DNA from: a virus
Lineage: Duplodnaviria > Caudoviricetes
Reading direction: 5' to 3' (one strand)
DNA: 64,000 bases
Virus record (IMG/VR): IMGVR_UViG_3300046779_001188
Span: 3,492 to 67,491 of that record
A program made the translations under genes and the position numbers. The notes under the pieces were generated by a model that was not told where the DNA came from, did no database searches, and was given only the letters and a program-made list of their open reading frames with translations. This document shows positions 1 to 64,000 of this stretch, one piece after another (the first letter of the stretch is position 1; every line of letters begins with the position of its first letter).

Positions 1-2
1 CC

Positions 3-98
3 AATGACGTAACAAAACCATTTGTACCAGCGACTGATTTTGATGCGGAAAGTCCGCTTCCATTTGGTCAAACACTAGACGCGCCACTCGGATACTAA
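3..98 (+). CDS. 3' end of a gene truncated by the window edge; probable tail assembly chaperone
   Basis: Open frame NDVTKPFVPATDFDAESPLPFGQTLDAPLGY* ends at TAA 96-98, immediately before the RBS of the tape measure gene. Function inferred from position only. Confidence 0.5.
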   Translation, partial: NDVTKPFVPATDFDAESPLPFGQTLDAPLGY

Positions 99-104
99 GG
101 AGGT
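99..104 (+). promoter_or_regulatory. Shine-Dalgarno site of the tape measure gene
   Basis: GGAGGT 6 nt upstream of ATG 111. Confidence 0.8.
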
Positions 105-110
105 GATGGC

Positions 111-3100
111 ATGGCAGTTGTAGGTGAAGCACACGTTATTGTTCGTGCCATTACCAACCGCGTTCGACCTGACATCCAAAAAGCTTTTGAAGGGCTTGAC
201 GGAGTTGGCGAAGCAGCGGGTAGAGATATATCCGACTCTTTCAATAGAGGACTTGCAAGTGGTAACAGTAGTCGTGGCGGTCTGTTTAGTGCTAAAACAG
301 AAAAAGATCTTGAAAAAGCTCGCGTAAGACTTCAACAACTAATTACAACTGGGTATTTTGCTGGAGCAGGGTTTACTGCCCTAGCTGCTGCTATTGGGGC
401 AGTAGGTGGTGGACTTCTTGCTCTTGGTGGTATAGCTGGTGCAGTTGCTATTGGTGGTCTTGTATCTCTAGGTGGGGCACTAACTGCAGTTGCTCAAGCA
501 GCCATCACTGCGAAACTAGCTTTCTCTGGTGTAGCAGAGGCTCTCAAAGCTGGGTTGAAGACACAGAAGGCTTCAGCAGCTAATACAGAAGCAATAGCAA
601 ACGCTCAACGTCGATTAGAAGACGCAAGAGTTAGGTTATTGCGACTTGAAAAAGAAGCTAAACCCGAACTCCTTATCAAACTAACAGAAGCTCAAGTAGC
701 TGCTCAACGAAGCCTTGCTGATTCTCAAATAGCCACTGAGCGTAGCGAGCGTGCATATCGAGATGCGCAAGATAAAACCCGTGCATCTATTGAAAAACTC
801 AATGAAGCGCGTGATGCTGCTCGTGAAAAGCTACAGCAACTAAAGTTTGAAACAGAAGGCGGAGCTATTGCTGAGAAGCGTGCTCGCCTTGAATTCGAAA
901 AGGCCCGCGAGTCTTTACAACGCGTTCAAGACCTTCCACCTAACTCTCGTGCCCGTAAAGAGGCAGAACTTGCATACGCTGAGGCTGACCTCAACATGCG
1001 TAAGGCAATTGACCGTAATAAAGACCTCAAGAAAGAAACTGCAACTGCAGTTGCTCTTGGAGTAAATGGTGCTAAAGATGTTGTAGCCGCTGAAAAGGCT
1101 AAGAGCGATGCTCAGCTGGATGAAATTGAAGTCGCTCAAGATTTAGCTAGAACTAAAATAGCTCAAGCTGACGCTGAAAGAGAGCTTGCAAAAGCTAAAG
1201 CTGAAGCAACAGATGACCCTAATGTATCTAAGGCTATCCGTGATATAGACCGTCAAATTGCTGAGGCAAGACGAGATGTTACAGATGCAACAAAAGATTT
1301 GAACAAGGCTCAGAAGGGGCCTGGTGCTGACGCTTTTGCGGACGCTATGGCTAACCTCTCACCAGAGGCTCAGAAGTTTGTAAAGTACTTGATGAGCATC
1401 CAAGGGGAGTTCAAAAAGCTCAAGGCTGCTGCTGGTAAAGAGCTTTTCCCTGCTCTTGAAACTGCAATTCAAAATCTTGTAGACAACCTATTTCCTAAAC
1501 TCATCCCGCTTCTTCAAGGAACTGGTGGAGTCATTGGTCAGATGGCTATCGACTTCTCCAACGCTGTGACTGAAGGCAATAGAGTCAAAACCCTTGAGTC
1601 CGTATGGAAAACTAACGATGAGCTTCTAGGAAAAGTTGGTAAAGCAGCAGGAAACTTCTATGGAGGTCTTCTAGATCTTCTTGACGCAGCTAAGCCTCTT
1701 ATTGATGGCTTTGGTGACTGGATACTCAAGCTTTCCGAGACTTTTGAAAAGACTATGGCGGCTAAGAAAGCCACTGGAGAACTACAAACTTTCTTTGAGA
1801 ACATCAAACGCGTCACTGGTGAATTAGGCACAGCGTTTAGTACAGCATTTAGTGTAATTGGCGACGTTATTGATAATGTGATTCAACCCGGTGGTGCAGG
1901 AGATATTTTTGCTACTTGGCTACAAGATGTCACTCAAGGTTGGAAAGATTTCACAAAGGGTGGAGGAGAGAACAATGGCCTCACTACACTACTCAATGGA
2001 GCAATAACTAACTTCACAAAGATTCTTGACATTATTGGTGTCATCATTGCTGACTTGGTAAAGCTAGGTGCTAGCCCAGAGTTTGGTATCTTCCTAGATA
2101 AGATAAAGATTGCCTTTGAAATCTTTGGTGATTTGGGAGATAGCCTAAAAACCACTCTTCCCATTGCTGGAGACCTAGCAATCAAGTTTGCAGAGTTTAC
2201 AAAACTACTTACAGACAGTGGCGCTATCGAAATGTTCTTAGGAACCCTAGATAAAATCTTTGGTGTTCTAAACGCTATTTTTGGTAACAGTATTGTTCAG
2301 AAAGTTCTTCTTTTTGTTGGAGGAATTTTTGCCGTAGTTAGAGCATTCACTCTTGTAGGTAAGGGTGCAAGCTTTGTCTTCAAAGGTATCTTAGGCTCAA
2401 TCCTAAATGTGCAAAAGAAATTTGGTGCACTAAAGAGATTTGTTACAGATCCATTTGGAAAGCTTCGCTCTGGTTCTGCTCTAGCTCGTACAGAGCTTCA
2501 GAAGCAGATGATTATCGACAAGCAGAAACAAATGGCTATGAAGGGCGTTCAGATATCTGCTGACCAAGCTGCCGCTGCAATTGGTCTTCGACTCCCAGCA
2601 GCTTCTGGTAAAGCAAGAGCTGCATTCCTAAAGGGAGGAGCTGCAGCTCAAGGTTTTGGAGTCAAAGCAAAGCTTGCTGGTGTTGCTTCTCGTATTGGAA
2701 GCATCGGTGTTCGTGCGTTTGGTAGCGCGATGAGCTTCCTTGGCGGACCTATTGGAATCATCTTGCTTCTTCTCCCTCTCATCATAGAGAACTGGGACAA
2801 GATTGTTGCGTTCTTCAAGGATCTAATCCCTAAGCTTGGCAAAATCTTCTCTGATATGTGGAGCGGTTTGACTAGCTTCCTAGGAGATGCATGGAAGAAC
2901 ATCTCTGGTTGGTTTACTAATACTTTTGTTCCAGGTTTGATTGACTTTGGTAAGAAGGCTCTGGAAGTTCTAGCATTTATTTTGTTCCCTCTGCCATCTC
3001 TTATTATCAAGTTCTGGCCTCAGATATCTGCATTCTTTACCGACACTGTGTTCCCTTGGTTCGCAGCATTGCCTGGAAAAATTGGTGACTTTGTTGCAGG

Positions 3101-3878
3101 AATCTGGGATTTCTTTGTCAAGGGTATAAAGATTGCTTGGGATTTTGTTGTTGGTTACTTCACAACAATCTTCAACTTCTACATGGGGCTACCAGCCAAG
3201 ATTCTAGGATTTGCTGGCAAGGTTTGGAACTTCCTCTCTGACGGTGTAAAGACCGCTTGGAGTGCTGTAACTGGTTGGTGGACTGGAACTGTTGTTCCTT
3301 GGTTTACTGGTCTTGCAGGCAAAGTTCTTGGCTTTGCAGGTAAAGTTTGGAACTTTATCTCTGACGGTCTAAAGACTGCATGGACTAACGCTACAAACTT
3401 CTTTACCAACACAATCCCTACATACCTAAAGAGTCTTCCTACTAAGTTTGCAAATGCTCTCAAGGGGCTTTGGGATGGGCTATCTGGTGGTCTTGCTGCA
3501 GCATGGGCTGCTGCTAAATTATGGTGGAACAACAACGTTGCAAGCAAGAAGCTAACTATTGGTGGCTTCAAAGTTCTTGGCGTTCAAATCCCAAAGATTG
3601 AACTTGGATTCCCACGTCTTGCTAAGGGTGGAATTATCCCTGCAACTGCTGGTGGAACTATGGCTCTTATTGGTGAAGCTGGTCGTGCAGAACGCGTTGA
3701 GCCTCTTGATGCAAATGGTCTATCAAAGCGTGACAAGGCAATGATTGATTATATGAGCGGTGGAGCTGGTGGCGGAATTACGATCGTTGTAAACCCATCT
3801 GCTGGTATGGATGAACGTGAACTTGCAGATATGGTATCTCGTAAGCTCGCTCAACAGCTACGAAAGGGAGCCGCATAA
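111..3878 (+). CDS. Tail tape measure protein (1255 aa)
   Basis: Long Ala/Leu-rich helical protein with a coiled-coil segment, hydrophobic stretches, W/F-periodic repeats (e.g. FAGKVWNF) and a C-terminal IGEAG..E.V.PL motif. Followed by Dit- and hub-like genes. Confidence 0.92.
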   Translation: MAVVGEAHVIVRAITNRVRPDIQKAFEGLDGVGEAAGRDISDSFNRGLASGNSSRGGLFSAKTEKDLEKARVRLQQLITTGYFAGAGFTALAAAIGAVGGGLLALGGIAGAVAIGGLVSLGGALTAVAQAAITAKLAFSGVAEALKAGLKTQKASAANTEAIANAQRRLEDARVRLLRLEKEAKPELLIKLTEAQVAAQRSLADSQIATERSERAYRDAQDKTRASIEKLNEARDAAREKLQQLKFETEGGAIAEKRARLEFEKARESLQRVQDLPPNSRARKEAELAYAEADLNMRKAIDRNKDLKKETATAVALGVNGAKDVVAAEKAKSDAQLDEIEVAQDLARTKIAQADAERELAKAKAEATDDPNVSKAIRDIDRQIAEARRDVTDATKDLNKAQKGPGADAFADAMANLSPEAQKFVKYLMSIQGEFKKLKAAAGKELFPALETAIQNLVDNLFPKLIPLLQGTGGVIGQMAIDFSNAVTEGNRVKTLESVWKTNDELLGKVGKAAGNFYGGLLDLLDAAKPLIDGFGDWILKLSETFEKTMAAKKATGELQTFFENIKRVTGELGTAFSTAFSVIGDVIDNVIQPGGAGDIFATWLQDVTQGWKDFTKGGGENNGLTTLLNGAITNFTKILDIIGVIIADLVKLGASPEFGIFLDKIKIAFEIFGDLGDSLKTTLPIAGDLAIKFAEFTKLLTDSGAIEMFLGTLDKIFGVLNAIFGNSIVQKVLLFVGGIFAVVRAFTLVGKGASFVFKGILGSILNVQKKFGALKRFVTDPFGKLRSGSALARTELQKQMIIDKQKQMAMKGVQISADQAAAAIGLRLPAASGKARAAFLKGGAAAQGFGVKAKLAGVASRIGSIGVRAFGSAMSFLGGPIGIILLLLPLIIENWDKIVAFFKDLIPKLGKIFSDMWSGLTSFLGDAWKNISGWFTNTFVPGLIDFGKKALEVLAFILFPLPSLIIKFWPQISAFFTDTVFPWFAALPGKIGDFVAGIWDFFVKGIKIAWDFVVGYFTTIFNFYMGLPAKILGFAGKVWNFLSDGVKTAWSAVTGWWTGTVVPWFTGLAGKVLGFAGKVWNFISDGLKTAWTNATNFFTNTIPTYLKSLPTKFANALKGLWDGLSGGLAAAWAAAKLWWNNNVASKKLTIGGFKVLGVQIPKIELGFPRLAKGGIIPATAGGTMALIGEAGRAERVEPLDANGLSKRDKAMIDYMSGGAGGGITIVVNPSAGMDERELADMVSRKLAQQLRKGAA

Positions 3879-6217
3879 TGACACAGGCTCAAGAGAATTA
3901 CTACGTCGATAGAGGTCTGACTCCCCTACAGCCAGACCAAATTGAAAAACTAAAATTACAAGGCAACATCATCCTTGGAGATTTTATTTTCAATACCGTA
4001 GATGACTACGGAGTTGTTTGGGTAGTTACAGACATTCAAGGATGGTGGCGACCACCTTCAGCCGAGATGCCTAACATTCAACGTGGTTTTGGCGATGGTT
4101 CTTATGATGTTCAAGGACGATATGCTGCCCGTGAACTAACCATCAATGGAACATTCCTGACTCAAAATCCTGCTCAAGTCGAGGCAGCTCGTGATCGCCT
4201 TATTGCTGCAACTAACCTTGTCTATACAGGTGCATGGCTAAAAACTGGTAACGACCCTATTCGTGCATCATATGTTCGACTCAGCGGTGATGTGGAGATT
4301 CAAACCACTAATGCCCGTGGTCGCACAGAGTTCTCTATTGGTCTTCGCGCAGCTGATCCAATCAAGTATGCGTGGAATGATGCAAGCCCAAGCGGGTATG
4401 AGACTTTAGAAGTTCCAGTTAGAAATATCTCAGCTGGATATGATGGAACTGGATATATAACAAACATCGGTAACTATCCTGTTCCATGTATTTTAGAAAT
4501 CACGGGGCCACTAACATCTCCAGCGACTATCTACAATCGCACAACCGATGAACTTATTCTTATCCCAACTGGTCAGGCTCTGAAAGGTGGAGTGACTCGA
4601 TCAGTTACCAACAAACAGCTTGCATATGACACAGCTAAAGGCTACGACATTGCAACTCTTACTACAGCGGTTGCTCACGGGTTTAGCGTAGATGAGAGCG
4701 TATTTATTTCTGGAGTTGGTGAAGGATTTGACGGAGAACAGATAATCCTAACTGTACCGACTGACACTACCTTTACCTTTGCTACAGACCTATCAGTTGT
4801 ACGAAATGTTTCATTCAAGAGTCTTACTAGTGGTGTTGCTACTATCGAAACAACAGCTCCTCATACCTTCACCACAGGTCAATCAATTACTGTCAACGGG
4901 GTAGATTCTGTTTTTGATGGCACCCACGTTGTACTAGCTACACCTACAGAGTCCAGCTTCACTTTCGCTAAGACTCGCGTACCTCCACAGACCGTAGTTG
5001 GTAAGGTAATTATCTCTAACATTGCTACTTTGACAACTGCTAATGACCACCAATTTATTGTTGGGGATTCAGTAACAGTTTCTGGTGTCGATGTGAATTT
5101 CAATGGCACCTATACAATTACAGCAATTCCATCTTCTAAAGAGTTTAGCTATGCTGCAACTCGAACTAACGCACGTTCCATCGTGCAAAAGGTTATAGGC
5201 GGCGAGTACATCACATTCGTCACCTCGCTAGACCACGGTTTTAGTTTTGGAGAAGCAGTCAATGTTTCAGGAGTAGATCAGACAGTAGATGGAAGCTACA
5301 CCATCTATTCAATTCTTACTCCTCGAGATTTCACTGTAAAGAAGACAAGAGCTACAGAGAAAACCGTTGCGGTGAAATCTAAAACTAGCAATGTTGCAAC
5401 TCTTACTACGGCTGATGCTCATGGTTTCTTAGTTGGTGAAAAAGTTAGAGTTAGTGGCGTGGACTCTTCTCAATTCGATGGAGATTTTACTATTACTGCA
5501 GTGCCTTCTAGTACAAGCTTTTCCTACACAAAATCTGGTTCAAATGTTATTGCAACATCGGTAACAGACCCATCTCCTAAAGTTAGATCAATTAGCCGTA
5601 AAATCAAAGCAAGCCAGCTTGTTTCTAACATTGCGACAATTACCACAGTTGGACCTCACGGTATGGTTATTGACGAGTCAATTACTGTAAGTGGGCTTAG
5701 TGCGGCACTAAACGGTACATATACAGTTCTAAGTACTCCTTCTACAAATACTTTTACCTATGCAAAAACTGCAACTAACGAAGCATATGCAGAGGTACCT
5801 ACAGATGCATTTGTCGAGTTCCTAGGTTCAAGTGCTCAACTAGCTGTTGTTCCTGACGGAATTGCTACTGTTGCTGGAAGTATTTCATTTACTGGCTCAT
5901 CTGGAACTGCTAGCGTCGCCGAGGATATTGTTCGCGTATTTTCCGCTGGTAAAGCTGTAAAAAAGAACGATATTCAATTTACTCCAGGTCTTAGTGGGGC
6001 TACTGCAGTTCTTCAAGCTGATGTTCTAGAAATCGACACGAAGAACAGAGAAGTAGCGTTCAACGGTGTAGTCGAGGGTGCTCGTAATAGAGTGGATGTG
6101 TTGGTGGACTTTATTCAACTTGCTCCAGGCACAAATCAACTTGAGTTTGTAGATGAGGGTAATTCTGAAGGGGCTGCTACGCTACGAGTTCTCTATCGTT
6201 CTGGCTGGCTCGGATAG
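3878..6217 (+). CDS. Distal tail (Dit)-like protein with six inserted repeats (779 aa)
   Basis: Directly after the TMP with TAATG overlap. Actinophage Dit-like N-terminus (FNTVDDYGVVWVVTDIQGWW...YAARELTING) and C-terminus (IDTKNREV..NG...L.PG.N.L.F). Central ATLTT..HGF..G..V.VSGV repeats. Confidence 0.8.
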   Translation: MTQAQENYYVDRGLTPLQPDQIEKLKLQGNIILGDFIFNTVDDYGVVWVVTDIQGWWRPPSAEMPNIQRGFGDGSYDVQGRYAARELTINGTFLTQNPAQVEAARDRLIAATNLVYTGAWLKTGNDPIRASYVRLSGDVEIQTTNARGRTEFSIGLRAADPIKYAWNDASPSGYETLEVPVRNISAGYDGTGYITNIGNYPVPCILEITGPLTSPATIYNRTTDELILIPTGQALKGGVTRSVTNKQLAYDTAKGYDIATLTTAVAHGFSVDESVFISGVGEGFDGEQIILTVPTDTTFTFATDLSVVRNVSFKSLTSGVATIETTAPHTFTTGQSITVNGVDSVFDGTHVVLATPTESSFTFAKTRVPPQTVVGKVIISNIATLTTANDHQFIVGDSVTVSGVDVNFNGTYTITAIPSSKEFSYAATRTNARSIVQKVIGGEYITFVTSLDHGFSFGEAVNVSGVDQTVDGSYTIYSILTPRDFTVKKTRATEKTVAVKSKTSNVATLTTADAHGFLVGEKVRVSGVDSSQFDGDFTITAVPSSTSFSYTKSGSNVIATSVTDPSPKVRSISRKIKASQLVSNIATITTVGPHGMVIDESITVSGLSAALNGTYTVLSTPSTNTFTYAKTATNEAYAEVPTDAFVEFLGSSAQLAVVPDGIATVAGSISFTGSSGTASVAEDIVRVFSAGKAVKKNDIQFTPGLSGATAVLQADVLEIDTKNREVAFNGVVEGARNRVDVLVDFIQLAPGTNQLEFVDEGNSEGAATLRVLYRSGWLG

Positions 6218-6234
6218 TAAAGGCATAAAGAAAA

Positions 6235-8247
6235 ATGACACTACAGACAAGCGTCGAATACCGATACTTCCTAACGGATCTTCTCAGTAATACTGTTATT
6301 GCCGAGGTGCCTTTCAAAGGTGTCTCCTTTGAACGAGCTAACAAAAAAGCTGGTAGCTTTAGCGGAAATATTCCATTTATCCCTGACACCAAAGCTCTAG
6401 ACCTATATAACGCAACTATGCCAGGTCGTACAGGGCTGTACGTCCTTCGTGACGGCGTTTGTGTGTGGGGAGGAATGATTTGGGGGCGTCAGTACAGCGT
6501 CTCAGACAAGAACCTTTCTGTAGACGCAGCTGAGTTTACAAGCTACTTCTATCACCGTCATATCTGGCAGACAATTGTCTACGGTTCTGGATACATCGGT
6601 GTGAGTGCATACTCTGTCTCTAATGGAACAGCCACTGTTACCACAGAAGAGCCTCATGGTTTTTCTGAGGGTCAGAAGGTAAAAATCACAACTGTAAGTC
6701 CGTTGGTTGATGGCAATCAGACGATTACAAACATACCTACAGCCACTCAGTTGCAGTTCGCAACAACTTCAGCAAATGGTTCTGGTCAGAGCACTGCTGG
6801 CGCGTTGCGACTCCTTGCAGATACCTTCGATGTGGCTAGAGATTTGGTTTATAGAATTGCAAGTGACCTTGGTGGGCTTGCCTTTGCTAATGATGCAATT
6901 CGTCCTGGTAAAGACTTTGACTTCTCTGTAATTTCTAGACAACGATCCCTCAACATTGCCACTCTAACCACGGCAGAACCTCATGACCTTATTCCAGGTC
7001 AAGAAATTGATGTTCTAGAAGTTGGAGTTGGATTCAATGGAAACTTCTTTGTAACAGAAGTCCCTACACCAACTACCTTCAAGTATTACTCTCCAGGTGT
7101 AGACGTAGCTCCTACTGCTCTTTCTGGAATTAGAACGCTCAACGTTACTGCAAAAGAGATGTTGAATGGATATGCAACTTTGACTCTAGATGCTGCGCAT
7201 GGGGCAACTGTTGGTCAGACCGTACTTGTTAGTGGAGTTGATGGATTCTTTACTGGAATCTTAGATACAACCTTCAATGGCAGATTTACTATTACAGAAA
7301 TTCCAGCAACTAATAAGATCAAGTTTTTCACGGGGGCAATTCTCAACCAAGACTTTACTACCGTTTCTGGTGGACTTGCTACCTTAGGTAGCAAAGTTAT
7401 TTATGGAGACTTTGGAAGCTACCTTGCTAATTCAGACTTGGGCTTTGATTTCGAGTCAGAAGATAAAAGTGGAGTCTACAGAGACACCCTCACCCTTCGT
7501 GGATTTGAGCAGAAGTCAGTGGGAGAAATCCTTGAAGAGTTCTCAAACTCAACCAACGGCCCATTTGACTATCGAATCGACTGTGACTATGACTTTGATA
7601 CAGCATCTTTTACTAGAACATTTAGATTATTCCCAATCAACCCAGAAAATAAGCCAGCCCTAGGTGAGACATTCAATCCATCTGATTTTGGTGCTGACAA
7701 GCTTGTCTTCGAATATCCAGGAAATATAACAACTTTCAATGTCGAAGAATCAGCTGAAGAAGCAGCAACTCGCTTCTTTGTTGTAGGTCGTATCTCTGAT
7801 CTCAATGATGAGGCAAGTCAGCCTTACTCTGGTGCTGCATCTCCAACATTCCTAAATAACCAAACTGGACGCAGTTGGCCTCTTCTAGATCAAGTAGAAC
7901 AATTAGACCAAGCAGTCCCTGAGTATCAGGCTCAGGATGAAGACACCCTGTGGAACTATGCAACTGACTATCTATACGAGTCACTACCTCCAATTGGTAC
8001 ATACAGCATTCAAGTAAATGGGGCTATCGCTCCACTTGTAGGTTCTTACTATCCAGGTGACTGGTGCACACTCATTATTGATGATGAGTTTGTTCGTCAG
8101 CGTTTGGCTAATGACCAAGAGCCTCGTGATGACATTTTGATGCGTCGTATTAGTTCATACAAGGTGAATGTCCCAGACGCTCCTACATTCCCAGAGACAG
8201 TAGATTTGACCCTAGTGACAGATTGGAAGGCAAGAAAACGTGGCTAG
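6235..8247 (+). CDS. Baseplate hub / minor tail protein with three inserted repeats (670 aa)
   Basis: Follows Dit. N-terminus YRYFLTDLLSNTVIAEVPF.GVSF.R...GSFSG and C-terminal Y.PGDW.TLIIDD resemble actinophage hub proteins. Confidence 0.75.
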   Translation: MTLQTSVEYRYFLTDLLSNTVIAEVPFKGVSFERANKKAGSFSGNIPFIPDTKALDLYNATMPGRTGLYVLRDGVCVWGGMIWGRQYSVSDKNLSVDAAEFTSYFYHRHIWQTIVYGSGYIGVSAYSVSNGTATVTTEEPHGFSEGQKVKITTVSPLVDGNQTITNIPTATQLQFATTSANGSGQSTAGALRLLADTFDVARDLVYRIASDLGGLAFANDAIRPGKDFDFSVISRQRSLNIATLTTAEPHDLIPGQEIDVLEVGVGFNGNFFVTEVPTPTTFKYYSPGVDVAPTALSGIRTLNVTAKEMLNGYATLTLDAAHGATVGQTVLVSGVDGFFTGILDTTFNGRFTITEIPATNKIKFFTGAILNQDFTTVSGGLATLGSKVIYGDFGSYLANSDLGFDFESEDKSGVYRDTLTLRGFEQKSVGEILEEFSNSTNGPFDYRIDCDYDFDTASFTRTFRLFPINPENKPALGETFNPSDFGADKLVFEYPGNITTFNVEESAEEAATRFFVVGRISDLNDEASQPYSGAASPTFLNNQTGRSWPLLDQVEQLDQAVPEYQAQDEDTLWNYATDYLYESLPPIGTYSIQVNGAIAPLVGSYYPGDWCTLIIDDEFVRQRLANDQEPRDDILMRRISSYKVNVPDAPTFPETVDLTLVTDWKARKRG

Positions 8248-9886
8248 CAGAAGAAGAACTCGTCAGTCGAGTATTACAGGCAACATCTCTGATGTTCAAC
8301 GTCGTCTCAAGTACCTTGAGGCACGTCCAGCCCCATCAAAGCTTGGTAACTACTCTGTAAAGCCGTCTAACCTCGAGCCTCGTGCTGTTGGTACAGACCA
8401 GCTAGGTATTGGTGTTGTGGTTCAAGCAACCGTAGGTACTGATGCTATCGGCAATGATGAGCTAGGTATCGATGCTGTTGATTCAGAGAACATTCGAGAG
8501 AACTCAGTTGGGACCTCGGAGCTTGGAACTGATGCTGTCTACTCAGAAAACATTCTGCAAGATGCTGTCGGTTCTTCTGAGATTGCTAGTGATGCCGTAA
8601 ATAGTGCAGAAATATATCAAGATGCAGTTGGAAGCTCCGAGCTCGGACTTGATGCCGCATCAGCTGAGAACATCATTGTTGATGGAGTTGGTGCATCAGA
8701 AATTGGTAGCGATGCTGTCAATAGTTCTGAAATCTACCAAGATGCAGTTGGTGCTTCTGAATTAGGACTTGATGCCGCATCAGCTGAGAACATCATTGTT
8801 GATGGAGTTGGTGCATCAGAAATTGGTAGCGATGCTGTCAATAGTTCTGAAATCTATTTTGATGCAGTGGGAAACTCCGAGCTAGGTCCTGATGCTGCAA
8901 CAGCAGAAAACATTGATTTAGATGCTGTTGGAGCTTCAGAGCTAGCTCCAGATTCGGTAGATGCTCACAATATCATTGCTGGTGCGGTGACTGGTGGGTA
9001 TGGTAATGCCATTGCTGATGACACAATTCAATCAAATAATATTGGGGAAGATCAGGTTTATTACTTCCATATCCCAGCAAACGGTATTGGTGGTTCATAC
9101 GACCCTGTGAAAAACAACATCACTTCACAGAGTATCGGTGGGGATGACATAAAAAACCGAGGTATTCCAAATACAAAAATCGAGCTTCAAGGTCTTACTG
9201 CTGCTGAAATTGCACCTGATGCTATCGGAACATCCGAGCTTTCAAACAATGCGGTAAATACAGCAAACATTGTTGATGGTGCTGTCACCTCACTAAAAAC
9301 AGATGGTGGCTTCCTTCGTGCACTTGGAAGTTCTAGTCCTATCTATGTAACTAGAACTGGAACAACTGCTCTTGTTGGTATCAACTTAGGAACCCAATCC
9401 AACCAAGCAGCTAGAGGTGACCACACCCACACTGGTGGAACCACTACAGTGCCTGCCCACACCCACAGCTTTACTGGTTCATCTAGAACGACTGGTGGAG
9501 CTGCACCTAACAGCCACACCCACAGCTTTACTGCTGCTGGTTCTGTTGGTGGTGTTCAAACCTCTTCACGAAAACTCAAGAGGGAAATTACTCAGTACGA
9601 GTTTGATGCTAAAAAGCTTTTGAATCTTCAACTCACTCAATTCAAATACAAAAATGCAGTTCGTGAGATTCAAGATGTCCACAACCGAGAGTGGATGTAT
9701 GGATACATTGCTGAGGATGTCTTAGCAGCTGGCGTAGAAGAAATTCTTGTCTATGACAAGAACAAAGAACCAATCGCCCTAAACTATGGAATTCTTTCGA
9801 CACTCGTTATCGAACTCCTAAAAACCCAACAGTCTGAGATAGACTCTCTCAAAGAAGAAGTGCAGCGACTAAAGGATGACAAATGA
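8240..9886 (+). CDS. Tail fibre/spike with decapeptide repeats and C-terminal intramolecular chaperone (peptidase S74-like) (548 aa)
   Basis: DAV.S(S/E)EI repeats and three HTH tripeptide motifs. C-terminal TSSRKLKREI...FKYK...GYIAEDV...LNY..L...LK.QQ.EI..L fits the S74 autocleaving chaperone pattern. Confidence 0.8.
   Translation: MASRRRTRQSSITGNISDVQRRLKYLEARPAPSKLGNYSVKPSNLEPRAVGTDQLGIGVVVQATVGTDAIGNDELGIDAVDSENIRENSVGTSELGTDAVYSENILQDAVGSSEIASDAVNSAEIYQDAVGSSELGLDAASAENIIVDGVGASEIGSDAVNSSEIYQDAVGASELGLDAASAENIIVDGVGASEIGSDAVNSSEIYFDAVGNSELGPDAATAENIDLDAVGASELAPDSVDAHNIIAGAVTGGYGNAIADDTIQSNNIGEDQVYYFHIPANGIGGSYDPVKNNITSQSIGGDDIKNRGIPNTKIELQGLTAAEIAPDAIGTSELSNNAVNTANIVDGAVTSLKTDGGFLRALGSSSPIYVTRTGTTALVGINLGTQSNQAARGDHTHTGGTTTVPAHTHSFTGSSRTTGGAAPNSHTHSFTAAGSVGGVQTSSRKLKREITQYEFDAKKLLNLQLTQFKYKNAVREIQDVHNREWMYGYIAEDVLAAGVEEILVYDKNKEPIALNYGILSTLVIELLKTQQSEIDSLKEEVQRLKDDK
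8645..8856 (+). repeat. Exact 92-bp direct repeat (8645-8736 and 8765-8856), period 120 bp
   Basis: GGACTTGATGCCGCATCAGCTGAGAAC...GTTCTGAAATCTA occurs twice identically, in frame (40-aa unit). Confidence 0.9.
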
Positions 9887-10437
9887 TAGAATACATTCCT
9901 AATTTCTACGGTGCTGAAAAACGCCCTACCATTTGCAAAGTTTTTACTGCAGAATCTGGCGAACAAGCTCATACAGCAATCAATGTTGGTAATGAAGCAG
10001 AACTAGAAAATCTAACGCCAGAAATTATTTATGCTCATATGAATAACTGTCTTCAATATGTTGAAGCAAAGATTGACACCATGAGCCTTATTCAACTTGA
10101 TGAGTCAGCAAATGGAGAGCCTTGGCCTGTCCGCGGTTGGGATGAAGCGGCTTGGGCTCAAAATGAGATAAGTCTGTGGTGGCAATATGTTTACTACAAA
10201 GACTACGATGAGCGCCTAACTGCCCAACTTCAAGCAGAAGATGAACTTTATGGAGCAATACACGAAGCAGAGCATGCTCAGATAGATTATCTAGCTGCTG
10301 GCGGTCTAAACACTGATGAAGTATTTCTAGCGGTGTCAACTGTTCTCGGGGCAGACCCTAGAGTCGCAGCTGATATGCTGGAGCCTACTCAAGCACTAGT
10401 TGCTGCCACAAGAGTTCTACTAAAGGGAGGGAACTAG
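9883..10437 (+). CDS. Hypothetical protein, possibly tail-associated (184 aa)
   Basis: ATGA-type overlap with the upstream fibre gene; no recognised motif. Confidence 0.7.
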   Translation: MIEYIPNFYGAEKRPTICKVFTAESGEQAHTAINVGNEAELENLTPEIIYAHMNNCLQYVEAKIDTMSLIQLDESANGEPWPVRGWDEAAWAQNEISLWWQYVYYKDYDERLTAQLQAEDELYGAIHEAEHAQIDYLAAGGLNTDEVFLAVSTVLGADPRVAADMLEPTQALVAATRVLLKGGN

Positions 10438-10441
10438 TCAC

Positions 10442-10912
10442 ATGTATGAAGTAAAGGACGGTTCTCGTACCCTCCAATTCAATGGCAAGCTTCTAGGAGA
10501 ATCTTCTTCTTGGCGTCGTGGATCCACACGCTGGATTGAGTTCAAGCTCTTCAAAACAGACAATGGTTCATATATTCTTTCTCGAGTTGGCGTGTCCGTA
10601 ACTTTCCACGGTGCTGCATGTCCACTAGTCAAGCGTTACGCGCTAACCGAGGCTGGACCAGAAGAACTAAAAGATGATGCAGTCCCTTGCGAAGAGTGCT
10701 ATCCATCGGCTAACCTTCCAATAGTGTTCCCTGAAAAGGACAGAACATGGGCTCAGGTTAGTGAAGACCCTGAACCAGTATTGGATGCGCTTTACAAGTA
10801 TGATTCTGGCGGTGCTAGATACCTAACCAATGTTGCACAGCGTTTGCTTGAGCAAGCAGCAAAGGTTGACGAAAAAATTGAATCTATCTATAGAATAGAG
10901 ATGATTCCTTAG
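10442..10912 (+). CDS. Hypothetical protein (156 aa)
   Basis: Upstream GGGAGG RBS-like sequence; tight packing; contains C...CEEC. Confidence 0.75.
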   Translation: MYEVKDGSRTLQFNGKLLGESSSWRRGSTRWIEFKLFKTDNGSYILSRVGVSVTFHGAACPLVKRYALTEAGPEELKDDAVPCEECYPSANLPIVFPEKDRTWAQVSEDPEPVLDALYKYDSGGARYLTNVAQRLLEQAAKVDEKIESIYRIEMIP

Positions 10913-10928
10913 AGACAGGCTTCAAAAA

Positions 10929-12752
10929 ATGACCGAGCGACGTAATTTGACAGGTGTACAGCTTGACCTTGTAGACAGTGTAGACAAGGCAGCTGATTTT
11001 TTGCGCTGGCTTGGCGAGCGCCGTCCACATAATGCAATTGCAATCGATACTGAAACTGGTGAAAAGCTGGGCGGTCCTCGCTCAGATGCGTTATCCCCTT
11101 GGCATGGTGACCTTCGTCTTGTGCAGGTTGGTGACGGTATGCACGGCTGGTCTATTCCTTGGGAGGAATGGAACGGTGTTTATTACGAAGCAATGAGAAA
11201 GTTTGACGGTCCTATTGTCTGTCACAACATTGCGTTCGAAGCTCGTTGGTTTGCTATCAAATCTAAATGGGAAATCCCTTGGGAGCGTGCCCACGACACA
11301 ATGATTATGGCGCACATCGTAGACCCTCTAGGCTCTGGCGCTCTAAAAACTTTAGCTTCTCAGCACATTGATCCAATGGCTGCCCACCTACAGAGCAAGC
11401 TAGATGAAACTCTAGTAACTAATGGATGGACTTGGGGAACAGTCCCTACTTCATTTGAACCTTACTGGTCTTATGGTGCTCTCGATACAGTTATCACGAT
11501 GCGTCTATGGGAGATGTATTGGGAGAAGTGTGGTCCTGAGGGCCCATATCACCGTGCGTATGAACTTGAGATGGGTGCACGCAAGATTGTTACTCGTATG
11601 GAAATCAACGGAGCTCGCGTTGATGTTGAGTATTCAAAGAAGAAATATGACGAACTTATTGACTACACCGAAAAGGTAAAGCTCTGGGCTTATAACCAGT
11701 ACGACACCTCAATTACAAGTAACGTGCAACTAGTTCGCCTCTTTGAGAACTTGGGTGCAGAGATTACCGAATTCACTCCATCAGGTCAGAAGTCTGCGAG
11801 CGCAGACCAGCTGAAGCGTCTTATCATTGATGGAAATGCTGAAGTAAAGAACTTGGCTGAGACTGTTCTACAGCAACGCAAGGCTGACAAACTTGCTAAC
11901 ACTTACTTCAAGAACTTTGTAGATAAGAATGTTGATGGCTTTGTTCACCCGTCTGTAAAAACCCTAGGTGCTCGCACATCTCGTATGTCTATCACTGACC
12001 CAGCGTTGCAGACTCTTCCAAAGGGAGATAACACTGTCCGTCGTGCGTTTATCCCTAAGGATAAAGACCATGTGATGATTACTTCCGACCTTGATCAGGT
12101 TGAGTTTCGTATGTTCGCATCTTTGTCTAAAGATGAGAACCTCATCAATCTATTCAACCGTGCAGATGCAACTGGCTCTGATCCCTTTACTGAGATTGGT
12201 CGTCAAGTTTACGAAGACCCAACAATGGAGAAGTCAGATAAGCGCCGTGGTCTTATCAAGGGCGTTGTCTATGGTCGTCTTTATGGTGCTGGTGTTGCTA
12301 AGCAAGCTTTGACTGCTGGCGTACCTGAGGCACAGATGAAGGCAGTATCTGATTCATTTGACGTGAACTATCCAGGAATGGCTCAATTTCAAAAGTACAT
12401 CGACAATATTGGTCAACAGCGCTTCCGTGAAGAAGGTCAAGGCTATGTACATACTTGGACTGGTCGTCGTATTCCATGTGACGATGACCGTACCTACACA
12501 CTTGTGAACTATTTGATTCAGGGTGGTGCAGCTGAGGTCTTCAAGAGCAACCTTCTCAAGTTGGATGCTGCAGATTTGACTGACTACCTAATCGTTCCAG
12601 TACACGACGAAATTGTTCTGCAAGCACCTCGTGGTGAAGCGGAAGAAATCAAAAAAATTGTCCGCGAGTGCATGACTACTCGTGAAGGCTGGGCTGTGCC
12701 TCTTACAGCTGATGTTGATGGACCTCTAGAGAACTGGGGAGCTAAGTACTAA
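10929..12752 (+). CDS. polA: DNA polymerase family A with 3'-5' exonuclease domain (607 aa)
   Basis: Exo motifs IDTETG, HNIAFE, HDTM, YGALD. Polymerase motifs A (SDLDQVEFR), B (R...KGVVYGRLYG) and C (VHDE). Confidence 0.96.
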   Translation: MTERRNLTGVQLDLVDSVDKAADFLRWLGERRPHNAIAIDTETGEKLGGPRSDALSPWHGDLRLVQVGDGMHGWSIPWEEWNGVYYEAMRKFDGPIVCHNIAFEARWFAIKSKWEIPWERAHDTMIMAHIVDPLGSGALKTLASQHIDPMAAHLQSKLDETLVTNGWTWGTVPTSFEPYWSYGALDTVITMRLWEMYWEKCGPEGPYHRAYELEMGARKIVTRMEINGARVDVEYSKKKYDELIDYTEKVKLWAYNQYDTSITSNVQLVRLFENLGAEITEFTPSGQKSASADQLKRLIIDGNAEVKNLAETVLQQRKADKLANTYFKNFVDKNVDGFVHPSVKTLGARTSRMSITDPALQTLPKGDNTVRRAFIPKDKDHVMITSDLDQVEFRMFASLSKDENLINLFNRADATGSDPFTEIGRQVYEDPTMEKSDKRRGLIKGVVYGRLYGAGVAKQALTAGVPEAQMKAVSDSFDVNYPGMAQFQKYIDNIGQQRFREEGQGYVHTWTGRRIPCDDDRTYTLVNYLIQGGAAEVFKSNLLKLDAADLTDYLIVPVHDEIVLQAPRGEAEEIKKIVRECMTTREGWAVPLTADVDGPLENWGAKY

Positions 12753-13228
12753 TGTTTAGCGTATTGGCAGTAGACCCTGGTAAAGCCAGTGGTATCGCAC
12801 TTGTGACATGGAGTGGTGGTAGTGAAGACCTACCAAAACTTGTCTATTCAATAGAAGCTCAGCCAGAGCACTATGCAACCAGCATCAGACCTCTTCTAGA
12901 GCAGGGGGCACTCTCCTCTAGCCTCAAGGTTGTCTGCGAACGATTTGTGATCAATGCTGCGACTGTCCGTAATTCCCAAGCCCCGTACTCCCTCGAGCAG
13001 ATTGGTGTCCTCAAGCACCTCTGCCGAGAGGCTAATTACCTAGAAAAGGACATCGCTTTCCAAGCCCCTGTAGATGCCAAGAACATGTTCCCAAACGACG
13101 CTCTGCGTAAGGTTGGGACTTGGCATGTCGGTGGTGAGGGGCATGCTAATGATGCAATCCGACACGCCCTACTTTCTCTAACTAGACAAGGCTGGGTTCC
13201 AAGAGTACTCTTAGACAAAGGAAAATAA
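12752..13228 (+). CDS. RuvC-like Holliday junction resolvase (158 aa)
   Basis: RNase H-fold acidic motifs VLAVDPG..SG, VCERF and NDAIRHA; TAATG overlap with polA. Confidence 0.75.
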   Translation: MFSVLAVDPGKASGIALVTWSGGSEDLPKLVYSIEAQPEHYATSIRPLLEQGALSSSLKVVCERFVINAATVRNSQAPYSLEQIGVLKHLCREANYLEKDIAFQAPVDAKNMFPNDALRKVGTWHVGGEGHANDAIRHALLSLTRQGWVPRVLLDKGK

Positions 13229-13270
13229 CTATCACGGATTTTTTAGTTTTTCTAAATTATGTGATAGTAT
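13228..13270 (+). promoter_or_regulatory. Inverted repeat plus extended -10 upstream of the helicase
   Basis: ACTATCAC (13228-35) / GTGATAGT (13261-68) with a 25-bp AT-rich spacer; TG-A-TAGTAT at 13262-70. Confidence 0.45.
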
Positions 13271-13297
13271 GTTTGACGTAGCGACGAAAGGTAGCAA

Positions 13298-15097
13298 ATG
13301 CCAGTAATAGTGGATCTCGATGCCGAGAAGAACCACATTGTGATAAACGCCGAGTGGCGTTATAAAGACCTGTGCAAGTCCATTCCAGGGGCTTCATGGT
13401 CTGCTAAAGACCAGATTTGGCACGTCCCATTGAGTTGGACCAGTTGCCTTGCTCTACGCTCTACATTCCTCACAGACCTGCAAATTGGCCCTGCCCTGAC
13501 CGATTGGGCCACCAATGAGCTAAACACCCGCATTAGCCCTGCTATGGCCCTTAGAGAGGTCGTAGAGGCCGAAGGGGATGAAGACCTATTCCCACACCAG
13601 CGAGCTGGCGTAGCCTTCCTCAGCACCGCAAAGAAGGCCCTTCTAGCTGACGAGCCAGGCCTTGGTAAGACCGCTCAGGCTATCCGTGGACTCAAGCGTA
13701 TTCAAGACAATGGCGAGGCTGTATTCCCTGCTCTAGTTGTCTGCCCAAACACCTTGAAGAAGAACTGGCAACGCGAGTTCGCTCAGTGGTGGCCAGGGGT
13801 AAAGGTTCAGGTAATCAAGGGAACTGCTGCACAGCGCAAAAAGCAATTCGAATCTGAGGCTGATGTTTTTGTTATCAACTGGGAGTCACTACGCTCTCAC
13901 TCTCGCCTAGCACCTTACGGCTCTGTAGCCCTGACCCGTTGTTCTGACTGCGGTGGTCACGATGAATCCACAAGCGAGAACCGCTGTGAGGTACACCAGC
14001 GTGAGCTCAACAAGATTGACTTCAAGGCTGTTATTGCCGATGAGATTCACCGTTCAAAGGAGCCAAAGTCAAAGCAGACTCGTGCTCTTTGGTCTGCTAG
14101 TGGCGATGCTCAGATCCGCTTTGCACTTACTGGTACTCCTATTGCAAAAGATGTAGTTGATCTTTGGGCAATTCTTCACTGGCTGTCTCCTAAAGACTGG
14201 CCTAGCAAGACTCGTTGGATTGAACGCATGGTTGACACAATGCTCAATGCTTTCGGTGGAATGCTGGTTATTGGAGTCAAGCCAGCAATGCAGGCAGAGT
14301 TTGATAAAACTATCCAACCAATCATGCGTCGAATGTTGAAGTCAATCGTGCTTCCTTGGCTACCAGAGGTAATCAATGAGCGTCGTGATGTTGAGATGTC
14401 AACAAAGCAGAAGAAAGCTTACGAGCAGATGCGTGACACGATGATTGCAGAGCTTGAGAACGGTGATGCAGTTACTGCACCATCTATCTTGACTCAGACA
14501 ACTCGTCTTGTTCAGTTTGCTAGTTCCTACGCAACTATGGAGACTTCAGAGACCACTGGAGAAATCAAAGTAACTTTGTCGGACCCCTCATGTAAAGTCG
14601 ATGCTCTGATGGACGATATCAATAGCGGTGACTTTGGTGATGACTCTGTAGCAGTATGCGCAGTTTCTCGCCAACTAATTGAACTTCTTAGTGCAGAAAT
14701 GACAAAGAAGAAAATCAATCATGGATTGATTACTGGTGCTCAATCGGAAGATGAGCGTCAGAAAGCTATTGATGATTTCCAGTCAGGAAAAATCAAGTGG
14801 ATTCTGTTTACTGCGCAAGCAGGTGGTGTAGGTGTAACTCTTACCGCTGCTCGTCGTCTAGTAATGCTTCAGCGTCCATGGTCACTTGTTGACCACAAAC
14901 AAGCACTAGACCGTGTTCACCGCATTGGTTCTGAAATTCATGATTCAGTAATCATTACTGATTATGTAACTGAAGGAACTATTGAAGAGCGCGTCATCGA
15001 TGTGCTACAAAAGAAAGCAGGGAACTTCGAGGACATCGTGCACGATCAAGCACAGTTGTTGAAGCTTCTAAAAGACGATAAGGCAGGAGCCCTATGA
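13298..15097 (+). CDS. SNF2-family (SF2) helicase (599 aa)
   Basis: LADEPGLGKT, DEIH, ALTGTP, AGGVGVTL, QALDRVHRIG. Confidence 0.93.
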   Translation: MPVIVDLDAEKNHIVINAEWRYKDLCKSIPGASWSAKDQIWHVPLSWTSCLALRSTFLTDLQIGPALTDWATNELNTRISPAMALREVVEAEGDEDLFPHQRAGVAFLSTAKKALLADEPGLGKTAQAIRGLKRIQDNGEAVFPALVVCPNTLKKNWQREFAQWWPGVKVQVIKGTAAQRKKQFESEADVFVINWESLRSHSRLAPYGSVALTRCSDCGGHDESTSENRCEVHQRELNKIDFKAVIADEIHRSKEPKSKQTRALWSASGDAQIRFALTGTPIAKDVVDLWAILHWLSPKDWPSKTRWIERMVDTMLNAFGGMLVIGVKPAMQAEFDKTIQPIMRRMLKSIVLPWLPEVINERRDVEMSTKQKKAYEQMRDTMIAELENGDAVTAPSILTQTTRLVQFASSYATMETSETTGEIKVTLSDPSCKVDALMDDINSGDFGDDSVAVCAVSRQLIELLSAEMTKKKINHGLITGAQSEDERQKAIDDFQSGKIKWILFTAQAGGVGVTLTAARRLVMLQRPWSLVDHKQALDRVHRIGSEIHDSVIITDYVTEGTIEERVIDVLQKKAGNFEDIVHDQAQLLKLLKDDKAGAL

Positions 15098-16020
15098 GTG
15101 ACGTAGTACGACTCTCCAACTCGGAGATTCAAACATTCAAAGACTGTCGTCGACGCTGGTGGCTAACCTACTATCGTCGCCTACAGCCAAAATACAAGGA
15201 CACCACTGGTGCTCTTGTTCTCGGTACAAGAATTCACGCTGCATTAGATGAGTACTACACAAATGGAACTCCTCTACTAGAAGCACACGCAAACCTACTC
15301 AATGCAGAGAAGGAACTCCTATTGCAGGATTTCCGCGATGTATCAGAGCTTGAGAAGGAAGGCGAACTTGGGCACATCATGCTCGAGGGTTATCTTCAGT
15401 GGAACGAAGAGGAAGGCATTGATGCTGACCTTGAGATGATTTCAACAGAAGAAACAATCGTTATGCCGATGTTCAATGGTGAAGTTGAGTTGCAAGGAAA
15501 GCTTGATATGCGTGTCCGTCGCAAGGCTGACGGAGTTCGTATGTTCCGTGACTTCAAGACTGTGGGTGGTTCACTCTCAGACTTTGCAAACCTTGCACCA
15601 ATGAACGAACAGATTCTTACCTACATGATTCTCGAGCAGAGTAAGGATAAAGACGGAGAACGCTCTGATGGCGGTATCTTCACAATGTTGAAGAAGGTAC
15701 GTCGCTCTGCAGCAGCACGTCCTCCGTTCTATGACCAAATCGAAGTTCGACACAACATCTTTACCCTACGTTCCTTCTGGGACCGTCTACACGGAACTGT
15801 TACTGACCTCATGCGAGTTCGTACAGCTCTTGACAAGGGTGAACAGCCAAGCTTCCACGCGTATCCGAGTCCATCTCGTGACTGCAAGTGGAAGTGCAAG
15901 TTCTACTCAATCTGTACTCTCGTCGATGATGGAAGTGCAGCTGAGCAGGCAATCACAGAGATGTTCGTAGAAGCGGATCCATATGCTTACTACGGCGAAG
16001 AGAAGAAAGGAAACGAGTGA
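15094..16020 (+). CDS. Cas4/RecB-like PD-(D/E)XK exonuclease (308 aa)
   Basis: LSNSEIQTFKDCRRRW, GTRIH, GKLD, RDFKT and C-terminal CKWKCKFYSIC; four Cys typical of an Fe-S staple. Confidence 0.85.
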   Translation: MSDVVRLSNSEIQTFKDCRRRWWLTYYRRLQPKYKDTTGALVLGTRIHAALDEYYTNGTPLLEAHANLLNAEKELLLQDFRDVSELEKEGELGHIMLEGYLQWNEEEGIDADLEMISTEETIVMPMFNGEVELQGKLDMRVRRKADGVRMFRDFKTVGGSLSDFANLAPMNEQILTYMILEQSKDKDGERSDGGIFTMLKKVRRSAAARPPFYDQIEVRHNIFTLRSFWDRLHGTVTDLMRVRTALDKGEQPSFHAYPSPSRDCKWKCKFYSICTLVDDGSAAEQAITEMFVEADPYAYYGEEKKGNE

Positions 16021-16023
16021 CGC

Positions 16024-16812
16024 ATGAGTGAAATCCAACGGTCATTGACCGCAATGGTTTACGGTGAGTCCAAGGTTGGTAAATCAACCTTTGCAGTAAC
16101 CGCTCCATACCCACGCTTGATGCTCGATGTTGAGGGTGGACACCGATTCCTCCCTATCGTCGTGAAGTACTGGGACCCACTGCGCGAGGAACCACCTCTA
16201 GCAGATGGAACTTGGGACACTGTTGTCGTACAAGTACGCGACTACGACACAGTTATCAAGGCTTACCAATGGCTACAGCTAGGTAAGCACCACTTCAAGA
16301 GCTTGATTATCGACTCCATCTCGGAGTTGCAGGTCAAGTGTATGGACAGCATCGCAGGTAGCGAGCAGATGAAGATGCAACAGTGGGGCGAATTGCTTCG
16401 CCACATGGGTGGTCTTCTACGCGATCTACGCGACCTAACAATGCACCCAACTAACCCACTCGAGGCTGTTGTACTAACAGCGATGTCTCGTGTGACTCAG
16501 GATGGTAAGCACCGTCCGTATCTACAGGGTCAGCTAGCTATTCAAGCACCATATTTCTACGACATTCTTGGTGCATTGACTATCGAGCAGTTCCCAAATC
16601 CAGACCCACTTCAACCTCCTTACAAGGTTCGTCGTATGTACGTCGAGCGCACAAATGAGTATGAAGCTGGTGAGCGAGTACAAGGACGTCTTGGTTCCAT
16701 CGTTGAGCAGGACAAGCTGTCTATCGAAGTAATGCTTGACACAATCTTCGGACCAAAGCAACCACCGCAGGCCGAAAAAACCACCACTAGTAAGAAGGAA
16801 GCAACCGCATGA
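16024..16812 (+). CDS. AAA ATPase, Sak4-like recombinase (262 aa)
   Basis: Walker A YGESKVGKST and Walker B IIDS; lies between the exonuclease and the SSB. Confidence 0.8.
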   Translation: MSEIQRSLTAMVYGESKVGKSTFAVTAPYPRLMLDVEGGHRFLPIVVKYWDPLREEPPLADGTWDTVVVQVRDYDTVIKAYQWLQLGKHHFKSLIIDSISELQVKCMDSIAGSEQMKMQQWGELLRHMGGLLRDLRDLTMHPTNPLEAVVLTAMSRVTQDGKHRPYLQGQLAIQAPYFYDILGALTIEQFPNPDPLQPPYKVRRMYVERTNEYEAGERVQGRLGSIVEQDKLSIEVMLDTIFGPKQPPQAEKTTTSKKEATA

Positions 16813-17345
16813 GCACTCTAAATTGGTCAGACCTTATCAAGGACGCTGGCGAAGCATCATCATATGAGCCACTACCAGATGGCGATTATGACCTTTCAGT
16901 TGTAGAAGCAACTGCAAAGGTAACTCAGTCTGGAAAGACTATGTTCTCTATCAAGGCACAGGTTGAATCAGGCGCATTCGCAAAGCGTCTTGTCTGGGAC
17001 AACCTAACCATCTCACCTGAGAACTCAACTGCGTTGGGTATCTTCTTCCGTAAGATGTCATCACTTGGTCTTGGTCGTGAGTACTTCGACACCAACCCAA
17101 CTAATGCTCAGATTGAATCTGCAATGGTTGGACGCCGTTTCCGTGCACAGATCGGTACAAAGATCTACCAGGGCAACAAGCGTAACGAGTTGAAGAACTA
17201 CTACCCAGCGACTGCAACTGCAGGTGCTGTACCTCCAGCTCCAGCACCAGCCCCTGCTGCAGCTCCAGCTCCAGCACCAGCCCCTGCTCCAGCTCCTGCT
17301 CCAGTAGCCGAGGCCCCAGCAGCAGCACCAGCTGCTCCGTTCTAA
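16809..17345 (+). CDS. DUF669-like single-stranded DNA-binding protein with Pro/Ala-rich tail (178 aa)
   Basis: YEPLPDGDY...GKTM...LVWDNL...N.+KNY pattern; (PA)n linker ending in PF. Confidence 0.75.
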   Translation: MSTLNWSDLIKDAGEASSYEPLPDGDYDLSVVEATAKVTQSGKTMFSIKAQVESGAFAKRLVWDNLTISPENSTALGIFFRKMSSLGLGREYFDTNPTNAQIESAMVGRRFRAQIGTKIYQGNKRNELKNYYPATATAGAVPPAPAPAPAAAPAPAPAPAPAPAPVAEAPAAAPAAPF

Positions 17346-17356
17346 ACAAACAATCA

Positions 17357-17397
17357 ATAGGGAGCCACCCAACAAAAATCGTTGGGTGGCTTTCTAT
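17357..17397 (+). terminator. Rho-independent terminator hairpin
   Basis: Perfect 11-bp stem AGCCACCCAAC / GTTGGGTGGCT (17363-73 / 17381-91), extendable by G-U pairs, followed by TTTCTATT, directly after the SSB stop. Confidence 0.8.
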
Positions 17398-17415
17398 TAG
17401 TTCTAAGGACAACAG

Positions 17416-18432
17416 ATGAAAGTTTTGATTACAGGATGTAGCGCACAACAAGCATCCAAGAAGCATGCGCAAAGAACTCCTACATTTGCTTCGCTACTTG
17501 CTAGGTCTTTTAGAGATGCAGGAGTCGAAGCTGACCACGTTGAGCCATCTTTGACCTATACCGAAGACGAACTGTCTCAATATGACTTGGTGGTTGTAGG
17601 TATCACACCTCCCACAAGTATTACTGCTAATAAAATCTATCCTGCATTTTCTATGGCAGCTAAAGCCCAAAAAATTGGAAACTTAGCTCTTATGATTGAT
17701 GCTCCAGATTCGATGAAAATTCAGCCATCGCTCAAGTCTTGCTACTCTGACCCAAGTAGTTTTTTCAAAGAGTTCTACAACAGAAGAAAAAGTTATTCCG
17801 AAGTTGTATCCAATAATAAGATTCAAGAAGAGATTCAAGGTTTTATAAAATTTCTGATTGAAGAGAAGTGGCCTACAACTTTCTACCCAGTATTCCCTTG
17901 GTCTACAAAGAAGTTTGCTGAGTATCTACCAAACTTAGATGATGAACATTTGATGCCAATCAATGTTGATTCATATCTAATTTTCCAAGCACCAATTGTT
18001 CAAAATTATTATGAGACGAAGCAGTACTGGACTTGTGATACTCCGAAGAGCCCGTATGGGGTTTCCCACTCTATGATGGTTCGTAATACTGTAGTTGCCA
18101 CAAGAGAGACCCGCTGGGAACCACAGATTGACACGCTAGAGCGCATTAGAAGCTCCATTGGAACGCTGGTAGCCACTTATCGCAATGACGAGTCTTGGTG
18201 GTCTCCAGCTCTTGCACAGTCGCTCTCTCAGAACGTCCCTGTGGTTCATGACTGGAAACTGACTCACTACCTAGGTCCAGAGTGGAGCCACTTAGCGCCT
18301 AACATCGAGGATATGGGATCAGCCGAAAGACTTGATGTTGCTTATCACCAAAAACAATCATACCTAAAACAACTACCGACCCACGAAGAGACTTCTCACA
18401 AGTTGCTGGCAACACTACGACAACTAGTTTGA
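17416..18432 (+). CDS. Hypothetical protein, possible GT-B-fold glycosyltransferase (338 aa)
   Basis: The CDS is clear (AAGGA RBS). Rossmann-like start MKVLITG and a C-terminal ALAQSLSQNVPVV resembling the GT-B E.+A.G.PV+ segment. The function call is weak. Confidence 0.4.
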   Translation: MKVLITGCSAQQASKKHAQRTPTFASLLARSFRDAGVEADHVEPSLTYTEDELSQYDLVVVGITPPTSITANKIYPAFSMAAKAQKIGNLALMIDAPDSMKIQPSLKSCYSDPSSFFKEFYNRRKSYSEVVSNNKIQEEIQGFIKFLIEEKWPTTFYPVFPWSTKKFAEYLPNLDDEHLMPINVDSYLIFQAPIVQNYYETKQYWTCDTPKSPYGVSHSMMVRNTVVATRETRWEPQIDTLERIRSSIGTLVATYRNDESWWSPALAQSLSQNVPVVHDWKLTHYLGPEWSHLAPNIEDMGSAERLDVAYHQKQSYLKQLPTHEETSHKLLATLRQLV

Positions 18433-18436
18433 ATCC

Positions 18437-18465
18437 TTTACTAAATAACTAAAAACCATTAGAAT
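18437..18465 (+). promoter_or_regulatory. Putative sigmaA-type promoter
   Basis: TTTACT-N17-TAGAAT, followed by a GAGGAGG RBS and ATG 18490. Confidence 0.55.
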
Positions 18466-18489
18466 CTAAATGTCGAGAGGAGGTTTCCT

Positions 18490-18915
18490 ATGGGAGACCT
18501 TGATATGAGCTGGGTAAAGTCCCAGCTGCAAGCAGCTAAAGTACGCAAGCCAGTAGGCGATGCAACAATGCAACTAGTTGAGCTATTTGACTCAATTGAA
18601 AACCTAACTCCAGATTTTCGCAAGCAGACAGTAGACCTATTCTCAAAGCTTGCTCTAGGACACATTGTTATCAAAGAAAAGAAAAATGAGTCGTGGATAC
18701 CTGTACAACCAGGATTTATCAAAGTGACAGATATAGTTCGAGTCAAAGCAGATGCTTTTGATGGAGAACTTGGTATGTTGCACAATGGTCGTCGTGGTGT
18801 AGTTGTCGGTGTGCGCTATGGTGATGTCATCATCAAGAGCAACGACGATAAGGTTCCAGTGCTAGATGGTGCCCACTACCCACCTCAGAAGCTGGAGAAG
18901 TTGGTTCTGTCATGA
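18490..18915 (+). CDS. Hypothetical protein with SH3-like C-terminal half (141 aa)
   Basis: Strong RBS; beta-rich VRVK...NGRRGVVVGVRYGDVII segment. Confidence 0.75.
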   Translation: MGDLDMSWVKSQLQAAKVRKPVGDATMQLVELFDSIENLTPDFRKQTVDLFSKLALGHIVIKEKKNESWIPVQPGFIKVTDIVRVKADAFDGELGMLHNGRRGVVVGVRYGDVIIKSNDDKVPVLDGAHYPPQKLEKLVLS

Positions 18916-19163
18916 GAGCACTAACTCTGAACTTTACTGTTCAGGGGGATAACTACGAAGATCTTCAAGAAAGAGCAGATGCTGTTATTGCAAAATTTCT
19001 TGGATTAGAGGATGATGAAGACGATTTCTTCCCAGATGAAACTTCAAGTAGGCTTCAACAAGTCAACTATGAATTAGTTGTAACGCAAACTCAAGAACTC
19101 ACTAGTGAATTCGAATACACAGCCCAAGTTATAGCAAAGGTGAAAAATGTCAGAGCAGACTAA
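18912..19163 (+). CDS. Hypothetical protein (83 aa)
   Basis: ATGA overlap; acidic central tract. Confidence 0.7.
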   Translation: MRALTLNFTVQGDNYEDLQERADAVIAKFLGLEDDEDDFFPDETSSRLQQVNYELVVTQTQELTSEFEYTAQVIAKVKNVRAD

Positions 19164-19500
19164 GACCGAAGAGACAGCACAGCCTACTCAAGCACTCAAT
19201 GGAGAATTCACACCACCGAGAATTGAGGCACTGCGAGAAGCAGCAAGAATTATTTCAGGTGACCGAAATCGTAGCTATGGTGATCCAGAAGATAACTTCC
19301 AACGCACAGCTCAGATTTGGTCAGTAATCCTTGGAATTGAAATCTCAAATGAGGATGTAGCCATGATGATGGTGGGCCTGAAGATGGCTCGCTATGCAAA
19401 TAAGGGAAACTTCCAGCCAGATACATGGATTGATATCGCAGGGTACGCTGGCTGCGGGTACGAAGTGGGGCAACGCGAGGACGAAAAGAAGACCAAGTAA
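19147..19500 (+). CDS. DUF6378-like protein (117 aa)
   Basis: L.EA..II.GDR...YG.P..NF.R.A.IWS...DVA.MM..LK.AR...D.W.DIAGYA pattern. Confidence 0.75.
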   Translation: MSEQTKTEETAQPTQALNGEFTPPRIEALREAARIISGDRNRSYGDPEDNFQRTAQIWSVILGIEISNEDVAMMMVGLKMARYANKGNFQPDTWIDIAGYAGCGYEVGQREDEKKTK

Positions 19501-19770
19501 ATGCGCAAACCTTGGGAATACGAAGACCCACTATGCGCTCAAATTGGTGACAGCTATTTCTTTCTCAACGATAAAGACGAGTACGACCCTACTGCTGAAA
19601 TAAGTTACGAACCTGCACGAAAAGTGTGTCGTAGATGCGAACATATTGCAGAATGCGCTGAGTGGGCTGTACAAAATGAAGACTTTGGTTTTTGGGGTGG
19701 GCTAAGTCCCGCACAACGCAGAGCAATACGTTCTAGAGGTCTAACTTTGACACCTAAGCGAACTGCATAA
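19501..19770 (+). CDS. whiB: WhiB family Fe-S transcriptional regulator (89 aa)
   Basis: Four Cys (PLC; CRRC; AEC) plus FGFWGG and a basic C-terminus. Confidence 0.9.
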   Translation: MRKPWEYEDPLCAQIGDSYFFLNDKDEYDPTAEISYEPARKVCRRCEHIAECAEWAVQNEDFGFWGGLSPAQRRAIRSRGLTLTPKRTA

Positions 19771-19786
19771 GCGTTAGAATTTATAT

Positions 19787-20086
19787 ATGAGTGGTGCCCC
19801 TATTACATCCCCAGTCCCTCTATGCGAGGCTTGCTGGCTCAAAGACCACGCCCGTTGGGAACCGCACAGCATGGACGACAAGGGCAATATCAAAATGGCT
19901 CTTGCTGGAGTAGATGTCCCTCAGAAAATCAATACTGGTAGCGTAGAAACCTGCACGGAGTGTGGCAAGATAACTATTGCTGGTATATATGATTTCAAGA
20001 ACCCAGAGATTATTTTTAGCCCAAACGATTCTACTTATGGTGACAATGACTATGAGTATCAAGAGGAAGATCAGGAAGACTTTTGA
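19787..20086 (+). CDS. Hypothetical protein with two CxxC motifs (99 aa)
   Basis: CEAC...CTEC; TAGAAT 6 nt upstream of the ATG and no RBS (leaderless-like). Confidence 0.7.
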   Translation: MSGAPITSPVPLCEACWLKDHARWEPHSMDDKGNIKMALAGVDVPQKINTGSVETCTECGKITIAGIYDFKNPEIIFSPNDSTYGDNDYEYQEEDQEDF

Positions 20087-20421
20087 AAGATACACGCGTA
20101 GGGGAATCACTCTGGCAGCAATGGCATGGGTATGGGTACTACCCAACTTCCGATGAGTCTGAGATTGTCTACTTCACCGAAGAGCACGTTGATATGGATA
20201 ATGAGATTGTCCGTAGAGCTCTAGCTTCTAACCTCCAACGAGACGGCATTGCTGACTCTCTATCCAATGGATTTTCTATGATAGAAAATGCAACTATCCA
20301 AACTGGATGGGCTGGTTTTCTTGAAGAAGAGACCGAATTTACCTACTGTGATGAACAGGGCGAAACCGAGTATGGAGATATAGTTGAAAAGACTATTTCA
20401 ATTACTTGGATAGAATTTTAG
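20083..20421 (+). CDS. Hypothetical protein (112 aa, TTG start)
   Basis: TTGA overlap with the upstream gene; acidic protein with no recognised motif. Confidence 0.65.
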   Translation: MKDTRVGESLWQQWHGYGYYPTSDESEIVYFTEEHVDMDNEIVRRALASNLQRDGIADSLSNGFSMIENATIQTGWAGFLEEETEFTYCDEQGETEYGDIVEKTISITWIEF

Positions 20422-20474
20422 TTTTATAGTGTGTTTAGTCCACTAATTTTTAGTTTATAGCCTACTATGGTAGC

Positions 20475-20990
20475 GTGTGGAAACCTGCAAACAATTTAGA
20501 GTGGCAATCAGAAGCCTCCTGCGCTGACCCAAATCGTGAGGGCATGCGAGAGTGGTTTTTCTCCAAGGATCCACAAGAAAAGTATGCAGCAAAGAATCTA
20601 TGCTTTGGATGCCCTGTAAGGCAGCAATGTCTCCAGTGGGCTCTAGAGCATCGTCAAATTTGGGGTATCTGGGGTGGTAAAGACGAGATGGAAATCCGTC
20701 GAGCACTCTCAGTCTCTTACAAGGGTGAAGAAACTAAGCGTCGTCGCTACCCACACTGCCCATACTGCTCAGCACGCCCGTCAAAGCTTGTTACAAGCTC
20801 TCAAGAGGTTCCTGGCGGTGGACGATGGACAACAGCAAAGATTGTAACCTGCACGGTGTGCGAGTTCTCGTGGCGTAGCCGTACCAGCGTAAATGCTGTC
20901 GAGAACTACAAGCTAGAGCGTGAAGAAAAAATAGAAAAGCGTCTCAAGATCAAAGAGCGAAAAGCAGCTAGAGCTAAATCAAAAAAGTAG
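20475..20990 (+). CDS. whiB: WhiB family regulator with C-terminal zinc-ribbon extension (171 aa)
   Basis: WQSEASC...WFF...CFGCPVRQQC...WGIWGG, then CPYC...CTVC and a Lys-rich tail. Confidence 0.9.
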   Translation: MWKPANNLEWQSEASCADPNREGMREWFFSKDPQEKYAAKNLCFGCPVRQQCLQWALEHRQIWGIWGGKDEMEIRRALSVSYKGEETKRRRYPHCPYCSARPSKLVTSSQEVPGGGRWTTAKIVTCTVCEFSWRSRTSVNAVENYKLEREEKIEKRLKIKERKAARAKSKK

Positions 20991-22476
20991 AAGTATCTAT
21001 CTCAAACGATGGGTTCGAGGAAAGCTCTTTCTTCCAATACTCTCGGAAAGATTTGTAGTGCGACTTCGAGTACTCGTAGTTATTGAATTGAGCTAACTCT
21101 CCATGTGCTTGGTCTCTACTCATCAATCCCAATCCTGCAAGGCTCCACTTCCATAGTGCATCAACTCCCCAGTAATCCATGAAGTGTAGAGCTGATGGTA
21201 TGCGACCTTTTGCTCTCTCAAGATAGTCTTCAACTGGGTCAGTAGTTACCTTGTCATTCTTTATGTGACGCCAGAACTCGCTATCCTCGCGTCCTCCCTG
21301 ATAGTGCAAAACAGTGAAATCTTTATAGTAGTCATACATCTTTGAAGTCTTTTTGTTATAGATTTTCATAGATGCAGAATTCAAAGTTGTTTCAATGTCA
21401 GGGGTTAGGTACTCTTGACAAAATGTAAATAGCTGCATAATAGTTGCATGAATAGAAGTTGCTTCCAGTGGCTCTAAGAATGAACTTGCAAGGCCAACGG
21501 TAAGAACGTTGCCCTTCCAAAACTCTTCTAACCTTCCAGAGTCATATTGAATAAACTTTATAGGTTGGATTTCATGTCCTACAAGCTTCTCTGCCTCTAA
21601 CTTTGCATCTTCATCAGATATAAATTGACTGCTGTAGACATATCCGTTGCCCTTACGGTATCGGGTAGGAGTTCTCCACATCCACCCAGAAGACAGCGCA
21701 AATGCTTGAGTTACTGGCTTTATCTTTTCTCCATTTTCATATGGAGTCAAAAATGGCATAGCTCTATCAACTAGCAAACAATCTTTGTAGCTTTTCCATC
21801 CCATTCCTAGTTTGCTAGATATCACTCGAGCAAACCCAGAGGAGTCAATAAATAAATCTCCTGTAACTACTTCTCCGCTATCTAAGGTAATGCTTTCAAC
21901 AAGACCATTAGATTTGATAGTTGTATCGGTGATAATTGCATCAATTCGCTTAGTCTTCGTACTTCTGACTAGATAATCTCCGATGTACTTTCCAACCTTG
22001 AGGCCATCAAATTGAAAACCATGACCACCCTCAGGAGGCATCTTTCCAAGATCATAAGCTTGCCCAATCATGCATGAAAGGTAAGCCTTCTCTGGACCAA
22101 ACTCTGCTACTACATAGTTGAACATATGGTCTGGCGACCTCTTAGAAGATTCTGATCCTTGAATGGGTGCCCAGTAGGACCCTTTCTCTTTCGCCCAGTT
22201 GATGTGCTCTAAAGCAAATTTAGGAACACCACCAACTTTTATCATAAAATCTTCAAAATCAAACTTTTCTTGAAATGGATTTATATGTTCATTATTGGCA
22301 AATAAAGTACCAGCAAGTACGTCATAAAGAAGACCACTAGTTGCTTCTCCAGCACCAATAACCCCAATTTTTTCTGACTCGACTACAACAATTTCATGTT
22401 GCTCGGGATGGGCTTTGTGAAAAATAAATGCAGCCAACCAACCAGCAGTACCACCGCCAGCGATTACTATTTTCAT
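20974..22476 (-). CDS. Flavin-dependent (tryptophan halogenase family) enzyme (500 aa)
   Basis: FAD motif GGGTAG, IGAGEAT, conserved Lys in PKFALEHINW, WMWRTP (WxWxIP variant) and FLEPLEATSIH. Confidence 0.88.
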   Translation of the reverse strand: MKIVIAGGGTAGWLAAFIFHKAHPEQHEIVVVESEKIGVIGAGEATSGLLYDVLAGTLFANNEHINPFQEKFDFEDFMIKVGGVPKFALEHINWAKEKGSYWAPIQGSESSKRSPDHMFNYVVAEFGPEKAYLSCMIGQAYDLGKMPPEGGHGFQFDGLKVGKYIGDYLVRSTKTKRIDAIITDTTIKSNGLVESITLDSGEVVTGDLFIDSSGFARVISSKLGMGWKSYKDCLLVDRAMPFLTPYENGEKIKPVTQAFALSSGWMWRTPTRYRKGNGYVYSSQFISDEDAKLEAEKLVGHEIQPIKFIQYDSGRLEEFWKGNVLTVGLASSFLEPLEATSIHATIMQLFTFCQEYLTPDIETTLNSASMKIYNKKTSKMYDYYKDFTVLHYQGGREDSEFWRHIKNDKVTTDPVEDYLERAKGRIPSALHFMDYWGVDALWKWSLAGLGLMSRDQAHGELAQFNNYEYSKSHYKSFREYWKKELSSNPSFEIDTSTFLI

Positions 22477-22477
22477 T

Positions 22478-23551
22478 TTATTCTTTTTCTTCTGGATTTA
22501 CAGCTTTGAGGCAAAGCTCTAGGTTTGCTTTTAGACGTTCGTTATCTGGTTCTAGACTAAATGCATTAGTAGCATGTACTACTGCTTCTTCAAATCTTCC
22601 TAGATAGTAAGAAGATAGGGCAGCATAGTCGTGAGGAGCTGCTCCCCAAGACTTTGCTTCGCAGAGATACTCAAGGGGTTTCTCGACAATATTCAAAGCA
22701 TCAACTGCTGCATCATGGCACTTCTGCCAATCTTGACGTAGGTAATAAAGCTCTGCAAGGTCAACAAATGGTTCGCGGCGTCCTGGCGCCTGAGCAATTG
22801 CTTTGCGGTACCAAATTTCTGCTTCTGCAGGCAAACACTTACCAATAAAGCGCATTGATGCAGCACGCTCTGGTGCCCACTGTGCAGTCGGTAAACTTAG
22901 ATGACGCTGAAGCTCCTGAGCAGCTTCTGCATAACGACCATAGAAATACAACTCACGTCCATAGTAAAAAGCATTTCGGTCGTTGTAAGGATCTTCTTTT
23001 ACAGATAGAGCTAGAAGTGGAAGATATTGAGAACGCGACTTTGTTGGGTCTGGGTGGTGATGAGTTTCTAATCCATCAATCCACTCTTGCTTCTCTTCCA
23101 TTCCGTAGACATAAAGGCACTCGTGTACTGGGTGACGCCAGCGGTAGCCCTTGCGTGCGTGGATGTGGTCGTATGAAAATTCCAAACCTGGAGTTCCATC
23201 ATCATTCCAAGACCAGATGTGCTTGTAGCGGGGACGAGTAACTCCACGCTCCCATGCAGCTCTCAGTAAGTCGCGCCAACCAGGCGTAATGACTTCATCC
23301 ATATCAAGTGATATACACATATCAATATCAAGAGGAATAGCTGCTAATGCCGCATTGCGTGCATCATCAAAACGCCAAGGAGAGACGCGAACATCTACAA
23401 CATTGATACCAAGTTCTCTGGCACGTTGTACAGTGCCATCAGTTGAACCAGTGTCTGCAATAAGTAGGTAGTCAGCTTCTTTTGCCGCTTCAAACCATGT
23501 GTCAACGAACTGGCGCTCATTGAGCGCGATTGTATAGATTGCTACCTTCAT
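22478..23551 (-). CDS. Glycosyltransferase family 2 with C-terminal TPR repeats (357 aa)
   Basis: IALNE...IADTGSTDGT, RFDDARNAAL, SLDMDE (DxD), HECL; helical FYYGREL...AELYY TPR-like C-terminus. Confidence 0.9.
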   Translation of the reverse strand: MKVAIYTIALNERQFVDTWFEAAKEADYLLIADTGSTDGTVQRARELGINVVDVRVSPWRFDDARNAALAAIPLDIDMCISLDMDEVITPGWRDLLRAAWERGVTRPRYKHIWSWNDDGTPGLEFSYDHIHARKGYRWRHPVHECLYVYGMEEKQEWIDGLETHHHPDPTKSRSQYLPLLALSVKEDPYNDRNAFYYGRELYFYGRYAEAAQELQRHLSLPTAQWAPERAASMRFIGKCLPAEAEIWYRKAIAQAPGRREPFVDLAELYYLRQDWQKCHDAAVDALNIVEKPLEYLCEAKSWGAAPHDYAALSSYYLGRFEEAVVHATNAFSLEPDNERLKANLELCLKAVNPEEKE

Positions 23552-23560
23552 GTTTGAATC

Positions 23561-24136
23561 CTACCTTATCTTTCGGTACCAGCGTTGGTAACCGTCTACT
23601 AGTGTCTCTATGCGATCTGAGTAGATCGCAGAAAATGCGTCTATAGCCAATTTTGGCTCGGTGAGTGGGCCTAAGCCTGCTGACCATTGGTAATCATCAA
23701 AAGCAAGAATCCCGTCAACCTTCAAGCACTCGAACGCAGCGACTGCATCCTTTAGGACCCCATAAGCTGTGTGGTCCCCATCAATATAGATAAAGTCATA
23801 TTGCTCAAGATTGTTTTTGAAAAACCAATCACTGGTTCCTTTGAATTTCAAAATTTTTCTATTAGAGCGTCCATGCTGAGTCTTGTGATCATACTGAGCC
23901 TCTACGGCGTTCCACTGCATCTCATGGTGTGAGGGCTCATCAGACCCTTCCCATGTATCAACATCAACGAGAATGGAATCTTTGTGGGTTAGAACATTAT
24001 GAAGAACCCAGACAGAAGCATCACCTGTATAAGCACCAATCTGCAAAAGCCTAACTGGTTTATCTTTGTATGGTAGAACTAAATCTTCAAAATTTTGAAG
24101 ACCGTCATTGGCAAACCAATTCGGTAAAGCGTCCAT
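23561..24136 (-). CDS. Class I SAM-dependent methyltransferase (Methyltransf_24-like) (191 aa)
   Basis: LQIGAYTG.S, VDTW.GS, DFIYIDGDH, LK.DG++.FDDY.W. Confidence 0.88.
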   Translation of the reverse strand: MDALPNWFANDGLQNFEDLVLPYKDKPVRLLQIGAYTGDASVWVLHNVLTHKDSILVDVDTWEGSDEPSHHEMQWNAVEAQYDHKTQHGRSNRKILKFKGTSDWFFKNNLEQYDFIYIDGDHTAYGVLKDAVAAFECLKVDGILAFDDYQWSAGLGPLTEPKLAIDAFSAIYSDRIETLVDGYQRWYRKIR

Positions 24137-24163
24137 TTGTCTCTCCTAACTTGTATTTCTATT

Positions 24164-24787
24164 CTAGTATGGGGAGGCTCCAGAATAGCTGTTACCCGCC
24201 GTACCAGTCCAAAAACCACTATTGTCGCCGTCAAAGTAAGTCCCTAGGACTCCACCCCACTCCAGCATGACTGAATCTACTAGAAATTTCTCTCCATTAC
24301 TAGCCGATGAGGTGACTATACGGATTGCGCACCAATTAGCGATTGCTGATTTAGTGAATGATCCAGAAAGTCTTACCCATGAGCCTGTAGGAGATAGGGT
24401 TCTAACTCCAATATTTCCAGCAGCAACAGTACTAGTAGATGTCTCTGTTTCGTACTGCAAGACTCGAATATAGTAGTTTGCGTCCACGTTGAGCTCTGGG
24501 AGCTTTACATATGCACTGACATAAGAAAGACCGCTAGCTGGTAGAGGGATTCTAGATTCTGCAGCAGCAAATGATGCCGATGCATTCGTGACCTCTAGAC
24601 ATGAATTTCCCGAATGGCTGTCATAAGTGACTCTTTGAAGAGTGCCACCAGCTCCACCAATCCAGTCTGTAGTGTCTACACTAAAAGAAGGATTTTTTAT
24701 GTAGTTTATGCGGTAGCCCAGTTGTTTAGCTGACGCGGGGTTCTTTAGAGAACTAGCTGAAGAAAGTAATCCAACACTGATTGGCAT
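24164..24787 (-). CDS. Carbohydrate-binding-module-like virion protein (207 aa)
   Basis: NYIKNPSF...W start of a CBM4/9-like beta-sandwich, SAYVK, WVRLSGSF, and C-terminal VMLE.G...TYFDG. Confidence 0.65.
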   Translation of the reverse strand: MPISVGLLSSASSLKNPASAKQLGYRINYIKNPSFSVDTTDWIGGAGGTLQRVTYDSHSGNSCLEVTNASASFAAAESRIPLPASGLSYVSAYVKLPELNVDANYYIRVLQYETETSTSTVAAGNIGVRTLSPTGSWVRLSGSFTKSAIANWCAIRIVTSSASNGEKFLVDSVMLEWGGVLGTYFDGDNSGFWTGTAGNSYSGASPY

Positions 24788-24788
24788 T

Positions 24789-25247
24789 TTAGCTCAGCGC
24801 CAAATCTCCAGCAAGAATCCATTCGTCCGTACCGATTTTCACGCATGTGGCGATTGAATTCTGAGTGCGTAGCTTGTTAGTAGGAGTAGAAAGTAATACC
24901 ACTCCTGTATCTCCTACAACAGTTACCTGACCAACACCGTATTGGAGTATGTCAATTTTTTGACCTATTGAAAATGCAACTGTAGCTTCAGTTGGGATAG
25001 TTACGGTGAAAGCAGATGCATTGCTACACTTTAGGATTTTTCCAGCATCAGTTAGTTCCAAAGTAAAGCTAGCTGATTTAGCTACAACTGGCTGAGCAGT
25101 AGACCAATCACCCTGCGGACCAGTAACGCCTTGTGGTCCAGTAGGTCCTGTTACTGATGGACCTGTAGGACCAAGTGGTCCAGTTGCACCTACAGCGATG
25201 GGTTCCCACTGTGTAGTTGATGTGTTATAGCGTTTGATAATAGGCAT
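24789..25247 (-). CDS. Short collagen-like adaptor protein (152 aa)
   Basis: About 8 G-X-T triplets plus a C-terminal domain ending EWILAGDL, paralogous to that of 41094-42965. Confidence 0.75.
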   Translation of the reverse strand: MPIIKRYNTSTTQWEPIAVGATGPLGPTGPSVTGPTGPQGVTGPQGDWSTAQPVVAKSASFTLELTDAGKILKCSNASAFTVTIPTEATVAFSIGQKIDILQYGVGQVTVVGDTGVVLLSTPTNKLRTQNSIATCVKIGTDEWILAGDLALS

Positions 25248-25262
25248 CTATATCTCCTAGTC

Positions 25263-26843
25263 CTAGAGAACCGCTTGAGTAAACAAGGCTCGGTTTGAGT
25301 TAGATAGGGAAGCAGCAGTGATGCTTGATGGTAGATCTGTCTGAGCTGACACTGCAGCAGTGATTCTAGGAGAGAGAGCCAAAATAGCGTTCACGGGTGT
25401 GGAGGAGAAGTGAGAGTTACCAACAATAGTTGGAAGAGAGGCAGTGCTAACTACCAATACAGCGTAGGCATATAGAGTGCCTTTAGTCTTAGTCCAAGAT
25501 GATGTTAGTGCCAACTCATAGGAAGTGTTGGCAGTAGAGAATGTAGCAGTATCACTGGCTGTGATTGCAACTCTAGTCAGGTCACCAGTTAGCTCATCGA
25601 CAGAGTAAACTCCAAACTTTACAAGTGTAGGAGTTGCTCCAGCTGCAGTACCAGATGCCATTGAAAGTTTTGTGATTGTTTCTGTCTTCTGAGCTCTACG
25701 GTATGTAAGAAGAATTGTTCCAGAAGTACCATATGCAACACCAGATAGTGGAGCATTTCTACTGATGCTTGCTTCGCCACTTGTCAAAATATCTGTTGCA
25801 CTTAGCTTCAAATCTAGATCTGTAACCTGAGCTGTAGAGATTGTAATCTCATCAGCAGCCCCATCACCATGTGTTGCAGCGTGCTCTAATACAGCAGAAT
25901 CAACTGTTGTATCTACCCAAAGTAGAGTTGTGTCTGATGGAGGCACTGCTCCAGAAGAAATACCTTGTGCTCCTGTTGGACCCGTTGGTCCTGTATCTCC
26001 CTGTGGACCAGTTGGACCAGTAGGACCAGGTACGGTGGAGTCTGGACCAGTTGGACCAGTAGGACCACCTGGAGTACCAGCAGGACCAGTAGGTCCTGTA
26101 GCACCGTCTTGACCACCAATTCCTTGAGCACCCGTTGGGCCAGTGGCACCAGTCGCACCAGTAACGCCAATAGGACCAACAAGAGCCCATTCTTGGTTTA
26201 GATCAGACCATGCATAAATAAACTCTTGCCCAATGACATAAGCATCACCGATATTTCCGATAGGACTATCAGCAAGAAGAAGATTTAGAGTCGCGTATGT
26301 TCCCAAAACACGAAGGCTTGAACCTGCAGGACCAGTTGGGCCAGTAGGACCGAATGGACCAGTAGGACCAAGTGGTCCAGTCGGACCAGTAGGGGCTACT
26401 GAAGCAATAGTGTTGAATCCTGCTCCAGTATAAAAATTTACATCTTCGGTAGTGCTGTCAATCCAAATATCTCCGACAGATGGATATCCTGGCTGATTTG
26501 CAGCATAAATGATGTTTGCACGACCAGCTTGTTCATAGACGACAGTGCATTGGAAGGTAGCAGTAGCTGTTGCTGCTTTTACATATACCTGATCCCCGAC
26601 GTTTACTGGGAATCTAAAAGTTTCAAAGGCTTGTCCAACAGAAATTACTAAATCACTAACGATGTATGCGCGGGCAGATTCCACGCCTAGAGCTTCTATA
26701 GGCTCAACATATATGGTTACTGATGTATCTACTCCACCTTTGTTGGTGGCAATAACAGACGCTACACCCACCACATCTGCTGTTCCAAGTAGAACGGCAA
26801 CGTTGGCTACAGGAGAGGCTACTCCTAGTCTCTTTGCTGGCAT
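25263..26843 (-). CDS. Collagen-like fibre protein (526 aa)
   Basis: GPT repeats; N-terminal domain paralogous to 28504-30696; globular C-terminal domain. Confidence 0.85.
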
Positions 26844-26881
26844 TAGTTTCTCCTGAGTGGGCTAGTTAGGGGTTCCATAGA

Positions 26882-26887
26882 ATTATA
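26882..26887 (-). promoter_or_regulatory. Putative -10 box
   Basis: TATAAT on the - strand in the gap upstream of 26843; no clear -35. Confidence 0.45.
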
Positions 26888-26903
26888 CCTTTACTTGAGC
26901 TAT

Positions 26904-28475
26904 CTAACTACCAAAAATGGTGAAAACACGCTGCGAAGCGTTAGGTACATAGGCCATTCTCGGTGCACCACCCCACAAGCTAGTTGTTGAGGTGTAATCA
27001 TCGTCCATATTAGTTGAATATAAACTTGGGAGGCTTTCGTTGACCATATAACTAACTACCTGCGATGGAGCCCAGTCTGGATGCATCTGAAGGAGTAAAG
27101 CTGCCATCCCAGCGATTTGAGGGTTTGCCATAGAGGTCCCGCTGAGAAGAGCCTGTTTATACGAGACATTATGGAAATACTGGTAGTCAAAATTATTTAC
27201 ATTTGTTTGGCTCATGGCACTCATAATTTGAGATCCAGCAGCGTATATGTTTATACCTGGTCCAGCATTGCTATACCCAGCTTTCCTATCAGTACCACCC
27301 TGAGTCAGAGAGCTAACAGCTCCAACATAGAAAGCATCAATATTTTGTGAGCTAGGGCTAGAACCTCTATGATAGTAAAAAGTACCAAAGTCAGTAAGGA
27401 TGTAGTTGTTGTAGTCATTGCCAGAAGCATTGTCTACTTTTATTGATTCGTTTCCAGCGGCATTACAGACCACAATTCCAGCATCCACTAACTGGGCTAT
27501 ATCTGCATCAACTGATGGAACTCTAAATGGGTAGAGGTATCCAAACTCTGATATTTGCTGACCAGTATGGCCTTTTGCTGGATCTAAAGTTGAACCTGTC
27601 CATGAAATTCCTCTATATGATCCACCATTGATGTTATACAAAGTCGCAAACTCATCTTCGGAAAATGCAAAAACTTCTAAATCTGAACGATAGATAATTC
27701 CATAGGACCAACTATTGATAACAACAGTAGGGTGACCATTTGTTTTATTATTGTGCCAGCCCAAAAGAACATCGAAGGCCGTAGACACATCAAAACCCTC
27801 GTTTGGATCTGATGGTCCTCTTAGACCCTCTAGTTTGATAGAAAAGATTTGAGCATTTTTTGCCCAACCAAATGTTTTACCTGCAACAATCCCAGCAACA
27901 TGTGTTCCGTGTCCATCATAGTCTGTATAAAATCCTGTTGGCATTGTTCCAGCAATACCACTTTCGGCATACCAGTCAATTTGATTCACTCTGCTAGCTA
28001 GCGGGTTTTCTAGAGATTGAAATTCTGGGTGGTCCGCTTGAATACCACTGTCAAGAATAACAACATCAACATTAGTTCCGTCTAGAACGTAGTCATATGT
28101 TCCACCTGGATCATCAGTTGATGTTCCATAAATATTATTTGTTTTGATATGACGAAGTAGTCCCCAGTTAGCCTTAGGACCGATTTGAACGGTGTCTTTG
28201 CTAAATGTTGCAGTTTGAAAAGCCTTTTTGTATACCTTGAAATTATCTACAGTCTGTACTGCCTCTACTCGAGGATCTTGAGCTAAGAAAAATGCCTCGG
28301 CGTCGGATAAATAGTAGACAGTATTGCGCTGGTTATTTGGTCTTTCATTAGCAACTTCAACGACTCTATCTGGGATAGTTTCGGGGGTTGGCTCTGAAGA
28401 TAAAAGGTCATCCCATACGGAATCGGTGGTTGCCAAATCCGCTGTAGTTACCGTGTATTCCTTATAGTCACTCAT
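26904..28475 (-). CDS. Subtilisin-like S8 serine peptidase (523 aa)
   Basis: Catalytic triad and oxyanion motifs VVILDSG, DGHGTHVAG, AAGNE and SGTSMANP; N-terminal pro-region. Confidence 0.93.
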   Translation of the reverse strand: MSDYKEYTVTTADLATTDSVWDDLLSSEPTPETIPDRVVEVANERPNNQRNTVYYLSDAEAFFLAQDPRVEAVQTVDNFKVYKKAFQTATFSKDTVQIGPKANWGLLRHIKTNNIYGTSTDDPGGTYDYVLDGTNVDVVILDSGIQADHPEFQSLENPLASRVNQIDWYAESGIAGTMPTGFYTDYDGHGTHVAGIVAGKTFGWAKNAQIFSIKLEGLRGPSDPNEGFDVSTAFDVLLGWHNNKTNGHPTVVINSWSYGIIYRSDLEVFAFSEDEFATLYNINGGSYRGISWTGSTLDPAKGHTGQQISEFGYLYPFRVPSVDADIAQLVDAGIVVCNAAGNESIKVDNASGNDYNNYILTDFGTFYYHRGSSPSSQNIDAFYVGAVSSLTQGGTDRKAGYSNAGPGINIYAAGSQIMSAMSQTNVNNFDYQYFHNVSYKQALLSGTSMANPQIAGMAALLLQMHPDWAPSQVVSYMVNESLPSLYSTNMDDDYTSTTSLWGGAPRMAYVPNASQRVFTIFGS

Positions 28476-28503
28476 CTATCTAAAACCTGTCTCTCGTTAG
28501 TTG

Positions 28504-30696
28504 TTAGATAGCGGAAATATCTTTGATAGTTATGGTTCCAGTCATCGCTGGGTGGTCAGAACATACATACTTGTACTCCCCAGAAGCGCTAAATGGAATC
28601 TGCCAATACAAAGTTCCAGTTGACTTACCCTGAGCTGCTGAACCAGTAGATATTGTTCCATCATTTGCAACGTGTACTAAACCTGTGTTGAAGTTTACTC
28701 CAGCTGTAGTTTGAATACGGAACGGGTGTCCAGTAACACTGAGGTCAAACGCAAGGGTTGTTGCATTTATACCGTAAATAATTGGATTATCAACATCACC
28801 ATAGTGGCTAGTAAAACGGTATGACGCTGTTCCATTATTGGTGACGCTCAAGCGTGCAATAGCTGAATAAGCAACATCCGCAACTGATATACCAGCAGTG
28901 GTTACTTCAATGAGTGCGTTGAAAAGAGTTGTACCAGCTTCACCAGTTGCACCTGTTGGACCTGTAGGTCCCGCAACGGTACTTGCAGCACCTGTCGCAC
29001 CAGTAGCACCTGTAGCTCCAGTTGGTCCAGTAATACCAGTCAAACCTGTGGCACCTGTAGGACCAGTAGGACCAGTTGGTCCTCCTGAAGGTCCAGTAGC
29101 ACCTGTAGGTCCAGTCGGACCAGCGCCAGTACCTTCAATAGTTACCCAGCTAGATCCATTGTTGTAGTGCAACTGAGAACCTAATGCAGCATCAGTCACA
29201 TAGGCAATGGCTCCCTCGCTAGCAGTAAGAGTCCCGAGTTCCGCCGTGGTGACGGTCAACAATCTGATTGGAGCATTTGCAATAACTTCACTCTCTGCAT
29301 CGAGAGTAATAGTTGTAGGAGAAGTAATTGTGTAAGTACCAGTTTCGCTGGTAGGTCCAATTAGTCGAGCAGTCTCTACACCACCAACATACAAAGTTTG
29401 AGTCGAAGCATTGTAGGTAATACCATCGTTGGTTTTACCACCGAGGTTTCCAGTCATGTCTTCGTATAGACCAACATATGTTGTTGGGTCAGTAGTCTGT
29501 ACTACAGCTACGGAACCAGTGCCAGGAATACCTTGAGGACCCTGAGGACCAGTTGGACCTGTTGGTCCGCCAGATGGACCAGTAGGTCCAGTCTCGCCCT
29601 GAGGACCAGTAGGTCCACCAGATGGGCCTGTAGGACCCTCTGGACCAGTAGGACCAGTAATGCTTGCACCAGTCGGTCCAGTAGGACCTGTTGGTCCTGG
29701 AACAAGAGAAGGGTCACCTTGTGGACCTGTCGCACCAAGTGCACCTGCTGCACCTGTTGGACCAGTAGGTCCAGCTACTGTTGACGCGGCACCTGTTGGT
29801 CCTGTAGCACCTGTAGGTCCAGTCGGTCCAGAGATTGGACCAATGTTTTGCCACTCATCGCCAGCGGTCCAAAAATATACATCACCATCAGCTAGAACTA
29901 AATATGCATCTTGAAAAGTATTACCTGTGCTTGGAAGGCTTGCAAAATCAGCAACAGAGCCAAGCATATTCACAGCGATTGCTTGAGGTCCAGCTGGGCC
30001 AGTAGCACCAGTCGGGCCAGCAGGTCCATCTTGACCACCAATACCAACTGGACCAGTAGGGCCTGTTACACCCTGAGCACCTGTAGGACCAGTAGGTCCA
30101 CCTGAAGGGCCAGTTGGGCCTGTAGCACCAGCGGCTCCAGTTGCTCCTGTCGGACCAGATGTAACACCAGTTCCTACAATTTCCCAGCCAGCTTCGGTCT
30201 TCTGCTCTAAAGCACCATTACCTGAATTTAGCTCGGTATTGAAGCGTACATACCCAACTTCAGCTGATGATCGACGTTCTGCAGTAATACCTTTATCTAC
30301 ATAGATTGTGTTGTAAACACCACGAATCTCTTTGTTAGTCAAGGTTTGAACAATATTTTCTGGAAGAGCAGCGTCTTCCTGAGCAATACCGCTAACACTA
30401 AATGATGTAGTTGATACGCTTGAACGAACGTATAGCGTGTCACCCTCATTTACTGCAAATCGGAAAGTCTCAAAAGACTGACCTACAGCAATTTCCAAGT
30501 TGTAGCAAATGTATGCAAAATTCTCTTGGATTACAGCGTTGTATGGCACGACCCAGATGCTAACTTTAGTTGCTGGTACAGCAACTACCGCCTTGTTGGC
30601 GACAACAACAGACACCAAATATGGGTCTGAAAATGTTGCCAGAACGGTATCAGCGTTACCTGATGGATTCTGAATACCAAGTCTCTGAATCGGCAT
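28504..30696 (-). CDS. Collagen-like fibre protein with C-terminal cupredoxin-like domain (730 aa)
   Basis: GPT/GAT repeats; C-terminal DNP...GHPF...LYWQIP...[11 protein letters not shown]. Confidence 0.85.
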
Positions 30697-30708
30697 ACGT
30701 TGTCTCTC

Positions 30709-33700
30709 CTAAGCTTGAGCTTCAGACCATGAAAGTTTGGCTGCTGCTAGTGTTGTTGAACCTGTCAAACGGGATACTGCAATAGTAAGAATATCAGGTC
30801 CATCAGGGAAAATGCTGTCACCACCGAGGATTGAGTTTGAGAGCTCGAACAGAGTCGAGATATCAACTGTAGTTGTGTTCTCAACACCACCAGCACCACC
30901 AGAGGCGCGGAAGTTATAAATCTGAACTCCACCAGAAACGGTATCAGCTGAGGTGTGCTCAACCAACTGAGTCAATGAAGGAGAGTCTACTCCAACAAAG
31001 TTCAAGTTGTTCAAACGAGGGTTGATGAGAAGCTTCACATCCACAAGCTGGGTAGTAGATACACCAACTTCCTTCAAACGTAGCTGCATTCGGTTGATAA
31101 CGTCTCGGTCACCGAGCTTACCTGTAAGACCTTCAGATACTGAAGGAGATAGGCGGATTGACAACAGTGGCTGGTAGTTAGGACCAGATGTATTGTTCAA
31201 TGAGCCGTTTGGATACAAGAAGTAGGTGTACTGAGTATTACCTTGAGAAGTAAAGTTGATAACTTCAGAAATCGCAGCGCCTGGTTGGTCAATTGCTGCT
31301 ACTGTCTGAGTACCAGCAACAGTGTATGTAAATACAGTATCACTAACTCTTGTAACAGTGTAAGCACCATTTGTAAGGTTAGTTGCAGTCAAACCATAGA
31401 TTCCAGCGTACATTCCAGTAGTCAAACCGTGAGGAGTAGCTGTGGTTACAGTAATCGTGCTTCCAGACCTAGCAACGTTTGCACCAATAGTGATGGTTGC
31501 GTTAGCTGGTGTCAAGTGAATCAAGTTTACAGAGTTTACAAATGCCTTGTAAAGCTGGTTATTAGCCAAGTTTGCATAGGTGTTTGATCCAACTACCGCA
31601 GTTGCTGGGTTCAATGAATTTGTACCTGGGAATCCGCTTGGGGCAATTGACTGGAACTGTAGAAGGTCTCCAGTGTTGAAACCGTGGGACTGTACAGTAA
31701 TCAAGTCATTTGACAAGATAATTCCAGAAGATGCAAATGACTTTGCAGTAGTTCCTGGAACGTTTAGAGTCTGGCTTGAACCTGTGAACAAGTACGCGTT
31801 GTCATCGTCAAAGCGACCATCCATGATGACCGATGTACCCCAGTGGAACAAGTAAGGGATGTAAGTTGGGTTCTCATAGGTCACAACTTCGTAGCGAGCT
31901 GGGAGGTTACCAGAGCGGAAGTATGACTCGTACAAGTTGTTGTTGTGAACAAACTCGTGAACGTACTGTACTTGACCATCGGTAGTCTTGAAACCGAAGC
32001 GAATCTTACCCGCACCGTACCAAGAGTAGTCAATGTAAGACATCTGAATACGGCTTGTGTCAAGTAGGTATCCAGTTGGTCCAGAACCATCACAAACATC
32101 AACAGACCACTGTGACTGAGGAACCTTAGTATCTACAGTTTTGGTGATAACAATACCTGACTTAGCAGGAGTAAATGAGTGAACTGTTGTTGTACCAGTA
32201 CTTGAAAGATTTACGTTCAACTCTGAGTCTGGATCAGCTACAAGCTTGAAAGCGTTGTTTTTATTTCCAGTGTCAATTGACGCAAGGTCTACATAGTAGG
32301 TGCGACCGTTGATAAGACCACCGATTGGCTCACCGTCGATTGAGTTGTAAACAACTGGAAGACGATCAGAGAATCCGTGACCAACCAATGTAATAGTGTC
32401 AGTGCTTGTATTTACAGCAGTCTGAGGATTGAATTCCTTCTCTGCTCCAGAAGCACCCTTGTACTCAGGACGAACTGACATACGAGTGTCAGAGTCAATC
32501 TGAGTAATTCGATAGCTCTGACCACGCATAACAATAAAATCACCGACATCTAGCTGAGCAGTGAAACTTGTGTTTGTACCAAAAATAAGCTCGGAACCTT
32601 GTAGAGCAGATGCTGTACCAGCTAGCTGCTGAGTTGAGCTACGGCGACAAGCAAAAATTTCGGAACCGTTGAACTCGTAGAACATACCATTCTGGAAGTC
32701 AAACATACCTGAACGAACAGCACCATTTGACCACTCACGAACGAAGAACTGAGGGAAGCCGTAGGCACGGTTTTGAACAATTGGTTCACGAGCAACAAAT
32801 CGGAATGTTGTCAAATCTACAACAGTTACTTGGAAGTCTCCGTTGTATACAGTGCTTTGATCTCCATATGAGTCTTCAGCCTGAGAGATGGTGACAAATA
32901 GACCTGAAACCAAACCATGAGGACGACGAGTCTTAGCCTCGATTGTGGTGCTAGAGAACTGTCTCATGCTTTCAATATCAATGGAAGGCTGGAAGTTGAT
33001 ACCGCAAGATGTCTGTAGACCCTTACCTGACTGGTAGCGGAAGTACTTACGGGTCTGGCGGATAATTTGTCCAAGTGATGTCTTTGCACCAACTGACATC
33101 TCAACGCCACCATCGAATGGACGGTGTAGTGAGTAGCCCTGAGGACGTACATAGACGAAGGTTGGGTAAGAGTATGAAACGCTGTTGTATGCAGATGCAT
33201 ATGGGCGGTCCACGGTAATCTGAGTATCAGAACCAATCGCTGTAATACGACGAATGATTGGACCTACTGGTGTGGTCTGAGTGAAAGTAAATCCAGTTCC
33301 AGTACCTTGGGTACTGAAGTCAATAGCCTGAAGGTTGTTTAGGGCATCATTGTATGTTCCGTGAAGTGTTACTTCAGTAGAAGATACTGCACGAACATAG
33401 TAGTAGTAACCATCAACCAATGGGCTAGGAGCCACTCCACCGTTAGAGGCAAACTTGATAACAGCACCTGTAGTAAAGGTGTGAGCCTTTGTTACGCGGT
33501 TAGTTACAGTGCTTACATCTGTATCAGCAAATGTAATCTGATTAGTGGTGTTAGGTGGGAAGAGACGGAAACGGTCTCCTACCTTTAGAATCTTTGAGAA
33601 TGAAGTACCAACACCATTGATAAGAACAGAGCCAGCTCCTACAGATACAGAACCTGAACCAGTGACGTTACCGTTGATCTGGTCTGATACAAGTTGGTGA

Positions 33701-36513
33701 CCAACACCAGTACCGTGGTCTGTGATGTCCAAGGTGATACCAGAAGCAGCGTTCTCTGCTGAAGTTGCTAGACGTAGGTAGTCTCGGTTTACACCTACAA
33801 CGAAGTAGTGGGTGTTGTTTACAAGTCCACCAATATCAGTAGCAGCATCACCTTGAGAGTAAGTAACTTCTGTACCAGTCACAAAACCGTGAGATGGTAG
33901 GAAGAATGTATTCAATTCAAGGTCAATAGTTGTACGAGGGTTGAAAGTCTTTGTAATTACTGGAACGTTTCCTTGAGCTTCCACAGTGAATGTGTCAGGG
34001 CTAGGAACTGTAGTAATTGTGTAAATACCATCTGGAGTCTTAGATAGAGAACGCAATGTGTGACGACCAACACCAAGAGGGCTGTTTGTGATGTCAATCG
34101 CTGTGCCAGCATCTGCATTTTCAGGGGTAAGAGCAAGCTTGATGTTATCTCCATCAATGAAGATTACATAGTAAGGAGTAGCAGTTGTTAGACCATTTAC
34201 TGCAGTCTGACCCTTTGTATCGTACTCAACAAGCTCTCCACTAAGGAATCCATGGCCAGGAATAGTGATGATGTTGTTTGTATAGTCCAAAGATGTGATA
34301 AATAGAGACTGAGTTCCTGTACCAGCGGCAGTGATGTTTGCTGGAGCAGTAAGAGTCTTATTTGTAGAAAGCTTTACAATGCTGTTGTCAACCTTGATGA
34401 TGTAGTAAGTAGCATCATTAGTTAGACCAGTAATTGTTGTACCACCACCGTTTGAGTAACGAACAGCCTGACCATTTACAAGACCGTGGTTAGGAATGTA
34501 GAGAGTGTCTTCAGCTGTGTTTACGGTCAAGAAGATAAAGCTGTGACCAGTTCCTGTACCAGCAGATGTAAAGTCGATTGAAGTTGGAGCGTTCAGAGAT
34601 GACTTTAGACGGATCTGGTTAGCATTGAGAACTTCAGATACATAATATGTAGCACCATCGATAAGAGGCAGAATAGCTGTACCGCCACCTGCATCGTATT
34701 GAAGTGGTTGGTCAACCAAGAAACCGTGGTTGCTAATTGTCAAAGTGTTTGTAGAGACGTTCACAACAACACGGCTTGCAGTAGCAGAGGTTGATGTTTC
34801 TCTAGAAGATGGAGAAATCAAGTTGATGTTGGTAAATGATGGTGCAGGAGTTGTACTCAATCGATAAGAGAATGCATCCACTGTGTTGACATAGTAGACA
34901 CCACCATTCGTGATTCCCACTGGAGGAGTTCCATTGAAGAAGAGAGTTACAGCTTCACCATTTGAAAGGGTATGTGCTGCTGGGCTGTGGATGACGTCGT
35001 TGAGTACGTCAAAGTTGATAGGTAGGAATGCGTGATATGAAGATCCAGCTGCTTCAATCTCAATTGCATTTGTTCCATTTTCTGCATCTTGCGCAGTTGG
35101 GTGAATGCTGTTACCAGTTGTAAAGCTAGATACTAGGGCTACAGCAACAGAACCTTCACCTGTGTTATATGCTCCAACGTTTCCAATAGCAGAACCATTG
35201 AATGTTAGAACTCCATCAAAACGTCCTGTAGATGTTGCAACGTTAGTAGCTGTAGCAGCGATAAATGAACCACCACCACCACCTGAGTGGTTAGCTGTTG
35301 TAGAGCGAGCTCCACCACCACCAGAGTAGCCACCGCCACCACCAGATTGACCTACGTTTTGACCGTCTGACTGACCGCCTCCACCAAAGCCACCATAACC
35401 ACCAGTGCGGCTATTAGTACCTTGAGTTAGACCGTCGAGGAATGATCCTCCACCTAGATTTTGCTGACCTGTAAGTCCACCATTAGCACCACGGGAGAAG
35501 AAACCACCACCAGCCGCTGAGTAACCAAATGGAGTGGTTGTACGACCACCGAAACCAGCAGTTCCACCAGCTTGTTGGTTGTTAGTTGAAGTTCCACCAA
35601 GCTTAGTAAGAACAGCATCGCGTCCTGCACCAGAGTTTGATTCAGCAGAACCACCACCAGCAACAAATAGAGGCTCGGAACCAGTCTTACGAACAACGAA
35701 TGTTCCACCACCAGAACCACCCCATACAGTACCTGAAGCAGGAGCAGCACCTCGCTGACCTACAGCGATAGTAATTACCTCACCTTTAGTTAGGGCAAGT
35801 CGTCCTTGGACAATAGCACCACGCCCAGCGGTTCCTGTACCAGTACCGTCATAGCCAGCGGCACCGCGAACGTCAAATGAGTAAATACCAGAAACTGGAA
35901 CAGTCCAGTCTTGGTAACCATCAAATGTTCCACGGCTTAGATATGTTTCATCCCAAGTAGTGTTGTATGCGTTGCGCATTTCTGCTTGGTTAGGTCCAAC
36001 GCGTCCAGTCTTACCGCATGTAGTAAAGGTGTGACTTGTAAATGCATAAAGAGCCTGAGAACCAGCAAACTCAGAGATTGATACGTTCTTGAGGAAGTAT
36101 GTCTCACCGCTAGTCAAACCAGTTAGTGGTGTTCCAGATGTTAGGTACTTGACTGCTTGATTAGTTGGAGTTGAAGAGTCAATGTTTAGCTTGTTTGCGT
36201 ACACAACTGGTGTGTTGAATTTGATAGAGCCAGGTGTGCTATCAGTTAGATCAATCTCTGAACCGCCAGATTCAGTACTAAACTTTAGCTTTTTAGGCTC
36301 GGTTGTAGTTACATAAACAAGACCATCTTCTGTAAACCCTGCTACATCTCCAACACCAGAAGTGTAGAGAAACGCTGTACCTGGAACAAAAGCAGATGGG
36401 ATAACGCTTGCACCACTGTTTTTATAGTAGATGAAGTTATCGTCAGTATTTACATTTACTCGTGAAAAGGAGTGAGTACCTGCGGCACCCGCAGCCGTTA
36501 CGTCAATTGGCAT
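30709..36513 (-). CDS. Very large repeat-rich structural/fibre protein with ALK/LTK-like Gly-rich domain (1934 aa)
   Basis: At least 8 (H)G[FL]..G..V.Y...GL.....YYV modules; FTTCG..G..GP...WTVP...GAAG...VGQ.G Gly-rich domain. Confidence 0.85.
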   Translation of the reverse strand: MPIDVTAAGAAGTHSFSRVNVNTDDNFIYYKNSGASVIPSAFVPGTAFLYTSGVGDVAGFTEDGLVYVTTTEPKKLKFSTESGGSEIDLTDSTPGSIKFNTPVVYANKLNIDSSTPTNQAVKYLTSGTPLTGLTSGETYFLKNVSISEFAGSQALYAFTSHTFTTCGKTGRVGPNQAEMRNAYNTTWDETYLSRGTFDGYQDWTVPVSGIYSFDVRGAAGYDGTGTGTAGRGAIVQGRLALTKGEVITIAVGQRGAAPASGTVWGGSGGGTFVVRKTGSEPLFVAGGGSAESNSGAGRDAVLTKLGGTSTNNQQAGGTAGFGGRTTTPFGYSAAGGGFFSRGANGGLTGQQNLGGGSFLDGLTQGTNSRTGGYGGFGGGGQSDGQNVGQSGGGGGYSGGGGARSTTANHSGGGGGSFIAATATNVATSTGRFDGVLTFNGSAIGNVGAYNTGEGSVAVALVSSFTTGNSIHPTAQDAENGTNAIEIEAAGSSYHAFLPINFDVLNDVIHSPAAHTLSNGEAVTLFFNGTPPVGITNGGVYYVNTVDAFSYRLSTTPAPSFTNINLISPSSRETSTSATASRVVVNVSTNTLTISNHGFLVDQPLQYDAGGGTAILPLIDGATYYVSEVLNANQIRLKSSLNAPTSIDFTSAGTGTGHSFIFLTVNTAEDTLYIPNHGLVNGQAVRYSNGGGTTITGLTNDATYYIIKVDNSIVKLSTNKTLTAPANITAAGTGTQSLFITSLDYTNNIITIPGHGFLSGELVEYDTKGQTAVNGLTTATPYYVIFIDGDNIKLALTPENADAGTAIDITNSPLGVGRHTLRSLSKTPDGIYTITTVPSPDTFTVEAQGNVPVITKTFNPRTTIDLELNTFFLPSHGFVTGTEVTYSQGDAATDIGGLVNNTHYFVVGVNRDYLRLATSAENAASGITLDITDHGTGVGHQLVSDQINGNVTGSGSVSVGAGSVLINGVGTSFSKILKVGDRFRLFPPNTTNQITFADTDVSTVTNRVTKAHTFTTGAVIKFASNGGVAPSPLVDGYYYYVRAVSSTEVTLHGTYNDALNNLQAIDFSTQGTGTGFTFTQTTPVGPIIRRITAIGSDTQITVDRPYASAYNSVSYSYPTFVYVRPQGYSLHRPFDGGVEMSVGAKTSLGQIIRQTRKYFRYQSGKGLQTSCGINFQPSIDIESMRQFSSTTIEAKTRRPHGLVSGLFVTISQAEDSYGDQSTVYNGDFQVTVVDLTTFRFVAREPIVQNRAYGFPQFFVREWSNGAVRSGMFDFQNGMFYEFNGSEIFACRRSSTQQLAGTASALQGSELIFGTNTSFTAQLDVGDFIVMRGQSYRITQIDSDTRMSVRPEYKGASGAEKEFNPQTAVNTSTDTITLVGHGFSDRLPVVYNSIDGEPIGGLINGRTYYVDLASIDTGNKNNAFKLVADPDSELNVNLSSTGTTTVHSFTPAKSGIVITKTVDTKVPQSQWSVDVCDGSGPTGYLLDTSRIQMSYIDYSWYGAGKIRFGFKTTDGQVQYVHEFVHNNNLYESYFRSGNLPARYEVVTYENPTYIPYLFHWGTSVIMDGRFDDDNAYLFTGSSQTLNVPGTTAKSFASSGIILSNDLITVQSHGFNTGDLLQFQSIAPSGFPGTNSLNPATAVVGSNTYANLANNQLYKAFVNSVNLIHLTPANATITIGANVARSGSTITVTTATPHGLTTGMYAGIYGLTATNLTNGAYTVTRVSDTVFTYTVAGTQTVAAIDQPGAAISEVINFTSQGNTQYTYFLYPNGSLNNTSGPNYQPLLSIRLSPSVSEGLTGKLGDRDVINRMQLRLKEVGVSTTQLVDVKLLINPRLNNLNFVGVDSPSLTQLVEHTSADTVSGGVQIYNFRASGGAGGVENTTTVDISTLFELSNSILGGDSIFPDGPDILTIAVSRLTGSTTLAAAKLSWSEAQA

Positions 36514-36531
36514 TTATAAGTCTCCTAGTCC

Positions 36532-39207
36532 TTAGAGCTTTGTAATCGTGATTTGACCGTTGCCTGAGCTAGCGGTTTCTGAGCTTGACTGGTTTGTACC
36601 ACCGTTGTATGAACCAGCGCCTGCACCGTTTGCTGACCACCATGAGCCAGGTCCACCTGTGTAGCCACCGCCACCACCAGCGCCGTTGGTGCCTCCACCA
36701 CCGCCGCCTCCACCGAAGCCACCTACAGCTTGGTTTCCGCCGCCGTAAGCACCGTTTACGAATGAAGTTCCATACCAAGAACCGCCACCGTTACCGTAGA
36801 AGCCACCGCCTCCACCGAAGGTAGAACCTGAACCACCGTTACCTGGAGATGGTGATCCCCAGTTGTTAGAGCTTCGAGAATATTGTCCAGTGGTTGCGTC
36901 AGCATAGCCATACCAACCTGGTGAACCACCGCCACCACCACCAGCGACTAGAAGAGGACCTCCAGTTGGGCTAGTAGCGACGAAGGAACCACCACCACCA
37001 CCGCCGTCGTAGTAGTTTCCATATGCTGCCTGACCAACAACTAGGTAAAGCTTGTCACCTAGACCAAGGCTAAAGTCACCTTGCATACGAGCACCGTAAC
37101 CACCACGAGTACCCCAACCGTATGACCATCCACCAGCAGCACCATATGCTTCAATGCGATATGTAGCTGTTTCAGGAACAGTCCACTCAATCTTTCCTTG
37201 AGTACCTGGCATGTTGATGTAGGTAGTACCCCATGAAGGGTTACCAGCACCTGAACGTGCAGCGTTGATGTCTGGACCACCAGTACCGCCATATCCACCT
37301 GGAGTAAATGTCACAGATGTGAATGAGTACAAGCTTGGTGGTTGGTCAAATTGATAGTTGTGAGTTTGGAACGCAGAGATTCCAAATGAGTCTGTAGCAG
37401 TAATGATTACTGTACGACCAGGTACTGCAATGTTTTCTAGAGGTGTACCTGAAACCACACCAGTAGATGTGTTCAAAGTAAGACCAGTAGGAAGAGTTCC
37501 ACTTGTGACAGCATAAGTAATAGGAGCTGTCATACCAATCGTTGTGATTGTTGTTGGAGTCATCGCATAGCGAGAGTAACCACTACGACTAATGGTCTGA
37601 GGTGAAACCTCACCAACAGTCTGGTTGAGTGTAAAGTTGTGGGTATCTAGAACTTGCGCAACGAAGTAGAAGTTCTTGATTTGATCAGCTGATACAACGC
37701 TAAATGCTCCAGCTTCAGGCGCTGTGTACTTGAGCATGTCGAATTGCGCATAACCGTGATCTTTGACGTGGAATATGTTCTTGTCTAGCGAGATACCGAT
37801 TTGCTTGAAGTTCTGAGTACCAGTTCCACCAGAGATTGAGGTGATGGTGGCCCCACCAACAGTTGGCTTTAGAGTAAATGCATAGTTAGTACCGCCAGTT
37901 GAGAAGAATGAATCTACCCAGTAGGTGGTATTTGCAGTCAAACCATTAGCTGCTGTACCAGTTGTGGTGTAGTAAACCATTGTGCTGAAATACCAATCAA
38001 GTGGTAGACCATCAGCAGAAGATACGTTCACCAAGGAACCACTAAAAGAAGTTACGTTTCCGCTAGTTCCACCAGTGTTTGATCCATCAAAAGTCTTTGG
38101 AGCATCTTTGATAATAGTAACTACTTGCTCTGAAAGAGGATTTACGTTGTTACCAGCAAAAGTACGAGCTTGGTTTGCAAGCTGGAATGTTCCAGTCATT
38201 GTGGTGACAATCGTGATGATTTCACCATCAGGTGTGTCACTTACTTGGAATGTTGAGCTAGAAGTTCCTAGGGCATCATTGGTTCGTAGGAAAACAACTC
38301 CTCGTGGGTTAGTTGCAAAATACCCGCCACCAGCGACAACATCATAATACAGAGGAGTGCCAAGAGGCTTACCATTGAAATTCTCGGTACCGTGAGCAAC
38401 GGTAATGGTGTTATTAGTGATGTTGTTTGTGTTCATGTTGACTGTGCTAGTTACACCAGCTACAGTCGCAGAGTTAGACCAGTCAATGTTGATCTGAGAA
38501 AGAGTGTTAGAACCATCAAAAGTCTGAGCAGTAGCTGAGTTTGATGCGTCAAAAGACTTAGTTGTGTTGTTGTTAGCAGGGAACTCTTGGGAGATAGTTG
38601 AGTTCAAGTTCAAGAAGTAGAACGGGGTATCTACATAGAAACCGTGGGTAGAGCCAGTTTTTACAGTAAGAGTTGAAATTGACTCGCCGTCAGTGACAAT
38701 ACCTGCCTCATCGGCAATACGAAGCTGGGAGCCTTGGAAGAACTCACCAGTGATAATAGATGAGTAAAGGTCCTCAATCGAGTTTGTACCGACTTGAACG
38801 TCTCTACATAGATATGTAAAAGTAGTGGTGTTTGGGATTGAGTTGATGATGTATGAACCATCAGCTGTAATTGACTTGCTACCAGTTACGTTGATTGGGA
38901 TACCAGCAGCAAGACCGTGAGGTAGACCTGTCTTTACTGTAATTTCACGGGTACCATCATTTGTCGTAATGGACAGAATGTTAGGAATAGTTGTATCACC
39001 GCTCTTTGAGAAGAACGATGGCGTGTTGTTGATGAGCTCAACTGTTTCCCACTTAGTTGGCTGGAGACCGTATTCAAAGTCGGTATCGATCAGGTTTTCA
39101 GGCTGGGATACGCGAAGTTTGGTTACTGGATCAATAAACTCTTTTGGAAAACTGATTTGACCACCAGAGGAGCTCGAACCGCTGCTACCACCAAGAAAAC
39201 CAGGCAT
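36532..39207 (-). CDS. Structural/fibre protein with Ig-like (He_PIG-type) and Gly-rich domains (891 aa)
   Basis: N-terminal KLRVSQPENLIDTDFEYG; ITYAVTSGTLPTGLTLNTSTGVVSGTP; C-terminal EWTVPETATYRIEAYGAAGG...polyGly. Confidence 0.85.
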   Translation of the reverse strand: MPGFLGGSSGSSSSGGQISFPKEFIDPVTKLRVSQPENLIDTDFEYGLQPTKWETVELINNTPSFFSKSGDTTIPNILSITTNDGTREITVKTGLPHGLAAGIPINVTGSKSITADGSYIINSIPNTTTFTYLCRDVQVGTNSIEDLYSSIITGEFFQGSQLRIADEAGIVTDGESISTLTVKTGSTHGFYVDTPFYFLNLNSTISQEFPANNNTTKSFDASNSATAQTFDGSNTLSQINIDWSNSATVAGVTSTVNMNTNNITNNTITVAHGTENFNGKPLGTPLYYDVVAGGGYFATNPRGVVFLRTNDALGTSSSTFQVSDTPDGEIITIVTTMTGTFQLANQARTFAGNNVNPLSEQVVTIIKDAPKTFDGSNTGGTSGNVTSFSGSLVNVSSADGLPLDWYFSTMVYYTTTGTAANGLTANTTYWVDSFFSTGGTNYAFTLKPTVGGATITSISGGTGTQNFKQIGISLDKNIFHVKDHGYAQFDMLKYTAPEAGAFSVVSADQIKNFYFVAQVLDTHNFTLNQTVGEVSPQTISRSGYSRYAMTPTTITTIGMTAPITYAVTSGTLPTGLTLNTSTGVVSGTPLENIAVPGRTVIITATDSFGISAFQTHNYQFDQPPSLYSFTSVTFTPGGYGGTGGPDINAARSGAGNPSWGTTYINMPGTQGKIEWTVPETATYRIEAYGAAGGWSYGWGTRGGYGARMQGDFSLGLGDKLYLVVGQAAYGNYYDGGGGGGSFVATSPTGGPLLVAGGGGGGSPGWYGYADATTGQYSRSSNNWGSPSPGNGGSGSTFGGGGGFYGNGGGSWYGTSFVNGAYGGGNQAVGGFGGGGGGGGTNGAGGGGGYTGGPGSWWSANGAGAGSYNGGTNQSSSETASSGNGQITITKL

Positions 39208-39301
39208 TAGTTAGTACCTCTCATACCGCACACACGAATTATTAGTAGAATACCATTCGATGTGTTAGTTGATTCTGAAAAAGTGCTCGTGTTTTGCATC
39301 T

Positions 39302-39952
39302 TTATGAGCCTAACCACCAGCTTGTAGACACTGCTAGAGAACCAGCTGCACCAGTGGCACCCTGAGGGCCAGTAGATCCACCTTGAGTTTGGATAAACAC
39401 ACCGTTATAGAACACATATGTAATTGCAGTGTTTGTATCAAACCATGCATCACCGTTGACTGCAGAAAGTAGATCTGGCTGAGTAGGGCTAGCTGTGAAC
39501 TTACCGACTGGACCAGTAGGACCAGTAGGACCCGGAACTTCTGATTGAGCACCTGTTGAACCTGTAGGTCCAGTAACACCGCGAGGACCTGTCGGACCTT
39601 GAGGACCAGTTACGTTTGAATCAGCACCAGTAGGACCTGTAAAACCACGAAGACCTTGCTCACCTTGAAGACCTTGAGGTCCTGTTGGTCCTTGAGGACC
39701 AGTTGGTCCCTGCGGACCTTGTGGTCCAGCAACGTCAGAAACAGGTCCTGTAGGACCTGCAATACCTTGAACACCAGTTGGACCTTGAGGACCAGTAGCA
39801 CCCGTTGGTCCCTGAATACCTTGCGGACCAGTAGGACCAGTAGGAGTTACGCGCTTGTTTTCCCAAACTGTCCCAGTCCATACCCAGGTTTGACCGCCAG
39901 AAGTGAATTCTTCACCTACGATAACTGGTGTTGGAAAATCAATCGCTGCCAC
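39302..39952 (-). CDS. Collagen-like protein (216 aa, GTG start)
   Basis: MAAIDFP...[10 protein letters not shown]-terminus and a long G-P/A-T/Q run; GAAAGGA RBS. Confidence 0.85.
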
Positions 39953-39982
39953 TGTTTCGCGTCCTTTCTACTCTAACTGTCT

Positions 39983-39988
39983 ATTGTA
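39983..39988 (-). promoter_or_regulatory. Putative -10 box
   Basis: TACAAT on the - strand upstream of 39952. Confidence 0.4.
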
Positions 39989-40000
39989 CGTTGGAATTGA

Positions 40001-40168
40001 TTAGCCAACATATGGTTCTGAAGCTTCAGAATTTTTCAAAGCAACATAGGCTTCAGCCCATATGCTTGCTGATGCAATAGACTCCCATGGACCGCTCTCG
40101 TCGATGACGTTTGTCCCGTGAAGAATTTGAACCATCGGTCCTTCTTCTATAATGATATAAGAAAACAT
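40001..40168 (-). CDS. Small protein missed by the ORF track (55 aa), possible fibre chaperone
   Basis: MFSYIIIEEGPMVQILHGTNVIDESGPWESIASASIWAEAYVALKNSEASEPYVG*; GGAG upstream; fills the gap between 40175 and 39952. Confidence 0.7.
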   Translation of the reverse strand: MFSYIIIEEGPMVQILHGTNVIDESGPWESIASASIWAEAYVALKNSEASEPYVG

Positions 40169-40174
40169 ACTTCT

Positions 40175-41092
40175 TTAGACTCCTGAATATGCGATTTTGC
40201 CGCCGCTGCCCACTGCAACTGCTACTGAAGCATCTAAATAAACTCCATTGATATTGCTAGTTCCGAATCCCGAGGATCTTTGAATCCATGAAACGCCATC
40301 AATGGAAGTGGCAATTTTTCCAGCAGTTCCACCAGCTATATAAGTTTCAGAATTACCAGAAACCGCTCTTACCTGGGAACCACCAAAAGAGGAGGCAGGA
40401 AATGCCTGAGTCCAAGTTGTTCCATTTGGTGACGTTGCAATCTTTCCAGCGTCTCCAACTGCAATAAATTTTGAGCCAGAGTCGTTTGTAGTGATTCCAA
40501 AAATAGTGCTAGTCACAAATGATGAGCTTCTCTGAGTCCACGAAGTTCCGTTGGAAGAGGTAGCTAGTTTTCCGTCATAGCCAACAGCAACGATAGTTGT
40601 TGGGGTGGCCCAAACAGCATTTATAAATGTAGTACCAAAAGATGATAGACGTTGAACCCACTCAATGCCATCGATAGATGTAGCTAGCTTTCCAGAAGCT
40701 CCTACAGCAATCCAAAGCCCTGCAGAAGGGGCGTAAACAATTCCCAAAATTGCACTAGCACCGAATGAAGAAGCAACTAAAGTCCAATTGACTCCATCAG
40801 ATGATCTAGCCATTTTTCCTGCACTACCACCAATAATGTACTGACCATCTCCATACGCTATGGCATATATATTGCTTCCAGAAAACCCAGAAACAGCAGA
40901 AGTCCATGTAATCAAATTTGAACTAGTAGCAATCTTTCCAGAACTACCAACAGCAACGTACTGACTAGATCCATCCGAGGTAATAGCATTGATGTTAGTT
41001 GTCCCAAATGTGGTGTTGACAACCTGAGTCCATACTGTAGCTAAGAACGGAACTGGTAAAGTCGCATGCATTGCATGGGTGGCGATTAGCAT
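40175..41092 (-). CDS. Seven-repeat Asp-box/BNR beta-propeller protein (305 aa)
   Basis: Seven +AVG..GK+ATS repeats, six followed by a (S.DG..W)-type Asp-box. Confidence 0.85.
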   Translation of the reverse strand: MLIATHAMHATLPVPFLATVWTQVVNTTFGTTNINAITSDGSSQYVAVGSSGKIATSSNLITWTSAVSGFSGSNIYAIAYGDGQYIIGGSAGKMARSSDGVNWTLVASSFGASAILGIVYAPSAGLWIAVGASGKLATSIDGIEWVQRLSSFGTTFINAVWATPTTIVAVGYDGKLATSSNGTSWTQRSSSFVTSTIFGITTNDSGSKFIAVGDAGKIATSPNGTTWTQAFPASSFGGSQVRAVSGNSETYIAGGTAGKIATSIDGVSWIQRSSGFGTSNINGVYLDASVAVAVGSGGKIAYSGV

Positions 41093-41093
41093 G

Positions 41094-42965
41094 TTATGCC
41101 TGTAGGTTTCCGCTCAATAGCCAAGAATTTGCACCAAGCTTGATAAGAGACGCAATGGCGTATCGGTTCTTACTTGTGTAGCGAGCACCTTCACTTAGAA
41201 CGCTAACTCCAGCAGCTCCAGTCACAGAGAAAACTCCAGTACCCAGCTGAGTAAGCACAATCTGAGTTCCTGTATCAAATGTGTAGTCATTAGCTCCATC
41301 AAGTGGAACAGTTACAACTGTTGCTGATGAGCTGTTGATTTTCACAATAGAGGCTTTATCGCTAGAACCTAGAGTTACTGATTGTAGGTACTGAGGACCA
41401 ACCAAGTTGAAGATAGCTGGACCTGTTGGGCCAGTTGGACCTGCAACCGTAGAAGCTGGACCTGTTGGGCCAGTAGGTCCTGGAACTGTAGATGCTGCAC
41501 CAGTAGGACCAGTTATGGCTGGTCCAGTTGGACCAGTAGTTCCTGTAGGTCCTGTAGGGCCAACAATCTTTCCAGAGTTCTGCCAGATGGTTCCGTTCCA
41601 TACCCAAAGGTCGCCAGTAGCTGATACGACATATGCGTCGTTGACTTGGTTTCCACTAGCTGGAAGGTTTACATCATTAGCAACAGTTCCCTTGAACTTG
41701 ATTGATGCACCTTGAGGGCCTGTAGGACCTGTTGGTCCTATCTCTCCAGCACCTAATACTAGATTCCAGCTTGAGTAGGTATTACCGTCACCGTTGATCT
41801 TGTCTACAAGAAGAGTAATCGTGGTTCCATTGATAGAACCAATGATTCCTTCCATGTAATCAGCTGGGAAACTAGCACTTGCAAGACGAGAACGAGTTCC
41901 TACTGCAAATGCAGCAACTTTATTTACAATAAAGTTGAGAGTTCCTGAGGCTATCTCTAAATTGCTAGAAGAAGTTACTCCAATAAAACTTTCACCAGTA
42001 GGACCAGTAGGTCCTGTTACTGATGGACCAGTTGCTCCTGTAGCTCCTGTAGGACCAGGAATCGTTGAAGCAGGTCCTGTTGGACCTGTAACACTTGGAC
42101 CTGTTGGTCCTGGAACTGTAGATGCTGCTCCAGTTGGGCCAGTCGCTCCTGTTGCACCACGAAGACCAGCTGCACCATCTGCACCAGTTGGTCCTGTAGG
42201 GCCAGTAGGACCTGTTGAACCTGTAGGTCCACCAGCAGGTCCAGTTACACCCTGAGCACCTGTAGGACCAGTAGGTCCAGTAATAGAAGGACCAGTAGAT
42301 CCAACAGGACCAGTTGGTCCTACGAATCCGCGAACACCAGTCGGTCCTGTAGCACCACGTTCACCCTGAGGACCAGTAGGTCCAGTCACACCATCAGAAC
42401 CAATAGGACCAGTTGCACCAATAGGACCAGTTGCACCAATAGGTCCTCGTTCACCTTCTGGACCAGTTACACCTTGTGCACCAGTAGGTCCTTGAGGCCC
42501 AGTAGGTCCTGTTACATCTAAACCTTTAGACCCAGTTGGGCCAGTATTTCCCTGAGGACCAGTAGGACCTGTTGGACCAGTTGAACCTGTAGGTCCTAAT
42601 TCAGTACTTTGAGGGCCTGTAGCTCCAGTAGGTCCAGTAGGACCTTCGCTACCACTTAGGCTTGAAGCAGTCTCGACCCAGTAGCTGTCGTAGTATGCAT
42701 AAATTTTTCCAGTTGCTGTGTTGAACCAAGTATCACCCTCGGCTGCACCTGATGGAGGAGTATCCGCTGCAAGAAGGAAGGTTCCTTTTGAACCTGTAGG
42801 TCCAGTTACATTAGATGCTTCACCTTGAGGACCAGTCGGTCCAGTAGGACCAACAACTTCTGAAATAACAAGGTCCCAAGAGGTACCGCTCCAAATCCAT
42901 GTTTGGACTCCAGAAGTAAATACATCATTTACTTGAGGGGAGTTAGGAAAATCAATAGCTGCCAT
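41094..42965 (-). CDS. Collagen-like fibre with adaptor-type C-terminal domain (623 aa)
   Basis: MAAIDFP N-terminus, long GPT runs, C-terminal domain ending SWLLSGNL. Confidence 0.85.
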
Positions 42966-42978
42966 TTGTCTCTCCTAA

Positions 42979-43680
42979 CTACAGTGCTGACTCGTAAGTG
43001 AATTGAATAAGAATTTTGTCATTGCCGCTGAACAAGAATGGAGTATCAGCTGTCACAGCTGCACCTTCTACGAATGTCGCGCTCTGTGAGTGCATAAACA
43101 ATTCAACTCTGTTTCCATTATTGTTGTTGAAAATCGCTGTACCGAAGTAGGTAATACCAGGACCTTCATCGCGCATAACGACTTGACCTACTGGCTGGTA
43201 GTTTTCAAAAATACCAGCTGCTGGCAGACTTACAGAATAAGTTCCAGATCCTCTGTTGAATCCAGAAGTTCCTGCAATAATTCTAATTTCCCCGAAAACA
43301 GTAGCTCCAACATATGCATATCTTCCAGTAATAGAACCGTTACCAATTACTGGATTAGTTGTGCTTCCGTATAAAACTGGTACATATGTAGTCCATGCAG
43401 CAATTGCAAATTCGCCTGTTGCACCTGTAGGACCTGTTGGTCCTGGGACTACAGATGGAAGACCGTCAGGGCCAGCAGGGCCTTGTGGTCCAGTAGGTCC
43501 TGTAGGTCCTGTAGCACCAATAGCTGTTGAGTCAAGACCTGCTGGGCCAGTTGGGCCTGTAGGTCCTTGAGCACTTGTTCTAACTAGACGCCAAGAGGTT
43601 CCGTTCCATACATAGGTCTGGATTCCATTGGTGTATTCCTGACCCACAGTGGGGTTTAGCGGAAAGTCAATCGCTGGCAC
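42979..43680 (-). CDS. Collagen-like fibre with C-terminal receptor-binding-type head (233 aa, GTG start)
   Basis: MPAIDFP N-terminus; GPT repeats; WTTYVP.L...[13 protein letters not shown] head typical of phage fibre tips. Confidence 0.85.
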
Positions 43681-43705
43681 GTTAGTTACCTCCTCTTCTT
43701 ATCTA

Positions 43706-46700
43706 TTAGGTCAGTGAAATATATGAACCAGTGATGTACAAGCTGGTTGCAGTGGTTAGTGTAGTTGGAGCAGTTCCAGTTATTGGTGTCAAAACTCCGT
43801 TTGAACCTGGATAGTACAACTTAGCTGTCGCAGATCCTTCAGTAGTCAATGCAATAACGTCATACATGGCACCACTCTGTGATCCAGCGATATCTAGAAC
43901 ACCGCTTAGTTGAACTGCTTGTACTGCCTGAGGTAGTTGAGGAAGTGTCACTGTCAACTGAGACGCTCCAAAACTAGAACTGGTATACAGAATACGAATT
44001 CCAACAGTTACGTCCTGTCCATACTTTACATATGAACCAAAGACAGATGGAGTACCTGTAACTCCACCAGCTACTGGTGTATAAGAAACATAGTTTGGCT
44101 CACCGACTGGGCCTTCAGCACCTGTTGGGCCTGTAGGACCAATCTTGTCTACAATATCGATAACACCAGAGATGTTGGTGTCAGATACGTCTACGAACAC
44201 AATCGATGAAGGTGCGTTCAATGGAACGTCATACACGATAGTTGTGTCTGTGCTTGCACCAGTACGACCAGATACAGGAGAGTTGTTGCTTGTTCCTGGA
44301 ACCGTTGAGTTCGAGAACTGAGACAAACGCAGTGCAAATGGGTTTGCTGTCAATACTTGACTGACGTCAAAGTAAACGCGCTCGCCGCGAACAACTGTCA
44401 AAGTAGGGTTATCTCCAACCACACCTTCAACTTGATAAGAACCAGCATCACCAGTAGATGTAACTCTAAATGTCACACCGCCTTTAGGACCAGTAGGACC
44501 AAATGGACCTGTTGGGCCAGTTGGACCTGGCTGAGTAGATGCAGGGCCAGTTGGACCTGTTACTCCAGGACCAGTAGGACCTGTAGGACCAACAATCTGT
44601 CCAACATTGTTCCAGCTGTCGCCATCCCAAACATACAAGTCACCATCAGCATCAACAGCACGACCATCATTGATGGTGTTACCAGTTGATGGGAGGTCAC
44701 CAATAGTTGCAACACTTGCCCTCATTGTGATTGAAACACCTTGAGGACCAGTAGGTCCTGTAATGCCAGGACCTGTAGGTCCTGTAGGTCCCGGTACTGT
44801 AGAAGCCGCTCCTGTTGGACCAGAAGGACCAATCAGAGGTCCACCATCAATCCAACCATTATTGGTTGTGTAGATGTAGATAGTGTCTTCTTCGTAAATT
44901 ACATAGAAGTCACCAGCAACTCCTGCGGATGAACCAGCACCTGCAATAAAGTCTGCATAAGTGTTGTAGTAACCCTTAGCTTGCGATCCCAAACCTTGTG
45001 GGCCAGTTGGGCCAGTCACAATAGGTCCAGTAGCACCAGTTGCACCAGTAGGACCTACAAAACGTCCTTGGTTAGTCCAAGCACTTCCATTCCAAATGTG
45101 TAGGTTTCCAGTGTCAGTAACAATATACGCATCGTTATATGTGTTGTTGCTACTTGGCAACTGCGAAGCACTAGAGAGTGTTCCCTTGAAAGTGATGGAT
45201 TGTCCTTGTGGACCAGTAGGGCCTGTTGCACCTGTGTTACCTGTTGCACCTTGAGGACCAGTAGCTCCACCAAATTCTGATGTACCTACTTCAACCCAGT
45301 AACCATCGTAATAAACATAGACAGCACCAGTTGTAGTTTCAAACCAGACTTGGCCTGGTTCAGGATTCTCTGGTGGTGTATCAGCCTTAGGGATGAATTC
45401 ACCAGTAGCTCCAGTAGGTCCAGTTACATTGGAATCTGCACCTGTTGCACCTGTAGGACCAGTAGGACCAGTTGGACCAACGACGTTTGATGGAGCACCT
45501 GTAGCACCAGTTGCACCAGTAGCACCGATCGAACCAGTTGGTCCAGTTTCACCCTGAATACCTTGCGCACCAGTAGCACCAGTAGCACCTGTAGGACCCT
45601 GAGGACCAGTTACACCACGGTAACCAGTAGGTCCTGTTGGACCTGTATCGCCTTGAGGACCTGGAACTGTTGAATTCTCGCCTTGAGGACCAGTTGGACC
45701 AGTAGGTCCCACTGGAGCTGCACCAGTCTCAATCCAGTAACCATCGAAATAGACATAAGTTTTTCCGTTGTTACTGTTGAACCATGCGTCGCCTTGATCT
45801 GGATTGGATGGAGGAGTGTCTGCATCTGTTGCAAAACTACCTAGTTCACCTTGCGCACCAGTAGCACCAGTTATACCTTGAGGTCCTTGCGCACCAGTAG
45901 CACCTGTAGGACCTTGAGGGCCTTGAATGTTTCCAACGTTGTCCCACTCAAGACCGATAGCATCCCAAACGTAGAGGTCACCATTTACAAGGTAACCATC
46001 TCCTTCGTTTCCTGTTGGTTGCGCAGCTTGTAGGGCTTCTAGTGATGGGTATGAACCAAGAATGGTTACACCAATACCAGCAATACCTTGCGCACCAGTA
46101 GCACCAGTTGCACCTGTAGGTCCGACTTCACCTTGTGGTCCAGTGACACCTTGAATACCTTGGTCACCTGTGGCACCAGTAGCACCTGTAGCACCTGTTG
46201 GGCCAGTTACACCCTGAATACCTTGCTCACCTTGAGGACCTGTTGCTCCAGTTGGACCAACTTCGCCCTGAGGCCCAGTTACACCTTGCTCACCTTGTGG
46301 TCCTGTAGCACCTGTAGGTCCGACTTCACCTTGGGCACCTGTAGGACCGACTTCACCTTGAGAACCTGTAGCACCTGTTGCACCGACGAAAGAGTAGTTA
46401 TCCCAATAAACTCCAAGAGAACCTGTTGGAACAATTGCATCGTTTGGTGCAATACAGATGTAGTAGTTTCCAGAGTAGAAAACAATTTCGCCTACTTGGT
46501 AACCATTTGGATCTAAACGAGTTGGGTCCCACTCAAAGGCGTCAATACCCTGTGCTCCTGTTGGCCCTGTAGGTCCGACTTCACCCTGCGCACCTGTAGC
46601 ACCTGTTGGACCAGCAACAGTTGAATCAGCACCAGTAGGTCCAACTTCACCCTGTGGACCAGTAGGTCCTTGTGGTCCAGTTGCACCTGTTGGGCCTGTA

Positions 46701-49456
46701 GAACCAACTGCTGTTGAATCAAGACCAGCAGGTCCTTGCGCACCAGTAGCACCAGTAGCACCTGTAGGACCTGTTGGTCCCTGAACTGTGGAATCTGCAC
46801 CAGTTGCACCAGTAGCACCTGTAGGGCCCATTGCACCTGTAGGACCAGTTTCACCTTGGATACCCTGAGGACCCATGTCACCTGTGCGAGCAAAGGTAAC
46901 AATAATGTCTTCATTGTTATCGAATGATGTTGCAAGACCGCTTACATAAGAAACTGGAACTGTGAAGTATCCACTTTCCTCGACAATTGAACCTGTGATT
47001 GTGAAAAGCGCAAAGTCAGTTGAGTTTGTCTTGTTGCTGATTCGCATGTGACCCTTGATTGGGTTTGTCGAATCATCGATGGTACGAAGGAATGGCTGAA
47101 TATCAATTGCGCCATCAACTTCGTCGTCGATAAACATGTATGTCGCAGCTTGTAGGTCTGCGTTGTTGAAGCGAAGCTTTCCAGTTCCTGGGTCTGCCTC
47201 AGTTGTAGTGGAGGAGAAGGTGTAGTCAAATGTTGCTCCACCAAAGTTACCTGTTGAACCCTGAGGACCTGTTGCACCTGTTGGTCCTTGAGAACCACTT
47301 GCTCCTGTAGCACCAGTAGCACCTGTTGCTCCATCAAGACCAGCAGCTCCAGTTGCTCCTGTAGGTCCTACAGCCCCTGTAGGTCCCTGAGGTCCTGTGT
47401 CTCCAGTTGCTCCTGTAGCTCCTGTGGCACCAGCTGATCCAGTTGGGCCCACATCTCCTTGAGCTCCAGTTGGTCCAGTTGCTCCCGCTGCTCCTGTGCT
47501 TCCTTGAGCACCTGTAGGTCCAACCGCGCCTGTGGCACCAGTCTCGCCTTGAATTCCTTGTGCACCTGTTGCTCCCGTCGCGCCTGTGGCACCTGTTGCA
47601 CCAGTCGCACCAGTGTCACCTTTGTCACCAGTACGAGCAAATGTGATTACTACATCTGCACCATTTGAGTATGAAGTTGCAAGACCATCAAGGTGTGAAA
47701 CTGGAATCTTGAAGTATCCAGATGCCTCAACACTTGCGCCAGTAATTGCGTAGAACGCAAAGCTATTTGAATCGCTCTTTAGCGATATGCGAAGGTGACC
47801 CTTGATTGCAGATGTTGAGTCATCAATTGTTCGCAAGTAGTTTTGAATATCGATTGCGCCATCAGATTCATCATCAATGAAAAGATAAGTTGCGCTTGTT
47901 AGGTTGGCATTGTTGAACTTGAGAGTTCCACTACCTGGGTCTGTGTCACCAGTGTTGTCGCTAAATGTGTAGTCGAGTGTGACTCCACCAAATTGTCCAG
48001 TAGCACCAGTAGCACCAGTTGGTCCCGCAACAGTAGAAGCCGCTCCAGTCGGACCGACTTCACCTTGGGCACCTGTAGGACCGACAGCTCCAGTTGGACC
48101 TGTCTCTCCTTGAATACCTTGAATACCCTGAGCACCTGTGGCTCCCGTAGCTCCTGTGGCACCAGTTGCACCTGTTGCACCAGTTAGACCTACTCCTGTA
48201 GCACCTGTTGCACCAGTAGGACCAACATCTCCTTGGTCACCCTTTACACCCTGCGCACCTGTAGGGCCTTGCTCACCTTGAGCTCCCGTTGCACCCGTTG
48301 CGCCAGTGGCACCAGTCGCTCCTGTTGCTCCCGCTTCACCCTGTGCACCAGTTGGACCAGCTACTGTGCTTGCTGCACCAGTAGGACCTGTTGGACCCTG
48401 CTCACCTTGTGCACCAGTTGGACCTGTATCACCCTTTGCACCAACATCACCAACACGAGCAAAAGTAAGAATTACATCGTCGTTGTTGTCGAACGCAGTT
48501 GCAAGACCGCTTAGGTAAGTTACATTTACCTTGAAATAGCCTGTGTCTTCTGTATAACCATCGACAGCAAGCATTGCAAAGTAGTTTGAATCTCCCTTAC
48601 GAGAAATGCGAATGTGGCCCTTCAACTCGCTGGTTGAAGCCATCATTGTTGTTAGAAGACTTTGAACATCAATCGCGCCATCTTGCTCATCATCGATGAA
48701 CATGTAGGTCGCAGAAGCAAGATCAGAATTGTTGAATTTGACTCGACCAGAACCTGGGTCTGAGTCTGTTGTGTTTGTTGAGAATGTGTAATCAACAGTT
48801 ACACCACCGAACTGACCAGCAGGACCTGTTGCACCTGTTGGACCAGTTACATTGCTAGCTGCACCTGTAGCTCCAGTAGGGCCAACTTCACCCTGTGGAC
48901 CTGTTGGTCCTGGAACAGTGCTTGCAGCTCCTGTAGCACCTGTGGCTCCCGTAGGACCTGCAACGCCAGCTGCACCTGTAGGACCTGTTGCTCCTTGTGC
49001 ACCTGTACTACCTGTTGGTCCACCAGCGGGACCCGCTGGGCCTGTTGGACCTTGAGGACCTGCGGGTCCGACTTGACCTGTACGAACGTCAAGACCTGCA
49101 GGGGATGAGGTGATACGGTCAACCGTATCTAGCTTTGTAATATCAATGTCAGTTTCATTACCGATAGGAAGGTAGAAACGAATTTCACGCGCACGGGAGC
49201 CAGAGATGCGAAGTTTTGCGGTCCAATACCAACCGCGAGGGCTCAAATCAAGATCATCAGTACATGGCAACTCGACAGAAAACTGACCCTGACTGTCAAG
49301 AGATGCAACTATAGGAGTAGAAACGATGATTTCATCGTCGATATTCTGAATTGTGTTCGAAGCTGTAAACGTTACTGTTCCAGATGCAGGCGAGCCAGAG
49401 CTCTTTAGGAACTGACCGACAACATTTCTAGTGTTCACGTCGGGGGAAAAACTCAT
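43706..49456 (-). CDS. Giant collagen-like tail/capsid fibre (about 1916 aa)
   Basis: N-terminal anchor domain (F..S.G.PA.G.VTFT...LD..G.FSV.LP.TDD..L.P.GW.W); many GPT/GAT triplets; three tandem about 125-aa domains. ATG 49456 has GGAG 8 nt upstream; the track start is GTG 49465. Confidence 0.88.
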
Positions 49457-49527
49457 GGGCGGCACTCCAGGTCTAAGTGGCGTATGTGGTTATTTGCACA
49501 GGGCAGCAAATCTCCAGATTGATTCTT

Positions 49528-49533
49528 ATTGTA
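49528..49533 (-). promoter_or_regulatory. Putative -10 box
   Basis: TACAAT on the - strand upstream of the giant collagen gene. Confidence 0.4.
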
Positions 49534-49567
49534 CGCGGTTTCGCTCATGCCTATCTGAAAATTAGCA

Positions 49568-50770
49568 TTAGCGAGCTAGTGAAAGCACGCTGATGTCCCT
49601 TCTTGGGTTGTGACCCTCTCCAATGACCATAGTCAAAATTCCGGGCAGCGATTCCAAACCAGCACGGTCACGGAACCACGCACTGCCTGGATCAACTGTT
49701 GGGCATTGAAGCCATAGACGTTCGCCAATATCCATAGTTTTGAAGTTGTGGAAGTGTCCAGAAATCCACACATCACACATGCCAAGGGCGGTTTGCCCTG
49801 CTGCTTGACCTGATAGGTATTTCAGCGGGTCTCGTGCTTGATGACCGTGGAATAGTCCAAGCATGGTTCCGCAGATATCTACTGCCAAGGTTTGGTGAGA
49901 TTTTTCTGGGAATCGAAACTCTACATGAGAAAGTAGTTCATTTTCTGCGCAGGCATCCTGTACTGCCGATGCAATCTCAACATTCCAGCCATCTGATGGG
50001 TCAGCGGCTACCTGACGAGTTACCTCATCGTGGTTACCATTTACTACTGGAACAATGAGTTTGTCTGCTAGAGGGGCAAATGCCTTGATTTGAGCCATAA
50101 GTAGGCGACGTGCTACACGAGTTTGTTCTGTCAAACCTAGGTCAGAAGCTGCAAGTCCTTGAAGGCGTCCAGCTTGAGAGGTATTTCCCTCAACGTGGTC
50201 GCCTGGAAGAGGTAGAACTACTGTTCCAATGCTGCGACCTATTTTACGAAGTTCTCGAAGTCGCTCAACTCCACCGTTTGTTAGTTCTAACAGTCTGTTT
50301 ACGGTTCCTTTTGTACCTTCATCGCCCTGCTTCTTACCGAGCTGCTGGTCACTAGGAGCAAAGACATATGCAAGTTCACCAGATACTTTTTTCTCAGACT
50401 TAGATGGTCTCCATTTAGATACTTCTTGAAGAAGCTTTTCTAGGTCTGTGTCGCTGATAGTTCCTTTATCTACAGGAACGATTGAAATTCTTTGAGATTC
50501 TAGAGTGTCACCAGAGTAAGTCTGCCACTGAGACTTCCTAACATTGGTGATGCTCCACTCTTTAGGATCTAAATTGAAATCCTCTAATAGGGCAGCAGAG
50601 TCTGGCATTTCTGAGGCTGGACGAGCTTTGGATTGTAGAAATCCACCATCTTTACTATCCACCTCTAAACGAGCGCGGTATGCCTCTGGTGTATCGACTG
50701 ATTTTCTATCGGACCCGTTTGGGCCTGGGGAGGAGAGGGAAGCCAATAGCTTCTCTGTTAGCTCTGACAT
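49568..50770 (-). CDS. Calcineurin-like metallophosphoesterase (about 400 aa)
   Basis: SDQQ, PGDHVEG, VNGNHD, FHGH, SGHFH. Start refined to ATG 50770 (TAATG overlap with the upstream gene). Confidence 0.85.
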   Translation of the reverse strand: MSELTEKLLASLSSPGPNGSDRKSVDTPEAYRARLEVDSKDGGFLQSKARPASEMPDSAALLEDFNLDPKEWSITNVRKSQWQTYSGDTLESQRISIVPVDKGTISDTDLEKLLQEVSKWRPSKSEKKVSGELAYVFAPSDQQLGKKQGDEGTKGTVNRLLELTNGGVERLRELRKIGRSIGTVVLPLPGDHVEGNTSQAGRLQGLAASDLGLTEQTRVARRLLMAQIKAFAPLADKLIVPVVNGNHDEVTRQVAADPSDGWNVEIASAVQDACAENELLSHVEFRFPEKSHQTLAVDICGTMLGLFHGHQARDPLKYLSGQAAGQTALGMCDVWISGHFHNFKTMDIGERLWLQCPTVDPGSAWFRDRAGLESLPGILTMVIGEGHNPRRDISVLSLAR

Positions 50771-51048
50771 TAGGCTTCCTGACGTTGTAGGTTGTTTTGA
50801 CCAACATAGCAACGGCAGATTTTTTGCCTATGCAGTCGGACAGAGGCAAAAGAGACATCGTAATTTTCACTCAATAAAATTTTATGAATTTGAACGTTTG
50901 AAATCGTTCCTCGTCTAGAGGGTGTAGAAAATACAATCTCTAGGGCTTCTTTATCATCACCAGATAGCTCGCTCAGTAGCTTCCCTACACCGCAAGGTAG
51001 GCCTGGCTCCGAACGCTGGGTGGTCTTTAGCTTCTCTGCTAGACTCAA
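50770..51048 (-). CDS. Small Cys/His protein coupled to the phosphoesterase (92 aa, TTG start)
   Basis: PC.V...HRQKICRC; AGGGAG RBS; stop overlaps the next ATG. Confidence 0.75.
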   Translation of the reverse strand: MSLAEKLKTTQRSEPGLPCGVGKLLSELSGDDKEALEIVFSTPSRRGTISNVQIHKILLSENYDVSFASVRLHRQKICRCYVGQNNLQRQEA

Positions 51049-51199
51049 CGTGTTCTCCCTGTTAGTTGAACTGGAAGGGAACCGAGAACCTATCTCTAAG
51101 GTTTACAGTTACCCCACGTTGAAGACTAACAGGAAGGGGTTCAGGAAGATAGCGACACGCCAAAGATGCTATAAATAAAAGTGTCCCTAGAATTGGACG

Positions 51200-51595
51200 C
51201 TAAGAGCTTTTTCTGGCTCTTTTAGGTCGAAGGGCTGGTTCTTCTTTTGGAACCGTGTCTGGGATTACCACCGACTGAGCCAAAACTTTGATAAGTAGGT
51301 CTTTAGTCTCTTGTTGACCTGCTGCAAGATCCTCTAACTGAGTTTCTAGCTTGTTGGTCTTTCTAGCAACATCTGCTAGGCTTAGCCCCCCGTTGGCGGC
51401 AGGATGGATTGGCTTAGTTGCTTCTCCAACTTCCTCGCGGATAATTTTTCTAAGTAGCTTGAGCCAGAATCTAGTGACCCCAAAGAAGGCTCCTGTAAGA
51501 GCAATTAGGAACATCAACATTGCTGATACGTCGCCAATGTCAAGGGTGTTTGGCGTGCCAGGCTCCCACCATGAAGCCGCGAGGATAGTAAACAA
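51200..51595 (-). CDS. Membrane protein, possible holin-like/lysis-associated (131 aa)
   Basis: One hydrophobic helix (VSAMLMFLIALTGAFFGV), then a basic stretch and an NGGLSLAD motif seen in actinophage membrane proteins. Confidence 0.6.
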   Translation of the reverse strand: MFTILAASWWEPGTPNTLDIGDVSAMLMFLIALTGAFFGVTRFWLKLLRKIIREEVGEATKPIHPAANGGLSLADVARKTNKLETQLEDLAAGQQETKDLLIKVLAQSVVIPDTVPKEEPALRPKRARKSS

Positions 51596-51729
51596 GATGG
51601 TCCTAACTAGTGCATCTAGTTGTCTTGAGGTATAGGTAATAGTTTATATTAGAAGTTCCTCGGCGATTTGCGTAAAAGCAGCAGCAGAGATGTATAGTGG
51701 AAGTCTCGAAAGAGACATAGAAAAAAGAC

Positions 51730-51758
51730 TTGACTTCATCCTAGAGTCGAGATAGTTT
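51730..51758 (+). promoter_or_regulatory. Putative sigmaA-type promoter of the primase gene
   Basis: TTGACT-N17-TAGTTT, then GGAGG RBS and ATG 51786. Confidence 0.6.
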
Positions 51759-51785
51759 AGTTCTCATGAAGACGACGGAGGTTAT

Positions 51786-54389
51786 ATGAGCGACGAGACC
51801 TCTGAGCGCCTAGTCAAAGCCTCCAAGTACTACCCAACCAAGGAATGGAACATCTTTCCTTGCCACGGAATTGTTGGTGGACGCTGTACTTGTAATAAGC
51901 CCCATGGGGAGCCTAAAGAAGTAGGCAAGCACCCAGCCATCAACGAGTGGAACATTCAATCAACTCACGACGCAGTGATTGTTGATAAGTGGTGGACTGA
52001 CAACCCTGATTACAACATTGGAGTTCACTGTCAAAAGTCTGGTTTCTTTGTTATTGATATTGACCCACGTTCTGGTGGACCAGACTCTTTTGCAAAATTT
52101 GAAGACATCGTTGAAGGTGCATTGCCTCCAACTGTTGAAGCCATTACTGGTGCATACACATCAGGAAATCGCACTGATCGTGGACGCCACCTTTTCTATA
52201 AGTGTGATGACTCAGAAGCTTTCATTGGAAACCTAAATAAACTTGGTCTTCCAGGTGTTGACATCAAACACAACGGATATGTCATCATCGCTCCATCAAT
52301 GCACTTCTCTGGTGTGAACTATGAATGGGTTCCTGGACATGCTCCATGGGAAATTGAAATGGCTCAAGCTCCTGAAGAACTTCTTCAAGCTTTGCGCAAA
52401 AGAACTCGTAAATCTAACTTCACTCTCGATGAGAGCAACTGGGACTCTATTGAGTACGACAAAGTTGATGTAAGCAAGATGATGGAAGAGGGAATCCAAG
52501 AAGGTTCCCGTGCTGTAGATATCTACAAGCTAACTTGCGCTCTTGCAAACAAGTACGGCACTGATCCAATGAGCCGTCAGATGATCGAGTCTGAGATGTT
52601 GCGCTTCAATGCAACTAAGGTCAACCCACCTCTACACATTGAGGGAACTAACGGACTTCTTCATCACGTTCACCGTGCTATTGAATTTGTTGCTAACAAT
52701 CCAAAAATTGGATTCATGAGTCCAGAGACTGCTGAATGGATGAAGCAGAAGGCTCAAAATATTTCTCTTCCTCAGCCTGCTGCACAACCTGCTCCTCAAG
52801 CAATGACTGGTGTTGTCATGCCTAGAGAAGCAACCAAGTTCCCTATGGGTACTGGTCTTGTATCTAGTGCAGTTGCAGCTTCTATTGAAGATGGTGACTC
52901 GATTGAGCAAGCCACTTCTCTTTCTAACATTGACGTACCTAAAGACCCAGATGCTCTTCGTGCAGAAGACGGTGGAGATGAAGGTAAGCGTTCTCTTTCA
53001 GATACTGGTAACGGTCGTCGTATGGTTGACGTCTTTGGTGCAGGTATCCGCTACACCGAAGGTCTTGGTTGGTTTGTTTGGAAAGATGGATACTGGAAGC
53101 CAGACCGTGGAGACCTTGAAGTTCAAGAACTTGCAAAACGTATTCCACCAATTATTTCTGCTGAAGTAACACGTTATCCTGACACTCAACAGAGTTCTGT
53201 AATTCAGTGGGCCCACCAATCTCGCTCTAACTCTCGCATGAAGGGTGCAATCGAAAGTGCTAAGTCAGACCCTCGTGTTGAAGTAGCAGTTGAACGTTGG
53301 GACCACGATGAAAATCTTCTTGGTGTTCTCAACGGTGTAATCGATTTGCGTACTGGTGAACTTCTCAAGGGTCGTCCAGATTTGCACATCACTCGCCGTG
53401 CACCTGTTTCATATACTCGTGGTCACACGAATGTTCGTTGGCAGCAGTTCATTGATTTTGCAACTGGTGGAGATAAGGAATACCAAGACTGGCTACAAAA
53501 GGCAGCTGGTTACACACTTACTGGATCTAACAAGTACGACATTATGTTCTTGGTTTACGGTCCAGCAGGTTCTGGTAAAAACACATTTGTAGAAGCCATC
53601 GTGAAGTGCCTAGGTACTCAACAATATGCTTGGCCTCTAGACTCCAGCATCTTGGCAGCTAACGAACAGAGCTCTGGCAATACTGACATGTATCACTGGG
53701 CTCAGTTGCGTGGTCGTCGTATGGTTTGGGTGGATGAGCTTCCAGACTCTGAGCGAATCAAGGAAAACTCTGTAAAGCGTTTGACTGGTTCATCTGAAAT
53801 CTCTGCTCGTTCTCCTGGTGAGCAACCATTTACATTTGAATCTCGTGCCAAGCTTTGGGTCTCTACTAACCACCGTCCTATCATCACCGATGATGCTATG
53901 TGGCGTCGTATTCGTCCTATCCCATTCCTTCGTGTTCCAGAAGTTATGGACCCAGATTTGAAGGCTTACATCTTTGATCCTGAAGGTGCACTTCCTGCAG
54001 TTCTTTCATGGGCTGTAGATGGTGCAATCAAACTTCTAGGTTCTGGTTCTCGTGACGCTCTTGGATGGTGTACTCAAGTTGCTGAGGCAGCTGAGATTTA
54101 TCGCAAGAATGAGGACCGTATTGGAATCTTCTTATCAGAAGAAACTAATGAGAACTCAGCTGCGAAAACTCCAATCAAACTCCTATACGGTGTTTACCGT
54201 ACTTGGTGTGAAGAGCGTGGAGAGCGTCCAATGACTCAGATTGCATTCCACCGAAAGATGGTTGAGCGCAACGTTGAGATTCAAGGAACTGGTTCACGAG
54301 CTATTGTTGTTGGGCGTTCATTGATTCCGCGTGCAGTCCAGACTCAAGAGTTGGACTGGAACACTCTAAACCACTTCAATAGAGCTTAG
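51786..54389 (+). CDS. Bifunctional primase-polymerase / D5-P4-type SF3 helicase (867 aa)
   Basis: N-terminal Prim-Pol (GKHP...YNIG...VIDID...GRHL.Y...D+K..GYV++.PS.H), D5_N (SDTGNGRR...W..WKDG.W), Walker A GPAGSGKNT, Walker B WVDE. Confidence 0.92.
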   Translation: MSDETSERLVKASKYYPTKEWNIFPCHGIVGGRCTCNKPHGEPKEVGKHPAINEWNIQSTHDAVIVDKWWTDNPDYNIGVHCQKSGFFVIDIDPRSGGPDSFAKFEDIVEGALPPTVEAITGAYTSGNRTDRGRHLFYKCDDSEAFIGNLNKLGLPGVDIKHNGYVIIAPSMHFSGVNYEWVPGHAPWEIEMAQAPEELLQALRKRTRKSNFTLDESNWDSIEYDKVDVSKMMEEGIQEGSRAVDIYKLTCALANKYGTDPMSRQMIESEMLRFNATKVNPPLHIEGTNGLLHHVHRAIEFVANNPKIGFMSPETAEWMKQKAQNISLPQPAAQPAPQAMTGVVMPREATKFPMGTGLVSSAVAASIEDGDSIEQATSLSNIDVPKDPDALRAEDGGDEGKRSLSDTGNGRRMVDVFGAGIRYTEGLGWFVWKDGYWKPDRGDLEVQELAKRIPPIISAEVTRYPDTQQSSVIQWAHQSRSNSRMKGAIESAKSDPRVEVAVERWDHDENLLGVLNGVIDLRTGELLKGRPDLHITRRAPVSYTRGHTNVRWQQFIDFATGGDKEYQDWLQKAAGYTLTGSNKYDIMFLVYGPAGSGKNTFVEAIVKCLGTQQYAWPLDSSILAANEQSSGNTDMYHWAQLRGRRMVWVDELPDSERIKENSVKRLTGSSEISARSPGEQPFTFESRAKLWVSTNHRPIITDDAMWRRIRPIPFLRVPEVMDPDLKAYIFDPEGALPAVLSWAVDGAIKLLGSGSRDALGWCTQVAEAAEIYRKNEDRIGIFLSEETNENSAAKTPIKLLYGVYRTWCEERGERPMTQIAFHRKMVERNVEIQGTGSRAIVVGRSLIPRAVQTQELDWNTLNHFNRA

Positions 54390-55816
54390 TTACGAGGGCT
54401 AAAAACCCTACCCCCACCACCGCCACCTTGACGGAAGTTAGGGATGCGTCGTGCAGCTGGTGATTTAGCAGTTAGCTTTCCACCAATAAATCCTGATGGT
54501 GGTTTGATCATAAGTGCAGTCATAGCATGCACAAGTGCGTCAACTCGGTCTGGAGATTTCTTTGTCTCTCCTGGAATCCATGTAGTCATCTGAGACTCAA
54601 GGTCTGGCAGATAACCAACGTGGTGAATACGATCTTGCTCATATGCAAGAACAATCGGCTCTGCGCGAAGAGCCTTACCGTGCTTTGAGTGGACTTCAAA
54701 AACTTTGATATTTGGGTCAATTGCATTGATAGCGTTACGCACCAAAGCTCCACCTTGGTTTACTTCAGCTACTACTGGAGCACCCCAACGACGAGCCATC
54801 TCAACAACTTTGTTTGCCCACACTTCTGGTGAGCCAAGAATTGACGCGTCTTCTAGAACCCAAGCATGACGCTTATACAGGTCTCGGTCTGCAGTTGATG
54901 CGCAGACAATGATTCCACACTCATCTCGTGGGTTTTCAGCAACTGATGGGTCAACACCGATTACACGCAGAGGGGCTGTTGGAGGGAGAATGCCTTGTCG
55001 TGAACGCTCAAGCATCTCCATAGACCACAGTGTACCTTCAACATCATCAAGCATTTCACCATAAAGCTCTTGGCGGGCAAGTGATGTTCCTTCATATACA
55101 CCCATGATTGTGTCAAGATATGCACCAGATAAGTTACCCGCGTTATCAAGAGTCGAGCCCTTGGTGATAACAACTTTTGAACCTATCTGCTTCACACTAT
55201 TGGCTTCTTCAATTAGCTTGTAAAGAAGCGGCACTCGCTTAGGAGTTGTAGTTACAAGAATTTTTGGCTTAGCACCAAGACGAGTACCAACGCGCAAGTT
55301 ATCGAAAGCAGTCATACCTGCAGCATCTGGGGTTTGACGCCAAGCTGCGATCTCATCGCCCCATGCGTGTGTGAACTGAGGACCACGGAGTGAGTCAGGC
55401 TCATCAGCCGTAAAAAGTGTGGCAGTGTTTCCGTTAGGCCAAGTTAGACGACGCTTCGAAGGCTCATAGAGCGGACGCTCACTAGGGGCACTGACATTCA
55501 TAATGCCAGACTCACCTTCAACGATAACGTCACGAACGTCCGCTGCAGTACGAGCAACAAGTGCGAAACGGCGTTGGCCCTCGGTTGTGTACTTGGCTTG
55601 CTCTCTCACCCATTCGGACGCAAGTCTTGTTTTACCAAAACCACGACCTGCAAGTACAAGCCAAATATTCCAATCGTCTCCTTCAGGAGCCATCTGCTCA
55701 GGGCGAGCCCATGAGTTCCAGTCCCATTGAAGAATTTCAGGGTCAATCTGGGAAAGAACTATTGCTTGTTCTTCTGGAGGTAGCATCGCTACTTCCTCCA
55801 TAAAGCTCTTTCCCAT
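54386..55816 (-). CDS. terL: Terminase large subunit (476 aa)
   Basis: LAGRGFGKTR, LRGPQ, WGDE, TTTP, nuclease IGVDP...DECGI...DRVDA. Confidence 0.92.
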   Translation of the reverse strand: MGKSFMEEVAMLPPEEQAIVLSQIDPEILQWDWNSWARPEQMAPEGDDWNIWLVLAGRGFGKTRLASEWVREQAKYTTEGQRRFALVARTAADVRDVIVEGESGIMNVSAPSERPLYEPSKRRLTWPNGNTATLFTADEPDSLRGPQFTHAWGDEIAAWRQTPDAAGMTAFDNLRVGTRLGAKPKILVTTTPKRVPLLYKLIEEANSVKQIGSKVVITKGSTLDNAGNLSGAYLDTIMGVYEGTSLARQELYGEMLDDVEGTLWSMEMLERSRQGILPPTAPLRVIGVDPSVAENPRDECGIIVCASTADRDLYKRHAWVLEDASILGSPEVWANKVVEMARRWGAPVVAEVNQGGALVRNAINAIDPNIKVFEVHSKHGKALRAEPIVLAYEQDRIHHVGYLPDLESQMTTWIPGETKKSPDRVDALVHAMTALMIKPPSGFIGGKLTAKSPAARRIPNFRQGGGGGGRVFSPRN

Positions 55817-55822
55817 TGCTAC

Positions 55823-56281
55823 CTACCTATTTCGTTGAAGACTTCTCTGTACTCCATAGTACAACGGGGCAGCTGAACTAAGCCCTAGTTCCTTAGCTAG
55901 ATTAGATAAAGAAATTCCAAGCTTATATTCTTCTGCAAGCTGGTCATGGTAGTCGTCAGTGCTCTTTGACTTTGCGCGACGCACTCTATTTGCTGATTCT
56001 TTTACTACTTCACCTTTTAGGCGGACAGTTGGTTTTACGTCAGATACGGTAATTTGATCCATCACAACGCGACGGCGAACTCCAGCATAAGCAACTTGAA
56101 GACGCTTTGCTAGCAATGGAAGACTTCCACCCTTATTCTGAAATTCTGTCAATAGTCGGGTGTATTCACGACTAGCGTGGTGGGCTGGTGTGTCTTGGTT
56201 GCGTGCGCCGTAAGCCTTCTTAGCATCCTTCAGGATTGGCTGAATTTTTTCGGCATAAGCTTCTACAAGCTCGTTTGTCAT
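55823..56281 (-). CDS. Tandem helix-turn-helix protein, candidate terminase small subunit (152 aa)
   Basis: Internal duplication EY..LL...G.SL..LAK.L.+; lies 6 bp upstream of terL. Confidence 0.5.
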   Translation of the reverse strand: MTNELVEAYAEKIQPILKDAKKAYGARNQDTPAHHASREYTRLLTEFQNKGGSLPLLAKRLQVAYAGVRRRVVMDQITVSDVKPTVRLKGEVVKESANRVRRAKSKSTDDYHDQLAEEYKLGISLSNLAKELGLSSAAPLYYGVQRSLQRNR

Positions 56282-56361
56282 TTATTCTCTCCATATGTCT
56301 TTGCGTCCACCGCGTCCTTCCCAGCCAATCTATCATAACTGGCTGGGAGGCGCAAGTTGGG

Positions 56362-56541
56362 TTATTCGTCGTCGTTATCTTTGGGGTTGCGTAGACGGTA
56401 GGTAGCTACCCACACAAATGCAACCCAAATGATGGCGTATCCCACTACATCTTTTGCGGAGCCATCAAGAACAATCCAAGCCACAAACATGCCCAAAAGG
56501 GTCCAGGCTTGGTCAAGCACATCTCTAAAGAAGTCTTTCAT
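56362..56541 (-). CDS. Small two-helix membrane protein missed by the ORF track (59 aa)
   Basis: MKDFFRDVLDQAWTLLGMFVAWIVLDGSAKDVVGYAIIWVAFVWVATYRLRNPKDNDDE*; its ATG abuts the TAA of the upstream gene. Confidence 0.8.
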   Translation of the reverse strand: MKDFFRDVLDQAWTLLGMFVAWIVLDGSAKDVVGYAIIWVAFVWVATYRLRNPKDNDDE

Positions 56542-59500
56542 TTACTTTGCCTTCCTAGGCGTTGTTGGTTTCTTAGTTGTTGTCTTTGGTCTACGGGTTG
56601 CTTTTGGTTTGGTTCCGCCTTCACGCCCAACTGGAGCACCACCGTCGCCACCACCGCGAGGAGATGAACCTCCACCACTAGGTGACCCTCCTCCAGAGCT
56701 TCCTCCAGAAGAGCCAGCTGCTGCTGTTGCTGCTGCACCAGCTGCTGCTTGAATTGCTGCACCTGCTGCAACTACTGTTGCAACAACTGCTTTCTCGGCT
56801 TCTTCACGTTCCTCTTCGGACATGTCAGCGCCGATACTTCCTAATGCCAAAAGCACTTGCCCTGGGTCAGAGAATATTTCTCCGATCAATTCTGCTGGGT
56901 TCTCCAGTAGAACTAAAGCGGCAGCTACTTCTGCAGTAATGACTACAGGATTTCCGTTTTCGTCAGTACGGACATCTACTGGAGTCTCTGGAGGTAGGTC
57001 TTCATATGTTAGCCCAGCTTCAACAAGTTGTTCTGAAGATAGAGCTTCGCCTGGTTTTAGATCCTCTAGAATAGCTTCAACGACTGCTACTTTTTCTTCG
57101 GCAGTAAGTTTTCCATCGGCGAGTGCATCGTCAATTACAGCTTCGGGAGTAGGTTCAGGTGTTGGCTCAGGTGCAGGTGGCTCTTCAGGTGTTGGTTCTG
57201 GTTCAGGTTGTGGCTCTGGCTGCGGTTCTGGCTCTGGTTCTGGCTCGGGTTCAGGAGTCGGTTCAGGCTCGACGGGCTCAGGCTCGACTGGTTCAGGCTC
57301 AACAGGAATCGGTTCTGGTTCAGGCTCAGGTTCAGGTTCGGGAGTAGGTTCTGGCTGTGGCTCTGGTTCAGGTTCTGGTGTTGGCTCTGGTTGTGGTTCT
57401 GGGGTTGGGTCTACTGGTGTTGGCTCTGGCTGTGGCTCTGGTTGTGGTTGGGGTTGCGGCTCAGGTTGAGGCAGAGGAGCAGGAGTATCCTCATATGCCA
57501 CAACGAAAATAAGAGTCTTTACAGTTCCTGGTGCAGGGTCACCAAACTCATTTGAAGAAACAATATTTGCAGATGTGCTTCCTGCAAATGCTTGAGTAAG
57601 TTGTGCTGAAACTTCAACTCCACGAGAACCATCGTTAGGGTCTCCATACCAAGCTGTAATGCTTGCAATTCTTTTACCTTCTGGTGCAGTAATTTCCATA
57701 CCCATTCCTTCAGGAAGCGTTGAAGCTCCTTGAGGAACTACTGGGGCAGGGGTTGGGTCAGATAAAGTGACAGATACTGAATTTGAATTCTGAGAGTACT
57801 TAGCTCTGCTGTCATTATCAGAACGAATCGAGAAGGTGTAGTTAGTGCCCCAACCACCTGTGCTCTCAAAAAGCTGAGCATCTAAAGTAATGCTAGTTCC
57901 AGTAGAGGCAACTCCCCACCCAGAACCGTTTGCTGACCAGCTAACTGCATAACGCTCTACTGGAACTTCACTGCCTACTGGAGCATCCCAAGTGAGTTGA
58001 ACACTTCCATTACCTAGTGGAGTGACAACTAAGTTTGTAGGGGCTCCAATAGTTGCTTGAGCTTCTGTAGTCTGTACTACTACTGTTTCTGCCGCAGACA
58101 CTGCTGAGATTGCTTCGATAGTCTCATTGACTGCAACTTGAGCAAGAGTTTCGGCTGTTGTTGTTGCAGCTGGTAGTGCCTCTACTGCAGCTTGAACAGT
58201 TTGAAGATTTGACTGAGCTGCGGTGAGGTCTGTTTGAGCAGCTGTCTCTGCTGTTTCAAGAGTTGATAGTGTGGCTGTCTCTGCTACAACTACTGAAGTG
58301 GCTGCTTGAAGTGCAGCCAGTTGCGCTGGAGTTGCAGAGCTAGTTGAGAATTGATCTGAAGAGACAACCTGCCATTGATTGTTGACTAGTTCAAATAGGG
58401 TAACAGCAGCTCCACCGCCATTTTCGTAGTACCAAAATTCAAAAGTTCTAGCTTCTCCAGCTGTGGTCAGGATGTCAACAATAGATCCTCCGCCACCCTT
58501 ATCAACCCAATCGTTGAGAACTAGCTGACCATCAATATATAGACGAGTTCCATCATCGGCATCTGGAAGAAGAGCAGTCCAACCAGTCTGCTGTGGGGTC
58601 CACTGACCACTCCAAATGACAACAACATCTTCACTTCGAGTCGTACCAGCTACTGCACCCCCACCCCATTGTTCAGAAATTCCATTTGTATCTACATAAG
58701 TTGTTATTGGAGTAGCAGTATCTGGAGTCCAGTTTGGTTGACTTCCTGGATTGTTTACTGCATAGACCTCGACTGTAAGACCAGTAGATGTATTAGCATC
58801 GACTACAGTTTGAGCAGCGGTCTGAGTGGCAGTAGCACTTTCCACAACCACAATTTGAGCATCTACTGCTTCTGCTGCCGAAGTAGCAACTTCAGTTTTC
58901 TCGGCTACTACTGCAGTGACAGTATCTAAAGTCGAAGCAACTGATGTAAGTTCGGTAACTGTTGCTACAGCATTAGTCGCATTTTGAATTGCTGTGTTGG
59001 CTTCGGCTAGCTGAGTAGTTGCAGTATTGATTGCCTCTGTCACAGCGGTTGTTGGGGTCAAATCTTGGGCAGAAGTGACAACTGCATCTAATCTTGTTTG
59101 CAATTGAGAAGCAGCTTCAGTCACAACTGTTATTTGAGATTGAGCAACTGATAAAGCTGCGTTGTCAGTTGCTGTGACTGCCTGAGTAGTTGAACTTTCG
59201 GCAGTAGCGATAGCTGTTGTCTCGGCGGCAGTCGACATTGCAGCTACATCTTGCGCAGTTGCCAAAGTTGTTTGAGCTTGAGTTAGCTGAGTCTGCTCTG
59301 TAGCAAGAGTCGCTGCTGCTGTTTGAGCTGCTGCTGTTAGGGCTGGATCGGAAACTCCGCCAGTAGTTGCAGTAATGTTATCGATAATGTAGATGTCACC
59401 ATCAGCTGGGAATACAACTTTTTGAATTGTTCGTCCATCAGGAGCGGTATAGGTCTCGGTGGATGTATGGGTTGGGTTTGACTCTCCAAGTCGATACATC

Positions 59501-60384
59501 ACGTTATTTGGAAGAACCCAAGTTCCAGTTCCGACATCAAGAGTTGCTTGACCTAGAAGGTCACCATTCTTTGCATAGACACCCATGCTGATTTGAGTGG
59601 TGGTATCTGGAACATCAATTGTTACTGGCTGAGAGCCACTGATGTATACGGCATAACCTTGAATAGGACCATTGCTACCCATGTTGGTGATATAGGCACC
59701 ATTTGTAGCAGTAGTAGTTCTTACTTCTAAATCATTAGTAGTTACTTGAATCCCTGTAGATGATGTGTGCTGAGTTGCACCATCAAAAGTTTCTGTGGTT
59801 GTGGTGGCTGTGGTAGTCGAGGCATCAGCTGCTGCTTGAGTTGTTGTAGCAGTTGCTTGGGCTTGAGCCACATCTGATGTTTCTGTGGCAACTGCTGTCT
59901 GTGCGCTAGCTAGAGTAGCGTCTGCAATATTTGAGACGGCGATAGCGGTCTCTGCACTTGTGATTGCTTGAGCTGCAGTTTCGGTTGCAGTTGCTGCTTC
60001 TTGAACAGCTGTGACAGCCGATTGAACAGACTCGGTGATTGAAGTGGTTGGTGTAAGAGAGGACGCAACAGTTTCTAGTTGGTCAACTTTTGTCTCTAAT
60101 GCTGTAACTGTAGATTCCGCTGTTGCTACTGCGGTTGCTTCTTCAGCTAATGGGTCCTGCGTAGACTCCACTGAAGTCGCTTGTGGGATCACCTCCGACG
60201 ACGCATTTGATGTAGTCGTTGTATTCGGGTCTGTGTTCGGCTGAACCCCCTGACTAACTTCGTCGGCTTGTGCAGATGTCGGAGCTATAACTCCGTACAA
60301 GAAGAGGATAACAGGACTTGCAGCAATTGATATTCCAAGTCGTGTAAAAAATCTTTTCGTCGTTTTTGAAATGTGTGCAGCCAC
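56542..60384 (-). CDS. Secreted/cell-surface protein with PA14, FN3 and SUEL-lectin-like domains (1280 aa)
   Basis: Sec signal (basic N-region, hydrophobic core, AQA|D); Thr/Ala-rich helical stalk; [12 protein letters not shown]...[10 protein letters not shown]; APTNL...LTWDAP; AWYGDP...[12 protein letters not shown]; (PE)n linker; hydrophobic Ala/Val C-terminal segment and basic tail. Confidence 0.85.
57145..57470 (-). repeat. Pro-Glu/Gln/Thr dipeptide low-complexity repeat
   Basis: (PE/PQ/PT)n linker encoded by degenerate 6-bp units. Confidence 0.85.
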
Positions 60385-60464
60385 GGATAAGCCTCCAGCG
60401 CATAGGCAAATACAGGCTTGTCCGAGCCTGCTGTAGTCCGTTGTCCAATCGGATTTACAGGTTT

Positions 60465-60473
60465 ATTGTACCA
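60465..60473 (-). promoter_or_regulatory. Putative extended -10 box
   Basis: TGG-TACAAT on the - strand upstream of 60384. Confidence 0.5.
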
Positions 60474-60476
60474 ATT

Positions 60477-61157
60477 TCAACTGTCCGCTAGATGGGATAA
60501 TTCCTTTTCGTAAGACAGAAAAATGTGTCTCACAGTTGCTGCATACCACTCATCGCCACCGCGAGTTGGTTTTATTTTGTCGTTATTCAAACCTTTAGCA
60601 ATGTTTCCATATGAAACACCTGCTTTGCGCTCGTCATAGATTCTCTGACGAATAGTGACATCAAGCGGTGATTTAGGACCAATATTGACTCCCCATACGT
60701 TGCCTTTGTCTCTACGGTCCTTGTGAACGTCTTTCTGACGCAAGGAAATCATTCCGCGCTCCATCTCTGCCATTGCAGACATGATGGTCACAACAAAGCG
60801 TCCCTGATATGTTCCAGTATCTAATCCAAGATCTAGAAGTGCTAGACGCCATCCGTATTTATGTGAACGGTCAACAATGCTGAGAAAATCTCGAGTTGAA
60901 CGAGCAAGTCGATCAAGACGAGTGACAAAAAGTGCTTGCGCTTTACCACTATCTAAATCCTCTAATGCTTTACGCAAAACAGGTCGTCCACTAATACTCT
61001 TACCTGATTTACCTTCTTCACGAAGAATTACAGCTTCATACCCTGCTAGCTCTGCAGCAGCAATTAGTTGACGCTCCTGAGCATCAAGAGAGACACCTTC
61101 ATCTGCCTGCATCTGAGTAGACACACGGGCGTAGCAATATGCAATACCTTCACTCAC
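60477..61157 (-). CDS. Small serine recombinase (resolvase/invertase type) with short C-terminal DNA-binding domain (226 aa)
   Basis: YARVST..Q...SL.AQ, TRLDRLARS, AEMER..I..R; C-terminal SY..IA..LN...W...TV..I. Confidence 0.9.
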   Translation of the reverse strand: MSEGIAYCYARVSTQMQADEGVSLDAQERQLIAAAELAGYEAVILREEGKSGKSISGRPVLRKALEDLDSGKAQALFVTRLDRLARSTRDFLSIVDRSHKYGWRLALLDLGLDTGTYQGRFVVTIMSAMAEMERGMISLRQKDVHKDRRDKGNVWGVNIGPKSPLDVTIRQRIYDERKAGVSYGNIAKGLNNDKIKPTRGGDEWYAATVRHIFLSYEKELSHLADS

Positions 61158-61873
61158 GGAGCTACTCGACCATTCTCCACAAATGCTTGGTGGGTCAAAG
61201 GCATTACTTCTTTGAAGATGTCTTCGTATCGCTCAGCGACCATCTCAATCTCCCGCTGAGGGAACGATGGGAATCTTTGGCCTTCCACGTTCTGGCGGAG
61301 GCTGAGGAAGTTCATCAAAGCACGAGAGTTCATAGTGACGTAGGCAGAGGAGTAAATGTTGACAGGTAGAACTGCACGAGCAACTTCACGAGCAATACCT
61401 GCATCTAAAAGTTGCTGATAGTACTGGTAAGACTGAGTACTGCTCTCAACGAGAGCTTCGTGCATCTCTTGATACTGCTCTGTAGTTCCATGCTTGAAAA
61501 TGTAAGCTCCAGCTTTTCCAGTTTGAACTAGCTTTCGATTTCCTGCTGGAACATAGAACTCTGGTTCTAGCTGACGGTATCGACCTGATTCCTCGTTGTA
61601 GGAAGCCATACGGTGACGCATATGCTCACGCCATACAAAAATGGGAGCCTTGACGTAGAAAGTGAAGTTCGAGTGCTCGAACGGCGAACCGTGACGGTCT
61701 CGCATCAAGTAGTTGATGAGGCCGTAGTTCTTCTCCATTTCTTCCATAGAAAAGCCACCAGTCGAATCCAAGGAGCGTTCTCCCTGAGTTGAGACTCGAG
61801 CAGCGTAAACAATGTCTTGGTCAGAAGCACTGTGCTTGATCAACTCAACGGTGATATCGGAACTAAACTGCAT
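61154..61873 (-). CDS. thyX: Flavin-dependent thymidylate synthase (239 aa)
   Basis: HGSPFEH, ThyX motif RHRMASYNEESGRY, REVARAVLP, NSRALMNFLSLR. Confidence 0.95.
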   Translation of the reverse strand: MQFSSDITVELIKHSASDQDIVYAARVSTQGERSLDSTGGFSMEEMEKNYGLINYLMRDRHGSPFEHSNFTFYVKAPIFVWREHMRHRMASYNEESGRYRQLEPEFYVPAGNRKLVQTGKAGAYIFKHGTTEQYQEMHEALVESSTQSYQYYQQLLDAGIAREVARAVLPVNIYSSAYVTMNSRALMNFLSLRQNVEGQRFPSFPQREIEMVAERYEDIFKEVMPLTHQAFVENGRVAP

Positions 61874-62270
61874 CTTCTTCTCCTAGTTTGTGGATGTGAA
61901 GCTTTCCGTCTTCCATCATCTTTTGAATAAACTCTCCAGCCATCTCATCCATGAGACGCCTGTTTTCAATGGCCTCTGGGGTGTTCGGGTTGTATGCCAT
62001 CTCTGCAGCATGCCAGCCTCGAACAGTAGCGAGGGCTTCATCAACTGAGTCGAAGTCCTCGCTACGTCCTTGGCTACAGAAGACGTAAGAGTAGATATGC
62101 ACACTCTTTATCTTCAAGTCGGTTGGGTTATCAGAGCGGTCCCAGTAGTTGCCATACTCCACATGAATATAGCCCTCTGAAGACTTGCAATGTCCTTCAT
62201 AAGAGAAGTAGTGCTTGTAAGCCTCATCTAGTAAACGGCTGATCTCGCTCAGCTTCTCCAAGTCGTTCAT
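61863..62270 (-). CDS. Hypothetical protein (about 135 aa)
   Basis: Start refined to ATG 62270 via TAATG overlap. Confidence 0.7.
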   Translation of the reverse strand: MNDLEKLSEISRLLDEAYKHYFSYEGHCKSSEGYIHVEYGNYWDRSDNPTDLKIKSVHIYSYVFCSQGRSEDFDSVDEALATVRGWHAAEMAYNPNTPEAIENRRLMDEMAGEFIQKMMEDGKLHIHKLGEEDAV

Positions 62271-62509
62271 TACTCTGTTTCCTTGGCCTTCTTCTTCTGC
62301 TGAGCTTCTTTGCGCTTCAGCCATGAAGCTGAGGCTCTCTTTGCTTCCTGCTGAGACTTAGCACGGCGGAAAGCGTCGAAGAAAGTCTTGACAATTGCAA
62401 AGAGCAAAAGCAAGGCGATTCCGACGATGATGACCACGAGGATTGAACCAATGAGGAACAGTCCTAAGTTCCAAGCGAGTTGGAACGGTGCTTGCCAATC
62501 GATGTTCAT
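62270..62509 (-). CDS. Small membrane protein (79 aa)
   Basis: ATG 62509 with GAAAGG RBS; long hydrophobic helix followed by a basic tail. Confidence 0.75.
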   Translation of the reverse strand: MNIDWQAPFQLAWNLGLFLIGSILVVIIVGIALLLLFAIVKTFFDAFRRAKSQQEAKRASASWLKRKEAQQKKKAKETE

Positions 62510-62511
62510 AG

Positions 62512-63015
62512 TTAGCCTTTCGTTTCTGGCTTTGGTCGCATTACAACCAAAGCACTTGGGAAGGGAGCCGCGTTGACTGCCTGCCCAAACTTGAGTCGTC
62601 CACGGATGTAGCGGACTTCGTGATGGATACATGAGTCATGGAACCAAGCGGTGTCGGTTCGAGAAGGAACTAGGCAAACCACGGTTGCCCCCTTCTTTGA
62701 CTCTTCGTCTGCCTTACGCATCCACTCCTTGATGGTCTTTCCATAAGGAGGGTTGAGCCAGATGACTCCACCTTTAGCGTCAGCGTGCCAGTCCATAAGG
62801 AAAGCATCGCGTTTGGTTTCGTCTGGATGATCTGGTCCATACCAGTTGTCAGGTACCAAAGTCGAAGACTGCAAAGCAGCAGCGTCCAAGGTGAAGTCAA
62901 ACTCCTTGGCTACCTTTGCAAAGTAGTCACGGGGAGTTGCCCATGTGTCATCCATAGATGACATTGCTGTCGAGCTGCTGTAAAAGCCTGTACTGGCTTC
63001 GTATGGTTCTGTCAT
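62512..63015 (-). CDS. Phage DNA N6-adenine methyltransferase (phage Dam family) (167 aa)
   Basis: DDTWATP, FTLDAAA, catalytic WLNPPYG, LVPSRTDTAWFH, IRGRLKF, APFPS. Confidence 0.9.
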   Translation of the reverse strand: MTEPYEASTGFYSSSTAMSSMDDTWATPRDYFAKVAKEFDFTLDAAALQSSTLVPDNWYGPDHPDETKRDAFLMDWHADAKGGVIWLNPPYGKTIKEWMRKADEESKKGATVVCLVPSRTDTAWFHDSCIHHEVRYIRGRLKFGQAVNAAPFPSALVVMRPKPETKG

Positions 63016-63022
63016 GGTCCCT

Positions 63023-63052
63023 ATCTTATAGCAAGTTAGTTCTAAGTTGCAA
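63023..63052 (-). promoter_or_regulatory. Putative promoter, likely leaderless, for the methyltransferase
   Basis: TTGCAA-N18-TAAGAT, then 7 nt to ATG 63015; no SD. Confidence 0.5.
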
Positions 63053-63122
63053 TACCTTTATAGCATCTTTATGTAGATTCATAAACTTCACTTATTGTAC
63101 GGTACGGTCGATTTTCGTACAA

Positions 63123-63512
63123 TTAGCGCGTAGATGTGGTTGGGACTGTGTAAGTAATCTCTCGAGTCTCCCCATGAGTACGACCTTTCAACAGTCGACG
63201 CTTGACGCAGTATTTGGCTCCAAGTTTTGTCATGGCGTATCCGCTGTACCTGTCATAACGCCAATACGAAGGTTCATCTTTGAAAGCGCTGATTCGGAGC
63301 TTAGGGAACTTGACCTCCCAATGCCACCCAGTACCGCCGTTCCACTTGTAGATTCGAACCACAATCTGGTCAGTTGTCTCGGGGGTTATGCCATCCGTGT
63401 AGTAGGGCTCGGAGGCTTTTGGTTTGCGAGCCCGTTTCTTTGGTGCAGGAGGGGCTGTGAAGTCTGTAATCAGCAGTTCCTCAAGGTCTTCTTGAAACTC
63501 TTTAGATGTCAT
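63123..63512 (-). CDS. Hypothetical protein (129 aa)
   Basis: Start refined to ATG 63512 (MTSKEF...), preceded by GGGAG within the repeated motif. Confidence 0.7.
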   Translation of the reverse strand: MTSKEFQEDLEELLITDFTAPPAPKKRARKPKASEPYYTDGITPETTDQIVVRIYKWNGGTGWHWEVKFPKLRISAFKDEPSYWRYDRYSGYAMTKLGAKYCVKRRLLKGRTHGETREITYTVPTTSTR

Positions 63513-63672
63513 TTTTCCGGGCTCCCATTCCGTATATCCCAGCAGGGCTGGCAGATCCAAGCGTTGAGTTCAGGGGTGTAAAGGTGACGAGCCCGCTTTG
63601 GGAGTTTGGCTCCACATTGAGGGCAGAAGGAAGTGGCAAGTCTAGATGCCATTTTTCCGGGCTCCCGTTCCG
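63503..63672 (-). repeat. 30-bp direct repeat (63503-63532 and 63643-63672, 2 mismatches) covering two gene starts
   Basis: - strand CGGAA(T/C)GGGAGCCCGGAAAAATG(A/G)CATCTA. Confidence 0.85.
63509..63652 (-). CDS. Small zinc-finger protein missed by the ORF track (47 aa)
   Basis: MASRLATSFCPQCGAKLPKRARHLYTPELNAWICQPCWDIRNGSPEK*; GGGAG RBS; ATGA overlap with the next gene. Confidence 0.7.
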   Translation of the reverse strand: MASRLATSFCPQCGAKLPKRARHLYTPELNAWICQPCWDIRNGSPEK

Positions 63673-63792
63673 CTACTTCTTGCCGTCGAGCATGATGAGG
63701 CGTGCCTGAAAAGTGGCAAGGGCACGGATGATGATGCTGAGGAGGCGGATGGAGTAGGAAAGTGGGGTGTAGCGATACTTGTGCTTCGACAC
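63673..63792 (-). CDS. Small basic hypothetical protein (39 aa, GTG start)
   Basis: MSKHKYRYTPLSYSIRLLSIIIRALATFQARLIMLDGKK*; GAAAG upstream; stop abuts the repeated start motif. Confidence 0.45.
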   Translation of the reverse strand: MSKHKYRYTPLSYSIRLLSIIIRALATFQARLIMLDGKK

Positions 63793-63841
63793 GATTTTTA
63801 CCGTCTTTCTGTCATTTTTTGGGGCAAAACTGCTAATTCAC

Positions 63842-63870
63842 AGAATAGCCCGACACGCTAGTTATTGCAA
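63842..63870 (-). promoter_or_regulatory. Putative sigmaA-type promoter for the leftward small-gene operon
   Basis: TTGCAA-N17-TATTCT on the - strand. Confidence 0.55.
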
Positions 63871-64000
63871 GGAAAGTCTATTACATCATTTTCAATAAAC
63901 GCAAACTATTTTACGTTTATTGCAAAGATTCATGCTAATTTGGTAGAACCACTTTGCGTGTGACTCAAATCACTAGTAAGGTGGTTTTTCATAACTGAAT

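What the first reader, a model, noticed from the sequence alone, without database searches (positions are those of the whole stretch)
24164..42965. Twice-repeated adaptor + swappable-tip gene cassette
Seen: two collagen genes end in the same roughly 100-aa domain. 24789-25247 has ...FTVTIP...F.IG..I.I.Q.G.G.V.V.G...S...K+.T..W+LAGDL and 41094-42965 has ...VVTVP...F.TG..I.+.Q.GTG...V.G...AS.+K+...W+LSGNL. Each is followed after exactly one nucleotide (TAA-N-ATG) by an unrelated binding-type gene: a CBM-like sandwich (24164-24787) or a 7-repeat beta-propeller (40175-41092). Both tip genes start with a short low-structure leader (MPISVGLLSSASS; MLIATHAMHAT). Inference: the conserved C-terminal domain is a socket that captures the N-terminal peptide of an interchangeable adhesin. 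This would be conceptually like T-even gp37/gp38 tips but used in parallel.
Basis: partly seen in the sequence, partly recalled or inferred. Interest (0 to 1): 0.72.

Follow-up and report, generated by a model that had tools for sequence, protein, structure and literature searches.

The report
Snap-on tips for phage fibres
Two collagen-like fibre genes of an uncultured freshwater phage end in the same small knob, each is followed by a sugar-binding-type "tip" gene with a conserved leader, and surveys of related phages plus one structure prediction suggest the knob holds the leader, so tips can be exchanged.

Summary
P0001 (24789-25247, minus strand) and P0002 (41094-42965, minus strand) share a C-terminal domain of about 95 aa (33% identity, E 2e-14). 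No other ORF in the window carries it. Each is followed after one base by a CBM_4_9 protein or a seven-blade propeller.

The domain belongs to a very large viral family (19,158 representative clusters) with no Pfam or NCBIfam model. Its fold resembles the Pa223 capsid-spike knob and the XD1 domain of T4 gp9, T4 gp10 and CBA120 TSP4.

- **Position and coupling:** in 80 diverse viral loci the domain always sits at the very C-terminus. The next gene is tightly coupled far more often than at other junctions (87% against 45%).
- **Shared leader:** the downstream proteins fall into 34 unrelated families, many with lectin-type domains. Many start with a common motif, about M-P-I-L-G-I-I-A-S-S.
- **Co-occurrence:** leader-bearing CBM and propeller genes always follow a knob gene. 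Leaderless relatives are mostly fused into longer proteins.
- **Predicted complex:** the P0003 leader sits against all three knob copies (ipSAE 0.69, best control 0.00).

It is a new variant of known anchor-branch and gp37/gp38 designs. This scan has made similar plug-and-socket readings on other genomes.

The parts
24789..25247 (-). P0001, a 152-aa mini-fibre: short N-terminal module, nine G-X-Y collagen triplets, then the C-terminal knob
   Evidence: Translation. Pfam Collagen match at residues 20-46, below threshold. PHROG tail-fibre C-terminal matches.
24792..25100 (-). Knob (CTD) of P0001, residues 50-152: the proposed socket
   Evidence: Model pLDDT 97.4. Fold matches: Pa223 gp52 knob Z 14.7 and TSP4 XD1 Z 9.6. 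19,158 related representative clusters. Predicted interface residues 48-52, 97-99, 121-136 and 144-152.
24164..24787 (-). P0003, a 207-aa tip protein with a CBM_4_9-type beta-sandwich
   Evidence: Pfam CBM_4_9 at 32.5 bits, cut-off 25.9. 183 homologues at E<=0.001; the 120 best listed are 207-217 aa.
24713..24787 (-). Leader of P0003 (residues 1-25, MPISVGLLSSASSLKNP...): the proposed plug
   Evidence: Invariant M1, P2, G6, A11, K15, L23 and Y25 in 30 homologues. It is the main predicted contact with the knob trimer. All 29 leader-bearing homologues follow a knob gene.
41094..42965 (-). P0002, a 623-aa collagen fibre with an N-terminal AIDFP module and two small globular inserts, ending in the knob
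   Evidence: Translation. Pfam Collagen E 1.4e-22. PHROG tail-fibre matches.
41097..41420 (-). Knob (CTD) of P0002, residues 516-623
   Evidence: 33% identity over 93 aa to the P0001 knob, E 2.4e-14. PHROG 8780 and 21978 C-terminal matches.
40175..41092 (-). P0004, a 305-aa seven-blade beta-propeller tip protein
   Evidence: Translation. 409 homologues, many carrying PF25852 or PF14870. The propeller is fused inside longer ORFs in 13 other phage loci.
41030..41092 (-). Leader of P0004 (residues 1-21, MLIATHAMHATLPVPFLATVW)
   Evidence: M1, H6, T11 and W21 are invariant down to about 50% overall identity. 64 of 64 loci with this leader have a knob-ending ORF directly upstream.
24785..24791 (-). 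Junction TAA-A-ATG between P0001 and P0003
41090..41096 (-). Junction TAA-C-ATG between P0002 and P0004

Best explanation
The window holds two two-part virion fibres. In each, a collagen-like trimer ends in a beta-sandwich knob of about 95 aa. The next gene is translationally coupled and encodes a glycan-binding-type tip: a CBM_4_9 sandwich or a seven-blade propeller. I infer that the tip's conserved N-terminal leader of 20-25 residues docks onto the distal face and three-fold axis of the knob trimer, with one tip per trimer in the model. Shaft and adhesin are thus separate genes joined after translation, and tips can be swapped by recombination at the gene boundary. The two knob and leader pairs in this phage differ: the knobs are 33% identical and the leaders follow different motifs. 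That could keep the two fibres from cross-docking. What is shown: homology, gene order, coupling, leader conservation and co-occurrence. What is inferred: physical docking, stoichiometry, permanence on the virion and glycan binding.
For: The knobs are homologous, and only these two window ORFs carry the domain. The knob folds confidently on its own (pLDDT 97.4). It matches trimeric phage fibre and spike modules well above background: Pa223 gp52 C-terminal knob Z 14.7, KP1 baseplate protein Z 10.2, CBA120 TSP4 residues 78-182 Z 9.6, T4 gp9 Z 8.5 and T4 gp10 Z 8.1, after which scores drop to Z 3.

In 80 diverse viral loci, all 100 knob ORFs end within 8 aa of the domain. Of 94 with enough downstream sequence, 90 have a co-directional ORF, and 78 of those 90 lie within 5 nt. 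By crude gene calls this is 87% of junctions against 45% elsewhere (Fisher p 2e-13).

The downstream proteins form 34 unrelated clusters, yet many share the start M-P-I-L-G-I-I-A-S-S. A strict pattern hits 34 of 90 downstream ORFs against 1 of 691 controls. With each cluster left out of training in turn, 9 of 34 clusters score above the control 99th percentile. P0003 is the only window ORF above that threshold.

The tip repertoire is of the binding type: Gly_rich_2, Laminin_G_3, propellers, SPRY and fn3.

The reverse tests agree. 64 of 64 leader-bearing propellers and 29 of 29 leader-bearing CBMs follow a knob gene. 13 leaderless propellers and 44 of 48 leaderless CBM relatives do not, and most of them sit inside longer ORFs.

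The complex prediction of P0001 x3 with P0003 gave ipSAE 0.69 (runs 0.70, 0.69, 0.57) against 0.00 for the best of three controls. The tool's mark was reached by 58 of 80 solved complexes and 2 of 110 mismatched pairs. The runs agree in at least 90% of contacts and the partner's pLDDT is at least 89. The interface is P0003 residues 1-25, 190-192 and 203-207 against all three knob copies.
Against: There is no experimental evidence of binding or of virion incorporation. The complex was folded with my own alignments and an assumed 3:1 stoichiometry, so the calibration holds only roughly. The second pair (P0002/P0004) was not folded, and its leader does not fit the common motif (score -8.7). The CBM and propeller co-occurrence counts come largely from related freshwater phages and partly reflect inherited synteny. 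Two recurrent downstream families, of 83-86 aa and 106-110 aa, lack the motif. The fold match is to XD1, which the authors of PMC8825819 treat as a spacer. It is not to the XD2 and XD3 modules known to dock partners. The domain also occurs in tandem arrays of up to 22 copies, and in 35 of 152 top hits other sequence follows the last copy. It is therefore not always a terminal socket.
Confidence: 0.62

Rival explanations
1. The downstream proteins bind the knob only transiently, as tail-fibre assembly chaperones or caps of the Tfa or gp38(T4) type. They help the trimer fold and then leave, or protect the tip. They are not the adhesin.
For: Fibre chaperones are classically encoded directly downstream of the fibre gene and bind its C-terminal end. 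Alteromonas phage fibre chaperones have been proposed as transient caps (PMC10579305). 2 of 38 downstream representatives hit a PHROG 'tail fiber assembly' family. The small 83-86 aa and 106-110 aa downstream families have no recognisable binding domain. A predicted interface would look the same for a chaperone.
Against: P0003 is a CBM_4_9 sandwich. The P0004 propeller and the P0003-type CBM occur as covalent parts of longer ORFs in other phages, among them fibre-like ones. Across loci the downstream domains are lectin-like (Laminin_G_3, Gly_rich_2, SPRY, propellers), and these are not typical chaperone folds. The knob folds confidently as an isolated monomer.
Confidence: 0.17
2. The knob is simply the distal head of the fibre. 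It acts as a trimerisation and registration nucleus for the collagen helix, possibly binding receptor itself as proposed for the Pa223 gp52 knob. The downstream genes are independent virion proteins or enzymes that sit next to it through ordinary operon packing. Their leaders attach them elsewhere.
For: The best fold match is the terminal knob of a trimeric spike with no known partner (Z 14.7; 10.1101/2025.06.11.659172). Collagen helices need a trimerising end domain, which is established knowledge for C1q-type proteins and for BclA. Tandem arrays of the domain suggest a generic bead. One-base gaps occur between unrelated genes in this window.
Against: This does not explain why coupling is much tighter after knob genes than at other junctions. 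It does not explain why unrelated downstream proteins share an N-terminal motif that is almost absent from control ORFs. It does not explain why the leaders occur only behind knob genes. Nor does it explain the complex prediction against its controls.
Confidence: 0.14
3. Fibre and tip are made as one polypeptide by programmed frameshifting or stop-codon bypass at the tight junction.
For: The junctions are extremely short.
Against: In homologous pairs the gap takes values of -4, -1, 0, +1, +2, +3, +6 and +12. The relative reading frame is therefore not conserved. Every tip ORF begins with its own start codon and a conserved Met-leader. No knob-CBM fusion appeared among the 7 longer homologues found, which is weak evidence.
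Confidence: 0.02

Closest known systems
Anchor-branch receptor-binding systems: T4 gp10 with gp11/gp12, CBA120 TSP4/TSP2, G7C gp66/gp63.1, Klebsiella KP32/KP34 RBP1/RBP2 (PMC8825819, PMC6872550, PMC13352976)
   Same: A small beta domain on one trimeric fibre or spike is proposed to dock a short conserved N-terminal peptide of a separately encoded, adjacent and exchangeable receptor binder. Several binders are used in parallel. The knob shares a fold with the XD1 module of gp10 and TSP4 (Z 8-10).
   Different: There the docking modules are XD2 and XD3 jelly-rolls near the N-terminus of RBP1, which gives side branches. Here the domain is XD1-like, sits at the extreme C-terminus and extends the fibre end-on. 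The peptide motifs are unrelated (MALxxLV there; MPILGIIASS or MLIATHAMHA here). There is no sequence homology.
T2/S16-type gp37 fibre with gp38 tip adhesin
   Same: The adhesin gene lies directly downstream of the fibre gene. One adhesin is proposed to cap the distal end of a trimer, as in the 3:1 model. 9 of 38 downstream representatives carry a glycine-rich Pfam domain (Gly_rich_2).
   Different: No sequence relation to gp37 or gp38 was found. The shaft is collagen-like. The cassette occurs twice in one phage and in thousands of lineages, with many unrelated tip folds.
Pseudomonas phage Pa223 capsid spike gp52 C-terminal knob (PDB 9ny6; 10.1101/2025.06.11.659172)
   Same: It is the best structural match (Z 14.7, 98 aa aligned, rmsd 2.2 A). 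It is the terminal knob of a homotrimeric fibre-like protein, proposed to act in host recognition.
   Different: Sequence identity is 11%. gp52 has a beta-helix shaft and sits on the capsid. No partner protein is described for it.
Tail-fibre assembly chaperones and transient caps (Mu/P2/lambda Tfa; Alteromonas phages A5 and V22, PMC10579305)
   Same: The gene lies immediately downstream of the fibre gene, and its product binds the fibre's distal end.
   Different: P0003 and P0004 are lectin-type folds. In other phages these folds occur as covalent parts of longer ORFs, among them fibre-like ones. Neither has a PHROG chaperone match.

Membership tests
XD1 / T4 gp9 middle-domain-like beta-sandwich (fold class) | A beta-sandwich of about 100 residues that superposes on TSP4 78-182, gp10 45-155 and gp9 63-165 | tested here: met
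   Z 9.6, 8.1 and 8.5 over 89-94 aligned residues. Unrelated chains score Z 3 or less.
T4 gp10-like XD2/XD3 branching domain | A beta-jelly-roll of about 60 residues matching XD2 or XD3 | tested here: inconclusive
   All alignments to TSP4 and gp10 fall on the XD1 range. No XD2 or XD3 range was reported.
T4 gp10-like XD2/XD3 branching domain | Located near the N-terminus of the anchored RBP, giving a side branch | tested here: not met
   In all 100 knob ORFs of the 80-locus survey the domain lies within 8 aa of the stop codon.
Anchor-branch docking (works-like test) | The partner carries a conserved N-terminal docking peptide and is encoded adjacently | tested here: met
   Leaders are conserved. 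The motif is shared across unrelated partners. Adjacency and coupling are shown.
Anchor-branch docking (works-like test) | Physical interaction between the domain and the peptide | not testable with these tools
   Only a prediction is available: ipSAE 0.69 against 0.00 for the best control. The tool's mark was reached by 58 of 80 solved complexes and 2 of 110 mismatched pairs.
gp37/gp38-type tip adhesin | Sequence homology to gp38 or gp37 | tested here: inconclusive
   The Pfam, NCBIfam and PHROG scans of P0001-P0004 gave no gp37 or gp38 match.
CBM_4_9 (PF02018) | Score above the Pfam gathering threshold | tested here: met
   P0003 scores 32.5 bits against a cut-off of 25.9, over residues 28-147.
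Collagen triple-helix repeat (PF01391) | G-X-Y repeats above the gathering threshold | tested here: met
   P0002 scores 79.6 bits against 27.2. P0001 has only nine triplets and scores 15.6 bits, below threshold.
Tail-fibre assembly chaperone (Tfa) | Match to chaperone families | tested here: inconclusive
   P0003 and P0004 match no PHROG family. 2 of 38 downstream representatives from other loci hit phrog_863, 'tail fiber assembly'.

The most novel reading that the evidence does not exclude
The knob and leader pair is a widespread, so far unnamed snap-on standard for phage fibres. A C-terminal XD1-like knob, present in about 19,000 representative protein clusters, accepts N-terminal leader plugs of a few specificity classes, such as the PILGIIASS type and the MLIxxH type. 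One virion could then carry several orthogonal tips. Unrelated lectin, propeller and glycine-rich adhesins could be exchanged between phages of Actinobacteria, Proteobacteria and other hosts by recombination at a gene boundary.
Probability: 0.35. Interest if true: 0.8.

Novelty: new variant of a known kind. Interest (0 to 1): 0.66.

Why it matters
If the docking is real, it names and explains a very abundant viral domain that no Pfam or NCBIfam model covers. It gives a simple rule for finding the true receptor-binding proteins of uncultured phages: look for the gene behind a knob-ending fibre that starts with the leader. It also extends the anchor-branch principle, so far worked out mainly in enterobacterial phages, to end-on joints on collagen-like fibres of freshwater actinobacterial phages and many others. 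It would also offer a natural, compact peptide-and-domain pair for modular fibre studies in laboratory phage systems.

Tried and rejected
- **P0003 fold:** the single-sequence fold was too poor to search (pLDDT 40.7).
- **PDB sequence and profile searches:** for the knob, P0003 and P0004 these gave nothing except a likely chance match to 5wuc (E 0.046).
- **Family models for the knob:** Pfam and NCBIfam have none. The protein atlas lists only unnamed viral clusters.
- **TNF fold:** the Pa223 authors describe their knob as a TNF fold, but neither fold search of my model listed any TNF or C1q chain.
- **The search for related loci with alignment A1:** it failed because no stretch was conserved enough. 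I repeated it with A2.
- **First propeller context script:** it picked start codons too far upstream and undercounted knob neighbours. This was corrected.
- **Covalent knob-CBM fusions:** among the 7 longer homologues found, none carried the knob. This is weak evidence.
- **Frameshift or fusion reading:** rejected because the gap, and therefore the relative frame, varies between relatives.
- **One-base spacing as a signal:** rejected as a signal in itself.
- **The search of earlier findings with a consensus-like knob (P0129):** it returned nothing.
Full report
**Context.** The window is a siphovirus-like phage genome. The plus strand carries a tape measure protein, Dit-like and Tal-like proteins and replication genes. 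The minus strand carries a block from 20974 to 49465. It holds a halogenase, a glycosyltransferase, a methyltransferase-like gene and at least nine fibre-type genes, seven of them with collagen repeats. The nearest named relative is Actinomycetia phage DSL-LC01 from lake water, which keeps the same order of collagen fibre and propeller.

**Observation.** P0001 (152 aa) and P0002 (623 aa) both contain G-X-Y collagen and end in a related domain. With the collagen removed, the C-termini align at 33% identity over 93 aa (blastp E 2.4e-14). No other window ORF matches. The stop and start codons read TAA-A-ATG and TAA-C-ATG. P0003 passes the Pfam CBM_4_9 threshold. P0004 is a seven-blade propeller by its repeats and by the families recorded for its homologues. 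The one-base gap is not diagnostic. The halogenase and glycosyltransferase genes are also one base apart, and relatives show gaps from -1 to +12.

**What the shared domain is.**
- A whole-library HMMER search found 19,158 representative clusters at E<=0.001 and 6,023 at E<=1e-10.
- Pfam, NCBIfam and PDB sequence searches have no model for it. The protein atlas lists only unnamed viral clusters. There the domain is combined with collagen, Mtd_N or DUF2793 N-terminal parts.
- PHROGs place it at the C-terminus of 'minor tail protein', 'tail fiber' and 'virion structural' families. It occurs in Gordonia, Brevundimonas, Achromobacter and Sinorhizobium phages.
- Folded with a 28-row alignment, it gives a confident beta-sandwich (pLDDT 97.4).
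- Two independent structure searches agree on a small, well-separated set of matches:
  - the C-terminal knob of the trimeric Pa223 capsid spike gp52 (Z 14.7, 98 aa, 2.2 A);
  - a Klebsiella KP1 baseplate protein (Z 10.2);
  - CBA120 TSP4 residues 78-182 (Z 9.6);
  - T4 gp9 residues 63-165 (Z 8.5);
  - T4 gp10 residues 45-155 (Z 8.1);
  - the C-terminal part of an Acinetobacter tailspike (Z 8.3);
  - CpaA and StcE modules.
  
  After these, scores drop to Z 3.
- The TSP4 and gp10 ranges are the XD1 module. They are not the XD2 and XD3 jelly-rolls that dock partners, and the authors call XD1's role unclear (PMC8825819).
- Among the 152 best representatives, 123 carry two or more copies (up to 22). 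117 end with a copy at the C-terminus. All 29 single-copy proteins are C-terminal.

**Survey seeded from the domain.** I fetched 80 diverse viral loci with a consensus-like alignment.
- They hold 100 ORFs with the domain, and in every one the last copy lies within 8 aa of the stop. Twenty loci carry more than one such ORF.
- Of 94 ORFs with enough downstream sequence, 90 have a co-directional ORF starting within -25 to +200 nt. Of those 90, 78 lie within 5 nt, and 59 overlap as ATGA or TAATG.
- With a crude common gene caller, 87% of junctions after knob genes are this tight, against 45% of 411 other junctions in the same loci (odds ratio 8.2, p 2e-13).
- None of the downstream proteins carries the knob, and they fall into 34 sequence-unrelated clusters.
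- Their Pfam content is of the binding type: Gly_rich_2 in 9 of 38 representatives, Laminin_G_3 in 6, then propellers, SPRY, fn3 and a trans-sialidase lectin domain.
- Despite unrelated bodies, many begin alike: MPILGTIASS, MPILGVIASS, MPTIIGIIASS, MTSALGIIASG, MNNIGILASAGG, MQILGGVGAAG.
  - A strict pattern hits 34 of 90 downstream ORFs against 1 of 691 control ORFs.
  - With a position matrix trained with each cluster left out in turn, 9 of 34 clusters exceed the 99th percentile of 519 control N-termini, where 0.3 is expected. 15 of 34 exceed the 95th percentile.
  - P0003 (MPISVGLLSS) is the only window ORF above the 99th percentile. P0004 does not fit this matrix.

**Reverse tests from the tips.** P0004 homologues keep the leader M-L-I-[AS]-x-H-A-x-x-[AS]-T-L...W almost unchanged down to about 50% overall identity. 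The table shows whether a knob-ending ORF lies directly upstream.

| Tip family | Loci checked | Knob gene directly upstream | With leader | Leaderless relatives |
|---|---|---|---|---|
| Propeller | 79 | 66, gap -4 to +6 | 64 standard leader, 2 variant | 13: no knob gene; propeller inside a longer ORF with 82 to over 990 residues upstream |
| CBM | 77 | 33 | 29 of 29 (gap -1 to +12) | 44 of 48 have no knob gene; most (38 of 48) have 80-770 residues before the CBM domain |

- No propeller locus has the leader without a knob gene upstream.
- In DSL-LC01 the fibre ends in the knob (E 4e-33). The frame directly after its stop is open and encodes the leader variant, so the annotated start 54 nt downstream is probably too late.
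- Many of these loci are related phages. The counts therefore partly reflect inherited synteny. The independent signal is the domain-seeded survey above.

**Predicted complex.** I folded three copies of P0001 with one P0003, each with its own alignment. The ipSAE scores were 0.70, 0.69 and 0.57 (median 0.69), against 0.00 for all three controls. The tool's mark was reached by 58 of 80 solved complexes and 2 of 110 mismatched pairs. The runs agree in at least 90% of contacts, and the partner's pLDDT is at least 89.
- The interface is P0003 residues 1-17, 19-20 and 22-25, plus 190-192 and 203-207.
- These contact all three knob copies at residues 48-52, 97-99, 121-136 and 144-152. That range includes the family's conserved C-terminal W-x-L-x-G-D-L tail.
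It remains a prediction, made with my own alignments and an assumed stoichiometry.

**Comparison with known systems.**
- The logic matches anchor-branch receptor-binding systems, in which a T4gp10-like domain of RBP1 docks a short conserved N-terminal peptide of RBP2 (PMC6872550). That pairing has now been validated experimentally in KP32, K11 and KP34 (PMC13352976).
- It also matches the gp37/gp38 fibre-plus-tip design.
- It differs in four ways: the fold module (XD1-like rather than XD2 or XD3), the position (extreme C-terminus, end-on rather than a side branch), the peptide motif, and the collagen shafts.
- The main rival is a transient chaperone cap (PMC10579305). It cannot be excluded in silico. 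The lectin-type folds of the tips, and their covalent fusion into longer proteins in other phages, argue against it.
- Whether these fibres sit on the tail or the head is not determined. The best structural match is a capsid spike, and P0003 weakly matches a GTA head-spike domain.

**Verdict.** I class it as a new variant of a known kind. Earlier notes of this scan describe comparable plug-and-socket fibre readings in other genomes. I treated them as leads only and did not test them.

Noticed in passing
window 39302-39952, 41094-42965 and 42979-43680 (minus strand): Three collagen genes start with the same N-terminal module ([MV]-[AP]-A-I-D-F-P...G.QTW). All three hit the first 60-75 positions of PHROG 3449, 'tail collar protein'. 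This is probably a shared proximal attachment module, separate from the distal knob.
   Followed up: no
L001 (Actinomycetia phage DSL-LC01, OQ999401) 10929-10985, minus strand: The annotated propeller gene ('photosynthesis system II assembly factor') starts 54 nt after the fibre stop. The frame is open from the base after that stop and encodes a leader variant (VVISALHAIITS) that is conserved in relatives. The true start is probably a GTG a few bases after the stop.
   Followed up: partly
proteins P0005 (3206 aa), P0006 (2401 aa) and P0007 (1303 aa): The knob domain occurs as 22, 16 and 9 tandem copies in single giant proteins. In 35 of 152 top hits, further sequence (often collagen) follows the last copy. 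The domain is therefore also used as an internal bead.
   Followed up: partly
loci L025, L046, L047, L053, L057, L061, L069, L086, L089, L092, L093, L095 and L096: A recurrent 83-86 aa ORF (MSRLALTPTNVP...LRAGDLYY) always overlaps the stop of a knob gene by 4 nt. A 106-110 aa family (MPTYKVLAQSAPSA...) always overlaps by 1 nt. Neither has the common leader, and their roles are unknown.
   Followed up: no
protein P0395 (599 aa): A P0003 homologue with the same leader and CBM carries an extra C-terminal PQQ-like propeller (PF13360). The tips themselves grow by adding domains at the C-terminus.
   Followed up: no
loci L233, L245, L246 and L256: A different protein type has about 430 aa beginning [MV]A[KR]YG...YG, followed by a CBM related to P0003. 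It follows a knob gene at a gap of 12-13 nt in four loci. In ten others it has no knob gene upstream.
   Followed up: no
window 20974-24136 (minus strand): A flavin-halogenase-like gene, a glycosyltransferase and a methyltransferase-like gene lie directly downstream of the fibre block on the same strand. The halogenase and glycosyltransferase genes are separated by one base, like the fibre and tip pairs.
   Followed up: no
L002 3294-3725 and L003 3291-3881 (Gordonia phages Powerball and RiverRaider): In cultured Gordonia phages the knob-ending 'minor tail protein' is followed by an overlapping hypothetical gene. Its N-terminus (MVLPNTRYR, VIPGVRHR) differs from both leader types seen here. It may be a third plug class.
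   Followed up: partly
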